Assembly: GCA_004431415.1 (NCBI GenBank)
Contig: QPMI01000562.1
Coordinates: 1 to 64,000, forward strand
Origin: Cyanophora paradoxa CCMP329
Taxonomy: Eukaryota; Plantae; Glaucophyta
Reading direction: 5' to 3'
Length of the DNA: 64,000 nt
Notes under the pieces: generated by a model
What the model was told of the DNA's origin: nothing
Seen by the model: the letters and a program-made list of their open reading frames with translations, nothing else
Database searches by the model: none
Shown here: piece after piece, positions 1-64,000 of the stretch
Layout: each line of letters starts with the position of its first letter
Numbering within the stretch: the stretch's first letter is position 1
Translations under genes and position numbers: made by a program

Positions 1-85
1 CCAGTGGATCCATTAAAACATTTTAAATTGCGTTTAGAACATCCTAAAATAAAATATCCCTTAGAATAGGAACAAGTTAGGAATA

Positions 86-3000
86 ATGCCCCGAATTACC
101 AACAAACTCATAAGGGAGAAGAAATGGGAACTCATGGGATTGCTGGGAACACTTTATGCAGCCCATGAAATTACAGAGGCTGAATATGACCGGAAATAGA
201 TTTAATTGCAAAGGGCAGACCCACTTTAAGCAGATTAACCAGAAAAGCAAATAACCTATATGATAAAATTGAAACCTTGGATGAATTGGATAGGCTTAGG
301 CAAATAGAACCAGATGCAGAAGATGGAACAGCCATGAATGAATTATATCGCTGGCTCACTTACAGAGCCAGAAGGGAAGTTGTTGTAGATGTGATTGAAT
401 TCCTGGATAGAATTGCTACATCCCTTCCAAATCGATTAAAGCAGGGTTTAGATCAATTCAGGGCAATCAAGGTTCGCTTGTCTTTTATCTGCAAGTTCGT
501 TAAAGTGAGCAATCCACAGGTTTGGATATCGAAATACATTTACAGTGATTACTTTGTATTAACCAGGTCGAGAAATATTCGAACTGAGCTGAATAAAGCA
601 GCCCAAATGTGTCAGGAGCAGATGAATGTGGTTGATAGCTATCGCTTAGAAAGAATTGAAATACTCAGAGTGGCTATTATGAGTTATGCTCCAACTGGTG
701 GATGCTTTCTACAAACCCCAGAGTGGATTGCTAGGAAGAGAGCCACAGTAAATATTCGAAATATTGATGATTCCTGCTTCGAAAATGCAATTTTGGCATA
801 TATTCACAGAAAAGCGATAAACTCCCATAAGAGGAATGAGCTTTCACAATATCGCAAATGGAAATACTCAGCAATCGCTTATAATCCGCTGGCTCTCAAT
901 TTCGATAACATCCCATTCCCTGTTGCCTGTGATGCTGAAATAATTGATAAATTCGAGGCTCAAAATGCAGGCATTAGCATTAATATATTCGGAATCGATG
1001 GAGAGGTTGTTTATCCCCTGCATCAATCCAGTTACCCAGGCAGAAAGCATAAGGTTAATCTCATGCTGATATTTGATGATGAAGGGAATGGTCATTATAT
1101 TACAATCATGTCCCTTTCAAGATTATTGAAAGTAAACCATGAAACATACAATGATCAGAAGTTACACTACTGTGACACATGCTTATCTCGATTCAGGTCT
1201 GAGGCTAAACTCACTGCTCATGTGGACTCAAATAGATGCATTGATTGGAGACTCTCAAAGGGATCACACCAAAACCTGAGACCACCATAGAGTTTGGACT
1301 GAAAAACCTCAGGAAAACTGTTTGGCTTCCTGTTGTGGTTTACTGCAAGATTGAACATAGAAGCATCCCCATTGATGCATCAAAATCTAAGAGGGAAGTC
1401 TCAGCAGTCAACCTGAGAGTAGTCACTGGGGCAGATGTTCAGGAGTTTCGATTTGAGGGTCAGGATCCAATGGGAGGTCTCTTTGAATGCTTGGAGTCCA
1501 AAGCAAGAGAACTAATCGATTTCCTGTTTACCAACATTCCTATGAATGAACTCACAGATGAGCAGAAAGCAATTTACAGAGCTACCAAACACTGTTACCT
1601 TTGCAGTGAGAGGTTCACTAAGGAGAACTTCAAATGCAGGGATCATGATCACCACACAGGTCATTACATTGCACCTGCATGCAGAAACTGCAATCTCCAT
1701 AGGAGAATCTCAAAGCAAACAAAAGTAGCAGTGGTTGTTGACCAAATGGATGACTGTGGGACATTCATTTTCAGAAAAATAGCAGGCATGGGTGATAAAA
1801 AGCGAATCGAAATCCTTTCGAAAAACTTTGATCAATACCTTTCATTGCAATGGGGTCTTTACAAGTTCATTGATGCAAGTAATTTTATGGAATTTGGGGC
1901 TGCTGATGTAGATGAGTTAATGGACAAATTCCAAGCCTTCAGAAGGCTTTCACACTCAGTATATGGATTGGACCCAGTTCATTATGTATCTGCACCTGGG
2001 TTATCTTGGGATGCTATGCTTAGGACCACCAAGGCAAAAATAGAGCTTATAAGTGATGTAGAGCAATACGAATTTGTTGAGAGGGGAATCAGGGGTGGCT
2101 TTGCAACAATGCCTTGTAGGTATGCTGAGGCTGATGGTGAGAACTCCCATATAATGCTGTTTGATGCTAACAACTTGTATGGCTACTGTTTGAGTCAGCC
2201 AATTCCAGTTGGTGATTTTAGATGGGAGACCGAATTCAACCCACAAGATAACAGATCCAGTTTCCTGGAAGTTGATCTGGAATACCCAATAAGGCTATAT
2301 CTAGACCACAGTGATTTCCCCCTAATTATTAACAAGAAAATAGTAGAATATGCGGAATTATCACAATATCAAAAGAGCCTGTTGGATCTTTCAGGAGAAG
2401 AGCTTGATAAGACCCCTAAGCTAACTGCAACCTTTGGTTCTGTGGCAAACTATGTGATTTCTGAGCCTCTTCTGCAATATCTGTTGGACAAAGGTGTGAA
2501 ATTAAAGAAAATTCACAGGGTCCTCTCATTTACTGTGGCTCCTGTAATGAAACCCTACATTGAGCTGAATACTGAGATGAGAAGGAAAGCAGTGAATAAA
2601 TTCGAGGCTGATTTCTATAAACTCATGAATAACTCAATCTATGGGAAATGCATTGAATCTTGCAGAGGTAGATCTGTGGTTAAGATTGCAAACAGTGAGA
2701 AACTGTTTATGAAATATGCAGCTTCCCCATTGGTGAAATCAACAAGTCCCATAAACGAAAAAGCAGTTGCCTTTGAGTTTTACACAAAGCATGTGAAACT
2801 AGATAAGCCTGTTGCAATTGGGGCTTATGTTCTGGATGCAGCCAAACTGCATAACTACAAGTTCTTCTATGATACTGTAAGGTCCCAATGGACAAAAGCA
2901 AAGTTACTATTCCATGATACTGACTCCTTTTGTCTATATATCGAATCTAAGACCCTACAAAAAGATATAGAGAATATATCTTATGCCTTGGACCTAGGGG

Positions 3001-3329
3001 GATCTAACAGAATGACCCCAGGTAAATACAAAAATGAGATGCCAGGTTCTGCTATATTGGAATATGTGGGTCTGAGAGCCAAAGTTTACAGTTTCAGAAC
3101 TGCTGAGATTGAGAGAAGTAAGCTCTCTGGGACTTCAACTGAGGAACTCCAATTTAATGATTTTAAGCAGTGTTTATTTGCAGGTATAAGCAAGACTGTG
3201 ACTGCCAAGCAGAAGAGAAGGGCAGATCACACAATAATAGACACTGTGAGTAGAAGGGTTGCCCTAAACTGCTTTGATGCAAAGAGATACATCTTACCAG
3301 ATGGTATTAATTCTGTTCCTTTTAATTAA
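86..3329 (+). pseudogene. Protein-primed family B DNA polymerase, copy A, split by two 1-nt deletions (~193, ~1,262)
   Basis: ATG at 86 gives MPRITNKLIREKKWELMG, matching the copy B N-terminus. Motifs DANNLYG, KLMNNSIYGK and HDTDS are present. Both breaks are single-base losses in short runs (gaccgg(g)aa; ggga(a)tc) and may be consensus errors. Confidence 0.85.
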
Positions 3330-3332
3330 GAG

Positions 3333-4718
3333 ATGCCAGCAACTGGAAGAATAGTTAGGAGAACCACTGAGCAACTACAAGGTAACCTACTGCCTATCAC
3401 AGTTCCCAAGGAGGAAAAGGGAGAATCTCGAATTGTAAAAAAGTCAGAGATGAAAGAGCTTGTCCCAGTAGAGATCCCAGTTGCTATTGCAGTGAAAGAA
3501 ACCAGCAAGATTGCCAAGAGATTCTATGATGTGAGAACTGGTTACAAAGGGCTTCAAGCTATGAGGGCTGAGTTACCTGATGAATCCTATAAGCAGTTGC
3601 AAGAGTTCTATAAAAAACAAGAAGTTGTTCAGATCAATGCACCTGCTATATCTAGGAAGAGAGATCCCATGGTCCCAATTAGGCAACCCCTTGATACCTA
3701 TGTGATTGATTTGCTCTTTTTCCCAGCTTATAAGAAACAAAACAATGGCTATGATACCTTTATGACTGCAATGGAATCTACACTGAGAACTGGGTATATC
3801 ATACCTATAAGGGATAAATCAGCTCTCACTACATTAGCTGCATTTAAACAGCTTGAGATGAGAGTGGCAAGACCCATAGTAAAGGTTCAATCAGATGCTG
3901 GAAGTGAATTCCAAAATCGAATATTCCAGGAGTATTTATCTAGTAAATTCATAGAACACCAAGTGAGTGGAACTGCTGACCACAGAAGCCAAGGTCGAAT
4001 TGAAGCCTTTAACAAGCAGATTAAGAGACTGATCACAAACTACTGCATAGCCAATAACACAGCTAGATTCTTTGATGTGTTAGGTGATATTGAGTATAAT
4101 TACAATTATACAGTCCACTCAGCTACTAAGATGAAGCCAGGCGAAACTACAGAGGAGAATTATAGGTATATAGTGGGATTAGAAGATGAGAGATTCAAGA
4201 AATCAATAGCTTACCTTGATACCATGCAGCCTGGCATGTTTGTTAGAGTGAAAGTTGAGAAAAACCCCTTTGCTAAACAGGGTAACAATTGGTCTAGGAT
4301 GGTTTACACTGTTGATAGTAGAGAAGGCTTTAAGTTTAAGCTAAGGAGTCCCACTGGTGAGATCATAGATAACAGGTTTGCTTTCCATGAGCTGTTGCCT
4401 GTGAATGCAGTGGAGTATCTGGAGACCCCTACAGTGGATGCCTTAGAGCAAGCCAAGGAGGAAGCCAGGGTTGATGCTGCTATAAGGAGAGAGGGCATAG
4501 AAGCTGCTAATGAAGTCCCAGATAAGCCTTTGATAGAGGCTAGGAAGGAGAAGGCTGGGAAAGTTAGCAGGGAACTCAAAAAGCTCACCATAGCAGGGAC
4601 ACAGAAACTTTCAGAAGTGAATAGCCAAAGGTGGTATAATGACTTTCAGACTACTAAGGAGTCATATACAGCCCCTAAACCTCAGAGAACACTAAGAGAA
4701 AGGACCAAAACTAGCTAG
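3333..4718 (+). CDS. rve/DDE integrase (Polinton type), copy A
   Basis: YVIDLLFFP ... VQSDAGSEF ... QGRIEAFNKQIK ... YNYTVHSATKMKP; about 6 aa differences from copy B. Confidence 0.93.
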   Translation: MPATGRIVRRTTEQLQGNLLPITVPKEEKGESRIVKKSEMKELVPVEIPVAIAVKETSKIAKRFYDVRTGYKGLQAMRAELPDESYKQLQEFYKKQEVVQINAPAISRKRDPMVPIRQPLDTYVIDLLFFPAYKKQNNGYDTFMTAMESTLRTGYIIPIRDKSALTTLAAFKQLEMRVARPIVKVQSDAGSEFQNRIFQEYLSSKFIEHQVSGTADHRSQGRIEAFNKQIKRLITNYCIANNTARFFDVLGDIEYNYNYTVHSATKMKPGETTEENYRYIVGLEDERFKKSIAYLDTMQPGMFVRVKVEKNPFAKQGNNWSRMVYTVDSREGFKFKLRSPTGEIIDNRFAFHELLPVNAVEYLETPTVDALEQAKEEARVDAAIRREGIEAANEVPDKPLIEARKEKAGKVSRELKKLTIAGTQKLSEVNSQRWYNDFQTTKESYTAPKPQRTLRERTKTS

Positions 4719-5205
4719 TTTGCTAGCCGAAAACTCGTTTTTTGAAATATATGTATGTGTGATATACATATATGCATATGATATACACGTCAACTTGTAG
4801 ATCTTTTCAAGCGCTTCACAACGCTATGCAGAACGTTGCGAGTGGACAATCTGGTGATGAGATACAAGCGTTTGAAGATGCCGATTATCGATTTTTCGAG
4901 ATTTCGGAATGATGCATCATAATGATGTAATAATGATGTATCATAAACATATAACATATATATATCGCCGTGATCGTCATGATCTCCCGAGTTCGATGGT
5001 GTGTCATATATATCATATACATTTGCATCGTCATTATGACATCATTTCGTAAAATTACACGTCCGTCATCGTCTTTTTCCGCAGCGAACAGATAAGTGAA
5101 CAGTTAAGGAGACAACTATTGTAATAGTGGACTGCAACAACAATTGAAAACAAGATCTGTGGGAAAGCTATTGAAAGACAATGAAGCAAATTGCGAACAA
5201 TTAAG

Positions 5206-5284
5206 TGAACAGTTAAGTGGACACCTGTTGGGAGTAGGCAGTGTCTACTCGTTTATCGTGAAACGGTGTCCACTTAACTGTTCA
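5206..5284. repeat. 20-bp inverted repeat TGAACAGTTAAGTGGACACC (copy A; same structure at ~7,716-7,793 in B)
   Basis: Arms at 5,206-5,225 and 5,265-5,284, with a GAGTAG/CTACTC mini-stem in the loop. Confidence 0.9.
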
Positions 5285-5512
5285 TTTAACTGTTGACGAA
5301 AACCCAAGCATTATGACATCATATCATTAAACCCCATACAAAACACTAAAATGCATGTATCTCTTCACCAACTCATCGCCTGACAAAACCAAAAACAGAT
5401 TCGGAATCCTCTTGACAAGACCTGCGTGACGATGTAAGTATCATAGGCTCAATAAATCATATGTTTAAAGGCATCTCCCCTTGATTCCCCCTATTATATT
5501 ATATTTATATTT

Positions 5513-5950
5513 AAGTGGACTCAAGGTTGACTCATATTAATCGTAAAAGTAGTAAAAGTATATGGATTTTGTTACGAATTCAATGCAAGGGTTGACTAAG
5601 TGGGTTGAGTTGACTCAAATTTCACAGGAAATATTTGGGACCTAAAGTTTTCTAAAAAGGATTTCAAAAAATGTGTCAACTCCCCCCACTTAGTCAACCC
5701 TGACCATAAACAGTAAGGATTTGAGCTAACATGTATCACAAAGTGAACATATTGAGTCCACTTAGAAGATCCACTTTTGAAATCCAAGTTGATTTTGCTT
5801 GAAATTTCAAAGTTGATCTAAAAGTGAGTCCACCCTGATTGATTATGGTAACAAAGTTGACTAAGTTGACTAAGTTGAGTCATATTAAGAAATTCAAGGA
5901 GACTAAGAGTTCAAAATGTTAATGAAAAGTGAGTCAACTTAGACCACTTA
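5513..5950. repeat. Cluster of GT(T/G)GACT iteron-like motifs in both orientations
   Basis: aagtggactc, ggttgactc, gggttgactaagtggg...cccacttagtcaaccc, aagttgactaagttgactaagttgag, gagtcaactt. Confidence 0.75.
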
Positions 5951-6001
5951 TGGTAACAAATTTAAATATTTAATTGATTTAATCGGAAAAGAACATGATT
6001 T

Positions 6002-6224
6002 AATCGAATTTATTGATATAATTCCGATTAGATTCATTTAGGATTCAATTAAGATCAATCGAAGTTATTCATATAATTCCGATTAACTACAATTAAGATA
6101 CAATATCGATTAATCGAGTTTATCGATATAACATCGATTAAATTAATTGAAATGCATATAAAAATATGAAAATTCATGTGAAAATTCAAATACATTAATC
6201 GATTTTATTGATATAACATCGAAT
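6002..6224 (+). repeat. Four degenerate ~29-bp direct repeats at the end of copy A
   Basis: aatcgaatttattgatataattccgatta-like units start at ~6,002, 6,057, 6,112 and 6,197. Confidence 0.75.
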
Positions 6225-6638
6225 CACACATATGAATATTCATATTTTAATCCTGAGGCGGAAGGGGGGTCTGCGCTTGTTTTTTCGATGAGTGTCTCGG
6301 AGCCGCCGACGACGCGCTCCGATTGGCGGCCTCGCCTGCCCGCGAGGCGGCGGCGATCCCCCGCTCGCGCCGCGGCTCGTTTGCGAAGGCGGTAGCGCCG
6401 ATCATTTCCGCTCTGACGCACCGCCGTTCGAGCCGCGTGTCCGCCGCATCGGCCAGCGAGAGCGAGGCCCTCGTGCCCGCTGGCGATCGCGTGCACGTGC
6501 CTTACTACGAACTCTAGGCGCCGCGGCGCTGCCTCCAGATCCGAGGCTCGGATTTTAGATAGCACTACACTAGATTGCTTCAAACTTTGAATTTCATGAT
6601 ACTTCGAATTCCAAAAATGCGTATTGTTATGTTTTAGA

Positions 6639-6644
6639 GAGACT
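6639..6644 (+). repeat. Left target-site duplication GAGACT
   Basis: Identical to 34,027-34,032, and both copies abut the TIR ends. Confidence 0.95.
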
Positions 6645-7523
6645 ACACATAGTAAAATGCGGAGTTTTAACCCTCGGCTTATCTTAATTGATTTTGTTCA
6701 TATATCTCGTATATTCTATTTCAATCAATCGATAATCTGTGTATATCTTATCGAATATTCAATTATTTCGATTATTTTGTATTCTTTTCGATATTTTATC
6801 GTAAATTTCTCTTATTTTCCGATTAGTCTTACTGATTCTATCGATAATCTGTATAAAATTCCGAATAATATAACTGAATCTCAATTAGATCTTGCCTCTG
6901 GTTAAAACTCCGCATTTTACTATGTGTGATTGGTCTAAAAGTTAATTGATTTAATCGATATTATATTCATGTACTTTCTCGATTAAATTTAATTAAATTT
7001 AATTCATTTAATCGGAAACATATCGCTTAACTCGATTAAGATCCATATTAGATTCATTTGTTTAATAAAACAAATCGATCTCTTATTGAATTCAATCGTA
7101 ATTATACATGAAATTGATATGTTTTTCTCATGTTTTAATGAGTCTAAGGGGGTCCCTTAAGAATTTAATGAATAATTGGGTGTCACAGGTGTCACAGGTC
7201 CATCCCATCGAAAGGGAAAATCACTCTTTATAGGGCTTGAGCTGGGATAGACCTGTGACACCTGTGACACATACCATATTCAGTAAGGACCTCATATATT
7301 GTTAAAATCTCAGTGTTAGTTGGTGTAGTTGATTCAAAAAATGCATTTATACTCTGATTCATTGTTATTTCCTGTGAAATTTGAGTCAACTCAACCCACT
7401 TAGTCAACCCTTGCATTGAATTCGTAACAAAATCCATATACTATTACTACTTTTACGATTAATATGAGTCAACCTTGAGTCCACTTTAATATAAATATAA
7501 TATAATAGGGGGAATCAAGGGGA
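6645..7523 (+). repeat. Left TIR (879 bp)
   Basis: Reverse complement of 33,147-34,026. The only difference I noticed is a G5/G6 run at ~7,150. Confidence 0.95.
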
Positions 7524-8282
7524 GATGCTTATAAACATATGAATTATTGAGCCTATGATACTTACATCGTCAGGCAGGCCTCGTTAAGAGGATTCCTAAT
7601 CTGTTTTTGGTTTTGTCACATGATGAGTTGGTGAAGAGATACATGCATTTTAGTGTTTTGTATGTGGTTTAATGATATGATGTCATAATGCATGGGTTTT
7701 CGTCAACAGTTAAATGAACAGTTAAGTGGACACCGTTTCACGATAAACGAGTAGACACTGCCTACTCCCAACAGGTGTCCACTTAACTGTTCACTTAATT
7801 GTTCGCAATTTGCTTCATTGTCTTTCAATAGCTTTCCCGCATATCTTGTTTTCAATTGTTGTTGCAGTACACTATTACAATAGTTGTCTCGTTAACTGTT
7901 CACTTATCTGTTCGCTGCGGAAAAAAGACGATGACGGACGTGTTATGTTACGAAATGATGTCATAATGACGATGCATATGTATATGATATATATGACACA
8001 CCATCGAACTCGGGAGATCATGACGATCACGGCGATATATATATGTTATGTGTTTATGATACATCATTATTACATCATTATGATGCATCATTCCGAAATC
8101 TCGAAAAATCGATAATCGGCATCTTCAAACGCTTGTATCTCATCACCAGATTATCAAATCGCAACGTTCTGCATATCGCTGTGAAGCGCTTGAAAAGATC
8201 TACAAGACAATGTGTATATCATATGCATATATGTATATCAGTCATACATATATTTGGAAAAAACGAGTTTTCGGCTAGCAAA

Positions 8283-9668
8283 CTAGCTAGTTTTGGTCCT
8301 CTCTCTTAGTGTTCTTTGAGGTTTAGGGGCTGTATATGACTCCTTAGTAGTCTGAAAGTCACTATACCATCTCTGGCTATTCACTTCTGAAAGTTTCTGT
8401 GTGCCTGCTATGGTGAGCTTTTTGAGTTCCCTATTAACTTTCCCAGCCTTCTCCTTCCTAGCCTCTATCAAAGGCTTATCTGGGACTTCATTAGCAGCTT
8501 CTATGCCTTCTCTCCTTATAGCAGCATCAACCCTAGCTTCCTCTTTAGCTTGCTCTAAGGCATCTACTGTAGGGGTTTCCAGATACTCAACTGCATTCAC
8601 AGGCAACAGCTCATGGAAAGCAAACCTGTTATCTATGATCTCTCCAGTGGGACTCTTTAGCTTAAACTTAAAGCCTTCCCTACTATCAACAGTGTAAACC
8701 ATCCTAGACCAATTGTTACCCTGTTTAGCAAAGGGGTTCTTCTCTACTTTCACTCTAACAAACATGCCAGGCTGCATGGTATCAAGATAAGCTATTGATT
8801 TCTTGAATCTTTCATCTTCTAATCCTACTATATACCTATAATGCTCCTCTGTAGTTTCACCTGGCTTCATCTTAGTAGCTGAGTGAACTGTATTATTGTA
8901 ATTAAACTCAATATCACCCAACACATCAAAGAATCTAGCTGTGTTATTAGCTATGCAGTAGTTTGTGATCAATCTCTTAATCTGCTTGTTAAAGGCTTCA
9001 ATTCGACCTTGGCTCCTATGGTCTGCAGTTCCACTCACTTGGTGTTCTATGAATTTACTAGATAAATACTCCTGGAATATTCGATTTTGGAATTCACTTC
9101 CAGCATCTGATTGAACCTTTACTATGGGTCTTGCCACTCTCATCTCAAGCTGTTTAAATGCAGCTAATGTAGTGAGAGCTGATTTATCCCTTATAGGTAT
9201 GATATACCCAGTTCTCAGTGTTGATTCCATTGCAGTCATAAAGGTATCATAGCCATTGTTTTGTTTCTTATAAGCTGGGAAAAAGAGCAAATCAATCACA
9301 TAGGTATCAAGGGGTTGCCTTATTGGGACCATGGGATCTCTCTTCCTAGATATAGCAGGTGCATTGATCTGAACTACCTCTTGCTTTTTATAGAACTCTT
9401 GCAACTGCTTATAGGATTCATCTGGTAACTCAGCCCTCATAGCTTGAAGCCCTTTGTAACCAGTTCTCACATCATAGAATCTCTTGGCAATCTTGCTAGT
9501 TTCTTTCACTGCAATAGCAACTGGGATCTCTACTGGGACAAGCTCTTTCATCTCAGACTTTTTGACAATTCGAGATTCCCCTTTTTCCTCCTTTGGAACT
9601 GTGATAGGCAGTAGGTTACCTTGCAGTTGCTCAGTGGTTCTCCTTACTATTCTTCCAGTTGCTGGCAT
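8283..9668 (-). CDS. rve/DDE integrase (Polinton type), copy B
   Basis: YVID, QSDAGSEF and RIEAFN catalytic motifs in an intact 461-aa ORF. Confidence 0.93.
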   Translation of the reverse strand: MPATGRIVRRTTEQLQGNLLPITVPKEEKGESRIVKKSEMKELVPVEIPVAIAVKETSKIAKRFYDVRTGYKGLQAMRAELPDESYKQLQEFYKKQEVVQINAPAISRKRDPMVPIRQPLDTYVIDLLFFPAYKKQNNGYDTFMTAMESTLRTGYIIPIRDKSALTTLAAFKQLEMRVARPIVKVQSDAGSEFQNRIFQEYLSSKFIEHQVSGTADHRSQGRIEAFNKQIKRLITNYCIANNTARFFDVLGDIEFNYNNTVHSATKMKPGETTEEHYRYIVGLEDERFKKSIAYLDTMQPGMFVRVKVEKNPFAKQGNNWSRMVYTVDSREGFKFKLKSPTGEIIDNRFAFHELLPVNAVEYLETPTVDALEQAKEEARVDAAIRREGIEAANEVPDKPLIEARKEKAGKVNRELKKLTIAGTQKLSEVNSQRWYSDFQTTKESYTAPKPQRTLRERTKTS

Positions 9669-9671
9669 CTC

Positions 9672-12600
9672 TTAATTAAAAGGAACAGAATTAATACCAT
9701 CTGGTAAGATGTATCTCTTTGCATCAAAGCAGTTTAGGGCAACCCTTCTACTCACAGTATCTATTATTGTGTGATCTGCCCTTCTTTTCTGCTTTGCAGT
9801 CACAGTCTTGCTGATACCTGCAAATAAACACTCCTTAAAATCATTGAATTGGAGTTCCTCAGTGGAAGTCCCAGATAGCTTACTTCTCTCAATCTCAGCA
9901 GTTCTGAAACTGTAAACTTTGGCTCTCAGACCTACATACTCCAATATAGCAGAACCTGGCATCTCATTTTTGTATTTACCTGGGGTCATTCTGTTAGATC
10001 CCCCTAAGTCCAGATTAAAGGATATATTCTCTAGGTCTTTTTGGAGGGTCTGAGATTCGATATATAGACAAAAGGAATCAGTATCATGGAATAGTAACTT
10101 TGCTTTTGCCCACTGGGACCTTACAGTATCATAGAAGAACTTGTAGTTATGCAGTTTGGCAGTATCCAAAACATAAGCCCCAATAGCAACAGGTTTATCT
10201 AGCTTCACATGCTTTGTGTAAAACTCAAAGGCAACTGCTTTTTCGTTTATGGGACTTGTTGATTTCACCAATGGGGAAGCTGCATATTTCATAAACAGTT
10301 TCTCACTGTTTGCAATCTTAACCACAGATCTACCTCTGCAAGATTCAATGCATTTCCCATAGATTGAGTTATTCATGAGTTTATAGAAATCAGCCTCGAA
10401 TTTATTCACTGCTTTCCTTCTCATCTCAGTATTCAGCTCAATGTAGGGTTTCATTACAGGAGCCACAGTAAATGATAGGACCCTGTGAACCTTCTTTAGT
10501 TTCACCCCTTTGTCCAACAGATACTGTAGAAGAGGCTCAGAAATCACATAGTTTGTCACAGAACCAAAGGTTGCAGTTAGCTTAGGGGTCTTATCAAGCT
10601 CTTCTCCTGAGAGATCTAATAGGCTCTTTTGATATTGTGATAATTCTGCATATTCTACTATTTTCTTGTTAATAATTAGGGGGAAATCACTGTGGTCTAG
10701 ATATAGCCTAATTGGGTAATCCAGATCAACTTCCAGGAAACTGGATCTGTTATCTTGTGGGTTGAATTCGGTCTCCCATCTAAAATCACCAACTGGGATT
10801 GGCTGACTCAAACAGTAGCCATACAAGTTGTTAGCATCAAACAGCATTATATGGGAGTTCTCACCATCAGCCTCAGCATACCTACAAGGCATTGTTGCAA
10901 AGCCACCCCTGATTCCCCTCTCAACAAATTCGTATTGCTCTACATCACTTATTAGCTCTATTTTTGCCTTGGTGGTCCTTAACATAGCATCCCAAGATAA
11001 CCCAGGGGCAGATACATAATGAACTGGGTCAAGTCCATATACTGAGTGTGAAAGCCTTCTAAAAGCCTGGAATTTGTTCATTAACTCATCTACATCAGCA
11101 GCTCCAAAATCCATGAAGTTACTTGCATCAATGAACTTGTAAAGACCCCATTGCAATGAAAGGTATTGATCAAAGTTTTTCGAAAGGATTTCGATTCGCT
11201 TTTTATCACCCATGCCTGCTATTTTTCTGAAAATGAATGTCCCACAGTCATCCATTTGGTCAACAACTACTGCAACTTTGGTTTGCTTTGAGATTCTCCT
11301 ATGGAGATTGCAGTTTCTGCATGCAGGAGCAATATAATGACCTGTGTGGTGATCATGATCCCTGCATTTGAAGTTCTCCTTAGTGAACCTCTCACTGCAA
11401 AGGTAACAGTGTTTGGTAGCTCTGTAAATTGCTTTCTGCTCATCTGTGAGTTCATTCATAGGAATGTTGGTAAACAGGAAATCGATTAGTTCTCTTGCTT
11501 TGGACTCCAAGCATTCAAAGAGACCTCCCATTGGATCCTGACCCTCAAATCGAAACTCCTGAACATCTGCCCCAGTGACTACTCTCAGGTTGACTGCTGA
11601 GACTTCCCTCTTAGATTTTGATGCATCAATGGGGATGCTTCTATGTTCAATCTTGCAGTAAACCACAACAGGAAGCCAAACAGTTTTCCTGAGGTTTTTC
11701 AGTCCAAACTCTATGGTGGTCTCAGGTTTTGGTGTGATTCCCTTTGAGAGTCTCCAATCAATGCATCTATTTGAGTCCACATGAGCAGTGAGTTTAGCCT
11801 CAGACCTGAATCGAGATAAGCATGTATCACAGTAGTGTAACTTTTGATCCTTGGTTTTATCAAGGGCAACTCTGAGAAGTCTTGAAAGGGACATGATTGT
11901 AATATAGTGACCATTCCCTTCATCATCATGAATGAGCATTAGATTAATCTTTTGCTTTCTACCTGGGTTACTGGATTGATGTAGGGGATATATAACATCT
12001 CGATCCATTCCAAATATGTTTATGCTGATGCCTGCATTTTGAGATTCGAATTTATCAATTATTTCAGCATCACAGGCAACAGGGAATGGGATGTTATCGA
12101 AATTGAGTGCCAGAGGATTGTATGTAGTTGGTGAGTATTTCCATTTGCGATATTGTGTAAGCTCACTTCTCTTGTGGGAATTCACATCTTTCCTATGGAT
12201 CCATGCCAAAATGGCATTTTCGAAGCAAGAATCATCAATATTTCGAATATTCACTGTGGCTCTCTTGGCTGCAATTGACTCAGGTGTTTTAACATAGCAA
12301 CCACCGGTTGGGGCATAACTCATAATAGCAACTCTAAGCATTTCGATTCTCTCCAATCGATAGCTATCAACAACATTCATCTGTTCCTGACACATTTGGG
12401 CTGCTTTATTCAGCTCAGTTCGAATATTTCTCGATTTGGTTAATACAAAATAATCGCTGTAAATGTATTTCGATATCCAAACCTGTGGATTGCTGACTTT
12501 TACGAACTTGCAGATAAACGATAAGCGAACTTTGATTGCCCTGAATTGATCTAGACTGTCTCTTAAACGTTTTGGTAGAGAGGTTGCAATTCTATCTAAA

Positions 12601-12917
12601 TATTCAATCACATCAACAACAACTTCCCTTCTGGCTCTGTAAGTGAGCCAGCGATATAATTCATTCATTGCTGTACCATCTTCTGCCTCTGGTTCTATTT
12701 GCCTCAGGCGATCGAGTTCATCAAGAGTTTCAACTTTATCATAGAGGTTATTGGCTTTTCTGGTTAATTTCGCTAAAGTGGGTCTGCCCCTTGAAATAAA
12801 TCTGATTTCCCGGTCATATTCAGCCTCTGTAATTTCATGGGCTGCATACAGTGTTCCCAGTAATCCCATGAGTTCCCATTTCTTCTCTCTAATGAGTCTG
12901 TTGCTAATTCGGGGCAT
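9672..12917 (-). CDS. Protein-primed family B DNA polymerase (terminal-protein/vOTU-like N-terminus, endonuclease VII-like Zn finger, degenerate exonuclease)
   Basis: NIDDSCF...GHY, CYLC...RDHDHHTG...CRNCN, YGLDPVHY, GIRGG, DANNLYG, KLMNNSIYGK, HDTDS, LRAKVY. Confidence 0.93.
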   Translation of the reverse strand: MPRISNRLIREKKWELMGLLGTLYAAHEITEAEYDREIRFISRGRPTLAKLTRKANNLYDKVETLDELDRLRQIEPEAEDGTAMNELYRWLTYRARREVVVDVIEYLDRIATSLPKRLRDSLDQFRAIKVRLSFICKFVKVSNPQVWISKYIYSDYFVLTKSRNIRTELNKAAQMCQEQMNVVDSYRLERIEMLRVAIMSYAPTGGCYVKTPESIAAKRATVNIRNIDDSCFENAILAWIHRKDVNSHKRSELTQYRKWKYSPTTYNPLALNFDNIPFPVACDAEIIDKFESQNAGISINIFGMDRDVIYPLHQSSNPGRKQKINLMLIHDDEGNGHYITIMSLSRLLRVALDKTKDQKLHYCDTCLSRFRSEAKLTAHVDSNRCIDWRLSKGITPKPETTIEFGLKNLRKTVWLPVVVYCKIEHRSIPIDASKSKREVSAVNLRVVTGADVQEFRFEGQDPMGGLFECLESKARELIDFLFTNIPMNELTDEQKAIYRATKHCYLCSERFTKENFKCRDHDHHTGHYIAPACRNCNLHRRISKQTKVAVVVDQMDDCGTFIFRKIAGMGDKKRIEILSKNFDQYLSLQWGLYKFIDASNFMDFGAADVDELMNKFQAFRRLSHSVYGLDPVHYVSAPGLSWDAMLRTTKAKIELISDVEQYEFVERGIRGGFATMPCRYAEADGENSHIMLFDANNLYGYCLSQPIPVGDFRWETEFNPQDNRSSFLEVDLDYPIRLYLDHSDFPLIINKKIVEYAELSQYQKSLLDLSGEELDKTPKLTATFGSVTNYVISEPLLQYLLDKGVKLKKVHRVLSFTVAPVMKPYIELNTEMRRKAVNKFEADFYKLMNNSIYGKCIESCRGRSVVKIANSEKLFMKYAASPLVKSTSPINEKAVAFEFYTKHVKLDKPVAIGAYVLDTAKLHNYKFFYDTVRSQWAKAKLLFHDTDSFCLYIESQTLQKDLENISFNLDLGGSNRMTPGKYKNEMPGSAILEYVGLRAKVYSFRTAEIERSKLSGTSTEELQFNDFKECLFAGISKTVTAKQKRRADHTIIDTVSRRVALNCFDAKRYILPDGINSVPFN

Positions 12918-12974
12918 AGTTCCTAACTTGTTCCTACTAAAAGGGGAGGTTTTAAATGGGGATATTCCGAACGC

Positions 12975-13025
12975 AAAAATTTGATGAAAACTACTTAAAG
13001 AAATATCTTCTATATATATAAAAGG
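12975..13025 (+). promoter_or_regulatory. Putative early promoter AAAAATTTGA..ACTTAAAG..TATATATA
   Basis: The 39-bp block at 12,987-13,025 recurs with one mismatch at 14,314-14,352. Variants occur at ~13,853-13,885 and ~16,866-16,910, each just upstream of an ATG. Confidence 0.7.
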
Positions 13026-13028
13026 ACA

Positions 13029-13847
13029 ATGGCAGAGAACAAAGCAACATCTTCTCTGGAACGCTTGAAGGCTACATTAATGTTTCTTTGTGGATCTAAT
13101 AACTTTAAAGACTTTGTCGCTTTGGGGAGAAGCAAATATATGAACTCTTTGTATTTGAAACTTGCAAAGTATGATTTGACTCACGAAAGCCTTCCTCCAC
13201 ACTCAAACAGCTGTGCTTGCAAGCATCATATTGAAGAACAATGCTACATCTTGCATGTGGATAAAAAGATTGTGGTTCTTGTTGGCAACTGCTGCATTAA
13301 ACGATTTATGCCAAATGGTGCAAGGAGGGAAGATATATGCAAGAAATGCGGAGATCGACATAAAAACCGTAAGGATAATTTCTGCAATAAGTGCAGGATT
13401 ATCATAAAGGAGGAGGAATTGGAAAGAAAAAAGCAAATCCAGAAAGAAGCAGAGGAGCGAAAGAAACAACTTGAATTAGAAGAAAGAGAGCGAAGGCAGA
13501 GAGAATTAGAACAAGAAAGAGCAAGGAATAGACATGCAGTTAATCTTTTCCTGATTTGGTGCAACCAGTTCATTCCAAAAATGGATAATCTTCGCAGAGA
13601 TGATATAGAGAGGTTCAGAGAGGGTAGATCTGCATTGATTGAAATGTATGCAGAACTCAGTACAACAAACACATTGGTTGCTGGGTTTCAGGTGCCTTTT
13701 CTTAAAAAAGATATCGCAAAAGGATTAGATTGCAGATGGAATAAGGACAAGAAAACATGGGAGACCTTGGAAATCGAACCATTTGTAGCATTGCTAGGTA
13801 AGCATTTCAAACTTATGTATATTGAGAGATTTGGACAGAGAGGTTAA
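13029..13847 (+). CDS. Cys-rich Zn-binding protein with coiled coil and C-terminal DUF5710-like domain
   Basis: CACKHHIEEQCYI...VGNCCIKRF; CKKC...CNKC; VPFLKKDIAKGLDCRWNKDKKTW. Confidence 0.7.
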   Translation: MAENKATSSLERLKATLMFLCGSNNFKDFVALGRSKYMNSLYLKLAKYDLTHESLPPHSNSCACKHHIEEQCYILHVDKKIVVLVGNCCIKRFMPNGARREDICKKCGDRHKNRKDNFCNKCRIIIKEEELERKKQIQKEAEERKKQLELEERERRQRELEQERARNRHAVNLFLIWCNQFIPKMDNLRRDDIERFREGRSALIEMYAELSTTNTLVAGFQVPFLKKDIAKGLDCRWNKDKKTWETLEIEPFVALLGKHFKLMYIERFGQRG

Positions 13848-13903
13848 AGAACAAAAAATGATTTAAAGAATTCTCTATATATATTAAGAGAGACAGAGGA
13901 AAA

Positions 13904-14158
13904 ATGCCACTCAGTGAAGCCCAGAAGAGAGCTATGAAGAGGTACCAGCAAACTGAAAAAGGTAAGGCTCAAATCAAAAAGTTTAACGAAAAAATAGCCA
14001 CACAGCTAAGAGATCTATATCAAACCGATGATACCTATAGAGCCATGAAAATAGCCAGTTCATGTCAGCGAAAGTATGCAGCCAATGCAGTCTGCTTTGT
14101 AAAATATTTATATGATGTCCCTTACTCAAATCGAGGGAGAAAATTGAAACATGTCTAA
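13904..14158 (+). CDS. Small basic protein, probably DNA-binding
   Basis: MPLSEAQKRAMKRYQQTEKGK, preceded by the shared promoter motif. Confidence 0.65.
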   Translation: MPLSEAQKRAMKRYQQTEKGKAQIKKFNEKIATQLRDLYQTDDTYRAMKIASSCQRKYAANAVCFVKYLYDVPYSNRGRKLKHV

Positions 14159-14293
14159 ATTATTTTTCCCAGCATATTACTAGGCTGGGATATGCTGTTT
14201 ATTCGCTGAAATACCCATTCATCCTTTTTGTATCTAAACCACTCGATAAGTCGTGTGGAAATATTTCGTAGGGATACTTTCTCGATTTCCAAC

Positions 14294-14363
14294 AAAAAAT
14301 GATTGGGGGACCCAAAACTACTTAAAGAAAAATCTTCTATATATATAAAAGGGACCCCCAATC
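14294..14363 (+). promoter_or_regulatory. Putative early promoter of the primase-helicase, flanked by a 13-bp inverted repeat
   Basis: gattgggggaccc (14,301-14,313) and gggacccccaatc (14,351-14,363) enclose the ACTTAAAG..TATATATA block. Confidence 0.65.
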
Positions 14364-14370
14364 GCTGAAA

Positions 14371-16698
14371 ATGAACGCCAAACAGACTAAATCGCTCAAA
14401 TCGCTCGCTAACTGGCTCAGATCTGATGAGGATCTAGCCAAAAACATGATTATCCCAGTGAAACCTGACAGCAAAGACCCTGTTTTCAAGCATAAGGGAG
14501 GTGCTTGGTCCTGGGAAAAGTATGAAGAAGCGCTGGCAACTAATCAGTATGTATCTTGGGGCATTCTGCTCTCAGACAACATGATGGTTATTGACTTTGA
14601 TGATGAGGAGAACTTTGAGAAATTCCGAGATATGTTTCCTGATGACTTTGATGCCAATCAACCCATGGCAAAAACTAAAAAAGGCTATCATGTCTACTTT
14701 AAACGTCCTGAGGAGTTCACTAAACTCAAAATCACCGATAAGGCTCCAGGCTTTAAAGGCTTTGAAAAGGTTGACCTGAAAACAATCACTGGAACTGGAA
14801 CTTCTGGATTAATTAATGTTTGTCCCAGTGTCAACAAGACCTGGGTAATTGCTCCATGGGATGATACCTGTGATTTCAATGAGCCTACTGATGAGTTTAA
14901 AAAGTGGATTGCAGAGAACTATATCTATAAGAGTGAGTATACTGCTAATGCTACCTCACATGATGCATTGGAAAAGAGTATTCTTAAAGAGCTGGTGGAT
15001 ATGGGCTTTATGCATCCCAATATAATCTCTCAAACTGAACTGGGCTTTAACTTTGATGCTGCTAATAAGGGACTTAATTGCCCATGCTGCAATGGGTCCC
15101 ATGAATCGAATAACTGGTATGTTATGAAAGCCAAAGGAGAAGATAAAAAGTATATTGTGTCCAGCTACAGTGGCAATTGCAAAAAACGATTTATCTTCAT
15201 TGGAATGCAATCTGATATCTTCAATCTCATTGATAAGTCCGCTGGTTCTGGAGGCGCTCATTATGATGTCAGTCTTGTGTGCAAAGAGGTACTACAACAT
15301 ACTTGGAGATACTCCAAAAAGTCATGGTTCAAACTCAATACTGATACTGGGATTTGGGAGCATGATGACACAAACCAAAAGATTTACCTAGACATAAGTT
15401 GCCTTGTTGTCCCTCAATACCTTGGCAGGGCTGTGCATTATAGCCAAAGAGCTTTGAAGGATGAAGAGAATAGAACAGCTTTCGAAGAGAAATCGAAAAC
15501 ATTAATTTCTATTGCCAAAAATCTTAAACAATCAGGATATCGCAAATCCCTTCTGACTGATCTGCTCCCTCTGCTGAATGATGATGAATTCTATGAAAAG
15601 ATTGATACAGTTCCATATGTAATTGGATTCGATAATGGTGTATTTGATCTGACAACTATGACTTTCAGAAAGGGGAAACTGGAAGATATGGTGAGCAAGA
15701 GTGTGGGTTATGATTATACTGAGAATGTAGACCCCAAGAAAGTAGACCATCTCAATCAGATTTATAGAGAGATTGTAGATGATCCAGCAGAGCGAAACTA
15801 CCTTCTGGCATCTATTGCAATTGCCCTCAGTGGATCAACAAAATCACAGAAGTTCTACATGTGGACTGGTGCTGGGGCAAATGGTAAATCACTTGTTCAG
15901 GAATACTGCAAACAGATTTCAGGGGCTTATTATAGCCCTCTCGAAATATCCTATTGGACCAAACCTAAAAAGAACTCATCAGATGCTACTCCTGAACTTG
16001 CCAAACTCCTTGGAAAGCGACTTGTATTCAGTAATGAGGCTGAAGATGGTGATAAACTGCAGATCTCCAAAATTAAGGAGGTCACAGGTGGAAATGAAAT
16101 GACTGTGAGAGCCTTGTTCAAAGACCCAGTAATCCTCACTCCAATGTTCCAGGTTTACATTACAACTAATGACAATTTGACTATAAATAAACCAGACTTT
16201 GCAATTCAAAGAAGACTTTCATACCAGAGATTCAATAATATATTCAGAGAGAAGCCTGAAGCTGGTCAGAAGAAAGCTGACCCAACACTGTTCACACTTC
16301 TACACAATGATGATGAGTATAAGATGGCTCACATGAAGATATTACTGGATATGTGGAAGAACAAAGAGGTTGAAGAGATCTTAAGAAATCCCCCTCAATC
16401 GATTATTGAACAGGGAATAAACTTTATAGCTGAAAATGATAAGATTGGTGAATGGCTTAGGGATAATTTCGAAGTTACCCATAATGCAAACGACTTTGTT
16501 TCGAGTGATATCATTTACAAATCATACAGAAGTGTCGATGATAAAGTTGAATGTGTTTCTGTGATGAAGAGAGTAAGGGAAATCTTCAATGTGAAATCAG
16601 AGGTTAAACGAATTCAGGGAACCAGAGCAAGGGGCTACATTGGACTTCGAAAGATAACAAGGGTTCAAGAAGACAATGGAGAGGATGTTGAATATTAA
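14371..16698 (+). CDS. Prim-Pol primase fused to D5-like SF3 helicase
   Basis: VIDFDD and KTKKGYHVYF (AEP/Prim-Pol motifs), CPCC..H..C Zn motif, IGFDNGVFDL, Walker A GAGANGKS, Walker B LVFSNE, IKEVTGG. Confidence 0.93.
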   Translation: MNAKQTKSLKSLANWLRSDEDLAKNMIIPVKPDSKDPVFKHKGGAWSWEKYEEALATNQYVSWGILLSDNMMVIDFDDEENFEKFRDMFPDDFDANQPMAKTKKGYHVYFKRPEEFTKLKITDKAPGFKGFEKVDLKTITGTGTSGLINVCPSVNKTWVIAPWDDTCDFNEPTDEFKKWIAENYIYKSEYTANATSHDALEKSILKELVDMGFMHPNIISQTELGFNFDAANKGLNCPCCNGSHESNNWYVMKAKGEDKKYIVSSYSGNCKKRFIFIGMQSDIFNLIDKSAGSGGAHYDVSLVCKEVLQHTWRYSKKSWFKLNTDTGIWEHDDTNQKIYLDISCLVVPQYLGRAVHYSQRALKDEENRTAFEEKSKTLISIAKNLKQSGYRKSLLTDLLPLLNDDEFYEKIDTVPYVIGFDNGVFDLTTMTFRKGKLEDMVSKSVGYDYTENVDPKKVDHLNQIYREIVDDPAERNYLLASIAIALSGSTKSQKFYMWTGAGANGKSLVQEYCKQISGAYYSPLEISYWTKPKKNSSDATPELAKLLGKRLVFSNEAEDGDKLQISKIKEVTGGNEMTVRALFKDPVILTPMFQVYITTNDNLTINKPDFAIQRRLSYQRFNNIFREKPEAGQKKADPTLFTLLHNDDEYKMAHMKILLDMWKNKEVEEILRNPPQSIIEQGINFIAENDKIGEWLRDNFEVTHNANDFVSSDIIYKSYRSVDDKVECVSVMKRVREIFNVKSEVKRIQGTRARGYIGLRKITRVQEDNGEDVEY

Positions 16699-16759
16699 AC
16701 AAAACGATTTATGATTGAAATGTATATGTATTTTTTATAGCCTTACTGGAAATGGTGTT

Positions 16760-16851
16760 GTTCACAGGTGTCACAGGTCCATCCCATCTAGGGGGCTATA
16801 AAAAGAAAAATGACCAGGGGACGATAAAAACCTGTGAACACCTGTGACACC
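16760..16851. repeat. Internal copy of the TIR TGTCACAGG inverted repeat (candidate origin)
   Basis: tcacaggtgtcacaggtccatcccatc is identical at 16,762-16,788 and 7,183-7,209; the opposing arm acctgtgaacacctgtgacacc is at 16,830-16,851. Confidence 0.85.
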
Positions 16852-16918
16852 TATCGAAAAAGACCAAAATTTGACAAGAATACTTAAAGCTTACTTGATT
16901 GTGTATAGTGAAGACAAA

Positions 16919-17139
16919 ATGGCAAAGGCTCTTGAAGAAATGACCATGATTGAGTTAGATAAATGCATTAAACATGGAGATATAGGGCATATATCGAAAT
17001 GTCACAGAGATTGATAGGTTACAATGTGTATGCAGCAAAATCAAAGAGAAATAGATCAGTAAACATTCACATAACTGTTTCAGTGTCTGAGAATGCAAAC
17101 AAAAAACAACAAAAGCATATTTACAAAAGTTATCTGTGA
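16919..17139 (+). pseudogene. Possible ~73-aa ORF with one frameshift
   Basis: The ATG follows an aaaatttga..acttaaag motif. The frame runs open to tga 17,139 if one A is restored at ~16,972. Confidence 0.35.
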
Positions 17140-17226
17140 CTTGATTGCAAGTATAAAGCCAATTCCTTTGTATATATTTTTATAGCTGCCTCAGTTGCAT
17201 ACTGAGACCGCTTTTTCTCAATTATC

Positions 17227-17472
17227 TTATAGACCTGGGGGTCCATTGCTACTTTCAGTTGGCAAATAATATTTAATCGGTCTTCCTCTGGGTCTCTGCT
17301 CCTCTTTTTGGGCTTTTCTGCGATAATAGGATGCCAGGGCTTGTTGCTTCTTATACTCTCTATATGCTGGGTCGTCTCTATATCGTTTCTGCATTGCTAG
17401 AATGTGTCTAATAGAACCCTCAGTAAGAGGTTCATCACTGGTAAACTCGATTAAACTAATAGTGTCCTCCAT
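17227..17472 (-). CDS. Small basic protein with AT-hook
   Basis: YYRRK...RPRGRPIK. Confidence 0.65.
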   Translation of the reverse strand: MEDTISLIEFTSDEPLTEGSIRHILAMQKRYRDDPAYREYKKQQALASYYRRKAQKEEQRPRGRPIKYYLPTESSNGPPGL

Positions 17473-17737
17473 TTATATTCCCAGAGAAAACGTTTTCTGC
17501 TGGCAGAGAACTTCTCCTTGGATACTCCTGTTGCTCCTGTTGCTCATATGTATACTCTGTGGGGTCTGTTGGCATTGACTCCACAGAAACTGTAGACCTC
17601 CTTCTCTCTCTTGCTTCTGAGGCATTATCCTCATTATCTGACATCTCAAACTCCACTGTTGTCTCACAACATCCACTGTGGCAATTGCTCACCACATGCA
17701 GACTGAACATCTCGAAGAACTTTCGTATTATGTCCAT
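17456..17737 (-). CDS. Hypothetical viral protein (93 aa)
   Basis: Fills the gap in a tightly packed minus-strand run; TTATCT motif upstream. Confidence 0.55.
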   Translation of the reverse strand: MDIIRKFFEMFSLHVVSNCHSGCCETTVEFEMSDNEDNASEARERRRSTVSVESMPTDPTEYTYEQQEQQEYPRRSSLPAENVFSGNINGGHY

Positions 17738-17759
17738 ATCTCTAATAAAACAGAGATAA

Positions 17760-18494
17760 TTAAAGCCAAACTCGTCTTTTATATACTGCTGGGGCTACTC
17801 CCTTTTCTACTTCAGCTTTGGTGGCACCAGGTTCAATGGTTCCCTTTTGGGTCTTTGTTTTCATTTCATCTACTGCCTGCTCATCGATTTGGTTCTCTTT
17901 CTTAGCAATAAACTGTTTATCTGGGACACCAGTGATTCCCATTTTATAAACTTCCTTTCGAAGCATCTCCTTTAGCTTGGCTCTCTCTTTCTTCTCAGTA
18001 ACATACTGCTCCAAAGCACTGGATTTGGCTTCCAGATCTTTGAGTTTAGCAGTCATCTCATCCCATTGAGCCTTGGGAATTCGATGAATATTTTGAGTGG
18101 GAGCAGTCTTATATGTGACTTCACCAGCCATAGACTGGATTACTTTGTCTGATTCCTTACTAAGACCTTCACCTTTGCGAGCCAATGACAGATCTTGCAA
18201 GCCTAAACCTTTATCATCAGCAGCACCAATAATTCGCCTGGCACCCTCAGCAACAGACTTCATCTTTGAGGCTTCTGGTGAGATGTTGAGTTGGTCAGCA
18301 GTTGAACTTTGTGGGGCTTTGTCATCGACTGATTCCTCATAGGCAGCATTTAGGGGGTCTTCTTGGGGTTGTGAGGGTTTGATTTCGTTCATACCATTGA
18401 ATTTCATTGGTTCAGTGTTAATAGATCCATTGTTTCCACCACCTGAATAGCCAACAGCCCCAGCTGGGATCCCTATTTTTCGTTTGGGAGGCAT
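17760..18494 (-). CDS. Hypothetical virion/core-like protein (244 aa) with basic ends
   Basis: MPPKRK...YKRRVWL, adjacent to the ATPase. Function is inferred from position only. Confidence 0.7.
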   Translation of the reverse strand: MPPKRKIGIPAGAVGYSGGGNNGSINTEPMKFNGMNEIKPSQPQEDPLNAAYEESVDDKAPQSSTADQLNISPEASKMKSVAEGARRIIGAADDKGLGLQDLSLARKGEGLSKESDKVIQSMAGEVTYKTAPTQNIHRIPKAQWDEMTAKLKDLEAKSSALEQYVTEKKERAKLKEMLRKEVYKMGITGVPDKQFIAKKENQIDEQAVDEMKTKTQKGTIEPGATKAEVEKGVAPAVYKRRVWL

Positions 18495-18522
18495 TGTATC
18501 TTTATTAGAATGAGAGATAATT

Positions 18523-19305
18523 TTATAAACCGCGTTTATATCGCATCAATTTATTGCTATGGACTTGGCTTTTCACTTCTTTTGGGGCTTCCTCTTTCTC
18601 TGGTGGTTTCAGTTCATCTTCTTTCTTTTTGGGCTTCCTGTGGAAGCGAGGGAATGGGAAATCTTTCACAAGGTCCGCTTTATCAACAAAGTATTTAACT
18701 GAGTAGCCAGCAGAGGACCAAACGATATACTGATAGGAGTGAACATACTCTTCAAACATCTTGTAGAAATCCTCTTTATTTCGCATTATATTGTATTCTT
18801 CCTCTATGGCTTCAAGTTCTTTGCGATTAGCAGCACTTAGGAAAACAGCATAATCAGAATTAACTCGAATAGTGGAAGAGACTTTTCTGAGTTTCTGTGT
18901 AATGCAGATAATGGATATTTTCGAATGGCGACCTCTGGAATACAAGGATCCGATTATTTTATCCCTTGTGAGATCGACTATCTCATTATCAATTAAATCA
19001 TCTAAAACAACACACATGTGGTTCACAGGTTCACCTTTTTCGATTTTCTCCTGCCTTTCATCCAAAAGCTTTGAAATGTAACCAGCATCCCATTTACCAA
19101 GTTCTACTGTTGCAACCTCTCTCCAGAAATGATTAAAGCTGGTCCCACTCACAACTAGGACAACATCAATAACTTTGGCATCATGTAATTGCTTTAACCA
19201 ATACTTTACACATTCGCTTTTTCCCGTACAACTTTTGCCTATAAAAATGGCTCTGAAAACACCTTTTATCATTTCAGAAACATTAAACTCTTCTAAATCT
19301 TGCAT
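18523..19305 (-). CDS. A32-like DNA packaging ATPase
   Basis: Walker A GKSCTGKS, Walker B VVLDD, RGRHSKISIICITQ, TIRVNSDY. Confidence 0.93.
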   Translation of the reverse strand: MQDLEEFNVSEMIKGVFRAIFIGKSCTGKSECVKYWLKQLHDAKVIDVVLVVSGTSFNHFWREVATVELGKWDAGYISKLLDERQEKIEKGEPVNHMCVVLDDLIDNEIVDLTRDKIIGSLYSRGRHSKISIICITQKLRKVSSTIRVNSDYAVFLSAANRKELEAIEEEYNIMRNKEDFYKMFEEYVHSYQYIVWSSAGYSVKYFVDKADLVKDFPFPRFHRKPKKKEDELKPPEKEEAPKEVKSQVHSNKLMRYKRGL

Positions 19306-19364
19306 TGTTGTAGATCTTCCTAAATAAAGACAGATAAAAATAATGCAGGGAGACTGAATATGGT

Positions 19365-20730
19365 CTATAAATTGATTCTACGAACACCTGAACCGTCTAT
19401 AATGAGGAAACTATGCATTAAAGCGCGAACTTGAACATTGATTGTCTTATCTGTGGGCATGTAGAGTGTGAGGAATGAAGATGAGGAATTTGTCAGGTCA
19501 ACAAATCCACTTTGAGCAATATTTCGAATCGCCTTCTCTCCATCAATGCAGAAACTTAAACCTGAAAGGACATATTTATCTGCAACCTTATCCATGTTAG
19601 AGCATTTGAATGCATCAGCAATTAGCTCAGCACCTTTGAGTAGGGAAATTGGCTCAGTGGCATAAAGTCGTTGTCCATTAATTTCAACAGTGAAAGTAAT
19701 ATCTTTGGAGTTGGCATAGGTCTTAAGAACACTGTGGGAGCCATTGGATTTGTCAACAGTCTCATAATCACGAACTGAAACAAGCAGAGCATAGACAAGA
19801 CCTGAGATTTGAGAGAGGTTAATTCGATTGGGCTGGGCATTGCCCTTGGCAGGGAAAGCAATGGCATCTACAAATCCAATATCAAGGGAGGGAATAGCCA
19901 TGCCAGTAGTCTTTACTTTTTCAATTACAGTAGCGAAAAGCTCATCAGAAACATTAATAGCATGCATGTAAAGGCGAGGAGAAGTAATTGAAATAGCAGG
20001 GGTTGTTGCACCAAGACTGAAAGTGGTGATGTTTTGACCAACATGGGCAAGTGTAGCATTAGCAGTATCACCAAGACCATCATCTTCTGTCTTATCAGCA
20101 GCTGTCCCACCAACAACAGGGAGAGAGCGACCACCATAGGAAGTTTCAACATAACCCTTTCCAGCATCCTTAAACCAAACAGTAACAACCATTTCACCAG
20201 ATAAAGCACCAAGGGAAGATAGTGATTTAGCCAAGGCACTGGGATTTCAACGAAAAATGAGCCACCAAGTCGGTTGGTTCCATGAGCAGGGATTCCATGA
20301 ACCATGCCCATTGAGCGTTTCTTTTTAGCTAGTTGATCCTCCGAATAATAGACCAGGGGAAATGAGCAAGGAAATCAGAAGGAATGTGGTAGGTGTAAGA
20401 TCCATAGGTAATTTCAAGTCGCTGAACTAAAGCACCAACTGGGCGAGTGTATCCATTGCGAACTAGATCTTCACCAGCAAAAGTGATTTCTGGTAGGTCG
20501 AAAGCAAGTTCGAGTTTTCCACAGAAATTGTAGCGAGGTAGCTTGAAGGAAATGCGATTTCCAACATTATTCTCAAAAGTATTGCTGGGATTCACAACAA
20601 CTAGAACTGGCTTAGACTTGGATTCGAGTCCAAGCATAAGGGAGTTATCCAGGAAAAAGGCTTTCGCCTCCTCTGGGGTTGTTAGGGCTTCTTTCAGCGA
20701 AAGTCTTTGAAGAGTGGAAGTGATATCCAT
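19365..20730 (-). CDS. Major capsid protein (double jelly-roll, ~455 aa), two 1-nt frameshifts in this sequence
   Basis: MDITSTLQ...ISFKLPRY..KLELAFDLP..YTRPVGALVQRLEITYG..FFVEIPVPW..FTVEING..SGFVDLTN. Size, beta-rich composition and position next to ATPase and mCP fit. Breaks at ~20,358 and ~20,231. Confidence 0.8.
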
Positions 20731-20783
20731 TATATTCTCTTTTATTATACTGCAACATAAAAAATCTACCAATGATCCTTAAT

Positions 20784-21792
20784 TTATGCGAAGCTTGTAA
20801 TTACTGGATAGGAAGGGTGAAGCTGCGACATTCGCATCTTAAAGTATTCATAAACTGGGTCTCCTGCTGGCTCATCACCATAGCGAATTTCAAAGGTCAG
20901 ATGAACAGGTTGACCCTCAAAATCAATTGGTTCATTAATAGCATTTACAATATCAACCGAGAAAGTGGATAATCCAACCTTTTTGTTATAGTATTTATAA
21001 AGTGGATGAGCCTCTGTTGAATTGTAAACAACATGCTCACCATAGTCTTTATCAGGGACCACTATTTTGTGAAAGTAACCAGTCAGAAGACCATCCCCAC
21101 ATTGCACCAGATCACCCAGCTCCTTTACTCTCACAAACAAAACACTGTCCCTGGTCTTCTCAGGCTCAAAAGAAGATATAATGCCATTCACTCGACCACC
21201 AGTAAAGATTCCATCAGTGAGAGCATCATAGACCTGTGATTGGATTGGGGAGTTACCATATCTTCCAGGATCAAGACCCAGCAGTCTAGCTGAACTCAAC
21301 AGCTTTTGGATTGTTTGTTGGCTTGGGTTCACAGCTACTGAGAAAGCCAAGTAAAATGGTACTGCTGAGTGGAATATAATTCGTTTCAGTGATTCATCCC
21401 ATTTGCAGCGAATGGATGGTTGGGGATTTCTGCCTTCGAATTTAGAGTTAATTACATTCACCAGTTGCTGGTGGCTTTGGATGGGGTGTTTCGACTTATA
21501 ATGAATTGTTTCCATTGTTCATAGTCAGCAGCTGGGCGAACTGTTGGAATTCCTGAGCTTCCAGCTCCAGGAGTTTGTTCAGAATAATAAATGCTAAATG
21601 CATTGTCAACTGTCACATCTCCAACTTTGGTTTCACCACTCACCATAGGGATGCTGTTATAAAATTCGGCTGATACCAGTCTCACAGCCCTCACATTCTC
21701 ATAACTACTGGGAGTCTTGCCACAAAGCTTGATGTGGGACCATCACCAGAGATTGTATTAAATGAGCTAACCTCGATGTAATCCACAGGCAT
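20784..21792 (-). CDS. Minor capsid (penton) protein 1, two 1-nt frameshifts
   Basis: NVRAVRLVSAEFYNSIP at the N-terminus and LSTFSVDIVNAINEPIDFEGQPVHLTFEI at the C-terminus. Breaks at ~21,697 and ~21,484. Confidence 0.75.
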
Positions 21793-21821
21793 TCTTCTTT
21801 TATCTATATTTATATATTAAA

Positions 21822-22752
21822 ATGAATCGACTTGTTAATATTGATAGCAGGGATAGAAGCCAAGGACAAAATGAAAACTCTTACAGGGTCACTCTCACAA
21901 CTCCAGTAGAGAGACCAAGGGAATGTAGGGTTCTCTATGCAGAGATTCCAAACAGTATCTATAACAGTGTGGGAACTGATCATCTAACAGTTCAGTTTAA
22001 TTACCAAGATGGTTCATACAATGAAATCATCACACAGAAAGTGTATCCCCTTCCCAGTGGCTACATTAACCAGGGTCATTTTGGGGTAACACACCCTTAT
22101 AATTATGGGCTGAACTATTCAAGCTTCCAAACCATTGCAGGCAAAACAGTAGCTTTTGAGTTCAAGATATTCTATAACCCAACTACCTATAAAGTGGAGT
22201 TTTACAGTAACCATGAGTTTCGTTTTATTGCAAGCAACCAGAGAATAGGGAAGCTTTTGGGTGTGAGTTCTACTGAATACACCAATGGTTATTATAGCAC
22301 TCCTCCTGCTGGTGGATCTCCCTATCGACCTGAGAACCTTTTAAAGTATGATGGCAAACCTATTACACCTGATCACCCAGCATGGGGAATCACCTTCTCA
22401 GGACCCAGACTCTCCTCAAAGCCCTTGCAATATTATTTTGACAGCAGGAAGATGTCTGATATGAATGCTGAGCAGTATCTGTACATGCATATTAAAGAGC
22501 TGTCCCCTTTGCCAGCAGACACAATATAATCCCGAAATCGCAACCACATAACCAGGGGCAATCCTTAGACTGCAATTGAGTAAAGATATAGGCGGCTATG
22601 TTTACCATAGTGGTGAGCATGCCGAATTCATTCAGATAAATGACAGAAACCTGGTGATAAGGGAACTCACTGTGGAGTTTAAAGATTACTTTGGTGAACT
22701 GATTGATATGAATGGAATCGACAATTCTTTTCAGTTGGAGTTTATCGAATAA
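21822..22752 (+). CDS. Minor capsid (penton) protein 2, frameshifted near 22,510-22,558
   Basis: IDSRDR...YRVTL...LYAEIPNSIYN; the shifted tail reads RELTVEFKDYFGELIDMNGIDNSFQLEFIE*. Confidence 0.8.
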
Positions 22753-24294
22753 AGGCACCTGTAAAGTCCACTCTCATTGTGGGAGCATTCACATACACAA
22801 GGGATAAATGCGAATATACTTGATTCTGAGAGAAAAACCTATGTAAAAAGCATCCTTGATGCTGAGAGGAAATCCACTCAATAAAGCAACATCACCTGAG
22901 TTGTGAGCATTGTTAATGTTCTCACAGACATATATTTTGTTCTGCCCATCTGATCGAATAAAAGACCAGTTGATCCCATCAGTGGATGTTGCCACATTGA
23001 AAGTCTTAATAAAAGCATTGGTGTCCCTGAACCATAGGCAATAACAGAGGAGAGTTCGAAAGTATATGGGAAAGCAACTTGAAGGTATTCAGTGGGGGTT
23101 TCCCATATCTGCTCAGGAGCATAGGCTCCAGCTTCCCAGCCAAATGCTGAAGGTCTAGCCATGAAAGGCTCTTTACCTGTCACAGAGGATGAGGCAGTGA
23201 AGGCATCATCTGCAAGCTGATACCAATTTGCATCCAAAGGAGGTGATGTAGTGAGAGTGGATGATATGTAAGCCTTTGAAGGGTTCTTTAATTCATAGTT
23301 TGCTACTAGAATGCTGCAAAGCTTATTAATCATATCATTGTTTGCTGCAATGTATGTTTCAGTGAATGCAAGCATGTCTGGGATTTTAGAAGTGTCATCC
23401 AGGGAGCTTACTATATGATTTGGAAGTGGGACTGATAGCCTATAGTATCTCCCATAATCCTGATCATAGTTGTAGGGTAACAACTCCTCCATCTTATCAA
23501 GGGCAGAAAGCTCACTTGCAGCCATGAGCATGTTAATCAATGGGCTTCCATCTGTTGAGGCAATCCATGAGAGAATGCCCCAGCTGTTGACAGTCTCATA
23601 AGCATAACCCACATAATCAGACTCTAAATGTGGGTCCACCTCTCCACAAGATATACTTATTACTATAATATCATCATCATCACTGTAAATTTTCTTTGCA
23701 TGGCTGTAACCACACACACTGGGATTATTGTTTCCAGAAATGGCACCATCAATGAGACAGACATATACTCCCCGATTGAAATCAACAATGCTTACAGGTG
23801 AAAAGTATGTAGGAGCAGCAGAAGTAGCCCTAGCAGCAATCTTACAGGGCATAAAGTTGTAATTGTTGTCATTTGTGATAAATATTGGTTTCATATTCTG
23901 AGTATCAAAGGATGTGATCACAATGTCCTTTAGGGAATCCTGTATTAGTGATTCACCAGTAACTGAATTGATTGCAGTCTCCAAGGGTCCCACATCATAC
24001 TTTGTATTAAAAAGGGCATTTTCGATTATATTTCGAGGATTTGCGAAAATCAAGGGCAGTTGAGTTAGGTAAATATTGTGTAAATCGTTTGCTGTCAGTT
24101 TAGGTTCACCTGGTTTATCAGGATGCCTTATATTCAAACCTATTGCAATGATCCCACCAGTGGAAGTTCCACTCACAAGATCCACAAGATCGATTATTCT
24201 CCTGCCAGTTCGATTTTCGATTTCTTTTAGCAGCCTGGTTATGATAATGCCCTTGCACCCCGCCAGAAAGACTTAAAACGACCTTGAGAGGCAT
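22742..24294 (-). CDS. Patatin-like phospholipase fused to a discoidin (F5/8C) domain, three 1-nt frameshifts
   Basis: VLSLSGGG(C)KG, GTSTGG, ARATSAAPTYF, LIDGAI..NNP; then FTASS..W..EYLQVAF..FNVATSTDGINW..YIRIYP..MRVDF. Confidence 0.85.
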
Positions 24295-24337
24295 CTTTTA
24301 CTTATCAGGAATTTTATAAATCCATATAGTAAAAGCC

Positions 24338-27300
24338 ATGAGCTTCAATTACCCACCAAATCTAGAAACCATTCAAGATGATAATGCAAGCAGCACCAAG
24401 CATGTGAACTTTGATAATATTAAAGTAAAGGGTTCAGTTTCAATTGACCACAGCTCTGATAATTCATCAAAGACTCAATCAAGGGAGCATGCTTTATCTG
24501 TGAATCAAACCGATCCAGATAAAGAGGATGTCAGTGTAGCCTTTAGTTTGGGTAATGTGAAAGCAAACCAAGTGGCAGAGATCAAAGCAACAAGAAGGAG
24601 ACCTAGGAAACTAAAAACCAGTGGCACTCACCCAGATATACCTTCCAGGTTTGATAGTGGTCGATTGATTTTCAATGTTCAAGATGAGCAGGGCAAACAG
24701 AACACAGCTTTGCGAATTTACAATGAGGGCAGCACTGCAAAAGCTGAGGTCCCCCAAGTATTGCAAGTGGGTCCCATTGCCAATACAAATCAGGTCTCCT
24801 ACACAAATGATGTCTACCCCAAGGATATTACATATGACTTTGCAAGAAATGAGCCTTTTGGTTTCTTTACTCCAAAAGATGTCCATCAAAAAAAGCCATC
24901 AATTACAATCAACAGTAGCCCCAGTCAACCAGTAGCAATCCATTTACATCCTGATTTAGTCGAAATGGATAGGCACCTTTTGCCTTTGTATAGCAATGTG
25001 AAAGACCTTGGAATTAGAACCAGGCAATGGCGAAATATCCATGGCAGCAATGTGTATGCAAATGGGGAGAAACTTGTGAGTGAGAAAACTCTAAGGGAAA
25101 TAATTGAGCATTATGGTCCCAATGGACCAACAGTCCCATTCCCTATTCCATTTCCAAATGGACCTCCCGATTTAACACCAAAGAAACAGCCTGGAAGAGA
25201 ATACACAGCAACTGAAGATGTAGCCTTTGGGCAGCATATTGTTAGTTGGGAGCAAGTTCGCAATAAACCTATAATTGAACCCAGAAAGCAAATAGATGAG
25301 CAGTATTTACCTCCTGAAGTCGATATATTAGAGCTTGATGAATATCAATTCGTTCCAGATGAGGAAGAATATTTACCAGATGGTTTTGACCCACAAGAAT
25401 ATGAATATGATCAGTTTGACCCCAATGAGGAGGAGATACTACCAGATGGCTTAGATCCCCAAGAGTTTGAGTATGAGCAGAACTATGAACCTGATGAGGA
25501 GTATTTGCCAGATGGGCATGATCCACCAGCTGTTGACTATGAGCAACCTTATGAACCCCATGAGGAACTATTACCAGATGGATTTCGACCTGAGATCTGG
25601 GAGTTCTTTCCTGATTATGAACAAATTAATAATAAACCTGCAAAGTATCCCCCAGAGGATCACAATCATGACTGGGATGAGATCTTAGGCAAACCACAGA
25701 AATACCCACCAGAAGACCACAGGCATGATTGGGGTGATATTGATGGGATTCCAGATAAGTTTGCAGCAAGCAACCATGAACACACTTGGGATGAGATTAA
25801 TGACCAACCAGAGTTTGCAAAAGTGGAGCCTCTTGCTACTCTGGGAGTTTCTCTTTACCAGACTTGCAATGTCCCTGAAAGGATCTTTTTGAATGAACAC
25901 TATGTACATGTGAATGGGACACTTGCGAATTCAGCTATGAGAGGACCACTTCATATTAGGACATTACCAGGCTCTTATAATCCACCACCTGAACCAGGAG
26001 CAACCATACCAAATATCTTTGTGTCAAGCTACATGGAGGCTGACATTCCCACAGATACATTCAGAGTCCCAACAGACCCAGCAACCTACCAAAATTACAA
26101 CTCTGCTATACAGGTTCATGTAGCAGATGTAAGCAGTCTAGATGGATCAAGACCAATGATAGTTTTCAGTCGAGATAAATATTCCTATATTCCCATAGTG
26201 GGAACTGCAAATGATAACTATGGAAGGGCAGAGCTTGCATGGATTAAAACAAACTATGGTGGGGTTCTGGAAGCCAATCAGAGGATGGCAGCAAAAAACA
26301 TACACAATGAAAATATTTCGAGAGTGGTCACAGAGGATTATCTAGAAGATCAAGGATATATTGATGAAGGTGAACTCACAAATATTCTTTCTCTTTTTGT
26401 GATCAAAAATGACACAAACCTTACAGTCACTTCCAATATCTACACCAGTAACCTTTATACAAGTAACATTTTCACAAGTAACCTATGGGCAAGTAACATT
26501 TGGACAAGAAAACTATGGGCAGATGATATTTACACAAGTAATCTTACAGTGTATCGAAATATAACAATTGGAACACAAAACACTATACAAATACTTTATA
26601 GACCTTACTACGCTGTTACAACTGTCATTGATCCAGCCCCAATTATTCCAAATTGTATATTTGCATGGAAAGCATCAGGTCAACATGGTCAGTTGATTTA
26701 TTACCAAGGTAAGATATATAACAGAGTTACTACACAGATACCATATCTAACAAATTATTCGAATTGGGAAACTGTTTATTATTATTTGAATGCAACCCTA
26801 AACAATCAAATTTCGATTGGGAAAGAATTAAACATGGCTTATAGGAATAGTGTTTCAATAGATTGGTCATTAGGTCTTACATTATTCTTTATAGGTAGGA
26901 TCAATACAACAAACCCTTCTTATATGTTGAGTATAAGGGATAGTTCTTATCAAAATTGGATTGGATATGGTTGTAAAAATCAAAAGTTTGGTGTTTCACT
27001 ACAAATTCAAAACGATATAGAAAATGCAACTCCTCCATTATTCGATGCATCATATATTTATAATTCGTGGAATTATTGGGATTTCACTGTTTCCTCAGAG
27101 CAAATTGTCGTAGGAATGGGTGGTATTGATATTGGAACATCATCGGGTGATTTTCTTCCACCTTCTAATTTTGCATCATTTGGTTCTTCTGTTGCTAATG
27201 GAGATCTTGCCGAAATTATCGTTTTCAATCGTGCGTTATCTATTGAAGAAAAGAACGCGGTTAGATATTATATACAATTATTGTATGGATTTCCAAATAC

Positions 27301-30166
27301 GCAGCCCATATTGAATAATGAAGATCTTAAAATTAATTCGAGCAATATATTTATTGAAAATCTCACAGTTACCAAAAATGCAACTCTACCACATCATCCA
27401 ACATCGAATGTTGTTTTAGATTGGTTAGCAAAACAAAAACACACAAAAGCAGATATTACGGATTTCGCCCATACTCACACAAAATCGCAAATCACAGATT
27501 TTGACCATACTCACACAAAATCGCAAATCACAGATTTTGACCATACTCACACAAAATCGCAAATCACAGATTTCGCCCATACTCATTTATGGGAGCATAT
27601 CACAAATCCTCCGTTAACCTTCCCACCTGATTCACACACTCATGATTATTCAGAGATTACAAATAGCAACCACAGGCACCCATGGAGCGAAATAGACGAA
27701 CAGCCAGTTTTTGCCCAATTGAATGCAATCGGAAACGTTTTTAATGGAGTCACACTTTACCAATCGAGTAATACACCTGAAAGATTGTATTTGAATGATC
27801 ATTATGTTAGTCTCAATGGTTCATTTACAGGTGAAACAGGCACACCGATGGTGGGAACTCTTGCAGTAAGATTACCCAGGGATCCAATCGTAAATGGAGT
27901 GTATAGTGGCGATTTTAATGTAGGAGTAAATGATACTTTCCCCAGTATCTATGTAACGAATTATCACCCGGGTGAAACAGGACAAGTAGCGGATTTTTCA
28001 GCAGCTATTCAAATTAACGTAACAGATCAAAGCGCATATGATGGAGCAAGACCTAAAATAGTATTCACAAGGGAGAAAGTCGTTAACTATCTTCCTGTTG
28101 TGGGACAACCCACAGACGATCATGGGAAATGTGAGATGGCGTGGATAAAAACGACATCAGGTGGCGCCTTAGAAGTCAATCAGAGAATGGCGGCGAAAAA
28201 CTTACACAATACAACCCTTTCCGGTGTTGTTACAGATGATTACCTTACCAATAAAGGGTATCTTACCTCAGCCGATTTAAGTAGTTACACAACAGATGCA
28301 GAATTAACGGCGGCACTTGCTAATTATCTACCTCTCACAGGTGGAACTGTAACAGGAACTGTGAATGCTACCACTTTACAAATTGGCGGAACCACAATAC
28401 CAAAAGGTTACGATTTCGACCAATTAGATGTGGTTTCATCAGATAGAAGCGCAAATAATTGGAATTTAGGGTGGACACCAAGAACAGGACAAACAGGATG
28501 TTATACAACACCACAAAATGATGAAGATTGTAGCGGTTGTTTTATGAGGTGGACTGTCCCCACAGGTATGAAATCATTTTATATTCAGCATATGCCTTGG
28601 TATAATGGCAGATATTTTGATATCTATGGTCAGACTCTCAATAACAATCAGCATTTCTTAAAACGTGTAAACGATTATCAAGGAATACAGTCAGTAAATC
28701 ATGATGGGACAAATAGTACTATCTTGTTTGTATCAATTAATTGCGAGTTTTACAAGTATATTTATGTTCAAGGTCGAAAAGGTCGCATTCATCTCACAGG
28801 AGTTTTTGGTTGGAGTAGGCAGAGGGCAACAGATAATGATGTTGGTATGATCTCTTGGGATAATATATTTAGCAAACCGTCATTTTACTCAGCCGCAGAC
28901 CTTCCACAAACCGCAACATGGGCAACAAATACATGGTTAAAATCAGTAGATGCAGTCGAGCGAATTTGGTTTGGTACTGGCGATTGCACATATATACGAG
29001 GGAGACCAAATGGTGATGCTGTGTCAATTGAATTCAGAAACTCAGCAGATACAGCCATTTTAAAATCTTATAACAATGGTAACTTTTGGGTGAATAACAC
29101 TATTACAGCACCTACTATTAATGCAACCACCAAACTCCAAATAAACGGTAATGATGTCCCAAAGTTTCACACAGCAGATAAAACAGTAGGAGGTATTGCA
29201 TTTAATAGATGTTCTGAGGGTTGGACATGGGCATGGAGTTCAGCATGGGATCCATATTATAATTATGGTTCATATGTTTATAATAATCAAACGGATGATC
29301 AAACATCTACCGCTTGGATTGACTTCGATATACCCGATGGATACCACACAGGAACAGCATTTTTAACCTATTTACCTTGGACTAACTCACGACTTTTTGA
29401 AATTTGGGGAGTAAATCGACAAGGAAATGAAGTTTTTATTACATCAGTGAATAGTTATCAACCATACGCCACATCTCCTGACAGTAACCACAGTGGTATA
29501 AATAATGTTCCAATACATCTTGGTAATCGATTCCTCACTATTCGGATTAGACCAAAGATAGGAAGAGTTCATATTATGGGTATAAGTTATATGAAAATTT
29601 GGGTAGGAAATAGTTATGGTGGTCACACCGGTTATATTCATTGGAATAATGTTTATAGTAAACCAAATATCTTAACAGGGGCATTGGATCTTTGGTTTAA
29701 CTCTAATGATGGATATAATCGTATCTATTTTACGAATAATAGCACCACGTATTTTAAAGGAAGAGGAACTTATCCAATAAGATTTCGAAATGAATTAGAT
29801 TCTGATATTTGTTGGATCGATCATGACGGGCGGATGTGGATAAACAATTATTTAACACAAGGAAGTGACAGAAGATACAAAACAGATATTAAAAAGATAA
29901 CCGGCGCTCTTTCAGCAATCGAAAAATTAGAAGGAGTGAGTTTTAAACGAATTGGGAGTGAAAAAGACGGAACAAAATTAGGTTTAATTGCGCAAGATGT
30001 AGAAAAGGTAATACCAGAAATTGTAAGTGTCACAAAAGAAGATGGTTACCTTTCTCTCGAATACACGGGTTTAATTCCAGTTCTCATTGAAGCTGTGAAG
30101 GAGTTGTCCCAAAAATGCAAAGATCTACAGGATCAAATAGACCAAATTAAAAATGTCAAAGTATAA
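24338..30166 (+). CDS. Giant modular fibre/spike protein with C-terminal peptidase S74-like intramolecular chaperone
   Basis: HxH fibre repeats (WDEILGKPQKYPPEDHRH; HTHTKSQITDF), TSNL pentapeptides, LamG-like GDLAEIIVFNRALS, SDRRYKTDI...GLIAQDVEKVIPEIV...LIPVLIEAVKEL. Confidence 0.88.
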   Translation: MSFNYPPNLETIQDDNASSTKHVNFDNIKVKGSVSIDHSSDNSSKTQSREHALSVNQTDPDKEDVSVAFSLGNVKANQVAEIKATRRRPRKLKTSGTHPDIPSRFDSGRLIFNVQDEQGKQNTALRIYNEGSTAKAEVPQVLQVGPIANTNQVSYTNDVYPKDITYDFARNEPFGFFTPKDVHQKKPSITINSSPSQPVAIHLHPDLVEMDRHLLPLYSNVKDLGIRTRQWRNIHGSNVYANGEKLVSEKTLREIIEHYGPNGPTVPFPIPFPNGPPDLTPKKQPGREYTATEDVAFGQHIVSWEQVRNKPIIEPRKQIDEQYLPPEVDILELDEYQFVPDEEEYLPDGFDPQEYEYDQFDPNEEEILPDGLDPQEFEYEQNYEPDEEYLPDGHDPPAVDYEQPYEPHEELLPDGFRPEIWEFFPDYEQINNKPAKYPPEDHNHDWDEILGKPQKYPPEDHRHDWGDIDGIPDKFAASNHEHTWDEINDQPEFAKVEPLATLGVSLYQTCNVPERIFLNEHYVHVNGTLANSAMRGPLHIRTLPGSYNPPPEPGATIPNIFVSSYMEADIPTDTFRVPTDPATYQNYNSAIQVHVADVSSLDGSRPMIVFSRDKYSYIPIVGTANDNYGRAELAWIKTNYGGVLEANQRMAAKNIHNENISRVVTEDYLEDQGYIDEGELTNILSLFVIKNDTNLTVTSNIYTSNLYTSNIFTSNLWASNIWTRKLWADDIYTSNLTVYRNITIGTQNTIQILYRPYYAVTTVIDPAPIIPNCIFAWKASGQHGQLIYYQGKIYNRVTTQIPYLTNYSNWETVYYYLNATLNNQISIGKELNMAYRNSVSIDWSLGLTLFFIGRINTTNPSYMLSIRDSSYQNWIGYGCKNQKFGVSLQIQNDIENATPPLFDASYIYNSWNYWDFTVSSEQIVVGMGGIDIGTSSGDFLPPSNFASFGSSVANGDLAEIIVFNRALSIEEKNAVRYYIQLLYGFPNTQPILNNEDLKINSSNIFIENLTVTKNATLPHHPTSNVVLDWLAKQKHTKADITDFAHTHTKSQITDFDHTHTKSQITDFDHTHTKSQITDFAHTHLWEHITNPPLTFPPDSHTHDYSEITNSNHRHPWSEIDEQPVFAQLNAIGNVFNGVTLYQSSNTPERLYLNDHYVSLNGSFTGETGTPMVGTLAVRLPRDPIVNGVYSGDFNVGVNDTFPSIYVTNYHPGETGQVADFSAAIQINVTDQSAYDGARPKIVFTREKVVNYLPVVGQPTDDHGKCEMAWIKTTSGGALEVNQRMAAKNLHNTTLSGVVTDDYLTNKGYLTSADLSSYTTDAELTAALANYLPLTGGTVTGTVNATTLQIGGTTIPKGYDFDQLDVVSSDRSANNWNLGWTPRTGQTGCYTTPQNDEDCSGCFMRWTVPTGMKSFYIQHMPWYNGRYFDIYGQTLNNNQHFLKRVNDYQGIQSVNHDGTNSTILFVSINCEFYKYIYVQGRKGRIHLTGVFGWSRQRATDNDVGMISWDNIFSKPSFYSAADLPQTATWATNTWLKSVDAVERIWFGTGDCTYIRGRPNGDAVSIEFRNSADTAILKSYNNGNFWVNNTITAPTINATTKLQINGNDVPKFHTADKTVGGIAFNRCSEGWTWAWSSAWDPYYNYGSYVYNNQTDDQTSTAWIDFDIPDGYHTGTAFLTYLPWTNSRLFEIWGVNRQGNEVFITSVNSYQPYATSPDSNHSGINNVPIHLGNRFLTIRIRPKIGRVHIMGISYMKIWVGNSYGGHTGYIHWNNVYSKPNILTGALDLWFNSNDGYNRIYFTNNSTTYFKGRGTYPIRFRNELDSDICWIDHDGRMWINNYLTQGSDRRYKTDIKKITGALSAIEKLEGVSFKRIGSEKDGTKLGLIAQDVEKVIPEIVSVTKEDGYLSLEYTGLIPVLIEAVKELSQKCKDLQDQIDQIKNVKV
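27469..27586 (+). repeat. 36-nt tandem repeat, about 3.3 copies (HTHTKSQITDFD)
   Basis: ccatactcacacaaaatcgcaaatcacagattttga units start at 27,469, 27,505 and 27,541. Confidence 0.95.
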
Positions 30167-30169
30167 TAA

Positions 30170-30475
30170 ATGGCGACCTATCCTCTTGGTGGAACCACCT
30201 ATTCTACTGAGCCTGTTGCGCTTTCTTTTGATACAATCACCCTTGTAAACGCATTACAAACAGTTGAAAAAACGATTCAGCAAACTAACAAGCTCTCACC
30301 AGTTGTCAATGAGTATAAAAACCTCTTGGTTAATGTCCTTGCTCAAGCTGCATATGGTGACCCTGTTGCTAAATACACTGAGTGTGATAACAACATTAAA
30401 GCAATGACATCCAACCTGCAAGTTCTTTCAACTGTTTACCAATCCCTTGGATCGAATTTAATCACTTTGGCTTGA
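30170..30475 (+). CDS. Hypothetical helical protein (101 aa)
   Basis: Starts 3 nt after the fibre stop codon; viral composition. Confidence 0.65.
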   Translation: MATYPLGGTTYSTEPVALSFDTITLVNALQTVEKTIQQTNKLSPVVNEYKNLLVNVLAQAAYGDPVAKYTECDNNIKAMTSNLQVLSTVYQSLGSNLITLA

Positions 30476-30514
30476 TTGCAGTTTATTTTTCTTTCCTTCT
30501 TAGTAAAAGAAGCA

Positions 30515-31369
30515 ATGGGTGAATATAATCGAGTTCAACTGCCTATATATTCCCTTGGATCCCCTGCAATGCATTTTCGCCAGCATGAAGTAAATGATGA
30601 GGTTCGTGGTTTAGAATCCACAGAGAGACCCAATTCCAATGGCAACTCCTTTGATAAAAATTCGATTATTCGAGTTAAAGAGCTGAGAGCTGATAAGAAT
30701 TCTGGTGTGGTTAAAACAACTCGACTTCTTGTCACAAATGCTAACTTTTTCCAGCCTACCAATGGAGGTCCTGATGCTTACAGTGTTGATCTGAAAGCCC
30801 TTGATTTCGATAAGAATTCTGCTGCTGTAACTGTGAGATCAGGAGGAGCATTTATTGGTGGTGGCTGCAGAGTTTCAGGTCAGCTATCTTCATCTGTTTC
30901 CTACAATGATGTCCCAGATACTCTCGAACAAAATGTGGAGAACCCACAACGAATTCGTTTCTACACACCTGTTGCACAGCAACCTTTTTTGCATTTCTAT
31001 GTTGCATCCTCTGTAACTCTTGAGAATTCGGAATTAGTTTCCATTACAGGAACTGATCGAGTAAGAAGAAATATTCCTCTTCCCACTGCAATGCTTTCCA
31101 TGTGTAGAGCCAATAATAATCAACCAGGACACAACTACTTATTCTTTGTTCAAGCTTCGAACCATTTTGGCAGAGGATATTGTGTTTATAACAATTTGAC
31201 ATTTACCTATGATCTGTTTGTCACTGAGGTTGGAGTATACAATACTATGATTATGGGACTGAGAACAGATATAGCAGCTGTATCAGCACTTCGTGGGGTA
31301 AATGTTGCTGATATATTCACAACAGGATTTTACCAAGAATTAGATGTAATTGATGACCCAACCCCATAA
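30515..31369 (+). CDS. Putative structural protein, paralogue 1
   Basis: Shares ELRxDKNxGxVKTTxLLVTNANF and SGGAxIGxGxRVxG with the next gene. Confidence 0.75.
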   Translation: MGEYNRVQLPIYSLGSPAMHFRQHEVNDEVRGLESTERPNSNGNSFDKNSIIRVKELRADKNSGVVKTTRLLVTNANFFQPTNGGPDAYSVDLKALDFDKNSAAVTVRSGGAFIGGGCRVSGQLSSSVSYNDVPDTLEQNVENPQRIRFYTPVAQQPFLHFYVASSVTLENSELVSITGTDRVRRNIPLPTAMLSMCRANNNQPGHNYLFFVQASNHFGRGYCVYNNLTFTYDLFVTEVGVYNTMIMGLRTDIAAVSALRGVNVADIFTTGFYQELDVIDDPTP

Positions 31370-31392
31370 AAGATATATCCCTTTAATGTAAA

Positions 31393-32226
31393 ATGGCTGA
31401 GCAACCCCCACTTGAACGAATTCTTACACCTCTGCTGTCATTAGCTGCCCCAGCAAACCATGTTTTACAGCACGCTACCTTTGATGATGTAGAGGGTCTC
31501 CAATCAACAGAGGTCCAACCTACAATGAACACCTTTGGTTCCACCCACAAGCTGAGATTGCAGGAACTCAGATGTGATAAAAATAATGGAATAGTTAAAA
31601 CAACTAAGCTACTTGTCACAAATGCAAACTTTTCTGCTCATTATGGAGACCCAGATAGTTATGGAGATCCTCTTTCTACTTATTCTTTTGAATCTAGGTC
31701 GGGAGCTATTAACTGCAAATCGGGGGGAGCTTATATTGGTGATGGTCTTAGGGTTGGTGGGGCTGTTGGAGCGCCTTTATTTGTGAATGATCAACCCAAT
31801 CCCATTGATCCCAACACAAGAATTCGAACCTATGTCCCCAGCATGAATGCCCCCTATATAATAAAAATATTCCCAATTGTTGTGAATGAACAAACAGCAG
31901 TAGTAGACTCTCTTGTTGAAATTGGTGACCACTACAAGGTAGTTGTGGATATCCCACCAGATGTTTATGCTCTTTGTCAAGTAGAGGGTGGAACTCCTAA
32001 TTTTGCTGTTGTGATCACCCCATATGATAATTTTGGTATTGCTTATCATGGAGTCAATTTCGGTTTGGAAGATTATCAGTTCCTGGTTAGAGCCACCAAG
32101 TTTGGTATCTACAAGTGTGTATTATATGCTGAGAGAACCGATTTTATTGCAAGGCAGAATACCTATGCTGAATACTATGGCACAAATCGATATTTCCCCA
32201 TTTTCGGGCAGGATACTGCTCCATAA
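31393..32226 (+). CDS. Putative structural protein, paralogue 2
   Basis: Same motifs as the preceding gene. Confidence 0.75.
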   Translation: MAEQPPLERILTPLLSLAAPANHVLQHATFDDVEGLQSTEVQPTMNTFGSTHKLRLQELRCDKNNGIVKTTKLLVTNANFSAHYGDPDSYGDPLSTYSFESRSGAINCKSGGAYIGDGLRVGGAVGAPLFVNDQPNPIDPNTRIRTYVPSMNAPYIIKIFPIVVNEQTAVVDSLVEIGDHYKVVVDIPPDVYALCQVEGGTPNFAVVITPYDNFGIAYHGVNFGLEDYQFLVRATKFGIYKCVLYAERTDFIARQNTYAEYYGTNRYFPIFGQDTAP

Positions 32227-32248
32227 GAATATTGGGTATATATAGAGT

Positions 32249-32521
32249 ATGGATAGTAAAACAAAAAAGTTTATTGATGCTGCTATGACAGTCCATGGTA
32301 AAGATAAATTCGATTACAGTGAGACACATTACATCAAAGCTCAAGAGAAAGTATCTGTGAGATGTTTGCAGTGTAATAAAGTGATCCTTACCTATCCCTT
32401 TAATCATGTGAAGGGATCAGGGTGTAGGGACTGTAACAAAAGAAAGAGTCAAGCACACAGGAAAAGAGCTACTTCATCAATCAGAGTAGAGTATAGGGAT
32501 ATTTGCATTAGGTTCGATTAG
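32249..32521 (+). CDS. Stand-alone DUF723-like Zn-ribbon protein (homing-endonuclease-associated DNA-binding repeat)
   Basis: FIDAAMTVHGKDKFDYS..Y....KVSVRC..C.....P.NH.KGSGCRDC. Confidence 0.75.
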   Translation: MDSKTKKFIDAAMTVHGKDKFDYSETHYIKAQEKVSVRCLQCNKVILTYPFNHVKGSGCRDCNKRKSQAHRKRATSSIRVEYRDICIRFD

Positions 32522-32550
32522 GTTTAATTAATTTTTCTAAGGTATTCTTA

Positions 32551-32949
32551 ATGGAGACTAAATACAGAGGCTTTCATGTTATGCTTGATTACAAAGCTAA
32601 ATCAGCTATTGCAACAGGACATGAGCATGTAAGCTTCCTAGGTAATTGGATTATGAGAACCCTAGAACAAGCAATATTAAGACAAGGCATTAGGATTGTT
32701 CATAAACACTGTGAGATATTTGATGGCAAAGTATCACCTCCTGGGTTTGCATTGGTTCTGCTATTAGATGAAAGCCATTGCACAGCTCATTGTTATTCCA
32801 ATGAAGGCATGTTAGCAATTGATATATTCAGTTGTGGTAAAGAAGCTCAGCATAAAACACAAGCAGTTGCAGATGAGATCGATAAAACAATGAATTTCCT
32901 CACATTTGAGAAGACTGAGAGACATAAACATGATAGATTCCCGTTTTGA
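32551..32949 (+). CDS. speD: Prokaryotic-type pyruvoyl-dependent S-adenosylmethionine decarboxylase proenzyme family
   Basis: GFHVMLD...PPGFALVLLLDESHCTAHCYSNEGMLAIDIFSCG; ESH autocleavage motif; 132 aa. Confidence 0.88.
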   Translation: METKYRGFHVMLDYKAKSAIATGHEHVSFLGNWIMRTLEQAILRQGIRIVHKHCEIFDGKVSPPGFALVLLLDESHCTAHCYSNEGMLAIDIFSCGKEAQHKTQAVADEIDKTMNFLTFEKTERHKHDRFPF

Positions 32950-33146
32950 TGGGTTTCTATAATGATAATCAAGGTAATTTACCTTTTGTTTTACAATAGC
33001 AACTGTTACAAAAAGATATAATATATCCTTTTCCTACAGTAGCTTTCTACAATGTTTATTTTCCGGATTCCGGACATTTTTTACGATAGAATTCTATTGT
33101 AAGTAATTGGAATACTATTCGATTTCATTACAGTAAAACTCAACAT

Positions 33147-34026
33147 TCCCCTTGATTCCCCCTATTATATTATATTTATATTAAAGTGGACTCAAGGTTG
33201 ACTCATATTAATCGTAAAAGTAGTAATAGTATATGGATTTTGTTACGAATTCAATGCAAGGGTTGACTAAGTGGGTTGAGTTGACTCAAATTTCACAGGA
33301 AATAACAATGAATCAGAGTATAAATGCATTTTTTGAATCAACTACACCAACTAACACTGAGATTTTAACAATATATGAGGTCCTTACTGAATATGGTATG
33401 TGTCACAGGTGTCACAGGTCTATCCCAGCTCAAGCCCTATAAAGAGTGATTTTCCCTTTCGATGGGATGGACCTGTGACACCTGTGACACCCAATTATTC
33501 ATTAAATTCTTAAGGGACCCCCCTTAGACTCATTAAAACATGAGAAAAACATATCAATTTCATGTATAATTACGATTGAATTCAATAAGAGATCGATTTG
33601 TTTTATTAAACAAATGAATCTAATATGGATCTTAATCGAGTTAAGCGATATGTTTCCGATTAAATGAATTAAATTTAATTAAATTTAATCGAGAAAGTAC
33701 ATGAATATAATATCGATTAAATCAATTAACTTTTAGACCAATCACACATAGTAAAATGCGGAGTTTTAACCAGAGGCAAGATCTAATTGAGATTCAGTTA
33801 TATTATTCGGAATTTTATACAGATTATCGATAGAATCAGTAAGACTAATCGGAAAATAAGAGAAATTTACGATAAAATATCGAAAAGAATACAAAATAAT
33901 CGAAATAATTGAATATTCGATAAGATATACACAGATTATCGATTGATTGAAATAGAATATACGAGATATATGAACAAAATCAATTAAGATAAGCCGAGGG
34001 TTAAAACTCCGCATTTTACTATGTGT
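33147..34026 (-). repeat. Right TIR (880 bp)
   Basis: Reverse complement of 6,645-7,523. Confidence 0.95.
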
Positions 34027-34032
34027 GAGACT
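34027..34032 (+). repeat. Right target-site duplication GAGACT
   Basis: Identical to 6,639-6,644. Confidence 0.95.
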
Positions 34033-35482
34033 ACGGTGGGTCGACCGCCCCCCGTAGCCTGGACCGCAGGTAGTAATATCGATCACACGAAAACATCGAC
34101 GCATCTCAAATATTGTCTTATACTAGTACTAGTACTAGTTTTATTGTCGAATTGCCAATGACAGTCTCTAGAACAATGTAAACATACAAAGATGAATTTA
34201 TAAATTAATTACAAGACAACAGATCCTATAGCTGCGCGCCGCGGCGCGCCCTTCGTCATTTTCGAACCATGCACACTGCATGCCGCCCTCTATCTGATCA
34301 TGATCATGCGATGCCGTGGCTTGCTCCGTTGGCAGACGAACCCCGCTCGCAGCGGGCCGGGTGTCGTCATGATCATGAATGCCTTAGAGCAGCCCGAGCA
34401 TCACTCAGATACGGCTGTCCCTGCCCTCTCACTCCTCACTCCGCGGCTATGCCGCCTGGGCCTTCTCTGCCCGGTTGCCGAACTTTCAAGTTTCCATGGC
34501 CATGGGGCAAGCATGCTCTCTTCTCCGGGCTTGGGATTTGCTACTGCCGCACGCACGCCAAGCCATTGCAGTGCTAGCCGCTGCCTTTGCGCCAACAGCT
34601 AGCCCCGCCGCCTTGCACCAGTTTTAAAATTTAATTTGCACCAGTCTCTCACTTCTCTTTCCTCCCATCATCCCCCCATCCACACATCACTTAACTACAG
34701 GATTCACTAGGAGGTAGGCTCCGCGGTCCCGTCTGGATAGCTAGGGAGGGTGTGTTGCCAGCATAGTTTATAATTAGCTGGGGACTGGTATCATTGGGGT
34801 ACAGGTACAGACTGGGGGTACAGGTCTACAGGGACTTGGAATAATGGCAGTATATGCTCACTGTAACATGTGTTTGGAGACACCCATTCCCTAGACACTC
34901 CTCGGTCGCTGAGATAGAGGAGTGTTGAATATTACCAAAGACCGGTACCCCGATGGGGTCCCCTCTGGAAAGACAACAGATCTAGAGCAATCGATGTCGC
35001 GAGCACAGGCATAGGAAGTTCATGATCATGATCAGGAGCTCGAGAATGACGACGAGAGGCGACGGTTCAGAAGATCTGGATGCTAGACAGCCCCGGTGTT
35101 CGATCGCGATACGAGCTCGAGCGAATTGGAATTCGAAGTGAACGAAGGATATCGATATCCGATGGACACCTAGCTATAGCCCGAAGGCGGGGCGCGCGGG
35201 GCGGCCGCCGCCCGAAGGCGGGGCGCGCGGGGCGGCCGCCGCCCCGCCCCCGCCACCGTCACCAGCAGCTGCAGCCGGCGCTGCGCCGCCCCTCCGCCGC
35301 GGGATCGACCTCCTCCCCGACGCGCAGCCCGGCGCCCGTGACCGGGGCTGAGCCCTGCGAGACCGCTCAGGAGCCTCCGGGGCACGAGACCGGAAGCAAT
35401 TGCAAGAGTACGGAGACCTACACGTAAGAATAAAGAAACCCGACCGTTATGATAGCTTCTTTATGACTTTATGACACCAATA

Positions 35483-36812
35483 TTAATGCGGCGGCCGTCG
35501 CCGGGGCGAGCGCGCGGGCAGGCGGGGGGCGGCGGGGGTGGGGCCGGGCGCACCTCGGGAGGGCGGCGTTGGCGGCGATCTCGCGGAGGCCGGCGAGGCG
35601 GTACTGCGCCTCCCGGAAGAACACCAGCACCTGCAGGGGCGCGGCGCGGCGCGGCGCGGCGCGGCGGGGCGGGCGCGGCGCGGCGCGGCGGGGCGGGCGG
35701 CCGTCAGCTGCAGCCCCGCGCGGGCGGCGGGTGGGGCGGGGGCCGGGGCCGTGGGCGCACGGTGCCGCGGAGGGCGGCCTGGAGGAGGGCGCGCAGCTCG
35801 GCCTCCGCCACGTCCTCCACCGCCGGCAGCGCGGTGCCCCCGTCCACTGCCCCCCCGAATGAGCCCCGCACCTAATAAGCCCCCCACGGGAAGCCGGGAA
35901 CAGAGGGGTTTGGAGGTGGGGGGTTGGGGAGGGGGAGGTGTGGGGGTAGATGTGGCATCATGTGGGTGGGTGGCTGGGTGTTTTTGGTCTTTTTGGGGTG
36001 TGTGTGGGAGGGGGCGAGAGGGAGAGGGCTGGCCATGGGCGGACCGGTCGGGAATGTGGGGAGGCGCTCCTTGTCCCACACGATGAGGATCTTCCTGCGG
36101 CGTGCGGGGTTGAAGGCGGGCGAGAGGGGGCTGGGGGCCCGGGGGGGCGGGGGGGGGGGGGGGGGGAGGGGGGAAGGGCCGGACAGGAAATCCTCAGGAG
36201 GGCTGGGCTCGCCTGCGGGATTGGGCGGCGAACACGAGCTCCCGAAGTGCGGCCTTGTTCGCGAAGTCGCCTGCCACGGGGGTACGCGCGCGTGAGGGCG
36301 GGGCCGGGCCGGGCGGGGGCCGCCGGGCCGCGCACGGGAGGAGAGCAAGAGGGCGAAGCAGCGCGCCGTCTGAAGAAGGGCGCGGGGCGGTGAGCCCGGG
36401 GAACGAGCGCAGGGATCCGGCCGCGGTGCTGGGGCGGCCGGCACCTGGATGGCCGGCTTGGACTTGGCCGGGTCCCCTTGCCCCCCGAGGGCGATGCGCG
36501 CGCGCGGCCGCATCGCCTCCAGCTGCGGCGCGCGGGTGCGCATCGGAGGGGCGCGGCTCGGCGTGGCGCGGCGTCGAACGGCGCGGGGACGGGCGCGGGG
36601 CGGGGTGCACCTCGGAGCGCAGGGCGCGGGCAAGGTCAACGTTGTGAGGTCCCTGCGGGCAGAGGTACAAGTCCACAGGAGCGGCCGCTGCCCCGCGATC
36701 AGCGCACGGCTGCAGCTGCGCACGACGCGCGCCGGTCGAACTCACCGAGAGCGGGCGGCGCCGCAGCGCCCACGATCAGCTGCTCGTCTTGAAGCGAAGC
36801 GCGGTTACCCAT
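35483..36812 (-). CDS. Host hypothetical multi-exon gene (approximate ends)
   Basis: Exon-like segments MGNRASLQDEQLIV, GDFANKAALRELVFAA, KILIVWDKER and VLVFFREAQYRLAGLREIAA separated by C/G-run introns. Confidence 0.45.
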
Positions 36813-37777
36813 GACGAGCTCGTCCTCCCCCGTACGTGGACTTGTATCTTGCAGAAACGTTAACCTTCTCCTGTGTATCGTCGCTTCTTCCTTCTTGCAG
36901 GGCTTGTTGCGTCGCTTCACGTCTGATCCGGTCTGCTAGCGCTGCTCCCTTCACTTGCAGAGGCGCACAGCTCGTTTTTGACACTCGCGTACTCGCAGCG
37001 ACCAGCGATCGTGCTGCTAGCCGGGCGGCGGGTCAGGAGCGATCGCACGGAGCGATCGTTTACTGCGACCGCACGGAGCGATCGTTTATAATTACGTACG
37101 TAGCTGAAATCGCAATCGCAGCGTCTTCGGGCTTAGCTAACGTCGATTGCCGACGCGGGCGGGGCGCGAGCCGCGCGAATCGAGATGCGATCGCCGAGAC
37201 TCCCGCGGGGCTCCCAAAGAGCACGCGCCTCGGTCTTGCTCGCTGACGAGACAATCAGGGGCTGTTTGCTGCGCGTCTCGATGCTAAGCTTATGCGTTGT
37301 ACATGTCTGCCGTGCACTGCGGCACGAGCTCGAGGGCGTTGATGGAGAGTTGGTTGGCCTGCAGCTGCGGGGGGATACACGGTATTCGAATTCGCTGCGT
37401 AGGTCGCCGGCAGTTGCAAGTCGACGTCGACGTCGCACGTGCATACGCGCATGCGCATTATGTGCAGCCGTAAATTGCACGGCGACGTATGACACAAAAA
37501 AGAATACAAGTACAGGCCCTACTACAGGGGGAGCTGGGCACGATACTGCAGCTGCGTACGCGGCGCGGCGCGCGCACAGTTCTAAAATACAGGGCCATGC
37601 ATTTGGCCAAAGAGCGCGCCGCGGCGCCGGCGCTACAGGCTGCAGCTTGCTCGCGCTGGCCAAGTCGGGCGCTGGCGGCCCACTGGGGCACGCAGGCGCG
37701 CCGGCCGGCGGTGGCCATGGCGCAGGCCATCGATATCAATACAGCCGCCCCGGCCGCCGGGCGCCGCGGCCGACCGC

Positions 37778-38847
37778 CTACGTGAACGAAGGCGCGCCGG
37801 GGCCGGGCCCGGCGTTCGCGGCGGCGTTCGCGAACATGCGCGAGAGGAGCCCGCTCACCTCCTGCGGCCGCGAGACGGAGAGTCAGCGTCGAAGTGGGCA
37901 GCCGGGGCAGGGAGGGGCGGGGGGGGGGACGAGGTAGGGCGGGGCGGGGCGGGGCGGGGCGCCCGGTGGATGGGGCGGGGCCGGGCGGGGCCGGGCGGGG
38001 CGGGAAAGAGAAAGATGGATATGAAGGACGGCGGCGCGCGGCGCGCACCACGTCCGCCTTCTCGCTGATTTCGTCGTTTATGCGATCTCGGCACGGCGGG
38101 CAGTAGTCTGGAAAGAGGGGTGATCAGCTGACTGTGCTCGACAAGACAGAACGGAGCAGCGCGTACACTCGTGGCGGCTGACGCGCCGCACCATCCCGCG
38201 GCCGTCTACGTAGGCCTCGTACGCCTCCTCCCTGTGCGGCCGCTGGTCCGCGCACTCGCAGCAGCTGCGCGGACGCTTCAGGCGACGGAGCGCGGCCACG
38301 GCGCTGCCCCGCCCCCGCGGCCGGGCCCGCTCACAGCTTGACGCGCTCGACGAGGGCGCAGGTCCTGTGCCCAGCAGCTGCCGGCGCCGACGCCGCTCTG
38401 GTCAGTACTAGTACCAGCGCGTGGCATCGCAAGGCGCCCGCGGCCGGCGCGAACCACACAAGAAAGAGACTACATGGAACGCGATCTCTTCGGGGAACAC
38501 CTCCGAAAGCACTCGAGCGATCTCCTGCGCGGCGTAAACGCAGCGCAAATCGCAAGCCAGGACAGCTAGGCGCTCGCCTTGTGCATTGGGGGCATCGAAA
38601 TGCCGTCGGTCGTTCTCATCGCGCGGTACGCCTTCAGCGCATCCTGTGGAAGAGATTTAGCAGAGCTGCACGTGCTCGACCCCAGGCGCCATGCGCCCCG
38701 CTCTGCGCTGCGCACCGTGAGCTTGCTACGGCTGTGCAAACACGCGTCGCAAGAACGCCCGTCCCATTGGCGTCCGAACACGCTCTTCATCCGGGCCGGG
38801 TCGTACGTCCTGAAACAGTACCTACACTGAACGCTGCGCGGAGCCAT
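37778..38847 (-). CDS. Host hypothetical Cys-rich (CxxC) multi-exon gene
   Basis: MAPRSVQCRYC..CDAC, CCEC..CTRC, YCPPCRDRINDEISEKADV, EVSGLLSRMFANAA. Confidence 0.45.
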
Positions 38848-39537
38848 CTTTCCTCCGCGGATATCGCGCTGAGCTGTCGTCCCTTGCGCTGCTGCTGCTA
38901 TCGTTCCTTGCGCTGCTCGCACTACTGATGCTATCCACGGCCTACCCCCCTCGCCAAGGCTTGTCCTGGCTTGAGGCCCCACCACCGGCGCTCGCCTACG
39001 CTCTTTAGCGAAGCTCGTTTGTCTGGGACGTCGTGGTCTATGCACTCACTGGTGTCGCGAGCTTGGCCCGCAGTGGAAACGACGGCGCCGTGCGGGACTG
39101 GCGTAAGACTAGTACTGGCCTAAGTCCTTTGCTGCGAAATCGGGCCGGGGAGAAGAAACGGGATCTAAAAAGGAAATCGATGGCCTCGCGCGGTCCAGAG
39201 ACGCCTCCCGCTCCCCGAAACGAGAAGGGAGTCCAGAGGAAGCAGGAGACCGCAGCTAACGGCGGGAGTCGCCCGGGAGCCCGGAATGGGCAACGAAAAC
39301 GGCCTTAAGAAGTGAATGAACGCTCGGATGGTAACATGGGCCCACGCGGACAGCGGCGCACGGATGGGGCGCGGGGGATCGCTTAAATGGGCAAGGGAAG
39401 CGCCCCCATCTCTGCACCCAGGCCTGATCGGATGCGCGAAGCTAAACCAACTCCTCGAGCCCGCTGCGATCCGCGTGCAGGCAGCGCCCGGGAGCAAAAG
39501 AGGCGGTTGACAATGGGCACATACTGTACATCAAGAG

Positions 39538-40026
39538 TTACTTGGGGTTTCGGAGGATAAGAATGACGGAGTCTCCACGCAAGAACATCTTGCTGATGAA
39601 GCGATCCCTGTTGACGGGCTTCGACTTCTTGCCCTTGCCCGAGCGCGGGACCTCCGTCCACATCTCCTTCACGTTCTCCAGGACCATGTTGAAGTGCCGG
39701 TCGAACGCCTTCACTCGTGCGAGCAGCTTCTTGTTGTTTCTACAGTTGATGAGCACCTGCGTGTTGTTCTTGACCGACTGCGTGAGCACCGACATCGGGC
39801 CTTTCGCGAACTCCTCCTCCTCATTCTTCTCCGGCTGCTCACGCGGCACATTCGAAAGCGAAAACAGGTCAGGCGGAGCTAAGCGTGGCGAGGACGGCGG
39901 CGCCGACCTTCGGTTCCTCTGGCTTGCGACTGCCGGGCGGAGGCGGGGGAAGGGAGCACGACACATGTTAGTGGCGCGTGCGCGGAGAGGCTGGGGGCCG
40001 ATCTGCTCGTGGCGGGCGAACCTCAT
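39538..40026 (-). CDS. SNRPD2: Small nuclear ribonucleoprotein Sm D2 (two 5' introns)
   Basis: [50 protein letters not shown]...[20 protein letters not shown]. Confidence 0.97.
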
Positions 40027-40376
40027 TTTCGCTGTCTGTACTGGGCTTTAGGGGTACGAGAGCAAAAGCGCGTTCGGCCGGCTTGCGATGTCTTCGATTC
40101 CCGGTGCGCCGCAGACGATTGCTTAAAGCACCTGGGGCCTTTCTAGAGCCTGGGCGTCCGGGTCCCGGTGCAGCCGCGAGGCGTCGCGAGGTGCCGCGTT
40201 GGAGGACAGCAGGCCCGACAGCGCGAGGAGCTAGCCGAAGTGAATCGCGCCACAGCACCGAGGCTCCGCGCAGCGGAGGCGCCTACCGCGCGGCGCACGC
40301 CAAAATGAGCGGCGGACGCGCCGGATTGCCGCCGCGCGCATCCTGCCCGCAACACTAGATCTTCTGCTCTCGGGAG

Positions 40377-40848
40377 ATGGCTGTTTATCTCCCCGCGGCC
40401 CTCCATTCGCCGCATCTGATTGCGCACGACCATCTTCCACCCGCCGGCGCTAGCGTTGGGCTGCGCGCTTTGGGGTGTGTGCAGTTACTTATCTCCGCCG
40501 CTCGCAGAGCTCGAAATCGCCGACAAGTGGGATGCCGCGCTCGAGCGGCAGATCAAGAGCACTGGTGCGTCCGGCCTGCAGTCGTCGGCGCCGGGCTCTG
40601 TTTGATTCCGCGCCGCAGCCTTCGGAGTCCTAGTCGGCGGGTTCTTCGGCTTCGTTCTCGCCCGTACCGGGTCCGGCCGCGCCGCGTTCGCCGCATTCGG
40701 CGCTGGCACTGGTGCGTTGCCGCCGCAGCCGCGCACGCCCTACTCCAGGGGCTCACGCCCGCGCCCCGGCCGCGCAGGCTTCGGCCACGCGTACCGGGAT
40801 ACCCAGCTGGACTTCGAGAAGCTGAACCGCGCCGCGCAGAAGTCCTAG
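40377..40848 (+). CDS. MIC10: MICOS subunit MIC10 (spliced; start approximate)
   Basis: ELEIADKWDAALERQIKST / AFGVLVGGFFGFVLARTGSGRAAFAAFGAGT / GFGHAYRDTQLDFEK. Confidence 0.8.
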
Positions 40849-41114
40849 ATCTAGAGATCGAATTGTTTGCCCCTGGTGCTCCTAGCGCTCCAGCCCCAGT
40901 CCGTCCCGTGTATCTCGTCCCCTAGCCCCGCGTAGGATCAGTCTAAACGAAAAACAGTCGAATCTTATAGCGTTGATTTGAAACAAATTCTGCATATTAT
41001 CTTATAATCAGCGTGGGCGGGCCCACATCGACCTCCTACGCTTGAGAGACTACACGCTCTGTCTGCACCAGAGAGAAGGAAGCGAAAAAAAAAGAGGGAG
41101 GATGCTGGCGCGTC

Positions 41115-44100
41115 TCAGAGGGCCAGGGGCCGGGGCCACTCCAGATTGGCGTCGGCGGCGGGTACCGGCCGCTCCGCCATCGCGACGACCGGCGGCGCCG
41201 CGAGCTGCGGCTCGTCGCGTACCCCCCCGGAGTAGGCGTCGGGGGGCAGGACGACGTTGCCGGCGAGGGCGGCGCCGGGGCGGGCGCGGCGGGAGCCGGC
41301 GAGGCCGGGGGCGGCCTGCGGGGGCGGGGGCGGCTGCGGGCCGCGCTTGAGGGAGGCGTCCCCGCCTGCGAGTTGAGCCGCGCCGCCACCTGCCGGTGGT
41401 GCCTGCGCCACGGCCGTCACGCGGGGGTTACGCGATACGGAGAAGGGGCGGGCGAGGCGGCACCTCAGCATCGCCACGACGTCGAGGGGCGCATCGGCCG
41501 CCGCCGCCGCTGGCGCCGCGGCCGGCGCTGGGGGCGGGGCGGGGACGGGGATCGGGCGGGGGCGGCCTCGGCGGGAGGGAGCGGGGCCGGGGCGGGCGAG
41601 GCCGGGGCGGCGGGGGCGGCGGGAGCGGGGCCCGGGACGGGCTTGGCGGGCCAGGAGCTGGGGAGGGCCGCCGCCTCTGGGGCGAGGAACTTCTGGGAGG
41701 AGATGGCGGCGGGCGGGGCCCGGAGGGACCCCCCCGCAGGCTTGCCCGGCGACGCCCCCGGGCCGGGGCCGGGGCCGGGCCGGGGCCGGGGCGGGGGCCG
41801 GGGCCGGGGCGGGGCGGTGTGGGCGGGGGCCTTGGGGAGGAAGAGGTGCTGGAGGGCGGAGCGGGCGAGGATGGCCATCACCTCGGGCTGCACGCAGGCC
41901 GGGGTCACGCGGCGGCACGGCACGGCGGGGCGGGGCCGGGGCCGGGGCGGGGGCGCACGACGCGCTCGGGGGCACGTTGGCGAGGACGAGGCGCAGCTCC
42001 TCCTCCAGCGCCAGCTCCGCGTCCTCCACCTGCCCGGCGGCGTCGGCGCCCCGCCCGCCCCGGACCGGACCCGAGCGAGGCGGCGGGGCCGGCACCTTCA
42101 TGCCGGCCTTCTCGCGGGCGGCGCGCGCCGTCGCCTTCTCCCGGTGCGTCGCCAGCCGCACCGCCACCTGCGCTCCCGCGTCAGGCGCAGCCGCGGAGCG
42201 GGGCGGGGGCGGGGCGGGGCGCGCCTCGAGGCCCTTGGGGTCCTTCTTGCGGGCGACGTAGCCCCGCCAGCACTTCTGGAGCATCGTCGCCGCGTACACG
42301 ATGTTCATGGGCGGCCGCTCCATCCAGCCCCCGGCCTGCCGGCCGGCTCAGCGGGGCCGGCGCCGGCAGCCCGCGGGGGCGCGCACGCTCTGGAGCTCGG
42401 GGAACTTCTTGGCGTACTCCTCCCAGATGAACTTGTGCAGCGTGTCGGGCAGGCTGGCCCCCCCGGCGTCAGCGGGTCCGGGGGGCGGGGCGGGGCGGGG
42501 GCAGAGCGGGGCGGGGCGCACTCCTCGCCGCGGTCGATGTAGGTCTTGTTGATGAGCGCGAGCAGCGCCTCGATCATGTGCACCTGCCCCCGCCCCCCCG
42601 TCAGCGTTCGCGCGGCAGCGGGGGGCGGGGCGGGGCGGGTCGGGGCGGGGCGGGGCGGGCCTTGTCGTCGATGACGGGGACGTCGAGCTCGCGCATGAAG
42701 GTCACCCGCTCCAGCCGCGTCGCCTCGTGCGCTGCGTGCGCCCCTCGTCGCGCCCCGCGCCGCGCAAGGCGGGCGGAGCGGGCGGGCCGGGGCGCACGGA
42801 TGCCGAGGGGCGGGCCGATCTTGATGAGGAAGCGCGGGAACTGGGTCTGAGCGGAGGGGTTGGGGTCGGCTGGGGCGCGGGGCGGGGGCGGGGCGGGGGC
42901 GCGGACGAAGGCGGGGAGGTAGAAGTGCTCGCGCCGGGTCGGCGTCTTCGCGCCCTTCTTCGCGAACTTCACCCACCGGTCCGCGAACCTGCGGGGGGCG
43001 CGGCGTCAGGCACAGGCGGGCGGGGGGCGAGGGGCCGGCCGGGGGTGCGCGCTTCTTGATCTCGGAGACGGGGATGACCATGTCCGACTGCCGCGTGACG
43101 TCCTTGTACGCGTCCAGCACCTGACGGAGGAGGGTACGCGTGTCGTACGGGGGGGGTGCGGGTTCTCGGCCGGGGAGGGCCGGGGGTACTGCACGCACGA
43201 CGGCAATGAAGAGGTTCAGGAAGATGAAGTTGGAGACGATGATGTACGAGACGAAGAAGATGGCCGCCCTGCGGGGGGGAGCCGATGAGCCCGCGCGGGG
43301 GGCGGGGCGAAGGAGTTGAGCGCACGAGTAGCCCCCGTTCTGGCCGTAGGCGGCCGGGGAGAGGATGACGTCCCACATGATGGCGCCCCAGTTCTGCGGG
43401 GCGCCCGCGTCAGGGCGGGGCGGAATCGGGGCCCGGCGGGAGTCGAGCGCGCGCACGTCTCCGGTGGCCATCTGGAAGAGGGTGAGGATGCCGAAGGGGA
43501 CCGTCTGGAACCCGATGAAGTCGTTGTTCAGGTTCGCCGTCGGCGGCAGCGCCCCGTAGTACGCCATCCCGATGATCGCGTACCCTGCCAGCCGATCTTT
43601 AGCCCGGGGTGGGGGTACGCGCAGGCGGGGGGGGGGGGTACCGTAGATGACGAGGAAGCCGACGATGCCGATGTTGATGAGGGAGGGGAGGGCGAGGGCG
43701 AGGGTGTACGCCAGCCGCTTCAGCGAAACCGAGACCCGCACCAGCCGCAGCGTGTACCCCAGCCGCACGCTGCCCCCGCCCCTCAGCCCGGCGGCGGGGG
43801 GCGGAGGAGAGGGCGGGGCGGGGCGGGGAGGGCACCAGCGGATGGCGCGGATGGAGTTGAGTGCGGAGCGGGAGGCGTAGCGGCGCATGCCGAACTCGAC
43901 GAAGATGCCGAGCGTCGAGCCGAACGCCAGCGCCACGTTCAGCCGGTGCCTGCCCCGGCCCCGCCCCGCCTCAGCGGCCGCCGGGCTGCCTGCGGGTGCG
44001 GGGGCGGGCGGGGCGTGGCGGGGGCCCACCAGGGGTCCTTGAGGTACGCGCGGGGCCCGAAGGCGAGGAGGCCGAGGCCGATCTCGCACCAGAACCAGAA

Positions 44101-47100
44101 CGTGAACGCGATGTTCGTGGCGTCTGGCGGCCCGTGAGCGCGGGCGAGAGGAGGGGGCCGGGGCGCGGGCCCGGGCGCAGCGCACCCATGCTGAACTCGA
44201 GGTTGTCGTCGGCGTCGGCCTGCGAGGCGGGGCGCGGCGCCGTCACGCCCTGCACCGCACCGGGCCGCGCGGGGCGGGGCCGCGCGGGCGGGGCGGGGGC
44301 GGGGCACCTGGACGAGGCAGAGGATGGCGAGGTTGGCGAGGATGAGGACCGCCGCCAGCCACTGCCACGCCTTGCTGCACGGGGCGGCCTCAGCGGGGGG
44401 CGCCGCGGGGCGGGGCGGGGCGGGCCTGAGGAGGACGCGGCGGAGGCGCTCGCGCCAGCCGGTGGGGACCTCCTCGTCGTGCAGGCCGCTCTTCAGGTTC
44501 GTCTGCAGCGTCGCCAGCAGCGTCTCTGCGGGGCGCGTCGGCCGGCGGTGGGGCGGCGGGTCGCGCGGGCGGCGGGGCGCGCACTCTTCCACTGGATCTG
44601 GCCCTCCGTGAGGAACCCGAAGCGGACGGGACCCCCCTCCTCCCCCTCCTCCTCCGCCTGCCCGCCCCGCGTCGGCGCCCGCCGCCGGCGGCGACGCGGG
44701 CGCCGGGGCGGGGCCGCGGGGGCGGGGGGCACCTCGTGGTCGCCGGCGACCTCGGCGGCCTCCTTCATCATGTTGAAGGCGTCCGCCACCTGCCCGGGGG
44801 CGGGCCCCGCGTCGGGCGCCGGCGGGGGAGGGGGCGGGGCCGGCGGGCTTGGCGCACGACGGAGACGAAGACGGAGAGGACGAAGAAGGAGCCGACCACG
44901 ATGTACATCACAAAGTAGACGCCGGCCTGTGGGCGCGCGCTCAGCGCCTCCGCGGCTGGGCGGGGCGGGAGGCAAAGGTGGGCGGCGGCGCGCACCGCCG
45001 TGTTGTTGTTGACCTTGGGGCCGAGGTCGGGCCCGCGGGCGTCCATCACCTACGCGGGGGCCGGCGGCCGGTCAGAGAAGGAAGAAGCCTCTCAGGGGCG
45101 GGAGGGGGCGGGGCGGGCCGCGCCTCGCGCATGAAGTCGGACCAGCCGTCCCTCGTCACCATCCGGAAGAGCACCAGCATCGCTGCGCGCGGGGCTCGAG
45201 CGGCGGAGGCGGCGGCGGCGCGGGGGCCGGCGGGTGCCGGAGCGGGGCGCACCGATGCCGAGGTGGTTGTAGTTGTGGACGGGGTTCTCCCCCCAGACCC
45301 GCTCCTGCACGACCCCGTTCCCGTCCTCGTACGTCCCCACGCACAGCGCCTGCACCCCGCCGGCCCGCGTCAGAGGGGGGAGGGAGGCTGGCGGGGCGGG
45401 GCGGGGCGGGGGCACCCGCTCGAGGACGGCCTCGTCGGAGCACTTGACGAGCTTGCCGGCGAAGAGGCGCACCGAGAGGATCCCGAACACCGCGATCACC
45501 TGCCCGCCCCGGGGCCCGCCCCGCCGGCTCAGCGGGGGCTGGGCGGCCGAGGGGGCGGGGCGGGGGCGGGGCGGGCGGGCCAGCCAGAAGATGATGAGGA
45601 CGCGGGAGATGGTGGGGATGAGGCGGACGAGGGACTTGAGGACGATGCGGAGGCCCCGCAGCCGCTCCACCACCTGCCGCCCCCGCCCCTCACGCCCGCC
45701 CCGCCGGCCGGCGCCCCGGGCCCCGGGCGCGGGCGGACCTTGATGATGCGGAGGGCGCGGAGGGCGCGGAGGGCGCGCACGGAGCGCACGCCGCGCTGGA
45801 AGATCACGTTGTCCACCAGCATCGTCTGCCCCGCGCGCCCCGGGCGCTCGGCTCAGCGCCGGGCGAGCCCCGCGGGGCGGGGCGGGGGCGGGGGCGCACG
45901 ACGATGACGCCGAGGTCGAGGCAGTGGCCCCAGTCCCGCAGCGTCGCCCCGGGGCCCAGCACCAGCCCGTACCCGAGCACCTGCGCGCCGCCCCGGCCGC
46001 CTCGGCCCGGCCCGGGGGCGAGCGGGGCGGGCGGGGCGAGGGGGCGGGCCTTGACGAGGAACTCCTGGGCGAAGACGGCGAGATAGACGCGGTCGAGGCC
46101 GCGCAGCCAGGCGCGCCGCTCCTCCGGCGCGAACGGCGTGTCCAGCGCGATCGTGATCGACGAGAGCAGGATCACCGCCCTGCCCGCCCCGCCCCGCCCG
46201 ATTGGATCGAGGACCCTGTCAGGGCGGGGGGGCGGGGCCGGGCGCACGTCATGAACCACTGGTAGGGGCGCCAGTTGTCCAGCGCCTGCGGGGGCGCCGT
46301 CAGCGGCGGGGCCCCGGCTCGAGGGGGGCGCCTCTCCGGCGCACGATGCAGAAGGTGCAGAGGCCGCCGTCGGGCCGGAAGAGGAAGAGGCTGCGGCCCA
46401 TGCGCCCCACGGCGAGGCGCCGGTCCCGCAGCGCCGCGAGGCGCGCCGCCTCGGGGGAGAGCCCCGCGTACGGGTCCTCCTCCTCCTCCTCCCGCGCCCC
46501 CGCCGCCGGGGCCTCCGCCGCCTCCGCCGCCTTCTTGGCCCTCTCCAGCTCGACCTGGGCCTGCGCGGCCTTGGCCGCCGTCAGGCTCTGCAGGTTCAGG
46601 CTCAGGCCGGGCTTCTTGGCCGGCCCCGAGGGCGCCGTCATGAGGATCGCGGGGGCGTCCGCCCTGGAGGCCGGGGCGGGCGGCTTGCCGCTGGAGCCCC
46701 CGACGGAGGCCGGGGGCGAGGCGGCCGGCACCACGCGCGTGTTGCTGCCGCGCGCCGTCAGCCCGCCCAGCATCGCCTTCAGGCCGCCCAGCGCGCCGCC
46801 GGCGTCGGAGCCGGCGCGGGCCGTGCGGGAGCCGGCGGCGGAGCCGGGGCGGCCCTTCCCGCTGCCGGCGGCCGAGCCCGGGCGCGTCCAGCGGTCCAGC
46901 GCCGACTTCTTGATCTCGGCGATCGTCTTGGGGCCCCGCGCCGTCAGCCCGCCGCCCCCGCCCCGCGCCGTCACGCCGCCGTTGCCGCCGGCGCCGCTCC
47001 GGGCGGTCGCGGGGCCGGAGGCGGCGACGGTGAGGCCGCCGGGGGCGCTGGGGACGTGGTGGACGGCGGGGGGCCCCTCGCGGAACGAGGCGCCCTTGAG

Positions 47101-50100
47101 GGAGCGCTCGCTCTTGTCTCCCCGGAACGAGGTGCTCTTCACGTTCCGCCCGCTCTTGGGCTTCTCCTTCTCCGCCGCCCCCTCCTCCCTGTCGTCGCCC
47201 CCCTCCTCGAGGTGCGGCAGCCGCAGCTTCAGCGACTCGGCGACGGCGACGCGGACCTGCGCGGGGCGCGGCGGGGCGGGCCGCGTCAGGCGCGCCCGCG
47301 CGCGAGGGCGGGGGCCGGCGGGCGTGCCTTGGGGGCCGATCCGGGGCGGGCGCCGGCGCTGTCGGGGCGGAAGCGGAGGGCGGACTTGGGGGGGAGGGGG
47401 CTCGGGCCGGGGCCCTCGGCGCCCGACGCCGGCTCGGCCTCCGAGTCGCTCGGCTCGGCGAGCTCGCCGGAGGGCAGCAGCGAGAGGCGCCGGTTCTTCG
47501 GCGCCCCCAGCGAGACGGCCGAGCCCCTGCGGCTCGGCTCCCCGGGGGCCAGGCCCCCCATGGAGACGGCCGAGCCCTTGCGGCTGGGGGCCCCGGAGAC
47601 GACGCCCCCGATGGAGACGGCGGAGGCCTTGCGCGCCGGGGGCCCCGCCCCGGCGGCCCCCTCCGCGCCCGAGTCGACGGAGGCCGCGTAGCCCCGGGGG
47701 AGCTGCCCGCGCCGCGCGGCCGCCGCCTCGTCCTCCCCGGCGCCGCTCCCCTCCTCGCTCGTCCCCGCCTCGCTCTCGCTCTCCCCGCTCTCCGAGACCT
47801 CCTCGGCCTCCGCCCCGGCGGCCCCGGCGCCGGCGCCGGCGCCCGAGCCGGTCTCGCCGCTCTGGGCGGAGCCGGCGCGGCTGCGGCGCTTCTTCCTCCT
47901 CTCCTCCTTGTCGAAGTCGCCGCGGTACTTGCGGGCCGTCTTGAGGGCCATCTCGACGGCCTCGGCCTCCTGCTCCTCGCGCTCCTCGGGGGAGAGCTTG
48001 GTCCCGAAGACGAGGCGGGCGAGCCAGAGGCGGAGGCGGCGGAGCGGGTTGCGCGGGTCGTCGTAGACGTGGTTCTCCTCGTCCCCCTCGTACGAGACGC
48101 CCAGCTGCTCGAGGAGGATGGCGACGAAGACGTTGAGGATGATGAAGTTGCCCGAGCAGAAGACGATGATGTAGTACCTGCCGCCCCGCCCCGTCAGGCC
48201 CCGACACAGGGCGCCGGGGAGGGGCGGGGCCCGGGGCGCGCCAGCAGGCCCAGTAGGAGTTCATGGCGCGGACGCCGTCGTGCAGCAGCACGTTGATCGC
48301 GTCCCCCGAGAGCAGCTGCCCGCCCGCGCCCCTCAGCGGGGCCGAGGGCGGGGCCCCGGGCGGGGCGGGGCGGGGCGGGGCGGGCCTGGAAGATGGTGAG
48401 CATGGCGGTGGGCATGTCGTCGAAGTTCCAGCGCGGGCGCGGCGCCGCGTCGTAGAACGCGTCCATGTCCCCCGCGAACAGCTGCGGGGGGCGGGGCGCG
48501 TCAAGAGAAGGCGCCGGCTGCGCGGCGGCGGCGGCGGCGGCGCGGGCGCGCCTGCATGCCGATGAGGGCGGAGACGAAGACGTAGATGATGAAGGCCGGC
48601 ATGAAGCCGATCAGCGAGACCATCGACTGCGGCGGGCGTGAGCGCCGGGGCCGGGCGGGGCCGGGCGGGGCGGAGCGGAGGCTCGGGGGGGCGCGCCTTC
48701 CCCATGTTGCGGACGAGGTCGCGCATGGAGCGGAACTGGGAGAAGCGCAGCACGCGCCAGACGCGCAGGGCCCGGAACACGTACACGATCTGCATCGGCA
48801 CAAGGTAGCTGCGTCCCCCGCCCCGCCCCGCTCAGCGCCCCGCGGGGGCCCGGCGATGCGCCCGGCTTCTTAGGGCGCACATGTTGAGGACGCCGGCGAT
48901 GGCGATGCAGAAGTCGTACACGTTGAACCCCGACGAGAAGTAGATCTGGTGGGGAGAGATGCCGCGTCAGGCCCGCGGGGGAGCGAGGCGGGGAGGAGGA
49001 GGAAGCGGCGGGCGCGCCCTGGGCCCGAAGCCGAGGATCTTGACGAGGGCCTCGGCGCACATCGCGTACGTGAAGAACTGGTTCGCGGCGTCTGCGGGCC
49101 GCCCGGCTCGAGGGGGGCGGCGGGGAGGCGAGAAGGGGGGAGGGCGGCGGCGGACCGAGGGCGCGGGCCTGAGCCTCGGGCATCTCCTTGCGGTTCAGCG
49201 CGAGGCAGGCGAAGGAGAGGAGGATCAGCCCGTCCATCGCGAGGCGGAACGGGTACGAGAGCGCCACCGCGTTGCACGCCCGCCGCACGGCCCGCATCGA
49301 CCGCGACTGCCGCGGCTGTGAGGGGCGCGGGGGGCGGGGAGGAGGGGCCGGGGAGGGGCGCCTGGGCGACGCGGTTGGAGATCCTGCTGTAGCGCTTCTT
49401 GGCCTTGATCCAGGAGACCTTCGCCTGGTTCCACAGCACCTGCGCGCCCGCCCCCTCTCAGCCGCCCGCCCCGCGCTCGCCCGCCGCTCCGGGGCGCGGG
49501 GCGGGCGCACGAGGAGGAATATCTTGAGGCGGCCGAGGATGCCGAAGGGCTGGAAGGCGGCGTCGTCGTCGTCCTCCTGGCGCCGCAGCTTCTCGGCGTT
49601 GAGGCCAAGGTCCTGCAGCTGCTGGTTCGCCGCCCGGCTGCTCTGGTTCCCGCTCTCCTCCTCCCGCCTCCTCAGCTCCTCCTCCGCCCTCTTCTTCGCC
49701 TCGGCCTCCTCCTCGCGGAGGACCTCCTTCGTGCGGTCGTACTCGTCGCTGATCACCGCCAGCATCAGCGAGACCTGCCGCCCGCCCCCCGTCAGCGAGA
49801 GGCGGGAGGGAGGAGGATGGGAGAAGGAAAGTGCACCAGGATGAAGCCGCCGAGAAGCAGCAGGACGACGAAGAAGGGGATCGTCAGGGCCGCCCCCACG
49901 GTGTCGATGTACCTGCGCCCGTCCTCTGCTAAGAGGGGCGGGGAGGAGATGGGAGGGGGCCACCGCACCAGAACATGTAGGCGGACCAGCCGGCGAGCAT
50001 GGTCACCTCGTACACGAGGAGGAAGGAGTACAGCAGGTTGTCCGCCTGCCGCCCCCGCCCTCAGCGAGCGGAGGGGGGTACAAGGAGCGGGGCCGGGCGG

Positions 50101-51237
50101 GCGCACGTTGACTTGGCCGTAGACGGGGTTGATGGTGCTGTCGTTGGGGTCGACCCAGCTGGAGCAGTAGGTCCCCGGGGGCGGGCCCCGCCCCGTCGTC
50201 ACCAGGCTGCACATCCGGTACGGCCACGCCCCGGAGTCCCCCGGGTAGATCGTGCCTGGCCCCGGGGCCTCAGGGGCACGCGGCGGCGGGGCCGCGGGGC
50301 GGGGGCGGGCGGACCGGTGAGGCCGTCGACGACGCGGAAGCGGAGGGCGCCGGAGAAGATGTTGAGGGCGATGACCCCGAAGATAAGGAAGAAAAAGAAG
50401 AAGTGGACCGCCGTGTCCCGCAGCAGCGGCGTCGCCCTCTGGAACGTCGTCGAGAGGGCGCTGATCGCTGCGAGCAAGGGGCGCGTGACGCGCCGCCCCC
50501 GCCCGCGCCCGGGCGAGCGGCGGCGCGGACCGGGGAACCAGGAGAGGAGCTTGAGGAGGCGGAGGGCGCGGATGGTGCGGATGGCGTTGAGGTTGCCGGC
50601 GCCGGGGCGCAGGATCATCCAGCCGGCGCAGACGACGATGAAGTCCAGGTAGTTCCACGGGCTCGACCGGAAGTAGGAGCCCTTGTGGACGAAGACCTGC
50701 CCCCCGGTCCTTAGCTGACGCCCGCCCCCCGCGGCGGGAGCGCGGCCGGACGCACCCCGAGCGCAAACCACTTCAGGAGGAGCTGCGGGCGCGGCTTTAG
50801 CTGCGGGCGGGCGGGGTGCGGGGCGGGTGGGGCGCGGGGCGGGCGCGGCGGCTCGCCTCGAACGTGAACCAGCCGTTCACAAGCAGGTCAACGATTAGCC
50901 ACGCGTTCTTGTTAGAGTTCGCGCAGTTGGGGTTCTTCTGGCACTGCGCGTCCTGCCGGATCGCCAGCGCTGCCGGCGCGCGCCTCAGCGGGAGCGCTAC
51001 GGCGGCATTGGGGAGCGCACCGAGCGCCGTGAAGCACACGAGCACGAGACCGATGCCCTCGAACTTCTTGGACTTGATGATGTCGAGTGCCGCGTCCCGC
51101 TCAGCGCTGCTGGACTTGAAGATCCAGCAACTGCGCGGCAGCTCCTCGATCTCATCGTCCTCGTCCTCGGCGTACTTAAAGAAGGTGGAGACAGAGGGCT
51201 TCTGATAGGTGCCCGCCTTCAGCAGGACCTTAGCCAT
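41115..51237 (-). CDS. Four-domain voltage-gated cation channel (Cav/Nav superfamily), many short introns
   Basis: Four S4 segments (IRTIRALRLLK; FRALRVWRVLR; VRSVRALRALRALRIIK; IRAIR..RLGYTLRLVR), four pore loops, S6 FIFLNLFIAV, IQ-like LQKCWRGYVARK. Confidence 0.92.
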
Positions 51238-51651
51238 AGCTGACGCTGCTGCAGCTGTGCGGCGGGCAGCCCTAGGCCCTGCTTGCTATGCACTGGCGCA
51301 GCAAAGCCGCAGCGTACAAGCGCCACCGCTTGGTTGCCGGCCGAGCCGCCGGTACCTACCGCGTCGCCAGGGCGCCGGTTAAAGATGGCATGCAACTGAA
51401 TGTGCTGAGTTATTGCTGACTGATCACTCCTTCTCCACGCTCAGCTGCAGGCTGGGTCAGGAATCGACTGAATCGACCGACAGCCAGAGCTGCCAGACAC
51501 GTCGGCTGAGCTCGGGTGGCGTGGGGCGATGCCGTGTGCCCAGGAGTCGCCCTAACCGCCTAGTCTAGCTTCGTGCACCTGTCTCGATGCAGGCGGGGGC
51601 AACTTTAGGAGCGGGGGTGGGGGTACAGCAGCAGACCGCAACTTCATCATA

Positions 51652-52427
51652 ATGTCGACGGCTTGGCGAGCCCGCACGTTGTACAGGCGTTGTATTCGGT
51701 TAGGGAGGAGTTGTGCGTCGCGCCCGCCGCCCCTGCCCTTGGCGAAGCGCTGGCAGCGCTGCACATCGTGGCGGCGTCGCCGCGGCGGACGTGCATCGCG
51801 GCGACCGCGCGCATTTAAGCAGCTCAAAATGCGAGGCTAAAGCGCCGCGCGCCCGCTTGTGCCGCTCACTGCAGGCGCCGACCGTCGCTGTGTCGCAGGG
51901 GTCGGGAAGGAGCCGGACAACGTCGACGCGGAGCGCGCCTTCATCGTCGAGACGACGAGGGAGGAGTTCCGCAGGCACAGGAGTCTCCCGCCTGAAGGTT
52001 GGCCGCAGCGCGGCATTCCTGGCGTGTGCGTGGATCGCGTCGAGCTGACCGCTCGATCGCGCTAGAGGCGGAGCACCAGCTAAACGAGTTGGAGAAGCAA
52101 ATAGAGGTCCGCACGCCTTCCCGCGCCCGCGGCTCCCGATCCGAACACGGTGCCAGATTGCCTTGCACTACAAAATTCCGTATCCGAGGTGCCGTTTCCA
52201 TCGCCCCCTCAGCGACTCGTACCGCGCTGCTAGCTAGAGCGCTCTCGGATATAGAATGGCCATGGCGGGGCGCCCGGACGGCCGAGCTACCATTCATTTC
52301 GAGCTCACACAGCACTTGACCTTCTCACGCCCGACGTTCCTGCGGCCGCAGGTTACACAACTGCCTGCCTGCGGCGGCCATAGGAGGAGATCGAGTAATT
52401 CCCAAATCGCACGACGACGACGACTGA
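51652..52427 (+). CDS. LYRM1: LYR-motif protein 1 (spliced)
   Basis: ARTLYRRCIRLGR / ERAFIVETTREEFRRH / IE-IALHYKIPYPR / KSHDDDD*. Confidence 0.82.
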
Positions 52428-52950
52428 CGGGCGGGCGCCCCTTGCACTCCGCTCGCCCTGCCCCTGCCTCGTCCTTCCCCGGCCCGCCCTTGCCCGACCC
52501 GCGCGTTCCTCGGGCCTGCTCGCCCGCCTGTCTTTTGCCCGCCGCCTTCCACCTCTGCCGCTTCTCCCCGTCCCCCCCTCCAAGCTTCGCAGAGTCTCGG
52601 AGCCGCAGCCTGCGATCTAACCGTGGAATCTCTGCCAGCGACGTCGACCCCGCTTTGCCCGTGAACCCGCGTTTCCCCTTCCCTGCCTGTCCAGCTCCCA
52701 TGTTTACGATATGATGGTTGATTCGTGAGCGCGTCCCCTCCACGCCCGCCGACGGTGCCAGTCACATGCGCAGTCCAGACCGCAAATCCGGGACTCGGCG
52801 GGGCCAGGCGACACGGCTGGGCGCGAGGGGCCGGCCGCGGGGGCAACGTGCAGGATAGCGCAGGATGAGTTGAATCGATTATGCAAAGAAAAGTGCAGTA
52901 GCGTAGGCGGGCGCTGTCCCTAGACACAGACGCGCCTGCTGGCGCGCCGC

Positions 52951-53483
52951 CTAGAAGTTGGGGTTCTGCTGGACGGCGAAGCCGGTGGTCTTGCACATCT
53001 CCAGGTACTTCTTTGCGAGCTCCCGGCAGTTGTGCAGCGCGTTGACGCCTGCGGGATTGTTGTCAGCACTGGCATGGCGGCCATCGCGTGCTCTGGCGGC
53101 GAGCTCCCGCGCACGACCGCGGCGTTCGGGTATAGGCGTGCAGCGCGGCGCTAGAGCTGTCTGCCGATGAAACGCGGCACGGAAGTCGCACCCTCTCGCC
53201 GGTGGCAGCGAGTGAGCTCCTCCCGGACCAATCGCATCTCGCCGACCAGCGCCCATTTCTCCCAAAAGACGTGCTCCTTCTGCCGAAGGTAAACGACCGG
53301 GTCCTTGTGCGGATCGCTGGGGTCGAAGTTCGCCGGCTGTGCGCGAGGCATCAGGCGGCGGAAAGGCGCCGCGCGAGGCATCCGCACCATCGGCGGTATG
53401 GGCATGTGGTGCTTGTAGTCCAGATCCACCGGGTCCCCTGCAGGGTTGCCAGCCGCGACTGGAACTGTGAAGAACCCTCCCAT
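52951..53483 (-). CDS. NDUFB10: Complex I subunit NDUFB10 (PDSW), spliced
   Basis: FDPSDPHKDPVVYLRQKEHVFWEKW...REELTRCHRREG-VNALHNCRELAKKYL. Confidence 0.88.
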
Positions 53484-53604
53484 GGTTGCTGGATGCTGCG
53501 CTCTCGTCAGCACCGCATCTCTCGATTCCTGAAAGGCCCGCAGGCGCCCGGAAAGCCGCACCGATTACAGCGAGACCAGTCTGCTGTACCCCACCGAAGA
53601 GTTG

Positions 53605-56600
53605 ATGCTTCGTGGCCTGGTGGCTCGCGCGGCGCTCCTGCATCGGCTGCCGGCTGTTCATCAAGCTACATCAGCTCCCGTGTACCGCTCGATCCGGCTC
53701 TTCCGGGTCGACCGTCTAGCGCGGCCGCCAGCCTCCTCGCGGGACGCAGACATGGCCTCGCGGATCGCCTACCTGCAAGTGCTCGGCACAGACACGGCGG
53801 ACACGACGCCGGGCTGCTTCCTGTTCACCGACCGTCAGCGGTACCTGTTCAACGTAGGCGAGAATACGCAGCGCTTCTGCCTGGAGCACGGAGTGCGGCC
53901 GACGAAGATCAACCACGTGTTTCTGTCGGACATCACGCCAGAATCCAGCGCGGGGCTCCCCGGTGCGCCTCACGGCCTCCCGATCGGAAGCGCCGCGCAC
54001 TAGCGCCGACGCGGTCGGCGCGCAGGCATGCTGCTCACAATCGCGGACGCGGGAGCGACTCAGCTGCAGGTGCACGGGCCACGGAACACCGAGCGCTTCC
54101 TGCAGGCGACGCGCTACTTCATGCAGCGGTCCGCTCGCCGCCGATCGCCACGTGCGGCGCCGCGCCCCCGCCGACGCTCGTCCCGCAGCACCGCTTTCAA
54201 GCTCACCATCAAGGAGCACGACAACGCGCCGGACGGGGCCGAGCCGCAGCCGTTCCAGGTGCCCGCCCGTGCCCCGGCCCCCCGCGCGCTCCGCGACGCC
54301 TCGCGAGACCGCCGACGGCAGGACGAGGACATCACGGTCTGGCCCGTTATCATCCACGCGAAGCCGGAGGCGCGGAGCGGGGAGGAGCCGCCCGCCAAGA
54401 AGGCCCGAGGGGCGGGGTGCGCTTCTCTCGCCCCGCCGCCCCACCCCCCGCCTCTCTGGGGCCCTGGCCGACCCCCCTCACAGCGGCGCGCTGGCGCTAC
54501 CCCCCATTTGCGTCTACGTGGTGCGCCCCTGCGGCCGCACCCGCGCCGCCTCGAAGCAAACGCCGTGCGGCAGGCCAAGGTCGCGGACACCCCCGGCAAG
54601 TTCAACCCGGTGAGGGCGAGGGAGCTCAAGCTCACCCCGGGGCCCGACTACGGTGCGAGCCGCCCGCCGCCCGCCGCCCCGCGCCCCTTCCGTCCGACCT
54701 CGCCTCCCGCAGCGCGGCTCACGCGCGGGGAGAGCGTCCGCAACGCCGACGACGTATTGATCAGACCCGACCAAGTCATCGGCCCACCCGTGCCCGGGCC
54801 GGTCCGCGACCCGCAGGCCTACTCGTACGCTCCGCGCCCACGACGCCGTACCCCTCCTGCGCAGGTCTCGATTGTCTTGCGGTGCCCCGACCTGGGGTAC
54901 ATCGATTCCCTCGTCTCCCACCCGGGCCTTGCCGAGTGCTACGCCGGTATCCCCCTTTTCGGCCTTGCTTCCGCACTGCTGTACCCGTCCCGTAAACTGC
55001 GAGTGTAGGGGGGAGCCGCGCGGCGCGATTGGTCGTCCACATGACCGAGCAGGCGAGCGCTCGCCCGGCGCTCCCTCACCCGTCTTGCTCACTGTACCCC
55101 CGGGGCTCAGGCGGTCCTGGACGACGAGAGGTACAGGAAATGGATGGAGCGGTTCGGTGACGACTGCGCGGTGTGCCCCGCGTGCCCCCCGCGCCGCGCG
55201 GGTCTGCACCCCGCCCTGCCCTCACCCCGGGCCGCAGCACATTGTGGTGAACGCGAAGCAGAGCCCGCAGCGGGTGCGCCCGGCGCCGCGCGGGGGCGGG
55301 GCCGGGCCCCCCGTGCGACGCGGCGCGGCAGGTGATCTTCCGGGCGGCGGCGGCGCACAACGCGCGCCTCTCCGCCATCGACGAGCGCGTCTTCCCCGTC
55401 CCCCACTTCCAGAACGTGCGTCCGCCCGCCCCGCCCCCGCCCCCTCCTCCCCTCCCCGGCTGAGGTGCCGCGTCCCCCACTTTCGCGGGCAGCCCTCCGA
55501 GGCGAGCTGCAAGCAGCCGGCGGCTCTCCGTGCGCGGCGCCCCTCCCCGCCCGGCCCCTCCCGCGGCGGGGCTTGACGGGGGCGGGCAGCGGGGCTCCCC
55601 GGGCGGGCCGTGGCGGGGGACGCGATGATGAAGTTCGTGCTCAAGCCGCCCGAGAAGCTCGGCGTGCTCTGCGACGAGGCGCGCCCCCGCCCCCGCCCCG
55701 CCGGCGGCCCGGCGCCTGAGCGCGGGGCCAGGTGCCGGGCCCCGTGGGGCTGGAGACGGTGCGGGGGAGGTGCTGCGGATGCCCGACGTCCTCGCCGCCA
55801 GGAACCGCATGGTGCCCGCCCCGCCCCGCCCCGCCCCGCCCCGCCCTTTCCTTCGTCCCCCGACAGGCCCCCGCCCGCAGCTCGCGCGGCTGGCCGAGGC
55901 CGGCATGGCCCCGGCGCCGGCCCCGCCCCGGCCCCCGCGGGAGCCCGCGCTCGCCCAGGGTCCTCCCTCCCCTCCCCTCCCCGCCAGCGCCCGCGCCGGC
56001 GCCCCGCGCCTCTGTCGGCTCACGAGGCGGGGGCAGAGGCGGGGGAAGGGGCGGGGCGACACGGGCGGCCTCGAAGACGCGGCCGAGCTCCTCGTCTCGG
56101 GGGGCGCCCCCGCCCCCGCCGGTCCGCCCCGCCGGCCCCCGCCGGCCGCGACTGGGGGCTGACGCCGCGAGCAGCCGGGCGCTCGCCTCCGCGGAGGAGC
56201 CCCGCCTCGGGCCGCGAGGTGCGCCCCGGCCCGCCGCCACACGCTGGCCCGCCCCGGGCCCCATGGACGCCCCGCAGGCCCCGGGCGCCCCGCCTCGCCC
56301 CCGCCCGCCCGCGCCACCGTGTACGCCCCGGGCCCCCCGCCCCGTCCTTCCGCGTGCCCCGCCGACCCGAGTTGCGGTACCCCCGCGCCTTGCAGGGACT
56401 GCTTGTCGGAGCCGTGCCCACCGTTCCTCCAGAACATCTCCCCCCGGGAGGCCGAGCTCGTCTTCCTGGGTACCGGCTCCGCCCTCCCCTCCAAGCTCCG
56501 CAACGGTCCGCGCGCCCCGTACCCCCCGCAGGGCGCCCCCCCCCCTCCCCCTCGCCCTCAACGCGGTACCCCAGTGTCGGCGATCTTTCTGAACCTGTTC

Positions 56601-58276
56601 GACAAGGGCACGGTGCTGCTGGACTGCGGGGAGGGCACGTACGGGCAGATCGTCCGCAAGTACGGCGCCGAGGGGGCCCGCACGGTGCCCCGCCCCCCCG
56701 CGCACGCGCGCGCGCCGGCCCCGGCGGGGCGGGGCGTCGAGCGGGGTGCTCCCCGCAGGCGCTGGCGGGCCTGCGGCTCGTGTGGATCTCGCACTTCCAC
56801 GCCGACCACCACGTCGGCCTCGTCAAGGCGCGCGCACCCGCCTCCCTTCCCGCCGCCTCCCCGCAGCTTACCGAGCTTCGGTATCCCCAGATCCTCGAGG
56901 AGCGGTGGCTGGTACCGCCCTCCCTCAAGCCCGCCCGCCGCGCTGCGCCCTCGCCTGACGCGCCGCAGCTGAAGCAGGAGGGGCTGATCCCGCGTGACGA
57001 CACGGTCCTCGTCGTGGGGCCCTTCCAGGTAGCCCCCGCGCCCCTCCCGTTCCCCCTCTTCCCCCGGGTCGACGCGGAACCCGGCAGGTGGGGAGCTGGC
57101 TGCGGGACTACAACCGGCTGTACCCCCTGGACTACGAGTTCGTCGACTGCAAGGAGATCAAGGCGCGCCCCCGTAAAGGGGCCGCGAGCCGCGAGCCGCT
57201 CTCTCTTTTAACTCGAACGGCGCGCAGGAGACGGGGAGCGGCGGGGGCGGCCTCGTGACGTGCGGCGCCCCCTTCCCCCCCTGGCCGCCCCCCGTCCCTG
57301 CCTCCCCGAGCCTCCCCCCGGCCCCCTCGGCCCCACAGGAAGGCGAAGGAGGCCCTCGGGCTCTCCTCCCTCTCCAACGTCCCCGTGCGCCCCGCCCGCC
57401 CGCCCCGCCCGCCCGCGGCGCCCCCGCCGAGCGAGGCCGCAGGTCATCCACTGCACGGAGGCCTACGCCGCCATCCTCGAGTCCAAGACTGGCTGGAAGC
57501 TGGCCCGCCGCCCGCCCCGCCCCGCCCCGCCCCGGCGCGGGGCTCGCTCGCTGACGGGGGCGAGCTCAGGTCTACTCGGGGGACACGCGGCCGTGCCCGG
57601 CGCTGGTGGAGGCGGGGCGCGGCGCGACGCTCCTCATCCACGAGGCGACCCTCGAGGACAGCATGCTCGAGGCCCGCGCCCCGCCCCGCCCCGCCCGCCT
57701 CGGCCGGCCTGAGGGGGCGGGGCGGGGCGGGCAGGACGCGAAGGCGAAGCGGCACTCGACCTTCTCCGAGGCCCTCGACGTCGGCCGCCGGTGCCCGCCC
57801 CGCCCGCCCTCCCCCGCTGCCCTCTGACCCCGCGGCCGGGGCCGGGGGGCAGCATGGAGGCCTTCCGCGTCATCCTCACGCACTTCAGCCAGGCCCGCCC
57901 CCGCCCTCCCCGCCCCGCCCCGCGCGCCTCGAGCCTCGCCCCTCGCAGCGCTACCCGAACGTGCCGGCGCTGGAGGTGGGCGGGGCGGGCCACCTCACCC
58001 TCGCCTTCGACCTCATGACCGTCAACTTCGCCCAGCTCCGGTGCCCCCGCCCCCGCCCCCGCCCCCCCGTCGGCGCCGAGGAGCGCGGCTGAGGGGGCGG
58101 GCGGGCGCAGGGCGCTGCCGCTGCTGCTGGAGCCGGTCTCGCGCCTCTTCGACATGTCCCGGTGCGCCGCGCCGCCCCGCCCCGCCCCGGGGCGCGCGGG
58201 GCCCGACGCGGGGCGCAGGCGGGAGCCCGAGGACGAGGACGAGCGCGGCATGACCCGCATCCTCTCCGCCCCGTAG
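53605..58276 (+). CDS. ELAC2: Long-form ribonuclease Z with N-terminal presequence, many introns
   Basis: [74 protein letters not shown]. Confidence 0.95.
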
Positions 58277-59018
58277 CTATAGCCGCCCCCGCCCCGCCCC
58301 GCGGCCGCGTCGGCGTCGACGTTCGATCCATCGAGCCCCCCTGCCGCCGCCGCCACCGGCGCGGCGCCGCGAAGACTCTTGAAGAGGCAGGGCCTATACC
58401 TAGTAGTGGTGTCCAGAATGATATAATGATCGATCGCGAACAGCTGCAGCCGAGTATCAAGAACTTGCAATACTAGCTATAGTTGGGGAATTCGAAGGGA
58501 AAAACACTTCCAATGTCCCTCTCCTTTGAATTCGGGCCCAATTACAATTGCAACCCTTCCCCAAATCCCGTTTCCTCGACCTCCTAAAAACCCGGGCCGC
58601 GCGGTATATCCTGAAATTAAAGCCCGTGGCCATCTCAAGGAGACCCCGAAACCGGGTCGCCATGTATAGTGCAGTATTGCATGCGTTTGGGCGTTGACCA
58701 CGTGCACACAGCAGATCTAGAATGATCCCACAATCGCGTTCAGTCACATTGCAGCGGACTCGCACATGGACGAAGCGCAAAAAACTACAAAATGATACAT
58801 ATATATATGCAATTGTTGTGGAAAATCGAAAACACAGTCGTGATCAAGCTGGCACTGGCACAGGGATTGCAGTGCACGGCGGCGCCTCTGCCTCTCCACG
58901 ACCACCACAGAAAACATCAAACTTGAAAGCGATAAGATCGACTGCTTCTCTGCAGACGCGCAGGCCGGCCTGAGCCTCGACAAGGCCGGAGCGGGCCGGC
59001 GGCGGGGCCGCGGCGGGG

Positions 59019-62000
59019 CTACTGCTTCTTGGCGATGGCGGAGGCGATGGCGGAGGCGAAGAGGCGCGCAGTGGCGACCTCGTCGTCGCTGAAGTACTCG
59101 CAGCGCTCCCCGACCGCCGCCTTCCACCTGTCCCGCCCAAGTCAGCTCAGCGCGCGGCGCCGGGCGGCGCCGCGTGAAGATTGGAGCGCACAGAACGAAA
59201 GAGTTCTGCGGGCCCAGCTTGCCCTTGTCCGCCTCCGTGAGAGGCTTGTGGTTCTCGCCGATCCAGTCGACCGACTGCGAGGAGGTCGCGTCAGAGGCGC
59301 GCGCGCGCGCGCGCTGGCGGGTCTTCCCCGAGCCCCGTGCGGACAGGAGGCGCTAGAGGGCGGTGCCGGAGCACCTGGAGGGCGGGCCGCCGGAACCAGA
59401 AGGCGGTGACGCCCTGGCCACCGTTCTGGTTGCCGTAGACGGAGACAGCGAGGAAGCCGCCCTTCCAGGACAGAGCCTTCCCGTCCACGCGGCAGTCCGT
59501 CTGCGCCGCCGCGCGCGTCGGGGGCGCATCCGGCAGAGGCGCAGCGGCCGTCTCGTGTGCGACGAGTCCACCGCAGGCGCCCGCACCGGTGCGTTGTCCG
59601 AGACCCAGACGTCGTGGCGCGAGGCGGACTTGGAGTTGTCGGGGTAGCGCCTGCGCGCGCGCCGTCACGCTCAGGCCGAGCCTCGAGCGTGCAGCCGCGA
59701 GGTGAGGTGGCGGTGGAGCCGCACCGGACGCTGCTCTTGCCCGAGTGGAGGAGCTGCGCGAGCCACTCGAGCTCGCCCTCCTCGACCACCTGCGCGCCCC
59801 GTCGGCGCCCGCGCGCCCCGGGCCACTGGAACTCTGGCGCCCGCGCTCCGCCCCCCCCCCCCCCCCCCCCCCCCTCCTCCTCCTTCCTTTCGCCCGCCCC
59901 TCCCCCTGCCTTTTCTGAGCAGCGCCGAGGGGAGGGAGGTCACCTCGCCGGCCTTGGCCGCCCGCTTCGTTGAGAGGTCCAAGACGACGGAGCCGCTGGC
60001 GGGGCCCTCTCAGCGCGCCGCCCCCTCGGGCTGCCAACCCCCCAACCGCTTGCAGACCTGCACTTCGGGATGATGGCTGCGATGGAAGCATTCAGCGCGC
60101 TCGCGTCGGGGCTCCCTTCAGCCGGCCGCGCGACAGCCCAGAGCCCAATGTCCGGAGGGCCGGCCGTCACTGCTTCGCCACCGGCGGTGTTCGAACCTGC
60201 GCATGTTCGTGTTCAGTACCGGTCCGGCAGGGCCGGCTGCGCGAGGGCGAGGCAGGGCGGCTGGGCCGCACCGATGGCAAGGAGCTGCAGGCGGCGGCGC
60301 GGCGTGCGCAGGCGCGAATGCATCGGGGTCGGGCGGCAGCGCCCCGGGGCGGGCGCGGGGCGGGGGCACCTCGGTGGGGGCGAGCAGGGCGCGCTCCTTG
60401 GCGAGGCGCGTCTGGTCCCGCGTCGCCGACTCCAGGCAGCGCGAGAAGAGCTGCCGCCCCCGCCCCCGCCTCAGCGAGCGCCCCCGCCCCGCCGGCGTCC
60501 ACCGGCTCCGGAGGGCGCGCACCTGAACGATACCGACGAGGGACGTGCGGGCCTTGTACGAGACGTACATTCCCTTCTGCAAGGCGCGAGAAGTAGTGAT
60601 CAGCACAGGGCGCGGCGGCGAAGCGGCTTCGGGCGAAGAGCGCGCGTTGTGGTGGTACATCGAAACGAGCCCCCAGAGCTTGTTGTTCGCGATGATCTGC
60701 CGCGCACGTGAGCCGGCGGCGATTGCGCGACCGAGCACGAGGCCTTCGCGCGCGCGCGCGCACCGAGTAGACGAGCTGCGTCCGCGAGTTGGAGTTGGTG
60801 TTGAACTCCCTGACGCAGCGCGCGGGAGCGCTGCAGGGCGGCGTCAGGGGCGCCCCGACGCGACGCGGCGCCGTGCACGCGGCGGAGGCGCACCGGGAGT
60901 TGCAGTAGTACATGTCCAGCGCGTGCTTCTTCTCGGGGTGCAGCTCCGGGAAGAGCCCGACGCCCTCTGCGAGCGGGGCCCGTCACGCGCACCGACGCGC
61001 CGACCGAGTCGCCCGCCCACCGAGCAGCATCTAGTGGAGGACTCGGGGCGCGCGCACCGTCGGTCGAGTCGAGTATGAGTCGGGCGCGCGAGGCGTAGAA
61101 GATGGCGCGGGAGAAGACGGGGATGTCGGTCGCTGGGGCGGGGCGGCTCGGTCAGCGCGGCGCGCGCGACGAGGAGGCCGGGGCGGCGCCGACCGGGGAA
61201 GTGGAGCCCGAGGTACGGCGTCAGCTTCGCGTCGCGGAGCGTCTCGCTGCGCACGTGGCCGTGCCCCTCCCTGCCGCCGCAGGGCGCCCCGCGTGAGCGC
61301 CGGCAGAAAGTGCTTCCCGGAAGCGTAACCGCGCACTTGGAGAAGGCGAAACAGCTGCGCGCGGGAGCGGCGGTCAGCGGGGATCTCGAGCGGCGCGACG
61401 CCCCCGGAGGTGCGCACCAGACGCGGTCGAAGCCCGAGACCTCGGAGAGGACCTCCGTCACCACCCGGCAGAGCGCCGCCTCGTCGGACTCGCCCTGGAG
61501 GCGCTCTGCCGGGCGCGAGCACGGCCGTCGGCGGGCGCCCGCGCGGAGGAGCGTTGCGAGTCTCGGGGCCGCACCTCTGCCCTTCAGCATCAGCGCCGCG
61601 GGGTACGCGTCGAACGCGGCGAAGCCGTTCGGCAGTGTGTCTTCCTCCTTCTCGAGGAAAGGCTCCAACTCAAGAACGGCTGAGAGGGGGTAATCAGGAC
61701 GACATCGATGAGCCCCAAAAGACAGAAGCCCTGGCAGAGCTTACCGCAACCCCTGCAGGGATCGGCGTGTCAGAAACGCGATGGAATGGGATAAAATGAT
61801 CTTCAGCTAAGCGGCAAGGACTCACCCTCGATCGTTCTCGGAGCCTGGGGGCCGGTGGAGGATGCCGTACCACTTCGAGCCGCGCTGAGCGGTCAGGGTG
61901 AGGGGCATGGCCGCTTGGAGCTCCTCGTTCGAACTCCCCGCGCGCAGGCAGGCGCGGATCTCCTCTACAGACTTGTCGGAGAGGATCGTGTCGAGCGTGT

Positions 62001-62545
62001 CCCCCGCCACTTTGTCCGGCTTCACGCCCAGCAGAGTCTGATCATGCAACCTTGGATGAGAAGGGTCCAACGATCGAGCACACGGGCCCGCGGGGGGATG
62101 CGCACCTCGGTGTTTTTGGAGATCTGTTGGACGACCAGGTCGGACTCCCTCAGCACGGCCAGCACACAGAAGGACTGCACGAGTCTAGACGGTGGAAAGA
62201 GCGTCAGTCGCATCGATGCGCACGGACCGCATGCCGCTGCCTAATCAACATTCATGCGCATAGATACAGATCGCTATGGTGAAGGCCCCTGGCGCGGGCG
62301 CACTGTGCAGTCATCATCTCGGCCTCCTGCGTTCAGTATGGTCAGCAACAGACACAGTTAAGAGTAAGCTCAATGCGCACAGCGTGCTCGCTCTCGGTGT
62401 GGGCGGTAGCTTTGATAGCCTGCATGGACATGGTCTCGGTGGACCCCTGAGGAAGCTTACTGTCGCCGCCGGGTTTGTCGTTAGTGGTCTGGCCTGCAGA
62501 GCCTGATGAGCCACCCTCGCCCGCTTGGCTTGGAGCACAGCCCAT
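59019..62545 (-). CDS. Phytochrome photosensory module (PAS-GAF-PHY), no output domain seen
   Basis: VQSFCVLAVL..QQISKN, GFDRVW, GHGHVRSE, YLGLHFPATDIP, RCVREF, LWGLVSMYH, FWFR, LGPQNSF. The 3' end could extend to 58,844 by one more intron. Confidence 0.9.
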
Positions 62546-63399
62546 GTTGTTCGGATTGCAGCTGATATCTCGACTCGGCGATAGATTTAGACTGATAGTT
62601 CACTGCCGCAGCGGTTGTGCGCTTAAATACGCGGCGCACTGCCGCCGAACCGCTGCTGGGAGTTACTAAGAACAGCTGCGCAGCGAGCTCAAGTAACGCC
62701 CAGGCGAAACCGGGCCGCTCGCCGCAGCTAGCCTGACTACAGCGCTCCTCCGGGATCGTGCGATTTTAGCGAAGGCGGCGCTTCCTTCGGCGCCTCCGCA
62801 GCAGCTGCAGCAACAACCTGCAAGCTTAGGACAGAGGCTCTCAAGAAAGCCTCTCTCCGCTCCCGCCTGGGTACAGTGGATTCTTCCTTCGCGCTGATTG
62901 GTCAGAACTTCTTTCTTGTCCGCGTCGAATCGAGCTCTCGAAACGCCAAACGGCCATGCGGCCGCGGCATGAGCGGCTGATGAGCCGCATGACTGATCAT
63001 GACGCCGCTGCACTGCGGCAGCCTGCAGGCTGCAGCCCGGCGGCCGCCGCGGCGCGCGAGTCACGCTGGCATCATCAATTCATCATGCCATCATGCCGAC
63101 TCGAGCTCGAGCTCATTAAATATTGCCAACGATATCGATGGATATATATATATTTCCTGCTTTAATTTACATGTACATTATATATATACACGAACCATAT
63201 ATATACATCTAAAAGCCTTGAAGTTTTTAACATTAAACATTATATTAAAAACGGACACGCGTACGCGGTCGACTTCGAATTCGCCGTCACTTCGGGAATC
63301 GGGCCCGGACCCGTTCCGACTCTTCGGAGTCTCTTCCGAGCCGTTAACGTTCGGCACCATCATGCCACTATGGCCATCGGCACGTCACCCGTCACTGAA

Positions 63400-64000
63400 T
63401 CACGTGCAATGCATATATATATGGTGCTGCAGTGCAGCTGCACTGGGGCACCGCGGACCGCGGTCCGCGGCTGCCACCGCCGCGCGCAGCACCGCCGCAC
63501 CCGGCGCATGCGCACCGGTACCGGACCACAGCTCGCCCCCCCCCCCCCCCCGCCCCCCTCCCCTCCACCCCCTGGGCGCCCTGCCCTCCCCCCTTCCCCC
63601 CTCCCCTCTTCGGAACTCAGCGCCCCCCCCCCCCCCCCCCCCCCCCCCCGCGGCCGGCGGGCTGGCGCTGGCCCCGGGCCCGTCGCCCCGCAGCTGAACC
63701 TCTGAGATTGACAAGAACGCCCGAGGCTCTGAAAGCGATTCACGGCTCGTGGAGTCGCGGCTCGTCGGGGGAGAGAGCCTGATGTCGAGGCCTAGATGTC
63801 GGGGCCTAGATGTCGAGGACACGGTTGGGCCCTGCGGCGAGGAGGACGTGGGTGGTGGCCCAGCCCTTGGCCTCGAGCTGCCGGGCGAAGTCCCCGAAGG
63901 ACTGCGCGGGGCGGTCGGGGGCCGGGGGCGGGAGGGCGGGGCGGGGCGGGGCGGGGCAGGGCGTGGGGGACCTGCATGGTGTAGGCGTGGGACTCGCGGA
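63400..64000 (-). CDS. 3' part of an unidentified host gene running off the window
   Basis: Exon/intron pattern (RESHAYTMQ|gtcccc...cag); no recognisable motif. Confidence 0.3.
   Translation of the reverse strand, partial: PRVPRLHHAGPPRPAPPRPAPPSRPRPPTAPRSPSGTSPGSSRPRAGPPPTSSSPQGPTVSSTSRPRHLGLDIRLSPPTSRDSTSRESLSEPRAFLSISEVQLRGDGPGASASPPAAGGGGGGGGGAEFRRGEGGRGEGRAPRGWRGGGRGGGGGELWSGTGAHAPGAAVLRAAVAAADRGPRCPSAAALQHHIYMHCT

Follow-up and report, generated by a model that had tools for sequence, protein, structure and literature searches.

Organization of the integrated element

The window (the whole 64,000-bp stretch of DNA that was analysed) contains, at 6645..34026, a 27,382-bp element that is a full-length, TIR-bounded polinton-like virus (PLV) genome integrated in a GC-rich alga with a 6-bp target-site duplication (TSD). 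A first-pass annotation had described a complete, recently integrated PLV with near-identical 880-bp TIRs, a perfect 6-bp TSD, AC...GT termini and about 20 genes, and this description stands. The ~880-bp TIRs (6645-7527 versus 34026-33144) are 99.77% identical over 884 columns by blastn, and their global alignment has no substitutions and one 1-nt indel across 879 columns; GAGACT is present at both flanks, and the outermost letters of the element are ACACAT...ATGTGT. Nineteen gene units make up 86% of its length, and, as in PLVs, the genome size lies within 14-40 kb and both TIRs and an integrase are present. GC content per kb is 30-42% in the element versus 52-80% in the host DNA on its right side. 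The distal part of the left TIR is 26% GC, yet is CpG-rich (o/e 2.2), and the 28-bp terminal sequence of this TIR recurs inverted at 6900-6927, such that a terminal panhandle is predicted (z -8.25).

Genes were called by profile searches with Pfam and PHROG, in which rve, the EndoVII/HNH insert and discoidin scored below the Pfam cut-offs. The features are as follows, in window coordinates.

1..6250, plus strand: neighbouring related element, head-to-head, with pPolB and rve, 94.6% identical, different AT-rich end (blastn)
6639..6644: left target-site duplication, GAGACT (sequence)
6645..7527, plus strand: left TIR (alignment)
7180..7270: origin-like element in the left TIR, a pair of GTGTCACAG repeats opposed by a pair of inverted ones (putative iterons)
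8283..9668, minus strand: integrase of the rve type, 461 aa, with D,D,E motifs (Pfam below cut-off, PHROG)
9672..12917, minus strand: pPolB, 1081 aa (Pfam DNA_pol_B_2 with EndoVII/HNH insert)
13029..13847, plus strand: 272-aa Cys-rich/coiled-coil protein, weak DUF5710 (Pfam)
13904..14158, plus strand: 84-aa basic protein (ORF)
14371..16698, plus strand: AEP (Prim-Pol)-D5 superfamily 3 primase-helicase (AEP-S3H), 775 aa (Pfam, PHROG)
16759..16850: origin-like inverted TGTCAC repeats (repeat search)
17130..18494, minus strand: three small ORFs of 81/88, 93 and 244 aa (ORF)
18523..19305, minus strand: A32-like packaging ATPase, 260 aa (PF04665, E 9e-12)
19365..20730, minus strand: MCP, spread over three frames (homology to P0001)
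20784..21792, minus strand: probable penton 1, frame-split, weak assignment (profile match)
21822..22752, plus strand: penton 2, single jelly roll, with a frame break near 22500-22560 (homologue's fold)
22789..24294, minus strand: patatin-like phospholipase, motifs GTSTG and DGA, discoidin-like domain at the C-terminus, frame-split (Pfam)
24338..30166, plus strand: fibre protein of 1942 aa, phage-tail-like repeats, S74 chaperone at the C-terminus (Pfam, PHROG)
30170..32226, plus strand: ORF of 101 aa and two paralogues of 284 and 277 aa that are 34% identical (ORF)
32249..32521, plus strand: small HNH-associated/zinc-finger-like protein (PHROG/Pfam search)
32551..32949, plus strand: AdoMetDC, ES self-cleavage site intact (Pfam)
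33144..34026, minus strand: right TIR, including the origin-like repeats of 33400-33490 (alignment, repeat search)
34027..34032: right target-site duplication, GAGACT (sequence)

Profile matches bear out the earlier report of pPolB, rve and Prim-Pol/D5 in one element (rve below the Pfam cut-off), as Pfam and PHROG matches do for the fibre, patatin and AdoMetDC. The primase-helicase is a relative of ASFV C962R, and a search of viral_contigs for its relatives returned one weak D5 locus only. The 284-aa ORF product has no match in PDB or among phages.

Window positions 28-5633 are an inverted copy of 7366-12976 at 94.6% identity. A fold-back artefact was considered for this neighbour and rejected, the 5% divergence being mostly synonymous. 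Codon differences between the two copies are 41 synonymous versus 6 non-synonymous in rve and 48 versus 12 in the C-terminal part of pPolB, showing that purifying selection acts between them. The neighbouring copy, the dead exonuclease, the vOTU within pPolB and the origin-like repeats were all absent from the first-pass annotation.

Virion proteins

The MCP has no sequence match in PDB and no relative in viral_contigs, and its best named relative is a Cyanophora paradoxa protein. P0001, an intact C. paradoxa MCP paralog, is 54% identical and spans all three window MCP frames. Structure models were made for homologues of the window proteins and are of modest confidence (pLDDT 61 and 58). The P0001 model shows the predicted fold of the capsid family to be the double jelly roll that had been anticipated for the MCP, with PBCV-1 Vp54 as top match (E 4e-16, TM 0.55). 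In the same search the mavirus MCP is at rank 50 (E 1.6e-9) with PBCV-1/NCLDV MCPs well above it, so that the MCP model is nearer the PBCV-1/NCLDV type than that of mavirus.

Two pentons had been proposed, and the proposal holds in part. Penton 2 is supported by the fold of a homologue, P0127 (52% identical), whose model aligns with PBCV-1 capsid chain 6ncl_a6 (Z 9.6, rmsd 3.5, 115 aligned) and matches the mavirus penton at E 9e-4. Penton 1 matches the penton-2 profile weakly (E 0.03-0.1, with common motifs judged by eye), and BLASTP against the penton-2 tail is not significant. Pfam profiles detected no Ulp1/adenain maturation protease at the sequence level in 28 + 128 frames, as the first reading had also reported, and a protease motif pattern has no match in 142 frames; both mavirus, with its Ulp1-type protease, and canonical Polintons/Mavericks differ from the element in this respect.

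A protein-primed polymerase lacking exonuclease motifs

The pPolB, which has no PDB sequence match, contains an N-terminal putative TP, a vOTU domain (C231/H337), a degenerate exonuclease with an HNH/EndoVII-like insert, and intact polymerase motifs A, B and C. The polymerase and vOTU catalytic residues are kept, whereas ExoI, ExoII and ~94 aa over ExoIII are gone. Among 119 relatives (P0007 excluded), the ExoI Asp is present in 92/92 with residues at the site and the ExoII His/Asn/Tyr in 106/106, and all of these are absent from the element's protein; the segment from ExoII to the palm is 33 aa, compared with a median of 127 and a minimum of 123 (112 rows). The neighbouring copy and P0007 have the same loss, and the three proteins form one clade (support 1.0), with the element's pPolB on a long branch. 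Judged by its sequence, the polymerase has lost its proofreading motifs.

An HNH-like insert is present in 98 of the 119 relatives, and the polymerase region is 34-39% identical to that of HNH-bearing pPolB polintons/Mavericks (pPolB2-like of Jeong 2023; Alpha-adintovirus-like), which also share the vOTU, rve and a 6-bp TSD. The element differs from these in its degenerate Exo I-III (conserved in polinton pPolB according to Jeong 2023), its extra AEP-S3H and an unrelated MCP sequence family. Mavirus and the low-GC EMALEs (Maveriviricetes) resemble it in having an rve integrase, a short TSD, an exonuclease-less pPolB and a separate S3H/primase-helicase; unlike theirs, its pPolB derives from the HNH-bearing polinton group and retains an exonuclease remnant.

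The gene set had been called hybrid. The combination is present in the element, but pPolB, primase/helicase and rve already occur in one genome in low-GC mavirus-like EMALEs. Krupovic 2024 describes mavirus and PLVs as pairing exonuclease loss with helicase gain. Because the pPolB is without Exo motifs and the repeats described below follow the primase-helicase gene, the hybrid set is likely to represent a mavirus-like combination, arrived at independently, in which a helicase was gained and the exonuclease lost.

Origin-like repeats

Inverted TGTCAC repeats lie about 70 nt past the primase-helicase stop and recur in both TIRs. The sequence GTGTCACAGG occurs exactly 10 times, confined to the two TIRs and the site behind the primase-helicase gene; allowing one mismatch, 12 are found versus 2.1 expected. 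Opposed short repeats directly behind a primase-helicase gene are the layout of PriRep-type origins, and SaPI PriRep/phage systems likewise have an AEP-SF3 helicase fusion followed immediately by opposed short repeats around a spacer. The element differs in carrying the repeat block also in both TIRs and in being a eukaryotic virus, and binding is putative. In IMG/VR the 19-mer is present at 25 loci, and at 11 of them it lies 8-622 nt behind a primase-helicase gene, in a scan of 35/75 long ORFs from 24/25 loci (L020 ORF coordinates being the same as those of L012); this link comes from phage loci, mostly of other helicase families, with 1/25 matching the element's protein by tblastn. The GTTGACTAAG repeat of the neighbouring element has no matches in viral_contigs. 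The TIR repeats likely serve as loading sites for the element's own primase-helicase, which would be used in replication at both ends.

Host and prior record

The host is likely the glaucophyte alga Cyanophora paradoxa, as the MCP relative suggests and in keeping with the algal, possibly glaucophyte, host first proposed. The suggestion of an uncharacterised lineage is not supported in its strong sense, since the family is already catalogued: its MCP family is in Tables S2/S4 of Bellas 2023 (PMC10120064), with P0001 in Table S2 (HHpred 98.5% to iridovirus MCP) and 366 capsid hits in C. paradoxa in the supplements, and Table S6 of Bulzu 2025 (PMC12220804) lists 156 glaucophyte elements with the same gene types, patatin-discoidin fusions included, and no maturation protease. 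Counts among the 156 are A32 139, lipase 89, rve 85, AdoMetDC 66, PF03175 49, D5_N 40, S74 37, Prim-Pol 8 and maturation protease 0. The text and tables examined from both papers, the tables being counts, contain no account of exonuclease loss or TIR repeats; the pPolB exonuclease loss and the inverted TGTCAC repeats in the TIRs and behind the primase-helicase gene are new here.

Frame breaks and alternative interpretations

In the window, frame breaks divide at least four structural genes (MCP, pentons, patatin), which would fit a decaying pseudo-provirus that no longer makes particles. At the breaks in MCP, penton and patatin, short-read contigs carry single-base indels relative to the window; at three break sites, two or more of the three DNA-type runs have a one-base difference at full contig depth, and at several the alternative allele accounts for only part of the depth. 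The five largest genes have no in-frame stop, the TIRs have no substitutions, and Bellas 2023 reports such breaks to be frequent assembly artefacts in multicopy EVEs. Decay is therefore unlikely, and the frameshifts are most likely errors from assembling a high-copy repeat. Contig depth along the modules varies about tenfold; in part, the window copy may therefore be stitched together from different subtypes. That the gene set as a whole is a chimera of different subfamilies is very improbable, given the matching TIRs and TSD, the ordered gene blocks, the repeat common to the TIRs and the primase-helicase locus, and the record of every gene type in glaucophyte elements (Bulzu 2025). A presumed RNA run was rejected as expression evidence (39 contigs, depth 2-4, including non-coding TIR).

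The lost exonuclease and long branch could also mean that pPolB is a vestige under replacement, with AEP-S3H alone copying the genome from the repeats, as AEP-S3H occurs without pPolB in many PLVs and PF03175 matches only 49 of the glaucophyte elements. The intact motifs A/B/C and vOTU Cys/His and the purifying selection on pPolB make this quite improbable. Harder to set aside, and a real if minority possibility, is an autonomous virus that relies on host RNA polymerase II for its transcription and replicates in the nucleus with no giant virus as helper. TATA-like motifs lie upstream of 10/19 genes versus 3.2 expected (2/19 gene starts being off by 19 and 3 nt), a pattern equally compatible with transcription by the host; TTAAAG-N-TATATA precedes only the three replication-cluster genes (including 13029..13847 and 13904..14158), and the element encodes two replication enzymes. 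The CroV/mavirus TCTA motif is not enriched, in contrast to mavirus (8/19 upstream regions versus 6.8 expected by shuffling, p 0.34). Against autonomy, giant-virus parasites are among the exonuclease-less pPolB systems on record, a giant virus wakes endogenous PLVs of Tetraselmis, and C. paradoxa harbours giant-virus insertions.

Proposed life cycle and implications

We consider it probable that the element is an exonuclease-less PLV provirus of C. paradoxa whose primase-helicase is loaded at TIR repeats. The rve integrase would have inserted the linear genome, which is probably kept silent through host CpG methylation; C. paradoxa methylates repeats and viral genes. Giant-virus co-infection is the most likely trigger, with about an even chance. 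After release, the vOTU domain would free the terminal protein. A hexamer of AEP-S3H would settle on the inverted repeats, which lie about 0.55 kb inside each terminus, and open the duplex in front of the exonuclease-less polymerase; the primase may also prime at internal sites. MCP, pentons and ATPase would then assemble a protease-independent icosahedral particle, with the S74-chaperoned fibre acting in attachment and the patatin-discoidin lipase in membrane entry.

More tentatively, glaucophyte PLVs may be a third independent lineage in which proofreading was lost, a primase-helicase replicon was captured with its cognate origin, and the origin was copied into both TIRs, giving a dual protein-primed/origin-primed intermediate and possibly a glaucophyte defence against an unisolated giant virus. 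The family seems to occupy a few per cent of a model glaucophyte genome, and the literature search found it in table rows only. The TIR origin-like repeats are a concrete cis-element that is assayable with the intact AEP-S3H gene, and the element, with its exonuclease remnant still readable, allows the trade-off proposed for preplasmiviricots, exonuclease loss against helicase gain, to be tested independently.

Structure and genomic context of the element

The polinton-like virus (PLV) and its related neighbour lie head-to-head about 400 bp apart and include the following features.

6645-34026: main element, 27,382 bp
9672..12917 (-): pPolB, protein-primed DNA polymerase
14371..16698 (+): AEP-S3H, Prim-Pol/D5 primase-helicase
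24338-30166: fibre
30515-32226: two paralogous ~280-aa proteins
1-6250: neighbouring element, with 28-5633 as the neighbour copy, 94.6% identical to the main element

The terminal inverted repeats (TIRs) of the main element have no substitutions and one single-base indel across 879 columns of a global alignment (99.77% identity over 884 columns by blastn), its termini are ACACAT...ATGTGT, and the target duplication GAGACT is present at both flanks; the 880-bp TIRs, 6-bp duplication and AC...GT ends of the first-pass annotation are real, and the integration it proposed is real and recent. The terminal 28 bp have an inverted repeat at 6900-6927 and a panhandle fold (z -8.25). GC content per kb is 30-42% in the element and 52-80% in the DNA to its right. 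The roughly 20 genes first proposed correspond to 19 gene units covering 86% of the element, with Pfam and PHROG assignments for the rve integrase, Prim-Pol+D5, an A32 ATPase, patatin, AdoMetDC, pPolB with an EndoVII/HNH-like insert, and a fibre tipped by S74. Catalytic motifs are found in rve, the ATPase, AEP-S3H, patatin and AdoMetDC.

Repeats in the fibre are of an acidic PDG-DP type and an H-H-W/K type; it also has a 12-aa tandem array near 27440-27585 and a stretch that we take, by eye, to be LamG-like. The paralogous ~280-aa proteins have no matches in Pfam, PHROG, PDB or phages; by eye, the N-terminal half of each resembles a fibre shaft.

The flank is GC-rich with genes split by introns, and 2 of 12 flank frames scanned match Ion_trans. 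At 42000-51000 (-) lies a host gene for a voltage-gated ion channel with several domains, which matches Ion_trans and is interrupted by numerous short, GC-rich introns. Host genes presumably resembling RNase Z (53700-58000, +; HFHADHH motif) and a phytochrome GAF region (60000-62000, -) were picked out by eye from their motifs, and neither region has a Pfam match in the frames scanned.

Copy number and intactness

Sixteen sequencing runs labelled organism A contain 59-65% of sampled words. In three of these, single contigs inside the element have a depth ~10-110x that of flank contigs or single-variant contigs, a measure that is uncorrected for GC bias and is not itself copy number; the ratios are alike across the three runs and agree with a high-copy family. 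In the 12 of 40 rows listed, single-base differences separate the short-read contigs from the window at the breaks in MCP, penton and patatin; these involve the entire depth in at least two runs at three or more sites, and part of it elsewhere. Because of these differences, and since Bellas 2023 (PMC10120064) describes such breaks as common artefacts of multicopy EVEs, the copy is probably intact. Run X17 (labelled organism B) yields low-depth contigs over 6645-24300, TIR included, mostly 90-99% alike, which suggest that another taxon or strain has a related element.

The neighbour copy differs from the main element at 41 synonymous and 6 non-synonymous codons in rve, and at 48 and 12, respectively, in the C-terminal part of pPolB; this synonymous excess indicates divergence under selection. 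A different repeat set, GTTGACTAAG/GAGTCAAC, lies in the AT-rich end of the neighbour, and because part of this set recurs in the main element's inner TIR, that TIR looks like a mosaic.

CpG o/e is 0.19-0.34 in the coding regions of both elements (0.34 in the main coding core), and the distal ends (6645-7150; 5900-6250) have 23-26% GC, CpG o/e of 2.2-2.4 (2.2 in the distal TIR of the main element) and abundant TCGA; these ends are possibly methylation-sensitive. In C. paradoxa, repeats and viral genes are methylated and the genome holds giant-virus insertions (PMC12344493). A candidate early promoter, TTAAAG-N-TATATA, occurs at 12995, 13863 and 14322, upstream only of the three + strand genes that form the replication cluster. 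TATA-like motifs are enriched upstream of genes and TCTA is not (PMC5294985 gives background on the motifs).

Capsid module and classification

The MCP is spread across three frames that jointly match P0001, an intact 456-aa Cyanophora paradoxa paralog (54% identical to the C-terminal piece) listed in Bellas 2023 with an HHpred score of 98.5% to iridovirus MCP. Only 6 representatives among 1.84 billion are MCP relatives at E 0.001. The fold check on the MCP, run through P0001, supports a double jelly roll: the predicted model (pLDDT 61) best matches PBCV-1 Vp54 (E 4e-16, TM 0.55), with mavirus MCP a far weaker hit (E 1.6e-9), and matches NCLDV-type MCPs in BFVD. Of the two pentons first proposed, penton 2 stands, as the model of its homologue P0127 (pLDDT 58) matches PBCV-1 capsid chain 6ncl_a6 (Z 9.6, rmsd 3.5, 115 aligned) and also the mavirus penton; penton 1 is weakly supported. 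A maturation protease, not recognised on first reading either, is found neither in 28 + 128 frames scanned against Pfam at the sequence level nor in 142 frames scanned with a motif pattern.

The lineage was initially considered possibly uncharacterised; the element is instead a member of a glaucophyte PLV family that Bellas 2023 and Bulzu 2025 (PMC12220804) already catalogue and scarcely describe. The former reports 366 MCP hits in C. paradoxa, which fall into two clusters outside named groups. The latter counts 156 glaucophyte elements (Table S6), with A32 in 139, lipase in 89, rve in 85, AdoMetDC in 66, PF03175 in 49, D5_N in 40, S74 in 37 and Prim-Pol in 8, and zero counts in each of nine protease columns; it also mentions a patatin-discoidin fusion. 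C. paradoxa contigs with adintovirus-like proteins are reported by Starrett 2021 (section 3.4), and low-GC EMALEs combine rve, primase/helicase and pPolB (Hackl 2021); the present locus may be included in the gene maps or external datasets of these papers.

Because no protease was found and the pPolB exonuclease is dead, the element differs from a canonical Polinton. Its replication module is predicted from its genes to work like that of mavirus; the element is at most a candidate virophage. Helper dependence is demonstrated for Tetraselmis PLVs, and the chance that the main element needs a helper virus is about even.

Loss of the polymerase exonuclease

The best 120 pPolB relatives listed comprise P0007 (48%) and 119 proteins at 34-39%, one from coral and nearly all others unnamed; the HNH-like insert is present in 98 of those 119. 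In the main element the polymerase has kept motifs A, B and C intact, and likewise the Cys and His of the vOTU. The ExoI Asp (92/92 relatives with residues there), the ExoII His, Asn and Tyr (106/106) and the ExoIII-like motif (108/112) are all absent, and the segment up to the palm is 33 aa versus a median of 127 and minimum of 123 (112 of 119 rows). The deletion is common to the neighbour copy, which has the same dead exonuclease, and P0007; the three form one group (support 1.0) on a long branch. Exonuclease motifs are conserved across polinton pPolBs (Jeong 2023), and two cases are reported in which exonuclease loss goes with helicase gain, mavirus and S1H-fusion PLVs (Krupovic 2024, section 10). 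The present lineage looks like a further case.

Origin-like repeats

The window contains 10 exact copies of GTGTCACAGG, four per TIR and another two past the AEP-S3H stop, in every case arranged as opposed sets. The 19-mer occurs at 25 IMG/VR loci. At 11 of them it follows a primase-helicase gene at a distance of 8-622 nt, with the core in both orientations at 9 of these; 8 others are coding repeats of collagen-like type, and the remaining 6 have no assignment.

L005, L008, L010, L013-L019, L023: TGTCAC/GTGACA clusters immediately downstream of phage primase-helicase genes, which belong to several families

The cluster is seemingly a widespread origin-like motif. SaPI origins have the same layout as the GTGTCACAGG sets behind AEP-S3H; binding by the SF3 helicase C-terminal domain is a feature of SaPI (PMC9371898).

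Within the library covered, which includes PMC13215967, literature searches on polinton/iterons, Cyanophora polintons and pPolB exonuclease loss returned neither exonuclease loss nor TIR repeats for the glaucophyte PLV family. The exonuclease loss and the origin-like repeats in the TIRs are new observations for this family. Judging from repeat placement, the simplest reading is that AEP-S3H was captured together with its own origin and would now load near both ends of the element.

Follow-up and report, generated by a model that had tools for sequence, protein, structure and literature searches.

Introduction

For most groups of Polintons and PLVs, how the copying of the ends starts and finishes has not been demonstrated. 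Terminal palindromes beside the TSD were described in Halocafeteria seosinensis for virophage subtypes 1, 2, 5, and 6 and for PLV subtype 4, and hairpin priming from these palindromes was proposed there (bioRxiv 10.64898/2026.07.28.741278). The main text does not use the words flip, loop, spacer, or orientation (bioRxiv 10.64898/2026.07.28.741278). The element examined here resembles those in Halocafeteria in being rve-integrated and in carrying an inverted repeat inside each TIR, beside the TSD. It differs in that 28-bp arms enclose a 227-base spacer, whereas the Halocafeteria palindrome is 52 nt long and was screened for with a gap limit of 10, and in that it encodes pPolB as well as a primase-helicase of the D5 type, whereas the Halocafeteria palindromes occur mainly with non-pPolB replicases (bioRxiv 10.64898/2026.07.28.741278). 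With a gap limit of 10, that screen would miss the long-loop form; since small-gap palindrome screens in general miss long-loop fold-backs, such ends may be undercounted.

Fold-back ends are also found in more distant systems. In Streptomyces, fold-back repair of 3′ telomere overhangs was reported (PMC5449611). As in the model proposed below, the terminus there can pair, on a 3′ overhang, with a complement lying further inside, and the orientation is fixed. The likeness is an analogy only and homology is not claimed; Streptomyces telomeres are bacterial, have many tight palindromes, and need Tpg and Tap (PMC5449611). Parvovirus hairpins resemble the present unit in that, when extended, they consist of a spacer enclosed by an inverted repeat, and in that their 3′ fold-back can prime; they differ in needing NS1/Rep nicking (not found here), in having long stems with small loops, and in belonging to a single-stranded genome (PMC1185569). 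According to the same source, the parvovirus left end can hold a single orientation through asymmetric resolution (PMC1185569).

Polintons/Mavericks and PLVs share with our element a pPolB with a terminal-protein-like domain, an rve integrase, an ATPase, a capsid protein, long TIRs, and a 6-bp TSD. Our element differs from them in its 5′-ACACAT terminus, in place of the 5′-AG type (AGTAGT in loci L010 and L035), in a shortened linking loop carrying Asp in the Ser column, and in an inner inverted copy of its end. Embedded ITRs were reportedly worked on in adenovirus, and a literature search for that work returned nothing. In the literature searched, no Polinton was described as having a terminal repeat of the long-loop kind, and the supplementary tables of the Halocafeteria study may hold cases. 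What appears to be new here is the long-loop form in a pPolB element; TSD-adjacent terminal palindromes with proposed hairpin priming were already known. The element makes a sharp test system: its 28-bp arms are exact, any inversion would be recorded in its long loop, its polymerase has an altered priming loop, and dozens of copies exist in one culturable-looking host genome.

Results

A Polinton-type element bounded by ACACAT termini

The window, that is, the whole 64-kb stretch of DNA analysed, holds a virus-like element of 27.4 kb at 6645-34026. The element is flanked on both sides by the 6-bp target duplication GAGACT, and its two TIRs differ by a single base within a G run. Its GC content is about 39%, versus 62-80% in the surrounding host DNA, where introns are short and dense; these traits suggest that the host is a microbial eukaryote. 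The main features are as follows.

6639..6644, no strand: left TSD, GAGACT
6645..7523, plus strand: left TIR, 879 bp
8283..9668, minus strand: rve integrase (PF00665, E 2.5e-4, under the curated cut-off)
9672..12917, minus strand: pPolB with an N-terminal terminal-protein-like domain and an EndoVII-like insert (PF03175, E 1.6e-13; PF02945, E 2.5e-4)
14371..16698, plus strand: Prim-Pol and D5-type helicase (PF09250, PF08706, PF19263)
18523..19305, minus strand: A32-type packaging ATPase (PF04665, E 8.9e-12)
19365..20730, minus strand: major capsid protein gene in two frames, each piece matching P0124
33147..34026, minus strand: right TIR, 880 bp
34027..34032, no strand: right TSD, GAGACT

A Pfam scan of 21 proteins recovered pPolB, rve, Prim-Pol/D5 helicase, A32 ATPase, and AdoMet decarboxylase, leaving 11 of the 21 without any family. 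The integrase matched rve ORFs of related loci by BLASTP with E values down to 2e-36; used alone as the query, it retrieved no related loci and three protein homologues. The predicted model of pPolB (pLDDT 84) had phi29 polymerase as its nearest structure. The capsid homologue P0124 scored 0.98 to the Capsid_N/Capsid_NCLDV (double jelly-roll) clusters in a feature search, and the capsid call follows from this homologue and that search; the split of the capsid gene into two frames is either a true lesion or an assembly error. Because its terminus is 5′-ACACAT and not 5′-AG, we did not file this Polinton-type element as a classical Maverick; classical Mavericks have termini of the 5′-AG type.

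The gene content includes several further items. An S-adenosylmethionine decarboxylase gene lies at the right end (32551-32949; PF02675, E 1.7e-11). The region 24338-30166 encodes a fibre-like protein of 1942 aa that has an S74 chaperone domain at its C-terminus; two 280-aa genes that look like paralogues come after it. A TIR motif (that of the 7180-7270 stem-loop) is repeated exactly over 27 bp just 3′ of the primase-helicase gene, at 16741-16805, and is possibly a shared regulatory site or a module boundary.

The terminal 28 bases recur inverted inside each TIR

The first-pass annotation had counted the terminal 28-mer four times and had described a 283-bp unit with 227 inner bp at each end. 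Both the count and the lengths held: exact forward copies stand at 6645 and 33744, exact reverse complements at 6900 and 33999, and no further copy was found in the 64-kb window at up to 8 mismatches.

6645..6672, plus strand: terminal 28-bp arm, left (sequence; junction contig)
6673..6899, no strand: 227-bp spacer, the predicted loop, 26% GC, T-rich on the plus strand
6900..6927, minus strand: inner inverted 28-mer of the left TIR
6928..6931, minus strand: AATC context before the inner arm, common to the variant unit and the sister element described below
33744..33771, plus strand: inner inverted 28-mer of the right TIR
33999..34026, minus strand: terminal 28-bp arm, right

The arms are identical at 28/28 positions, and the outer arm ends flush with the terminal base of the element. 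Past these exact pairs, approximately 20 further bases inward are still partly complementary. A second exact copy within one TIR has a chance expectation of about 3e-14, and the four copies amount to a single independent pair, the TIRs being mirror images. At the left end, the junction of host and element was carried by a 224-nt contig (6448-6671) with 0 differences in 4/4 public runs, and therefore it is no assembly artefact. On its inner side the unit is bordered by CCAATC, versus GAGACT outside, and has no target duplication of its own.

An ORF of 82 codons that extends from one arm to the other (6657-6905) was rejected as a gene: it matches no Pfam family, its frame was open in 51/5000 shuffles and any frame in 164/5000, and the 11 additional bases of the variant unit would shift its frame. 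Both elements in the window have other stem-loops, of 28 to 35 bp, within their TIRs or close to them (7180-7270, 7705-7803, and 5588-5701). Rfam returned four matches, all far under the gathering score and on stem-loops other than the unit.

Predicted folding of a single-stranded end and the proposed fold-back

For 33700-34026, the predicted fold had an energy of -50 kcal/mol and a z-score of -8.0, and 0/100 shuffles were as good; this z-score is no independent evidence, because it follows from the repeat itself. For the strand with its 3′ end at 34026, pairing is predicted between its last 28 bases and 33744-33771, the final base lying flush with the first. The spacer alone folded no better than shuffles (z -1.5). 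As predicted, the fold leaves a paired 3′-OH pointing to the element interior, and the folded end could thus be read as a terminus-like duplex or be extended as a primer. The full 283-bp TIR duplex, however, is far more stable than the local stem (-327.5 vs -26.2 kcal/mol), so, unless one end becomes single-stranded by itself, the stem would arise only as a kinetic form. The local panhandle suggested in the first-pass annotation is supported in part: geometry and energy allow it and end fold-backs in relatives match it, whereas at equilibrium the TIR duplex is far more stable (-327 vs -26 kcal/mol).

We propose a fixed-orientation, telomere-like fold-back at each end of this Polinton-type element, a long-loop variant of the Halocafeteria terminal palindromes, and hold this reading to be about evenly balanced between right and wrong. 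Under it, the 283-bp unit would be the opened, double-stranded form of the fold-back. Once a 3′ end became single-stranded, its last 28 bases would pair with the inner inverted copy, and the stem would offer a terminus-like duplex as a start site for the polymerase and a template for restoring lost end bases, the loop not being inverted. The ends might become single-stranded alone via a displaced strand or an overhang from primase-driven synthesis, the latter being considered because the element encodes a Prim-Pol/D5 protein, and copying between the arms would keep them identical. The fold-back reading is weakened by the far more stable TIR duplex, by the other 28- to 35-bp stem-loops, which make dyads common in these TIRs, by the sister element, which has the inner motif without a predicted fold-back in this copy, and by complete Mavericks that lack such a repeat (below).

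A variant unit bridged in a single orientation

Other copies of the element were sought in Logan contigs of four public runs (X1, X2, X7, and X9). With 31-base words assumed, a contig that stops flush marks many flanks, and one that runs through marks a single context. Rare forms drop out of short-read contigs, and such contigs give no phase for the unit type of the window itself, the most abundant one, which was fragmented in them; its flipped junction would measure about 32 nt and go unlisted.

A 350-nt contig of run X7 (record 20) carried a variant unit of 294 bp, the middle of which is replaced. At 477.7, the depth of this contig is approximately 10 times that of the flank contig (45.5). 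The variant contig aligned to 6645-6742 with 10 differences and to 6846-6931 with 11, with 114 bases instead of 103 in the middle and 52 unlike bases past 6931. The replaced part of the spacer is flanked in the window by a 13-bp direct repeat at 6728 and 6840. The contig ends flush at 6645 and crosses the inner arm; over 31 bases lie to either side of that arm. The inner arm was thus bridged in 1/4 runs, for the variant unit only, in a single orientation and a single inner context. Two further contigs agree and were not counted as bridging: one from X1 (record 5), which also starts flush at 6645, and one from X2 (record 12), which extends two bases past the inner arm.

Because solo or flipped copies would break the contig at the inner arm too, this result argues against such copies of the bridged variant, but not of the window's own type. 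The flip-flop inversion raised in the first-pass annotation is accordingly unsupported, the contig breaking flush only at the terminal side. At least 6 of the 21 differences could be placed among the alignment rows listed, none of them in the arms, and the two arms of the variant are likely identical. Both variant ends still align to the arms, which therefore persist longer than the spacer and the interior of the TIR. A separate 988-nt contig of low depth (X9 record 28) covers 6671-6743 and departs from the unit at 6743, close to the 13-bp direct repeat; it would represent a rearranged or interrupted end, and the variant diverges near the same point.

The sister element and the arms as possible binding sites

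A second Polinton copy occupies 1-6303 in inverted orientation. Its part at 1-5633 is related, in inverted orientation, to 7366-12945; the two are 97% alike over most of the length, the figure being 97% in the integrase and the 3′ part of the polymerase gene and about 87% in the 5′ part. Beyond 5633 it has a different TIR that is only patchily alike. Judged from these identities, the sister element looks like a recombinant, and its polymerase gene is split near 1263. Within the differing TIR lies one feature of interest.

6222..6259, plus strand: inner-arm look-alike (28-mer at 6226-6253, 19/28; with context, 28/38)

The look-alike is preceded by AATC and followed by GAGGC, and its outward orientation is the same as that of the inner arm. 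A match of 19 was reached by 4/600 shuffles. Over a 38-mer window picked after the match was known, the score was 28/38, compared with 25 for the best of 600 shuffles and 22 for the best site in the 25.5-kb element interior. The AATC that precedes the arm is common to three TIR types.

These findings bear on the reading that competes best with the fold-back, namely that the arms are a head-to-head pair of duplex protein-binding sites, for the integrase or an origin-binding polymerase, with strand pairing irrelevant. Transposons usually have repeated end-binding sites, as in the IR/DR Tc1 elements, Tn7, and Mu. The conserved AATC fits such sites, as does the inner motif kept at 19/28 in the sister element without a complementary terminus in this copy, where only about 50 bases separate 6253 from host DNA, the apparent end shows about four complementary bases, and no fold-back is predicted. 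Binding sites, however, would not need identity to the very last base, yet the arms match at 28/28 and partial complementarity continues inward. Moreover, the sister end in the window may be damaged: a deep contig of run X7 stops flush at 6253, and in 4/4 runs the summed depth of sister-type sequence fell past 6253 from 16,531-46,016 to 248-818. Most sister-type copies thus continue differently, and the window's end is possibly atypical. We consider the binding-site reading rather unlikely.

End fold-backs in distant relatives and the arms as a possible relic

We scanned 122 loci with a related pPolB or integrase, several of which were the same contig and most of which lacked true termini. Comparable end fold-backs were found in 3/122 loci (L077, L065, and L066), a count that gives no frequency, since most loci lack true termini; each of the three contributes one end, and the termini are putative. 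In L077, whose gene order is that of the window element, pPolB and rve are followed by 244 bases and then a 132-bp unit, AGTAGT...ACTACT, in which 19 pairs are exact and a one-base shift brings about 29 more. In L065, a 111-bp unit with 27 exact pairs starts with ACACAC at a GC step before a decayed pPolB and has no duplication of its own. In L066, a 249-bp fold-back with imperfect 77-bp arms and a spacer of 95 lies 2 bases from the contig end. All three loci were counted in favour of a fold-back telomere. L010 and L035, the two complete Mavericks whose AGTAGT terminus is clear, had no such repeat (2/2), and downstream of the integrase 14/15 loci examined had no fold-back, most of them lacking a true end.

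Several candidates were rejected. The 217-bp terminal fold-back of L120 is an inverted duplicate of the 3′ part of the polymerase gene and is absent in the relative L122, and the repeats in L013, L023, L035, and L118 are internal. The complete Maverick L035 also contains telomere-like TTAGGG runs within its TIRs (120-180 and 14810-14925).

That the feature is absent from most related loci fits a neutral relic, in which one event of fold-back copying or end capture was spread by TIR homogenisation. Template switching at ends readily yields inverted copies, and such an origin would be easy. In addition, the TIRs of EMALEs are reported to regenerate after truncation. A relic does not account well, however, for arms that persist while the spacer and the interior have diverged or been replaced, or for a motif kept in a TIR type otherwise only patchily alike. 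We therefore regard a relic as improbable.

The terminal-protein domain and the mode of priming

The terminal-protein-like domain of pPolB comprises about residues 78-200 and has an adintovirus match at E 1.4e-7. Residues 75-208 were modelled with a pLDDT of 87. In the structure search, ranks 1-8 were all little-finger domains of Y-family polymerases with middling Z values of 7-9 (for example 1unn_D: Z 8.1, rmsd 3.5, 103 aligned), so that by this model the N-terminal domain would have the terminal-protein fold. Kinship of Polinton terminal proteins to Y-family little-finger domains has been described; in that account the linking residue, Ser or Tyr, sits in the loop that precedes the last strand and has a Gly or Pro close to it. 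The corresponding loop was located by profile alignment.

12360..12374, minus strand: codons 182-186 (VVDSY), loop of the presumed linking Ser (GSGW in relatives)

Ser occupied the presumed linking column in 140/148 alignment rows, mostly as GSGW, and Asp occupied it in both window elements and the nearest relative, P0004. The Asp-bearing loop is shorter, contains no Gly or Pro, and is adjoined by Ser185 and Tyr186, either of which could take over the linkage; that the aligned Ser is the linking residue is presumed from the published description. Across relatives, end fold-backs were not found to be tied to loss of the linking Ser, L065 and L066 keeping it; the altered loop thus gives a hint bearing on the fold-back in this lineage only.

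For the proposed fold-back, the start of synthesis might be protein-primed on the stem, which we find doubtful and yet a serious candidate, or DNA-primed from the paired 3′-OH with one-sided resolution, which appears unlikely. More speculative and decidedly improbable is a Polinton lineage without protein priming, in which the linking serine was lost, the 28-bp fold-back over its 227-base loop primes itself, and the dimer bridge is cut on one side, perhaps by the EndoVII-like insert of the polymerase, with one orientation kept. If protein priming was indeed abandoned, small DNA viruses that are protein-primed and those that are hairpin-primed would have a living intermediate in this lineage.

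Replacement of the presumed linking Ser would also suit a parvovirus-like rolling hairpin with terminal resolution and flip/flop of the 227-bp spacer, as would the shape of the unit, which is that of an extended hairpin, and the inward-facing paired 3′ end of the fold. The contig bridging the variant, however, has one orientation at about 10 times the flank depth (477.7 vs 45.5), an opposite-strand joint at the unit is absent among the 2 joints listed, and no HUH/Rep family occurred among the 21 proteins scanned with Pfam, 11 of which matched no family at all; such a mechanism is very improbable. Least credible is a MITE-like mini-element moved alone by the integrase, as the first-pass annotation had allowed: the element's own end, a likely integrase substrate, stands at both limits of the unit, yet no target duplication surrounds the unit alone, no solo copy with its own TSD exists in the window or for the bridged variant, the variant's inner arm has one shared context instead of many host flanks, and the motif had 0 matches in viral contigs and 0 in metagenome contigs.

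The insertion site and its surroundings

The insertion site (6540-6644 and 34033-34230) is an AT-rich patch in GC-rich host DNA, 340 bp from another element. A resemblance between the left flank and the inner context of the unit (a 7-base run) was rejected, the match between insertion site and TIR not being significant (best E 0.018). A 1134-nt contig (records 3, 10, 18, and 26) at flank depth shares 6304-6477 with the window and then continues leftwards into 960 other bases; it is probably another allele without the sister element. Further into the host DNA, the gene at 41700-46400 has very short, GC-rich introns and resembles a voltage-gated cation channel.

Follow-up and report, generated by a model that had tools for sequence, protein, structure and literature searches.

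The window analysed here is a stretch of 64,000 nucleotides of contig QPMI01000562.1 from the Cyanophora paradoxa CCMP329 assembly GCA_004431415.1, and it holds an inserted Polinton-like virus (PLV) of 27,382 bp at positions 6645-34026, within the 14-40 kb range of such insertions. The element is bounded by terminal inverted repeats (TIRs) of about 880 bp, the left one at 6645-7523 (about 880 bp, with two segments 100% complementary to the right TIR) and the right one at 33147-34026 (an inverted-repeat match to the left), and by the two copies of a 6-bp target-site duplication (TSD), GAGACT, at 6639-6644 and 34027-34032. The GC content is about 0.39 in the PLV versus 0.6-0.8 in the host flank. 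The outer 285 bp of each TIR contains a 49-nt inverted repeat of its own (82%; 33742-33790 and 33980-34028), a possible terminal stem.

The Pfam scan covered 21 ORFs of the PLV and found an integrase, a replication gene and a packaging ATPase, as expected of such an element. From left to right the gene set comprises an rve-type integrase (8283-9668, minus strand; a weak match, E=2.5e-4, below the cut-off), a protein-primed family B DNA polymerase (pPolB; 9672-12917, minus strand; PF03175, E=1.6e-13), a Prim-Pol/D5-type primase-helicase (14371-16698, plus strand; Pfam), an A32-like packaging ATPase (18523-19305, minus strand; PF04665, E=8.9e-12), a patatin-like phospholipase (22878-24185, minus strand; PF01734, E=6.7e-13) and a fibre protein of 1942 aa with a C-terminal Peptidase_S74 chaperone (24338-30166, plus strand; PF13884, E=1.3e-15). 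No double-jelly-roll capsid protein was matched by Pfam among the 21 ORFs. A probable double-jelly-roll major capsid gene lies at 19365-20730 on the minus strand, in more than one reading frame in the assembly; its feature match in the Atlas is 0.97 to Capsid_NCLDV-type clusters, with a low recognition score. A single-sequence fold of the capsid fragment was discarded at a pLDDT of 30. The split of this gene over several frames reflects either decay or long-read error. Two adjoining unannotated ORFs (30476-31369 and 31393-32226) have an N-terminal segment in common and look paralogous, and they are followed at 32249-32521 by a 90-aa ORF with two CxxC pairs that resembles a zinc finger. Outside the element, at 58-5633, the left end of the PLV recurs as a second copy in inverted, head-to-head orientation to the main element, with a pPolB and an integrase that are 87-97% identical. 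Since AT-rich DNA adjoins both TSDs, the insertion target of the main element may have been the end of a related PLV.

The last ORF of the PLV, at 32551-32949 on the plus strand, encodes 132 aa and is a SpeD-fold pyruvoyl proenzyme, predicted to be an arginine decarboxylase of the SpeDA branch. It carries the motifs ESH (E74-S75-H76), HCTAHCYS and IDIFSCG. The Ser75 codon (32773-32775, plus strand) marks the predicted self-cleavage site and pyruvoyl precursor and aligns to S63 of the Thermotoga maritima enzyme; the codons of His80 (32788-32790, plus strand) and Cys95 (32833-32835, plus strand) align to H68 and C83. In T. maritima S63, H68 and C83 are needed for self-processing and catalysis, according to the available text of PMC10407285, and Ser75, His80 and Cys95 are each invariant in all 33 aligned relatives of the ORF. 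The ORF matches the Pfam domain AdoMet_dc (E=1.7e-11, 44.8 bits, above the 25-bit cut-off), and its top sequence matches in the PDB are the class 1b S-adenosylmethionine (SAM) decarboxylases (AdoMetDC) of T. maritima and Aquifex. An AlphaFold model built from a 33-row alignment reached a pLDDT of 93.3. A Foldseek search with it likewise returned the T. maritima and Aquifex class 1b enzymes as best (E=5e-8, TM 0.71), the top five (E 5e-8 to 2e-7) being the same structures as the sequence matches. With an AdoMet_dc domain, a class 1b fold and a length within about 110-140 aa, the ORF is real and intact and has the class 1b SpeD fold with its self-cleavage and catalytic residues; residue conservation suggests that the product cleaves itself and is active.

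An earlier note, made from the DNA letters, had described the gene as a prokaryotic-type pyruvoyl proenzyme with ESH and IDIFSCG motifs, next to the right TIR and with no spermidine synthase in the element. The ORF, Pfam, PDB and fold results bear out the first statement, and the second agrees with a gap of 198 bp between the stop and the TIR at 33147. The third holds as well: no spermidine synthase occurs among the 21 PLV ORFs by Pfam, nor in the whole window by tblastn with one SpeE domain. Neither is there a methyltransferase among the 21 PLV ORFs according to Pfam. The note's CpG avoidance is likewise real, with an observed/expected ratio of 0.37 in the PLV body versus 1.07 in the host flank. 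The depletion is element-wide (TpG/CpA 1.26 in the PLV) and includes the ORF, at 0.15, which argues that the gene is a long resident of the PLV. A test for CpG deamination compared the two neighbouring copies and counted two CpG transitions among 114 differences, a figure that says little with so few CpGs left.

The stretch 30000-33100 is matched in part in 20 of the 24 listed sequencing runs, 19 of one organism. Contigs of three other runs (four compared) contain copies of the ORF that are about 5% diverged and free of gaps, and a further, more diverged copy in those contigs is also in frame. None of the listed runs is recorded as RNA. Three small ones were guessed to be RNA; their contigs span 31205-33100 and barely 30000-31200, with contig depths that cannot rank genes. 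The ORF is covered more deeply in two of these three, a pattern that multi-copy DNA would also give.

Genes of this kind have been counted in PLVs before. Table S6 of PMC12220804, a 2025 paper, lists AdoMet_dc (PF02675) in 138 of 5817 PLVs (our own sum, about 2%). By host, these are 66 of 156 glaucophyte PLVs (42%), 17 of 57 from Cryptomonas pyrenoidifera (30%), 10 of 177 from C. borealis and 45 of 706 from Rhodomonas lacustris; the other 15 host groups, 17 reference PLVs and 40 virophages have none. The main text of the same paper contains none of the words 'decarboxylase', 'AdoMet' or 'polyamine'. AdoMet_dc is also not mentioned in the available text and supplements of Bellas et al. 2023 (PMC10120064) or in the available text of a 2026 marine PLV survey (bioRxiv 10.64898/2026.05.28.728513). 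A full-text literature search returned nothing that pairs Polinton-like viruses with S-adenosylmethionine decarboxylase, found Polinton together with polyamine only in an unrelated context, and gave no mention of AdoMet_dc or PF02675 among the papers listed. The earlier note had treated its reading as void if the gene were already common in described PLVs: common it is in the glaucophyte counts, and tabulated, but the paper that tabulates it leaves it out of its main text. The gene's context in PLVs is thus already tallied in print, and its function has never been interpreted.

These counts bear on whether the ORF is a largely or wholly inactive passenger in a provirus family that is decaying. 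The split capsid gene of this PLV copy would suit such a state. The ORF and its catalytic triad are nevertheless intact, the diverged copies in other runs stay in frame, the domain recurs at the glaucophyte and C. pyrenoidifera frequencies given above (PMC12220804), and the gene has resided in the element long enough to be CpG-depleted like the rest of it. We consider an inert passenger very unlikely.

The proteins closest to the ORF are P0001-P0003 (52-61% identity), and the closest relatives with genomic context lie on the metagenome contigs L002-L004 (49-52% identity). L002 encodes an NCLDV capsid, Erv1, an mRNA triphosphatase and RNase III; given this NCLDV gene set, and the same gene order in L003 and L004, the three are taken as giant viruses. 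Next in similarity are eukaryote-like proteins with lengths of 160-330 aa. P0248 and P0249, both full-length, carry an N-terminal PQ-loop domain according to Pfam, and L005:260-1318 encodes a PQ-loop/SpeD-type fusion that seems to be interrupted by a GT-AG intron near 648-709. Five more proteins match a profile made from that PQ-loop N-terminus, one of them, P0257, having helped to build it. There appears to be a eukaryotic gene family in which an N-terminal PQ-loop membrane domain is fused to a putative SpeDA-type decarboxylase domain; the available text of PMC10407285 does not mention such a fusion. Some PQ-loop proteins are described, in the literature available in part, as transporters of basic amino acids, the PQ-loop family being a broad one. 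The outer relatives belong to Poseidoniales/MG II archaea and to planctomycetes, including named Gimesia species.

Members of the branch in IMG/VR comprise nine loci, namely five giant-virus MAG contigs, three others and L001. The latter is a PLV-like contig of 16.4 kb with a D5 helicase, a tyrosine-recombinase-like gene, a methyltransferase and a fibre gene, and with no capsid seen within the 14.6 kb examined. At L001:4324-5309 its SpeD-fold gene immediately precedes a gene for a DNA adenine methyltransferase, and a deoxynucleoside kinase is found on the same contig. Searches of IMG/VR for kin of the PLV by its ATPase found none and by its capsid fragment a single marginal match, and the ORF's nearest sub-branch was not found there with a profile and two DNA patterns. 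Several members show variations of their own. In L069, L070, L071, L073 and L075, from giant-virus MAGs, the Glu before the cleavage Ser is replaced by Ala, Ser or Thr, and self-cleavage may differ; L075 (5 kb) resembles a PLV fragment more than a giant virus. P0273 and P0285 are SpeD-SpeY (DHS-like) fusions within the branch, and P0028 and P0119 have two tandem SpeDA-type domains per protein, with Lys in place of Glu before the Ser in both domains of P0028.

The phylogenetic conclusions are drawn from two careful trees of 44 and 53 rows, computed without duplicates and without the longest branches (phiYS40, pelagiphages, L048, P0119, L072-L076); a 98-row tree was a quick search with long-branch warnings, in which two pelagiphage proteins fall far from the ORF. 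In the 44-row maximum likelihood tree the ORF belongs to a group of eight rows with giant-virus genes (100/98), which joins the eukaryote-like group (95/95). Together with Gimesia and Poseidoniales these form a 33-row branch (100/98) apart from 11 canonical-type rows. The ORF sits on a long branch, and its identity is 36-45% with the Poseidoniales rows and about 30% with Gimesia. Membership in the SpeDA clade was judged through congeners of the assayed proteins, L045-L047 being named Gimesia and P0084 an MG II/III clone, and the ORF shares the 33-row branch with them; it does not group with the validated or speE-linked AdoMetDC rows. Constraining the ORF to the canonical SpeD set, which included S-PM2 and a SpeD-SpeE fusion, was rejected by the AU test (p-AU 0.005). 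The 53-row tree unites viral and eukaryote-like rows in one clade of 30 rows (100/99), and the AU test does not separate viral genes nested in the eukaryotic PQ-loop group from viral genes sister to it (p-AU 0.48). Grouping the ORF with L001 was rejected (p 0.003), which indicates that the two small viruses acquired their copies separately. We infer that the PLV gene, which giant viruses share, comes from a eukaryotic gene; the viral copies are without its PQ-loop membrane domain, and transfer may have gone in either direction.

This placement bears directly on the substrate. The available text of PMC10407285 describes a highly supported SpeDA clade with Gimesia maris, Poseidonales, MG II/III, Solirubrobacter, Nannochloropsis and Tribonema, in which all proteins were active on arginine and none on ornithine or lysine. 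The SpeDA enzymes are slow (kcat/Km 20-2200 per M per s), and their genes mostly cluster with speY (Li et al. 2023, PMC10407285, as far as available). SpeY is reported to use agmatine directly (available text of PMC13625781), so a decarboxylase gene beside speY should make agmatine. In our set a speY/DHS-like gene occurs at 29 of 37 prokaryotic branch loci versus 0 of 19 canonical-type loci, and speE at 0 of 37 versus 5 of 19, counts over loci that are not independent, several being of the same species, while some of the eight without speY have short flanks; an agmatinase-family gene is present at nine of the 37. The segment HCTAHCYS after the cleavage site, which the earlier note had found unusual, is indeed there and proved to be a signature common to the whole branch. 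As the prokaryotic members of this branch adjoin speY and its congeners act on arginine, SAM is probably not the substrate. The conversion of arginine to agmatine appears likely on grounds of branch membership, with congeners standing in for the six assayed SpeDA proteins.

Two further features bear on the assignment. The ORF lacks the proline of the HxWP motif and keeps a proline 11 residues before E74; a 'gamma' proline is said to mark true AdoMetDC in the available text of PMC10407285. The HxWP proline was dropped as a decisive mark, the alignment showing it to be absent also from the phage phiYS40 enzyme, a validated AdoMetDC according to the available text of PMC9992855. The TIGR03330 score of the ORF (44.8 bits) is under the cut-off of 75.65, and Gimesia and Poseidoniales proteins just pass it; because SpeDA-branch proteins straddle this cut-off, it was rejected as a test of substrate.

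A true SAM decarboxylase, either feeding a host spermidine synthase or draining SAM to blunt methylation silencing, is suggested by the Pfam, PDB and fold matches, all of which are AdoMetDC, and by two eukaryotic giant viruses that encode a validated class 1b AdoMetDC (available text of PMC9992855). The missing HxWP proline of the validated phiYS40 enzyme and the position of the L001 gene before a methyltransferase gene point the same way. Against it stand the tree position and the AU test, as well as the lack of speE beside the 37 prokaryotic relatives and at all 13 viral loci, where a host-encoded partner is possible; the TIGR03330 score is a weak further argument. The PLV ORFs scanned contain no methyltransferase, and carrying the gene does not entail CpG depletion, the ratio being 1.34-1.42 in L002-L004 and 1.06 in L001; five giant-virus MAG contigs with branch members range from 0.44 to 0.88. 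SAM as the substrate, the first choice of the earlier note, is therefore disfavoured, and the product is probably not a SAM decarboxylase; we regard this role as improbable. The note's link from SAM drainage to CpG avoidance finds no support either: it fails on the substrate, and also because the depletion does not follow the gene, L002-L004 holding the nearest relatives with context and yet being CpG-rich. Its mention of arginine or ornithine as alternatives to SAM was well placed, since the published congeners of the branch decarboxylate arginine.

Ornithine, the SpeDC substrate, would give putrescine directly, with no partner needed, and a stand-alone gene would suit such an enzyme, an argument made in the available text of PMC10407285. 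The same source reports that the substrate of the SpeD fold has switched at least three times, and the viral branch is long enough for another switch to a different substrate. SpeDC is, however, described there as a single separate clade, and all four of its marks around the cleavage site (Gln, Thr, Phe and Tyr; Q/T/F/Y) are absent from the ORF in a by-eye comparison with the domains of Fig. S5. An ornithine decarboxylase or an enzyme for another substrate is accordingly highly improbable, and arginine remains the preferred substrate.

For the role of the enzyme, we favour, with moderate confidence, an intact self-cleaving SpeD-fold arginine decarboxylase that would enlarge the host polyamine supply during virus replication. 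The proenzyme would cut itself at Glu74-Ser75 to give the pyruvoyl enzyme, which would decarboxylate L-arginine, and not SAM, to agmatine; host enzymes would then use the agmatine, enlarging the polyamine supply. Self-cleavage and decarboxylation would proceed as in known class 1b enzymes. The last and weakest step has a precedent in a pelagiphage that supplies a pyruvoyl arginine decarboxylase to a host with agmatine synthesis of its own (available text of PMC9992855), and the use by host enzymes is proposed because the PLV is without agmatinase, speY and speE. None of these three genes occurs at any of the 13 viral loci, this PLV included, within the flanks examined, which leaves the agmatine either to host enzymes or as the end point.

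Agmatine as the end product would mean that the enzyme drains arginine or upsets polyamines, for example against a co-infecting giant virus, or serves nitrogen or pH handling of the provirus. All 13 viral loci lacking a downstream polyamine gene would fit this, as would the fusion of the cellular relatives to a PQ-loop membrane domain and not to polyamine enzymes. Bacteria possess arginine systems that pair a decarboxylase with a transporter. PLVs have also been proposed as antiviral elements (available text of PMC12220804). However, the closest relatives with context sit in giant viruses (L002-L004), suggesting help and not harm, and a drain would have to work with enzymes as slow as the published SpeDA. 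We judge it unlikely, though it is the main rival, polyamine supply being the better-precedented use; the presence of the nearest relatives in giant viruses fits a pro-viral role.

PLVs are very small, and in the prevailing view they carry little beyond genes for structure, replication and entry; a metabolic enzyme that as many as 42% of the PLVs from a single algal group retain must be of benefit to them. The likely-arginine label shifts the assay target from decarboxylated SAM (dcSAM) to agmatine and removes the methylation story; the kinship with giant-virus genes offers a marker for exchange between PLVs and giant viruses, and the PQ-loop fusion suggests that microbial eukaryotes have an enzyme for handling arginine that is yet to be described. 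What appears to be new is the substrate call, the kinship with eukaryotic (PQ-loop fusion) and giant-virus genes and the second, separate capture by a PLV-like virus. A wider scenario, tentative and rather doubtful, starts from a eukaryotic arginine decarboxylase tethered to the membrane (a PQ-loop-SpeDA fusion) that was reduced to the catalytic domain and then spread among giant viruses and PLVs, with at least two captures of SpeDA-type genes by PLV-sized viruses; expressed from integrated PLVs, it would alter the arginine and polyamine metabolism of the host much as lysogenic conversion does. In that case the gene would give eukaryotic viruses their first pyruvoyl arginine decarboxylase.

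Compared with the SpeDA enzymes of Gimesia, Poseidonales, Nannochloropsis and Tribonema (PMC10407285, available text), the PLV protein has the same class 1b fold and Ser/His/Cys triad, groups in a branch with their congeners and lacks the SpeDC marks. It differs in being encoded by a small eukaryotic virus with no speY or speB neighbour, in its identity of 30-45% to the prokaryotic rows and in the PQ-loop domain of its nearest cellular relatives. Chlorovirus PBCV-1 is likewise a eukaryotic virus that makes agmatine from arginine, but, in the sources available in part, with a PLP-dependent enzyme of the ODC fold and downstream enzymes leading to homospermidine, whereas the PLV has one pyruvoyl enzyme and nothing downstream. 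With the class 1b enzymes of phages and giant viruses (PMC9992855, available text) it has in common the virus-borne proenzyme as an auxiliary polyamine gene. Among these, the SpeD homologues of pelagiphage HTVC201P and others have turned into arginine or ornithine decarboxylases (ADC/ODC) and are phage-borne, and the tested class 1b enzymes of Heterosigma akashiwo virus and Yellowstone Lake phycodnavirus 2 are true AdoMetDC; the word 'polinton' does not occur in the text and supplement of PMC9992855. The nearest counterparts are the AdoMet_dc genes of glaucophyte and cryptophyte PLVs (PMC12220804, Table S6), which have the same Pfam domain in endogenous PLVs and are given as counts, with no substrate, tree or discussion, the comparison here being by domain label and not by sequence. 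The glaucophyte PLVs of that table have almost no match to a standard PLV capsid, and they possess the A32 ATPase, pPolB, D5 helicase, rve integrase, S74 fibre and lipase, in both respects as in the PLV described here.

Follow-up and report, generated by a model that had tools for sequence, protein, structure and literature searches.

The window analysed here, a 64,000-nt stretch of the genome of the glaucophyte alga Cyanophora paradoxa CCMP329 (QPMI01000562.1:1-64000, GCA_004431415.1), carries on the minus strand of a GC-rich, intron-dense region a phytochrome gene, g18910, followed by a convergent gene for RNase Z (Table 1). The original prediction had read g18910 as an output-less, possibly lipid-anchored phytochrome with an altered chromophore pocket, and the features on which it drew, namely the upstream start MGCAPS, the intact DIP motif, the Cys-Val pair within RCVREF, the PQNSF tongue, and the stop codon just after the PHY domain, are all found at their minus-strand positions.

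Table 1. Coordinates of the phytochrome gene, its protein features, and the neighbouring gene in the window
Feature	Position	Strand	Basis
CDS, 608 aa, 23 exons	59019..62545	-	Contig joints and exon model
Exons 1-8	62866-62381, 62326-62304, 62184-62106, 62037-61826, 61752-61745, 61679-61575, 61505-61418, 61354-61337	-	Contigs and model
Exons 9-16	61270-61194, 61132-61058, 60966-60894, 60830-60764, 60696-60646, 60576-60523, 60450-60370, 60284-60272	-	Contigs and model
Exons 17-23	60196-60058, 59995-59944, 59789-59725, 59650-59587, 59500-59375, 59274-59192, 59127-58691	-	Contigs and model
5' UTR, 321 nt, in exon 1, without ATG, in-frame stop at 62602	62546..62866	-	Contig X1 and sequence script
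Start codon and MGCAPS, predicted MGCxxS myristoylation and S-acylation motif	62528..62545	-	Sequence, exon model, consensus
Gly/Ser-rich leader, 38 aa, missing from database model g18910.t1	62432..62545	-	Comparison with P0001
PAS domain, aa 57-169	61660..62323	-	Pfam PAS_2, E 3.9e-15
GAF domain, aa 207-347	60646..61479	-	Pfam GAF, E 3.4e-5; Cph1 alignment
DIP, aa 261-263	61127-61119	-	Sequence
RCVREF, Cys313-Val314	60817-60812	-	Sequence
PHY domain, ~aa 426-607	59025..60110	-	Pfam PHY, E 2e-12; model and fold match
Tongue PQNSF	59211-59197	-	Sequence
3' UTR, 328 nt in longest contig	58691..59018	-	Contigs and model
Convergent RNase Z gene, intron-rich, approximate limits	53533..58428	+	NCBIfam RNase_Z on 3 of 3 pieces tested; X5 contig piece 58218-58428

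Transcript and gene structure

The transcript of g18910 comprises 23 exons (62866-58691) and is spanned by single spliced contigs from two studies. One 2476-nt contig (X1, study P1, 62866-58691) and one 2377-nt contig (X5, study P2, 62855-58779) each join the exon encoding MGCAPS to the exon bearing the stop codon, and both skip the same introns. Exon 1 is likewise spliced to later exons in X8 (study P3) and X18 (study P7); X12 has a 272-nt piece within exon 1, and X15 runs unbroken over 60391-63036 without intron-skipping joints, as expected of genomic DNA. Contigs from 6 of 22 available runs were compared with the window; no run was recorded as RNA, and splicing was inferred from the intron-skipping joints. 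Exon borders were set by fitting these joints to splice signals, which gave 21 GT-AG introns, one GC-AG intron, and exons summing to exactly 2476 nt; the 18-nt exon was positioned from a 19-nt gap in the contig and a match to the database protein (P0001). Most of the introns open with GTGCGC or a close variant at the 5' splice site, and four exons are micro-exons (exons 2, 5, 8, and 16, of 23, 8, 18, and 13 nt). A Pfam search on single open frames had matched only 2 of 10 pieces, the introns being the cause of the low yield.

The stop codon (59021-59019) lies inside the last exon and is followed there by the 3' UTR, in which the longest stop-free stretch in any frame is 90 codons. A downstream output exon was considered and rejected, as stop codon and UTR stand within one contig, and there is no room for an output domain further downstream because the RNase Z gene occupies that DNA. 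The spliced contigs thus contain the MGCAPS exon and show no splice to an output domain, the two points at which the original prediction was exposed at the level of the transcript. The output-less form is the expressed form in the runs examined, with the proviso that rare variants could escape the contigs. The contig ends of the phytochrome gene and of the long RNase Z gene are separated by ~260 nt.

Domain architecture and fold

The spliced product matches Pfam PAS_2, GAF, and PHY above gathering scores and nothing else, and the stop codon closes this PAS-GAF-PHY core 42 aa beyond the point where the tongue motif begins. An AlphaFold2 model built on a 10-row alignment (pLDDT 76.5) matches the Cph1 and Agp2 cores over the whole chain (Foldseek E 2.7e-34, TM ~0.70-0.75), and phmmer relates the sequence to Cph1 at E 1e-36. 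In its domain order and predicted fold the protein is a knotted phytochrome. It shares the fold and the key binding residues of the Cph1 photosensory core (PDB 2vea, 3zq5, 8rvx), from which it differs in having no kinase, in the changes Y176F, H260V, Y263F, M267S, R472Q, and probably H290Y, and in its putative acylation leader.

Proteins of this build, in which hardly anything or nothing follows PAS-GAF-PHY, are found among bacteriophytochromes of bacteria; P0104, of 525 aa, is one, and Bradyrhizobium BphP3 is another core-only example. In a regex census the C-terminus of 11 of 230 other hits, some perhaps truncated, lies no more than 70 aa past the tongue motif. An output-less core alone is not new, then, judging from these bacterial sequences; unlike g18910, they lack the acylation motif, and P0104 keeps His260 and PRxSF.

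Chromophore pocket

Relative to Cph1, the protein keeps Tyr198, Asp207-Ile-Pro, Arg222, Arg254, Cys259, Ser474, Phe475, and Trp478, and it carries the changes Met174Cys, Tyr176Phe, His260Val, Tyr263Phe, Met267Ser, Ser272Gln, Arg472Gln, and probably His290Tyr. The residues associated with bilin attachment are all present in its own numbering (Cys313 as the attachment site, Asp261-Ile-Pro, Arg276 for Arg222, and Arg308 for Arg254), whereas the set associated with photoconversion is altered at Phe229 (Y176), Val314 (H260), Phe317 (Y263), Gln568 (R472), and probably Tyr344 (H290). Phe229 and, probably, Tyr344 are two changes beyond those first noted; HMMER places Tyr344 in register with His290, in agreement with the spacing of P0109, while MAFFT puts the adjacent His345 in that column instead. 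Three further cysteines (Cys227, Cys228, and Cys305) bring the number around the pocket region to four, and a Cys at the M174 position is common to the three short paralogs described below and to P0163.

In an alignment of 77 other family proteins, a source less noisy than the regex census of hits, Tyr176 is present in 76 (Phe in none), Tyr263 in 76, Met267 in 74, His260 in 71 (Cys in 5, Tyr in 1, Val in none), and Arg472 in 74 (Gln in none). Y176F and R472Q are private to g18910 within the trio of short paralogs. The PHY tongue is well conserved and retains the S-F-W equivalents. According to the Cph1 literature, substitutions of Tyr176 can block photoisomerisation and those of His260 can lose the chromophore, with Y263F nearly normal (PMC12420706); Y203F alone is likewise described as nearly normal and H290A as forming little Pfr. 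Not every pocket change implies inactivity, because three of the four GPS-type proteins seen share the Tyr at H290. The step that the original prediction took to a light sensor is doubtful, because no relative seen lacks as many photochemistry residues as g18910.

Relatives and phylogeny

No close relatives outside C. paradoxa came up in protein searches covering 5.8 billion and 1.84 billion sequences. Two metagenome scans found no relatives, the ESM Atlas yielded bacterial PAS-GAF-PHY clusters only, and a longer-protein search with an alignment of the three paralogs found no close glaucophyte relative, which is weak evidence. The close relatives within C. paradoxa are g12773 (P0002; 530 aa, 51% identity) and the adjacent models g16304 and g16303 (P0003 and P0132), which we read as one gene that was probably split; both of these short paralogs end 47-53 aa past the tongue motif. 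P0002 is spliced in some of the same runs as g18910, because loose contig ends in X1, X5, and X8 match it. Two clade-mates are more distant: g16300 (P0117), whose model stops inside PHY, and tig00021582_g22642.t1 (P0081), a predicted gene model ~30% identical to the g18910 protein that joins PAS-GAF-PHY to PDEase_I (E 4.9e-74) and contains a stretch, HDFEHPGFNN, which we take to be the PDE signature. The models g16300, g16303, and g16304 all lie on tig00020943, so this one contig bears two of the divergent clade's phytochrome genes no more than five gene numbers apart; the models of both look split or truncated.

Two quick maximum-likelihood trees (52 and 28 rows, hand-picked from ~230 hits, with P0132 omitted and no bootstrap) united five Cyanophora genes, g18910 among them, with SH-aLRT values of 99 and 100, and joined the three short members with 99; the branch leading to the clade is long. 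Support of 97 separates it from CparGPS2 and two Gloeochaete GPS (P0083, P0085, and P0109), and support of 100 from Cys-Cys proteins of cyanobacterial type. The trees do not include CparGPS1, and they do not fix how the glaucophyte and plant groups branch at depth. On this evidence g18910 does not appear to be a canonical GPS and groups with the separate clade. It has in common with GPS such as CparGPS2 (UniRef100_V9PWX6, P0083) the organism group, the PAS-GAF-PHY core, the GAF attachment Cys, and, for three of the four, the Tyr at H290; it differs in being only ~27% identical to CparGPS2, in lacking the Cys-His and PRxSF that GPS keep, and in having no C-terminal module, where GPS carry a single C-terminal PAS and a histidine kinase according to PMC4525182, whose supplement lists Cyanophora GPS 1, 2, and 4. 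CparGPS2 and the Gloeochaete protein P0085 also carry an N-terminal bHLH domain ahead of the photosensory core.

The residue after the attachment Cys is Val in g18910, Cys in P0002, P0003, and P0117, and Ser in P0081, so that the tandem Cys at Cph1 positions 259-260 occurs in three of the four clade-mates with a GAF domain and not in g18910. P0002 and P0003 keep Tyr176 and His290, and P0002 and P0132 keep PRNSF. The statement that Cys-Val characterises glaucophyte phytochromes was not supported, since all four GPS-type proteins seen (P0083, P0085, P0109, and Cyanophora P0163; CparGPS1 was absent) have Cys-His together with Tyr263. Because the closest paralogs have Cys-Cys and the GPS-type proteins Cys-His, Cys-Val is most simply read as a lost tandem Cys and would not be a GPS trait. 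The Cys-Cys of the three clade-mates stands at the same position as in cyanobacterial-type hits such as P0031 and P0008. The trees keep the Cyanophora clade apart from the cyanobacterial Cys-Cys proteins, which agrees with PMC11880981, where tandem-Cys phytochromes, the cyanobacterial TCCPs and the eukaryotic TCEPs, are given independent origins; PMC7332365 connects C. paradoxa to tandem-Cys work. Three cyanobacterial TCCP/3CP proteins are reported to have formed photoinactive PCB adducts once their tandem Cys was removed (PMC11880981).

N-terminal leader

The MGCAPS start is the first AUG of the spliced contigs, with an A-3/G+4 context and an in-frame stop upstream of it. The database protein tig00021133_g18910.t1 (P0001) is identical to residues 39-608 and begins at the second ATG (62431), 38 codons downstream and also with A at -3; the motif was missed by that model because its first 38 residues are absent. 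As the original prediction proposed, MGCAPS reads as a predicted myristoylation and palmitoylation pattern, fitting the MGCxxS consensus for Gly2 myristoylation and Cys3 S-acylation given for plant CBLs (PMC8494787). Plant CBL1/4/5/9 share this N-terminal consensus and are small sensors that recruit an enzyme partner to the membrane, much as is proposed here for the Cyanophora protein; their fold is unrelated, the Cyanophora protein has no poly-lysine tract after the motif, and its acylation is predicted only.

The naive chance of a start of the form MGC..[ST] is ~2e-4 from residue frequencies, for a motif picked post hoc, and an MGC start occurs in 0 of 237 fetched family proteins. Third-position GC in the leader is 0.63, near that of the 5' UTR (0.56-0.65), against 0.85-0.93 in the remaining CDS, and in the model pLDDT stays <50 over residues 1-23 of P0001. 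The models of P0002 and P0003 start at the PAS domain; P0081 starts MGRSDG, and the leader shows no similarity to P0081. As the leader contains neither Phe nor Arg, the idea of a transit peptide for plastid or mitochondrion was rejected.

Interpretation

We propose, with a probability of roughly 0.4, that the g18910 protein is a membrane-tethered, bilin-binding, weakly switching partner subunit of its clade-mates, including the predicted phytochrome-phosphodiesterase. It is quite likely that removal of Met, myristate on Gly2, and palmitate on Cys3 would hold the protein on the membrane by way of a flexible leader, and rather probable that PCB would attach at Cys313, the surrounding pocket having retained DIP, Arg276, and Arg308. 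The short clade members would descend from a tandem-Cys (blue/violet-type) ancestor, and loss of the second Cys together with Y176F, Y263F, H290Y, and R472Q would leave g18910 with little or no reversible switching and a tongue that is only weakly coupled. Since the protein lacks an enzymatic domain, it may pair through GAF/PHY helices with photoactive or PDE-bearing clade-mates, which would be brought to the membrane or damped, and local cAMP/cGMP would be shaped as a result. Against this reading stand the UTR-like codon composition of the leader and the second ATG with A at -3, the failure of the searches to find an ortholog outside the species and the short paralog models that start at PAS, the near-normal behaviour of Cph1 with Y263F or Y203F alone and the Tyr at H290 in most GPS-type proteins, the chance that Cys227, Cys228, or Cys305 could give an alternative second linkage, the status of P0081 as a gene model of only ~30% identity, and the quick trees, without bootstrap, in which the clade has a long branch.

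The main rival, that the protein is instead a true membrane-tethered photosensor, with an odd photocycle, a second linkage through Cys227, Cys228, or Cys305, and light-dependent binding of partners, seems somewhat unlikely. The retained attachment Cys, DIP, Arg222, Arg254, and tongue equivalents suit such a sensor, as do the Cys at M174 in the short paralogs and P0163, the odd photocycles of glaucophyte phytochromes (the blue/far-red CparGPS1; PMC12420706), and the photophobic reaction of C. paradoxa (PMC2781859); yet five changes fall on near-invariant photochemistry residues, Y176F and R472Q are absent even from its own paralogs, and loss of the tandem Cys was photo-inactivating in TCCPs. 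As for the flagellar tether that had been suggested, nothing observed favours the flagellum over another membrane.

Very unlikely, in our view, is a redundant paralog under relaxed selection whose function has been lost, with MGCAPS incidental or translation starting at the second ATG. Its end branch is indeed long (0.35-0.39, against 0.12-0.13 for its sister P0003, whose row lacks PHY so that the columns differ), the leader has weak codon bias, and the searched proteins hold no ortholog from another species; but decay sits poorly with an intact 608-codon frame over 22 precisely spliced introns, including exons of 8, 13, and 18 nt, with contigs in four studies, with the conservative nature of its substitutions (two Y to F, one R to Q, one H to Y), and with a four-position acylation motif at the first AUG. 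Similarly improbable is a protein that works without light, as a sensor or sink for tetrapyrroles or thiol redox state, in which plastid-exported bilin or cysteine oxidation would set an occupied state that signals at a membrane. Binding residues are kept, switching residues are lost, and four cysteines lie around the pocket region, but the PHY tongue, which serves light signalling and is dispensable for binding, remains well conserved.

Returning to the partner subunit proposed above, an extension that we regard as unlikely is that Cyanophora has a second phytochrome system working through cyclic nucleotides and not phosphorelay, in which the PHY-PDE, tandem-Cys short-wavelength sensors, and lipid-anchored subunits at the plasma or flagellar membrane would control local cAMP/cGMP and possibly drive the photophobic response. 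Eukaryotic phytochromes are known as soluble proteins with kinase-type outputs. Were the proposed reading to hold, an early-branching archaeplastid would wire phytochrome to membrane-local second-messenger control by means of "pseudo-photoreceptor" subunits. In the literature consulted we found no description of an output-less, acylated, or PDE-fused glaucophyte phytochrome, nor of a natively lipid-anchored phytochrome or a natural phytochrome-cNMP phosphodiesterase, though other papers may already list these genes; the main text of PMC6704402 does not contain the term "phytochrome." The interest of the gene lies in the missed anchor motif and the PDE-linked second clade more than in the photocycle argument. 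The clade offers a natural series of Cys-Cys, Cys-Ser, and Cys-Val for tests of tandem-Cys chemistry and may supply optogenetics with a PDE that is red-shifted or blue, and the corrected g18910 model brings to light a putative targeting motif that had been hidden.

Other features of the window

Positions 1-34026 of the window form a low-GC (30-42%), intron-free block in an otherwise GC-rich genome that looks like polinton-like elements. The block encodes an rve integrase (8283-9668), a protein-primed DNA polymerase B (9672-12917), a D5 primase-helicase (14371-16698), an A32-type ATPase (18523-19305), a patatin, and a 1942-aa protein with a Peptidase_S74 domain. Positions 6645-7523 and 33147-34026 are perfect inverted repeats of ~880 nt, and 58-5633 holds a second copy, partial and inverted, that is 87-97% alike.
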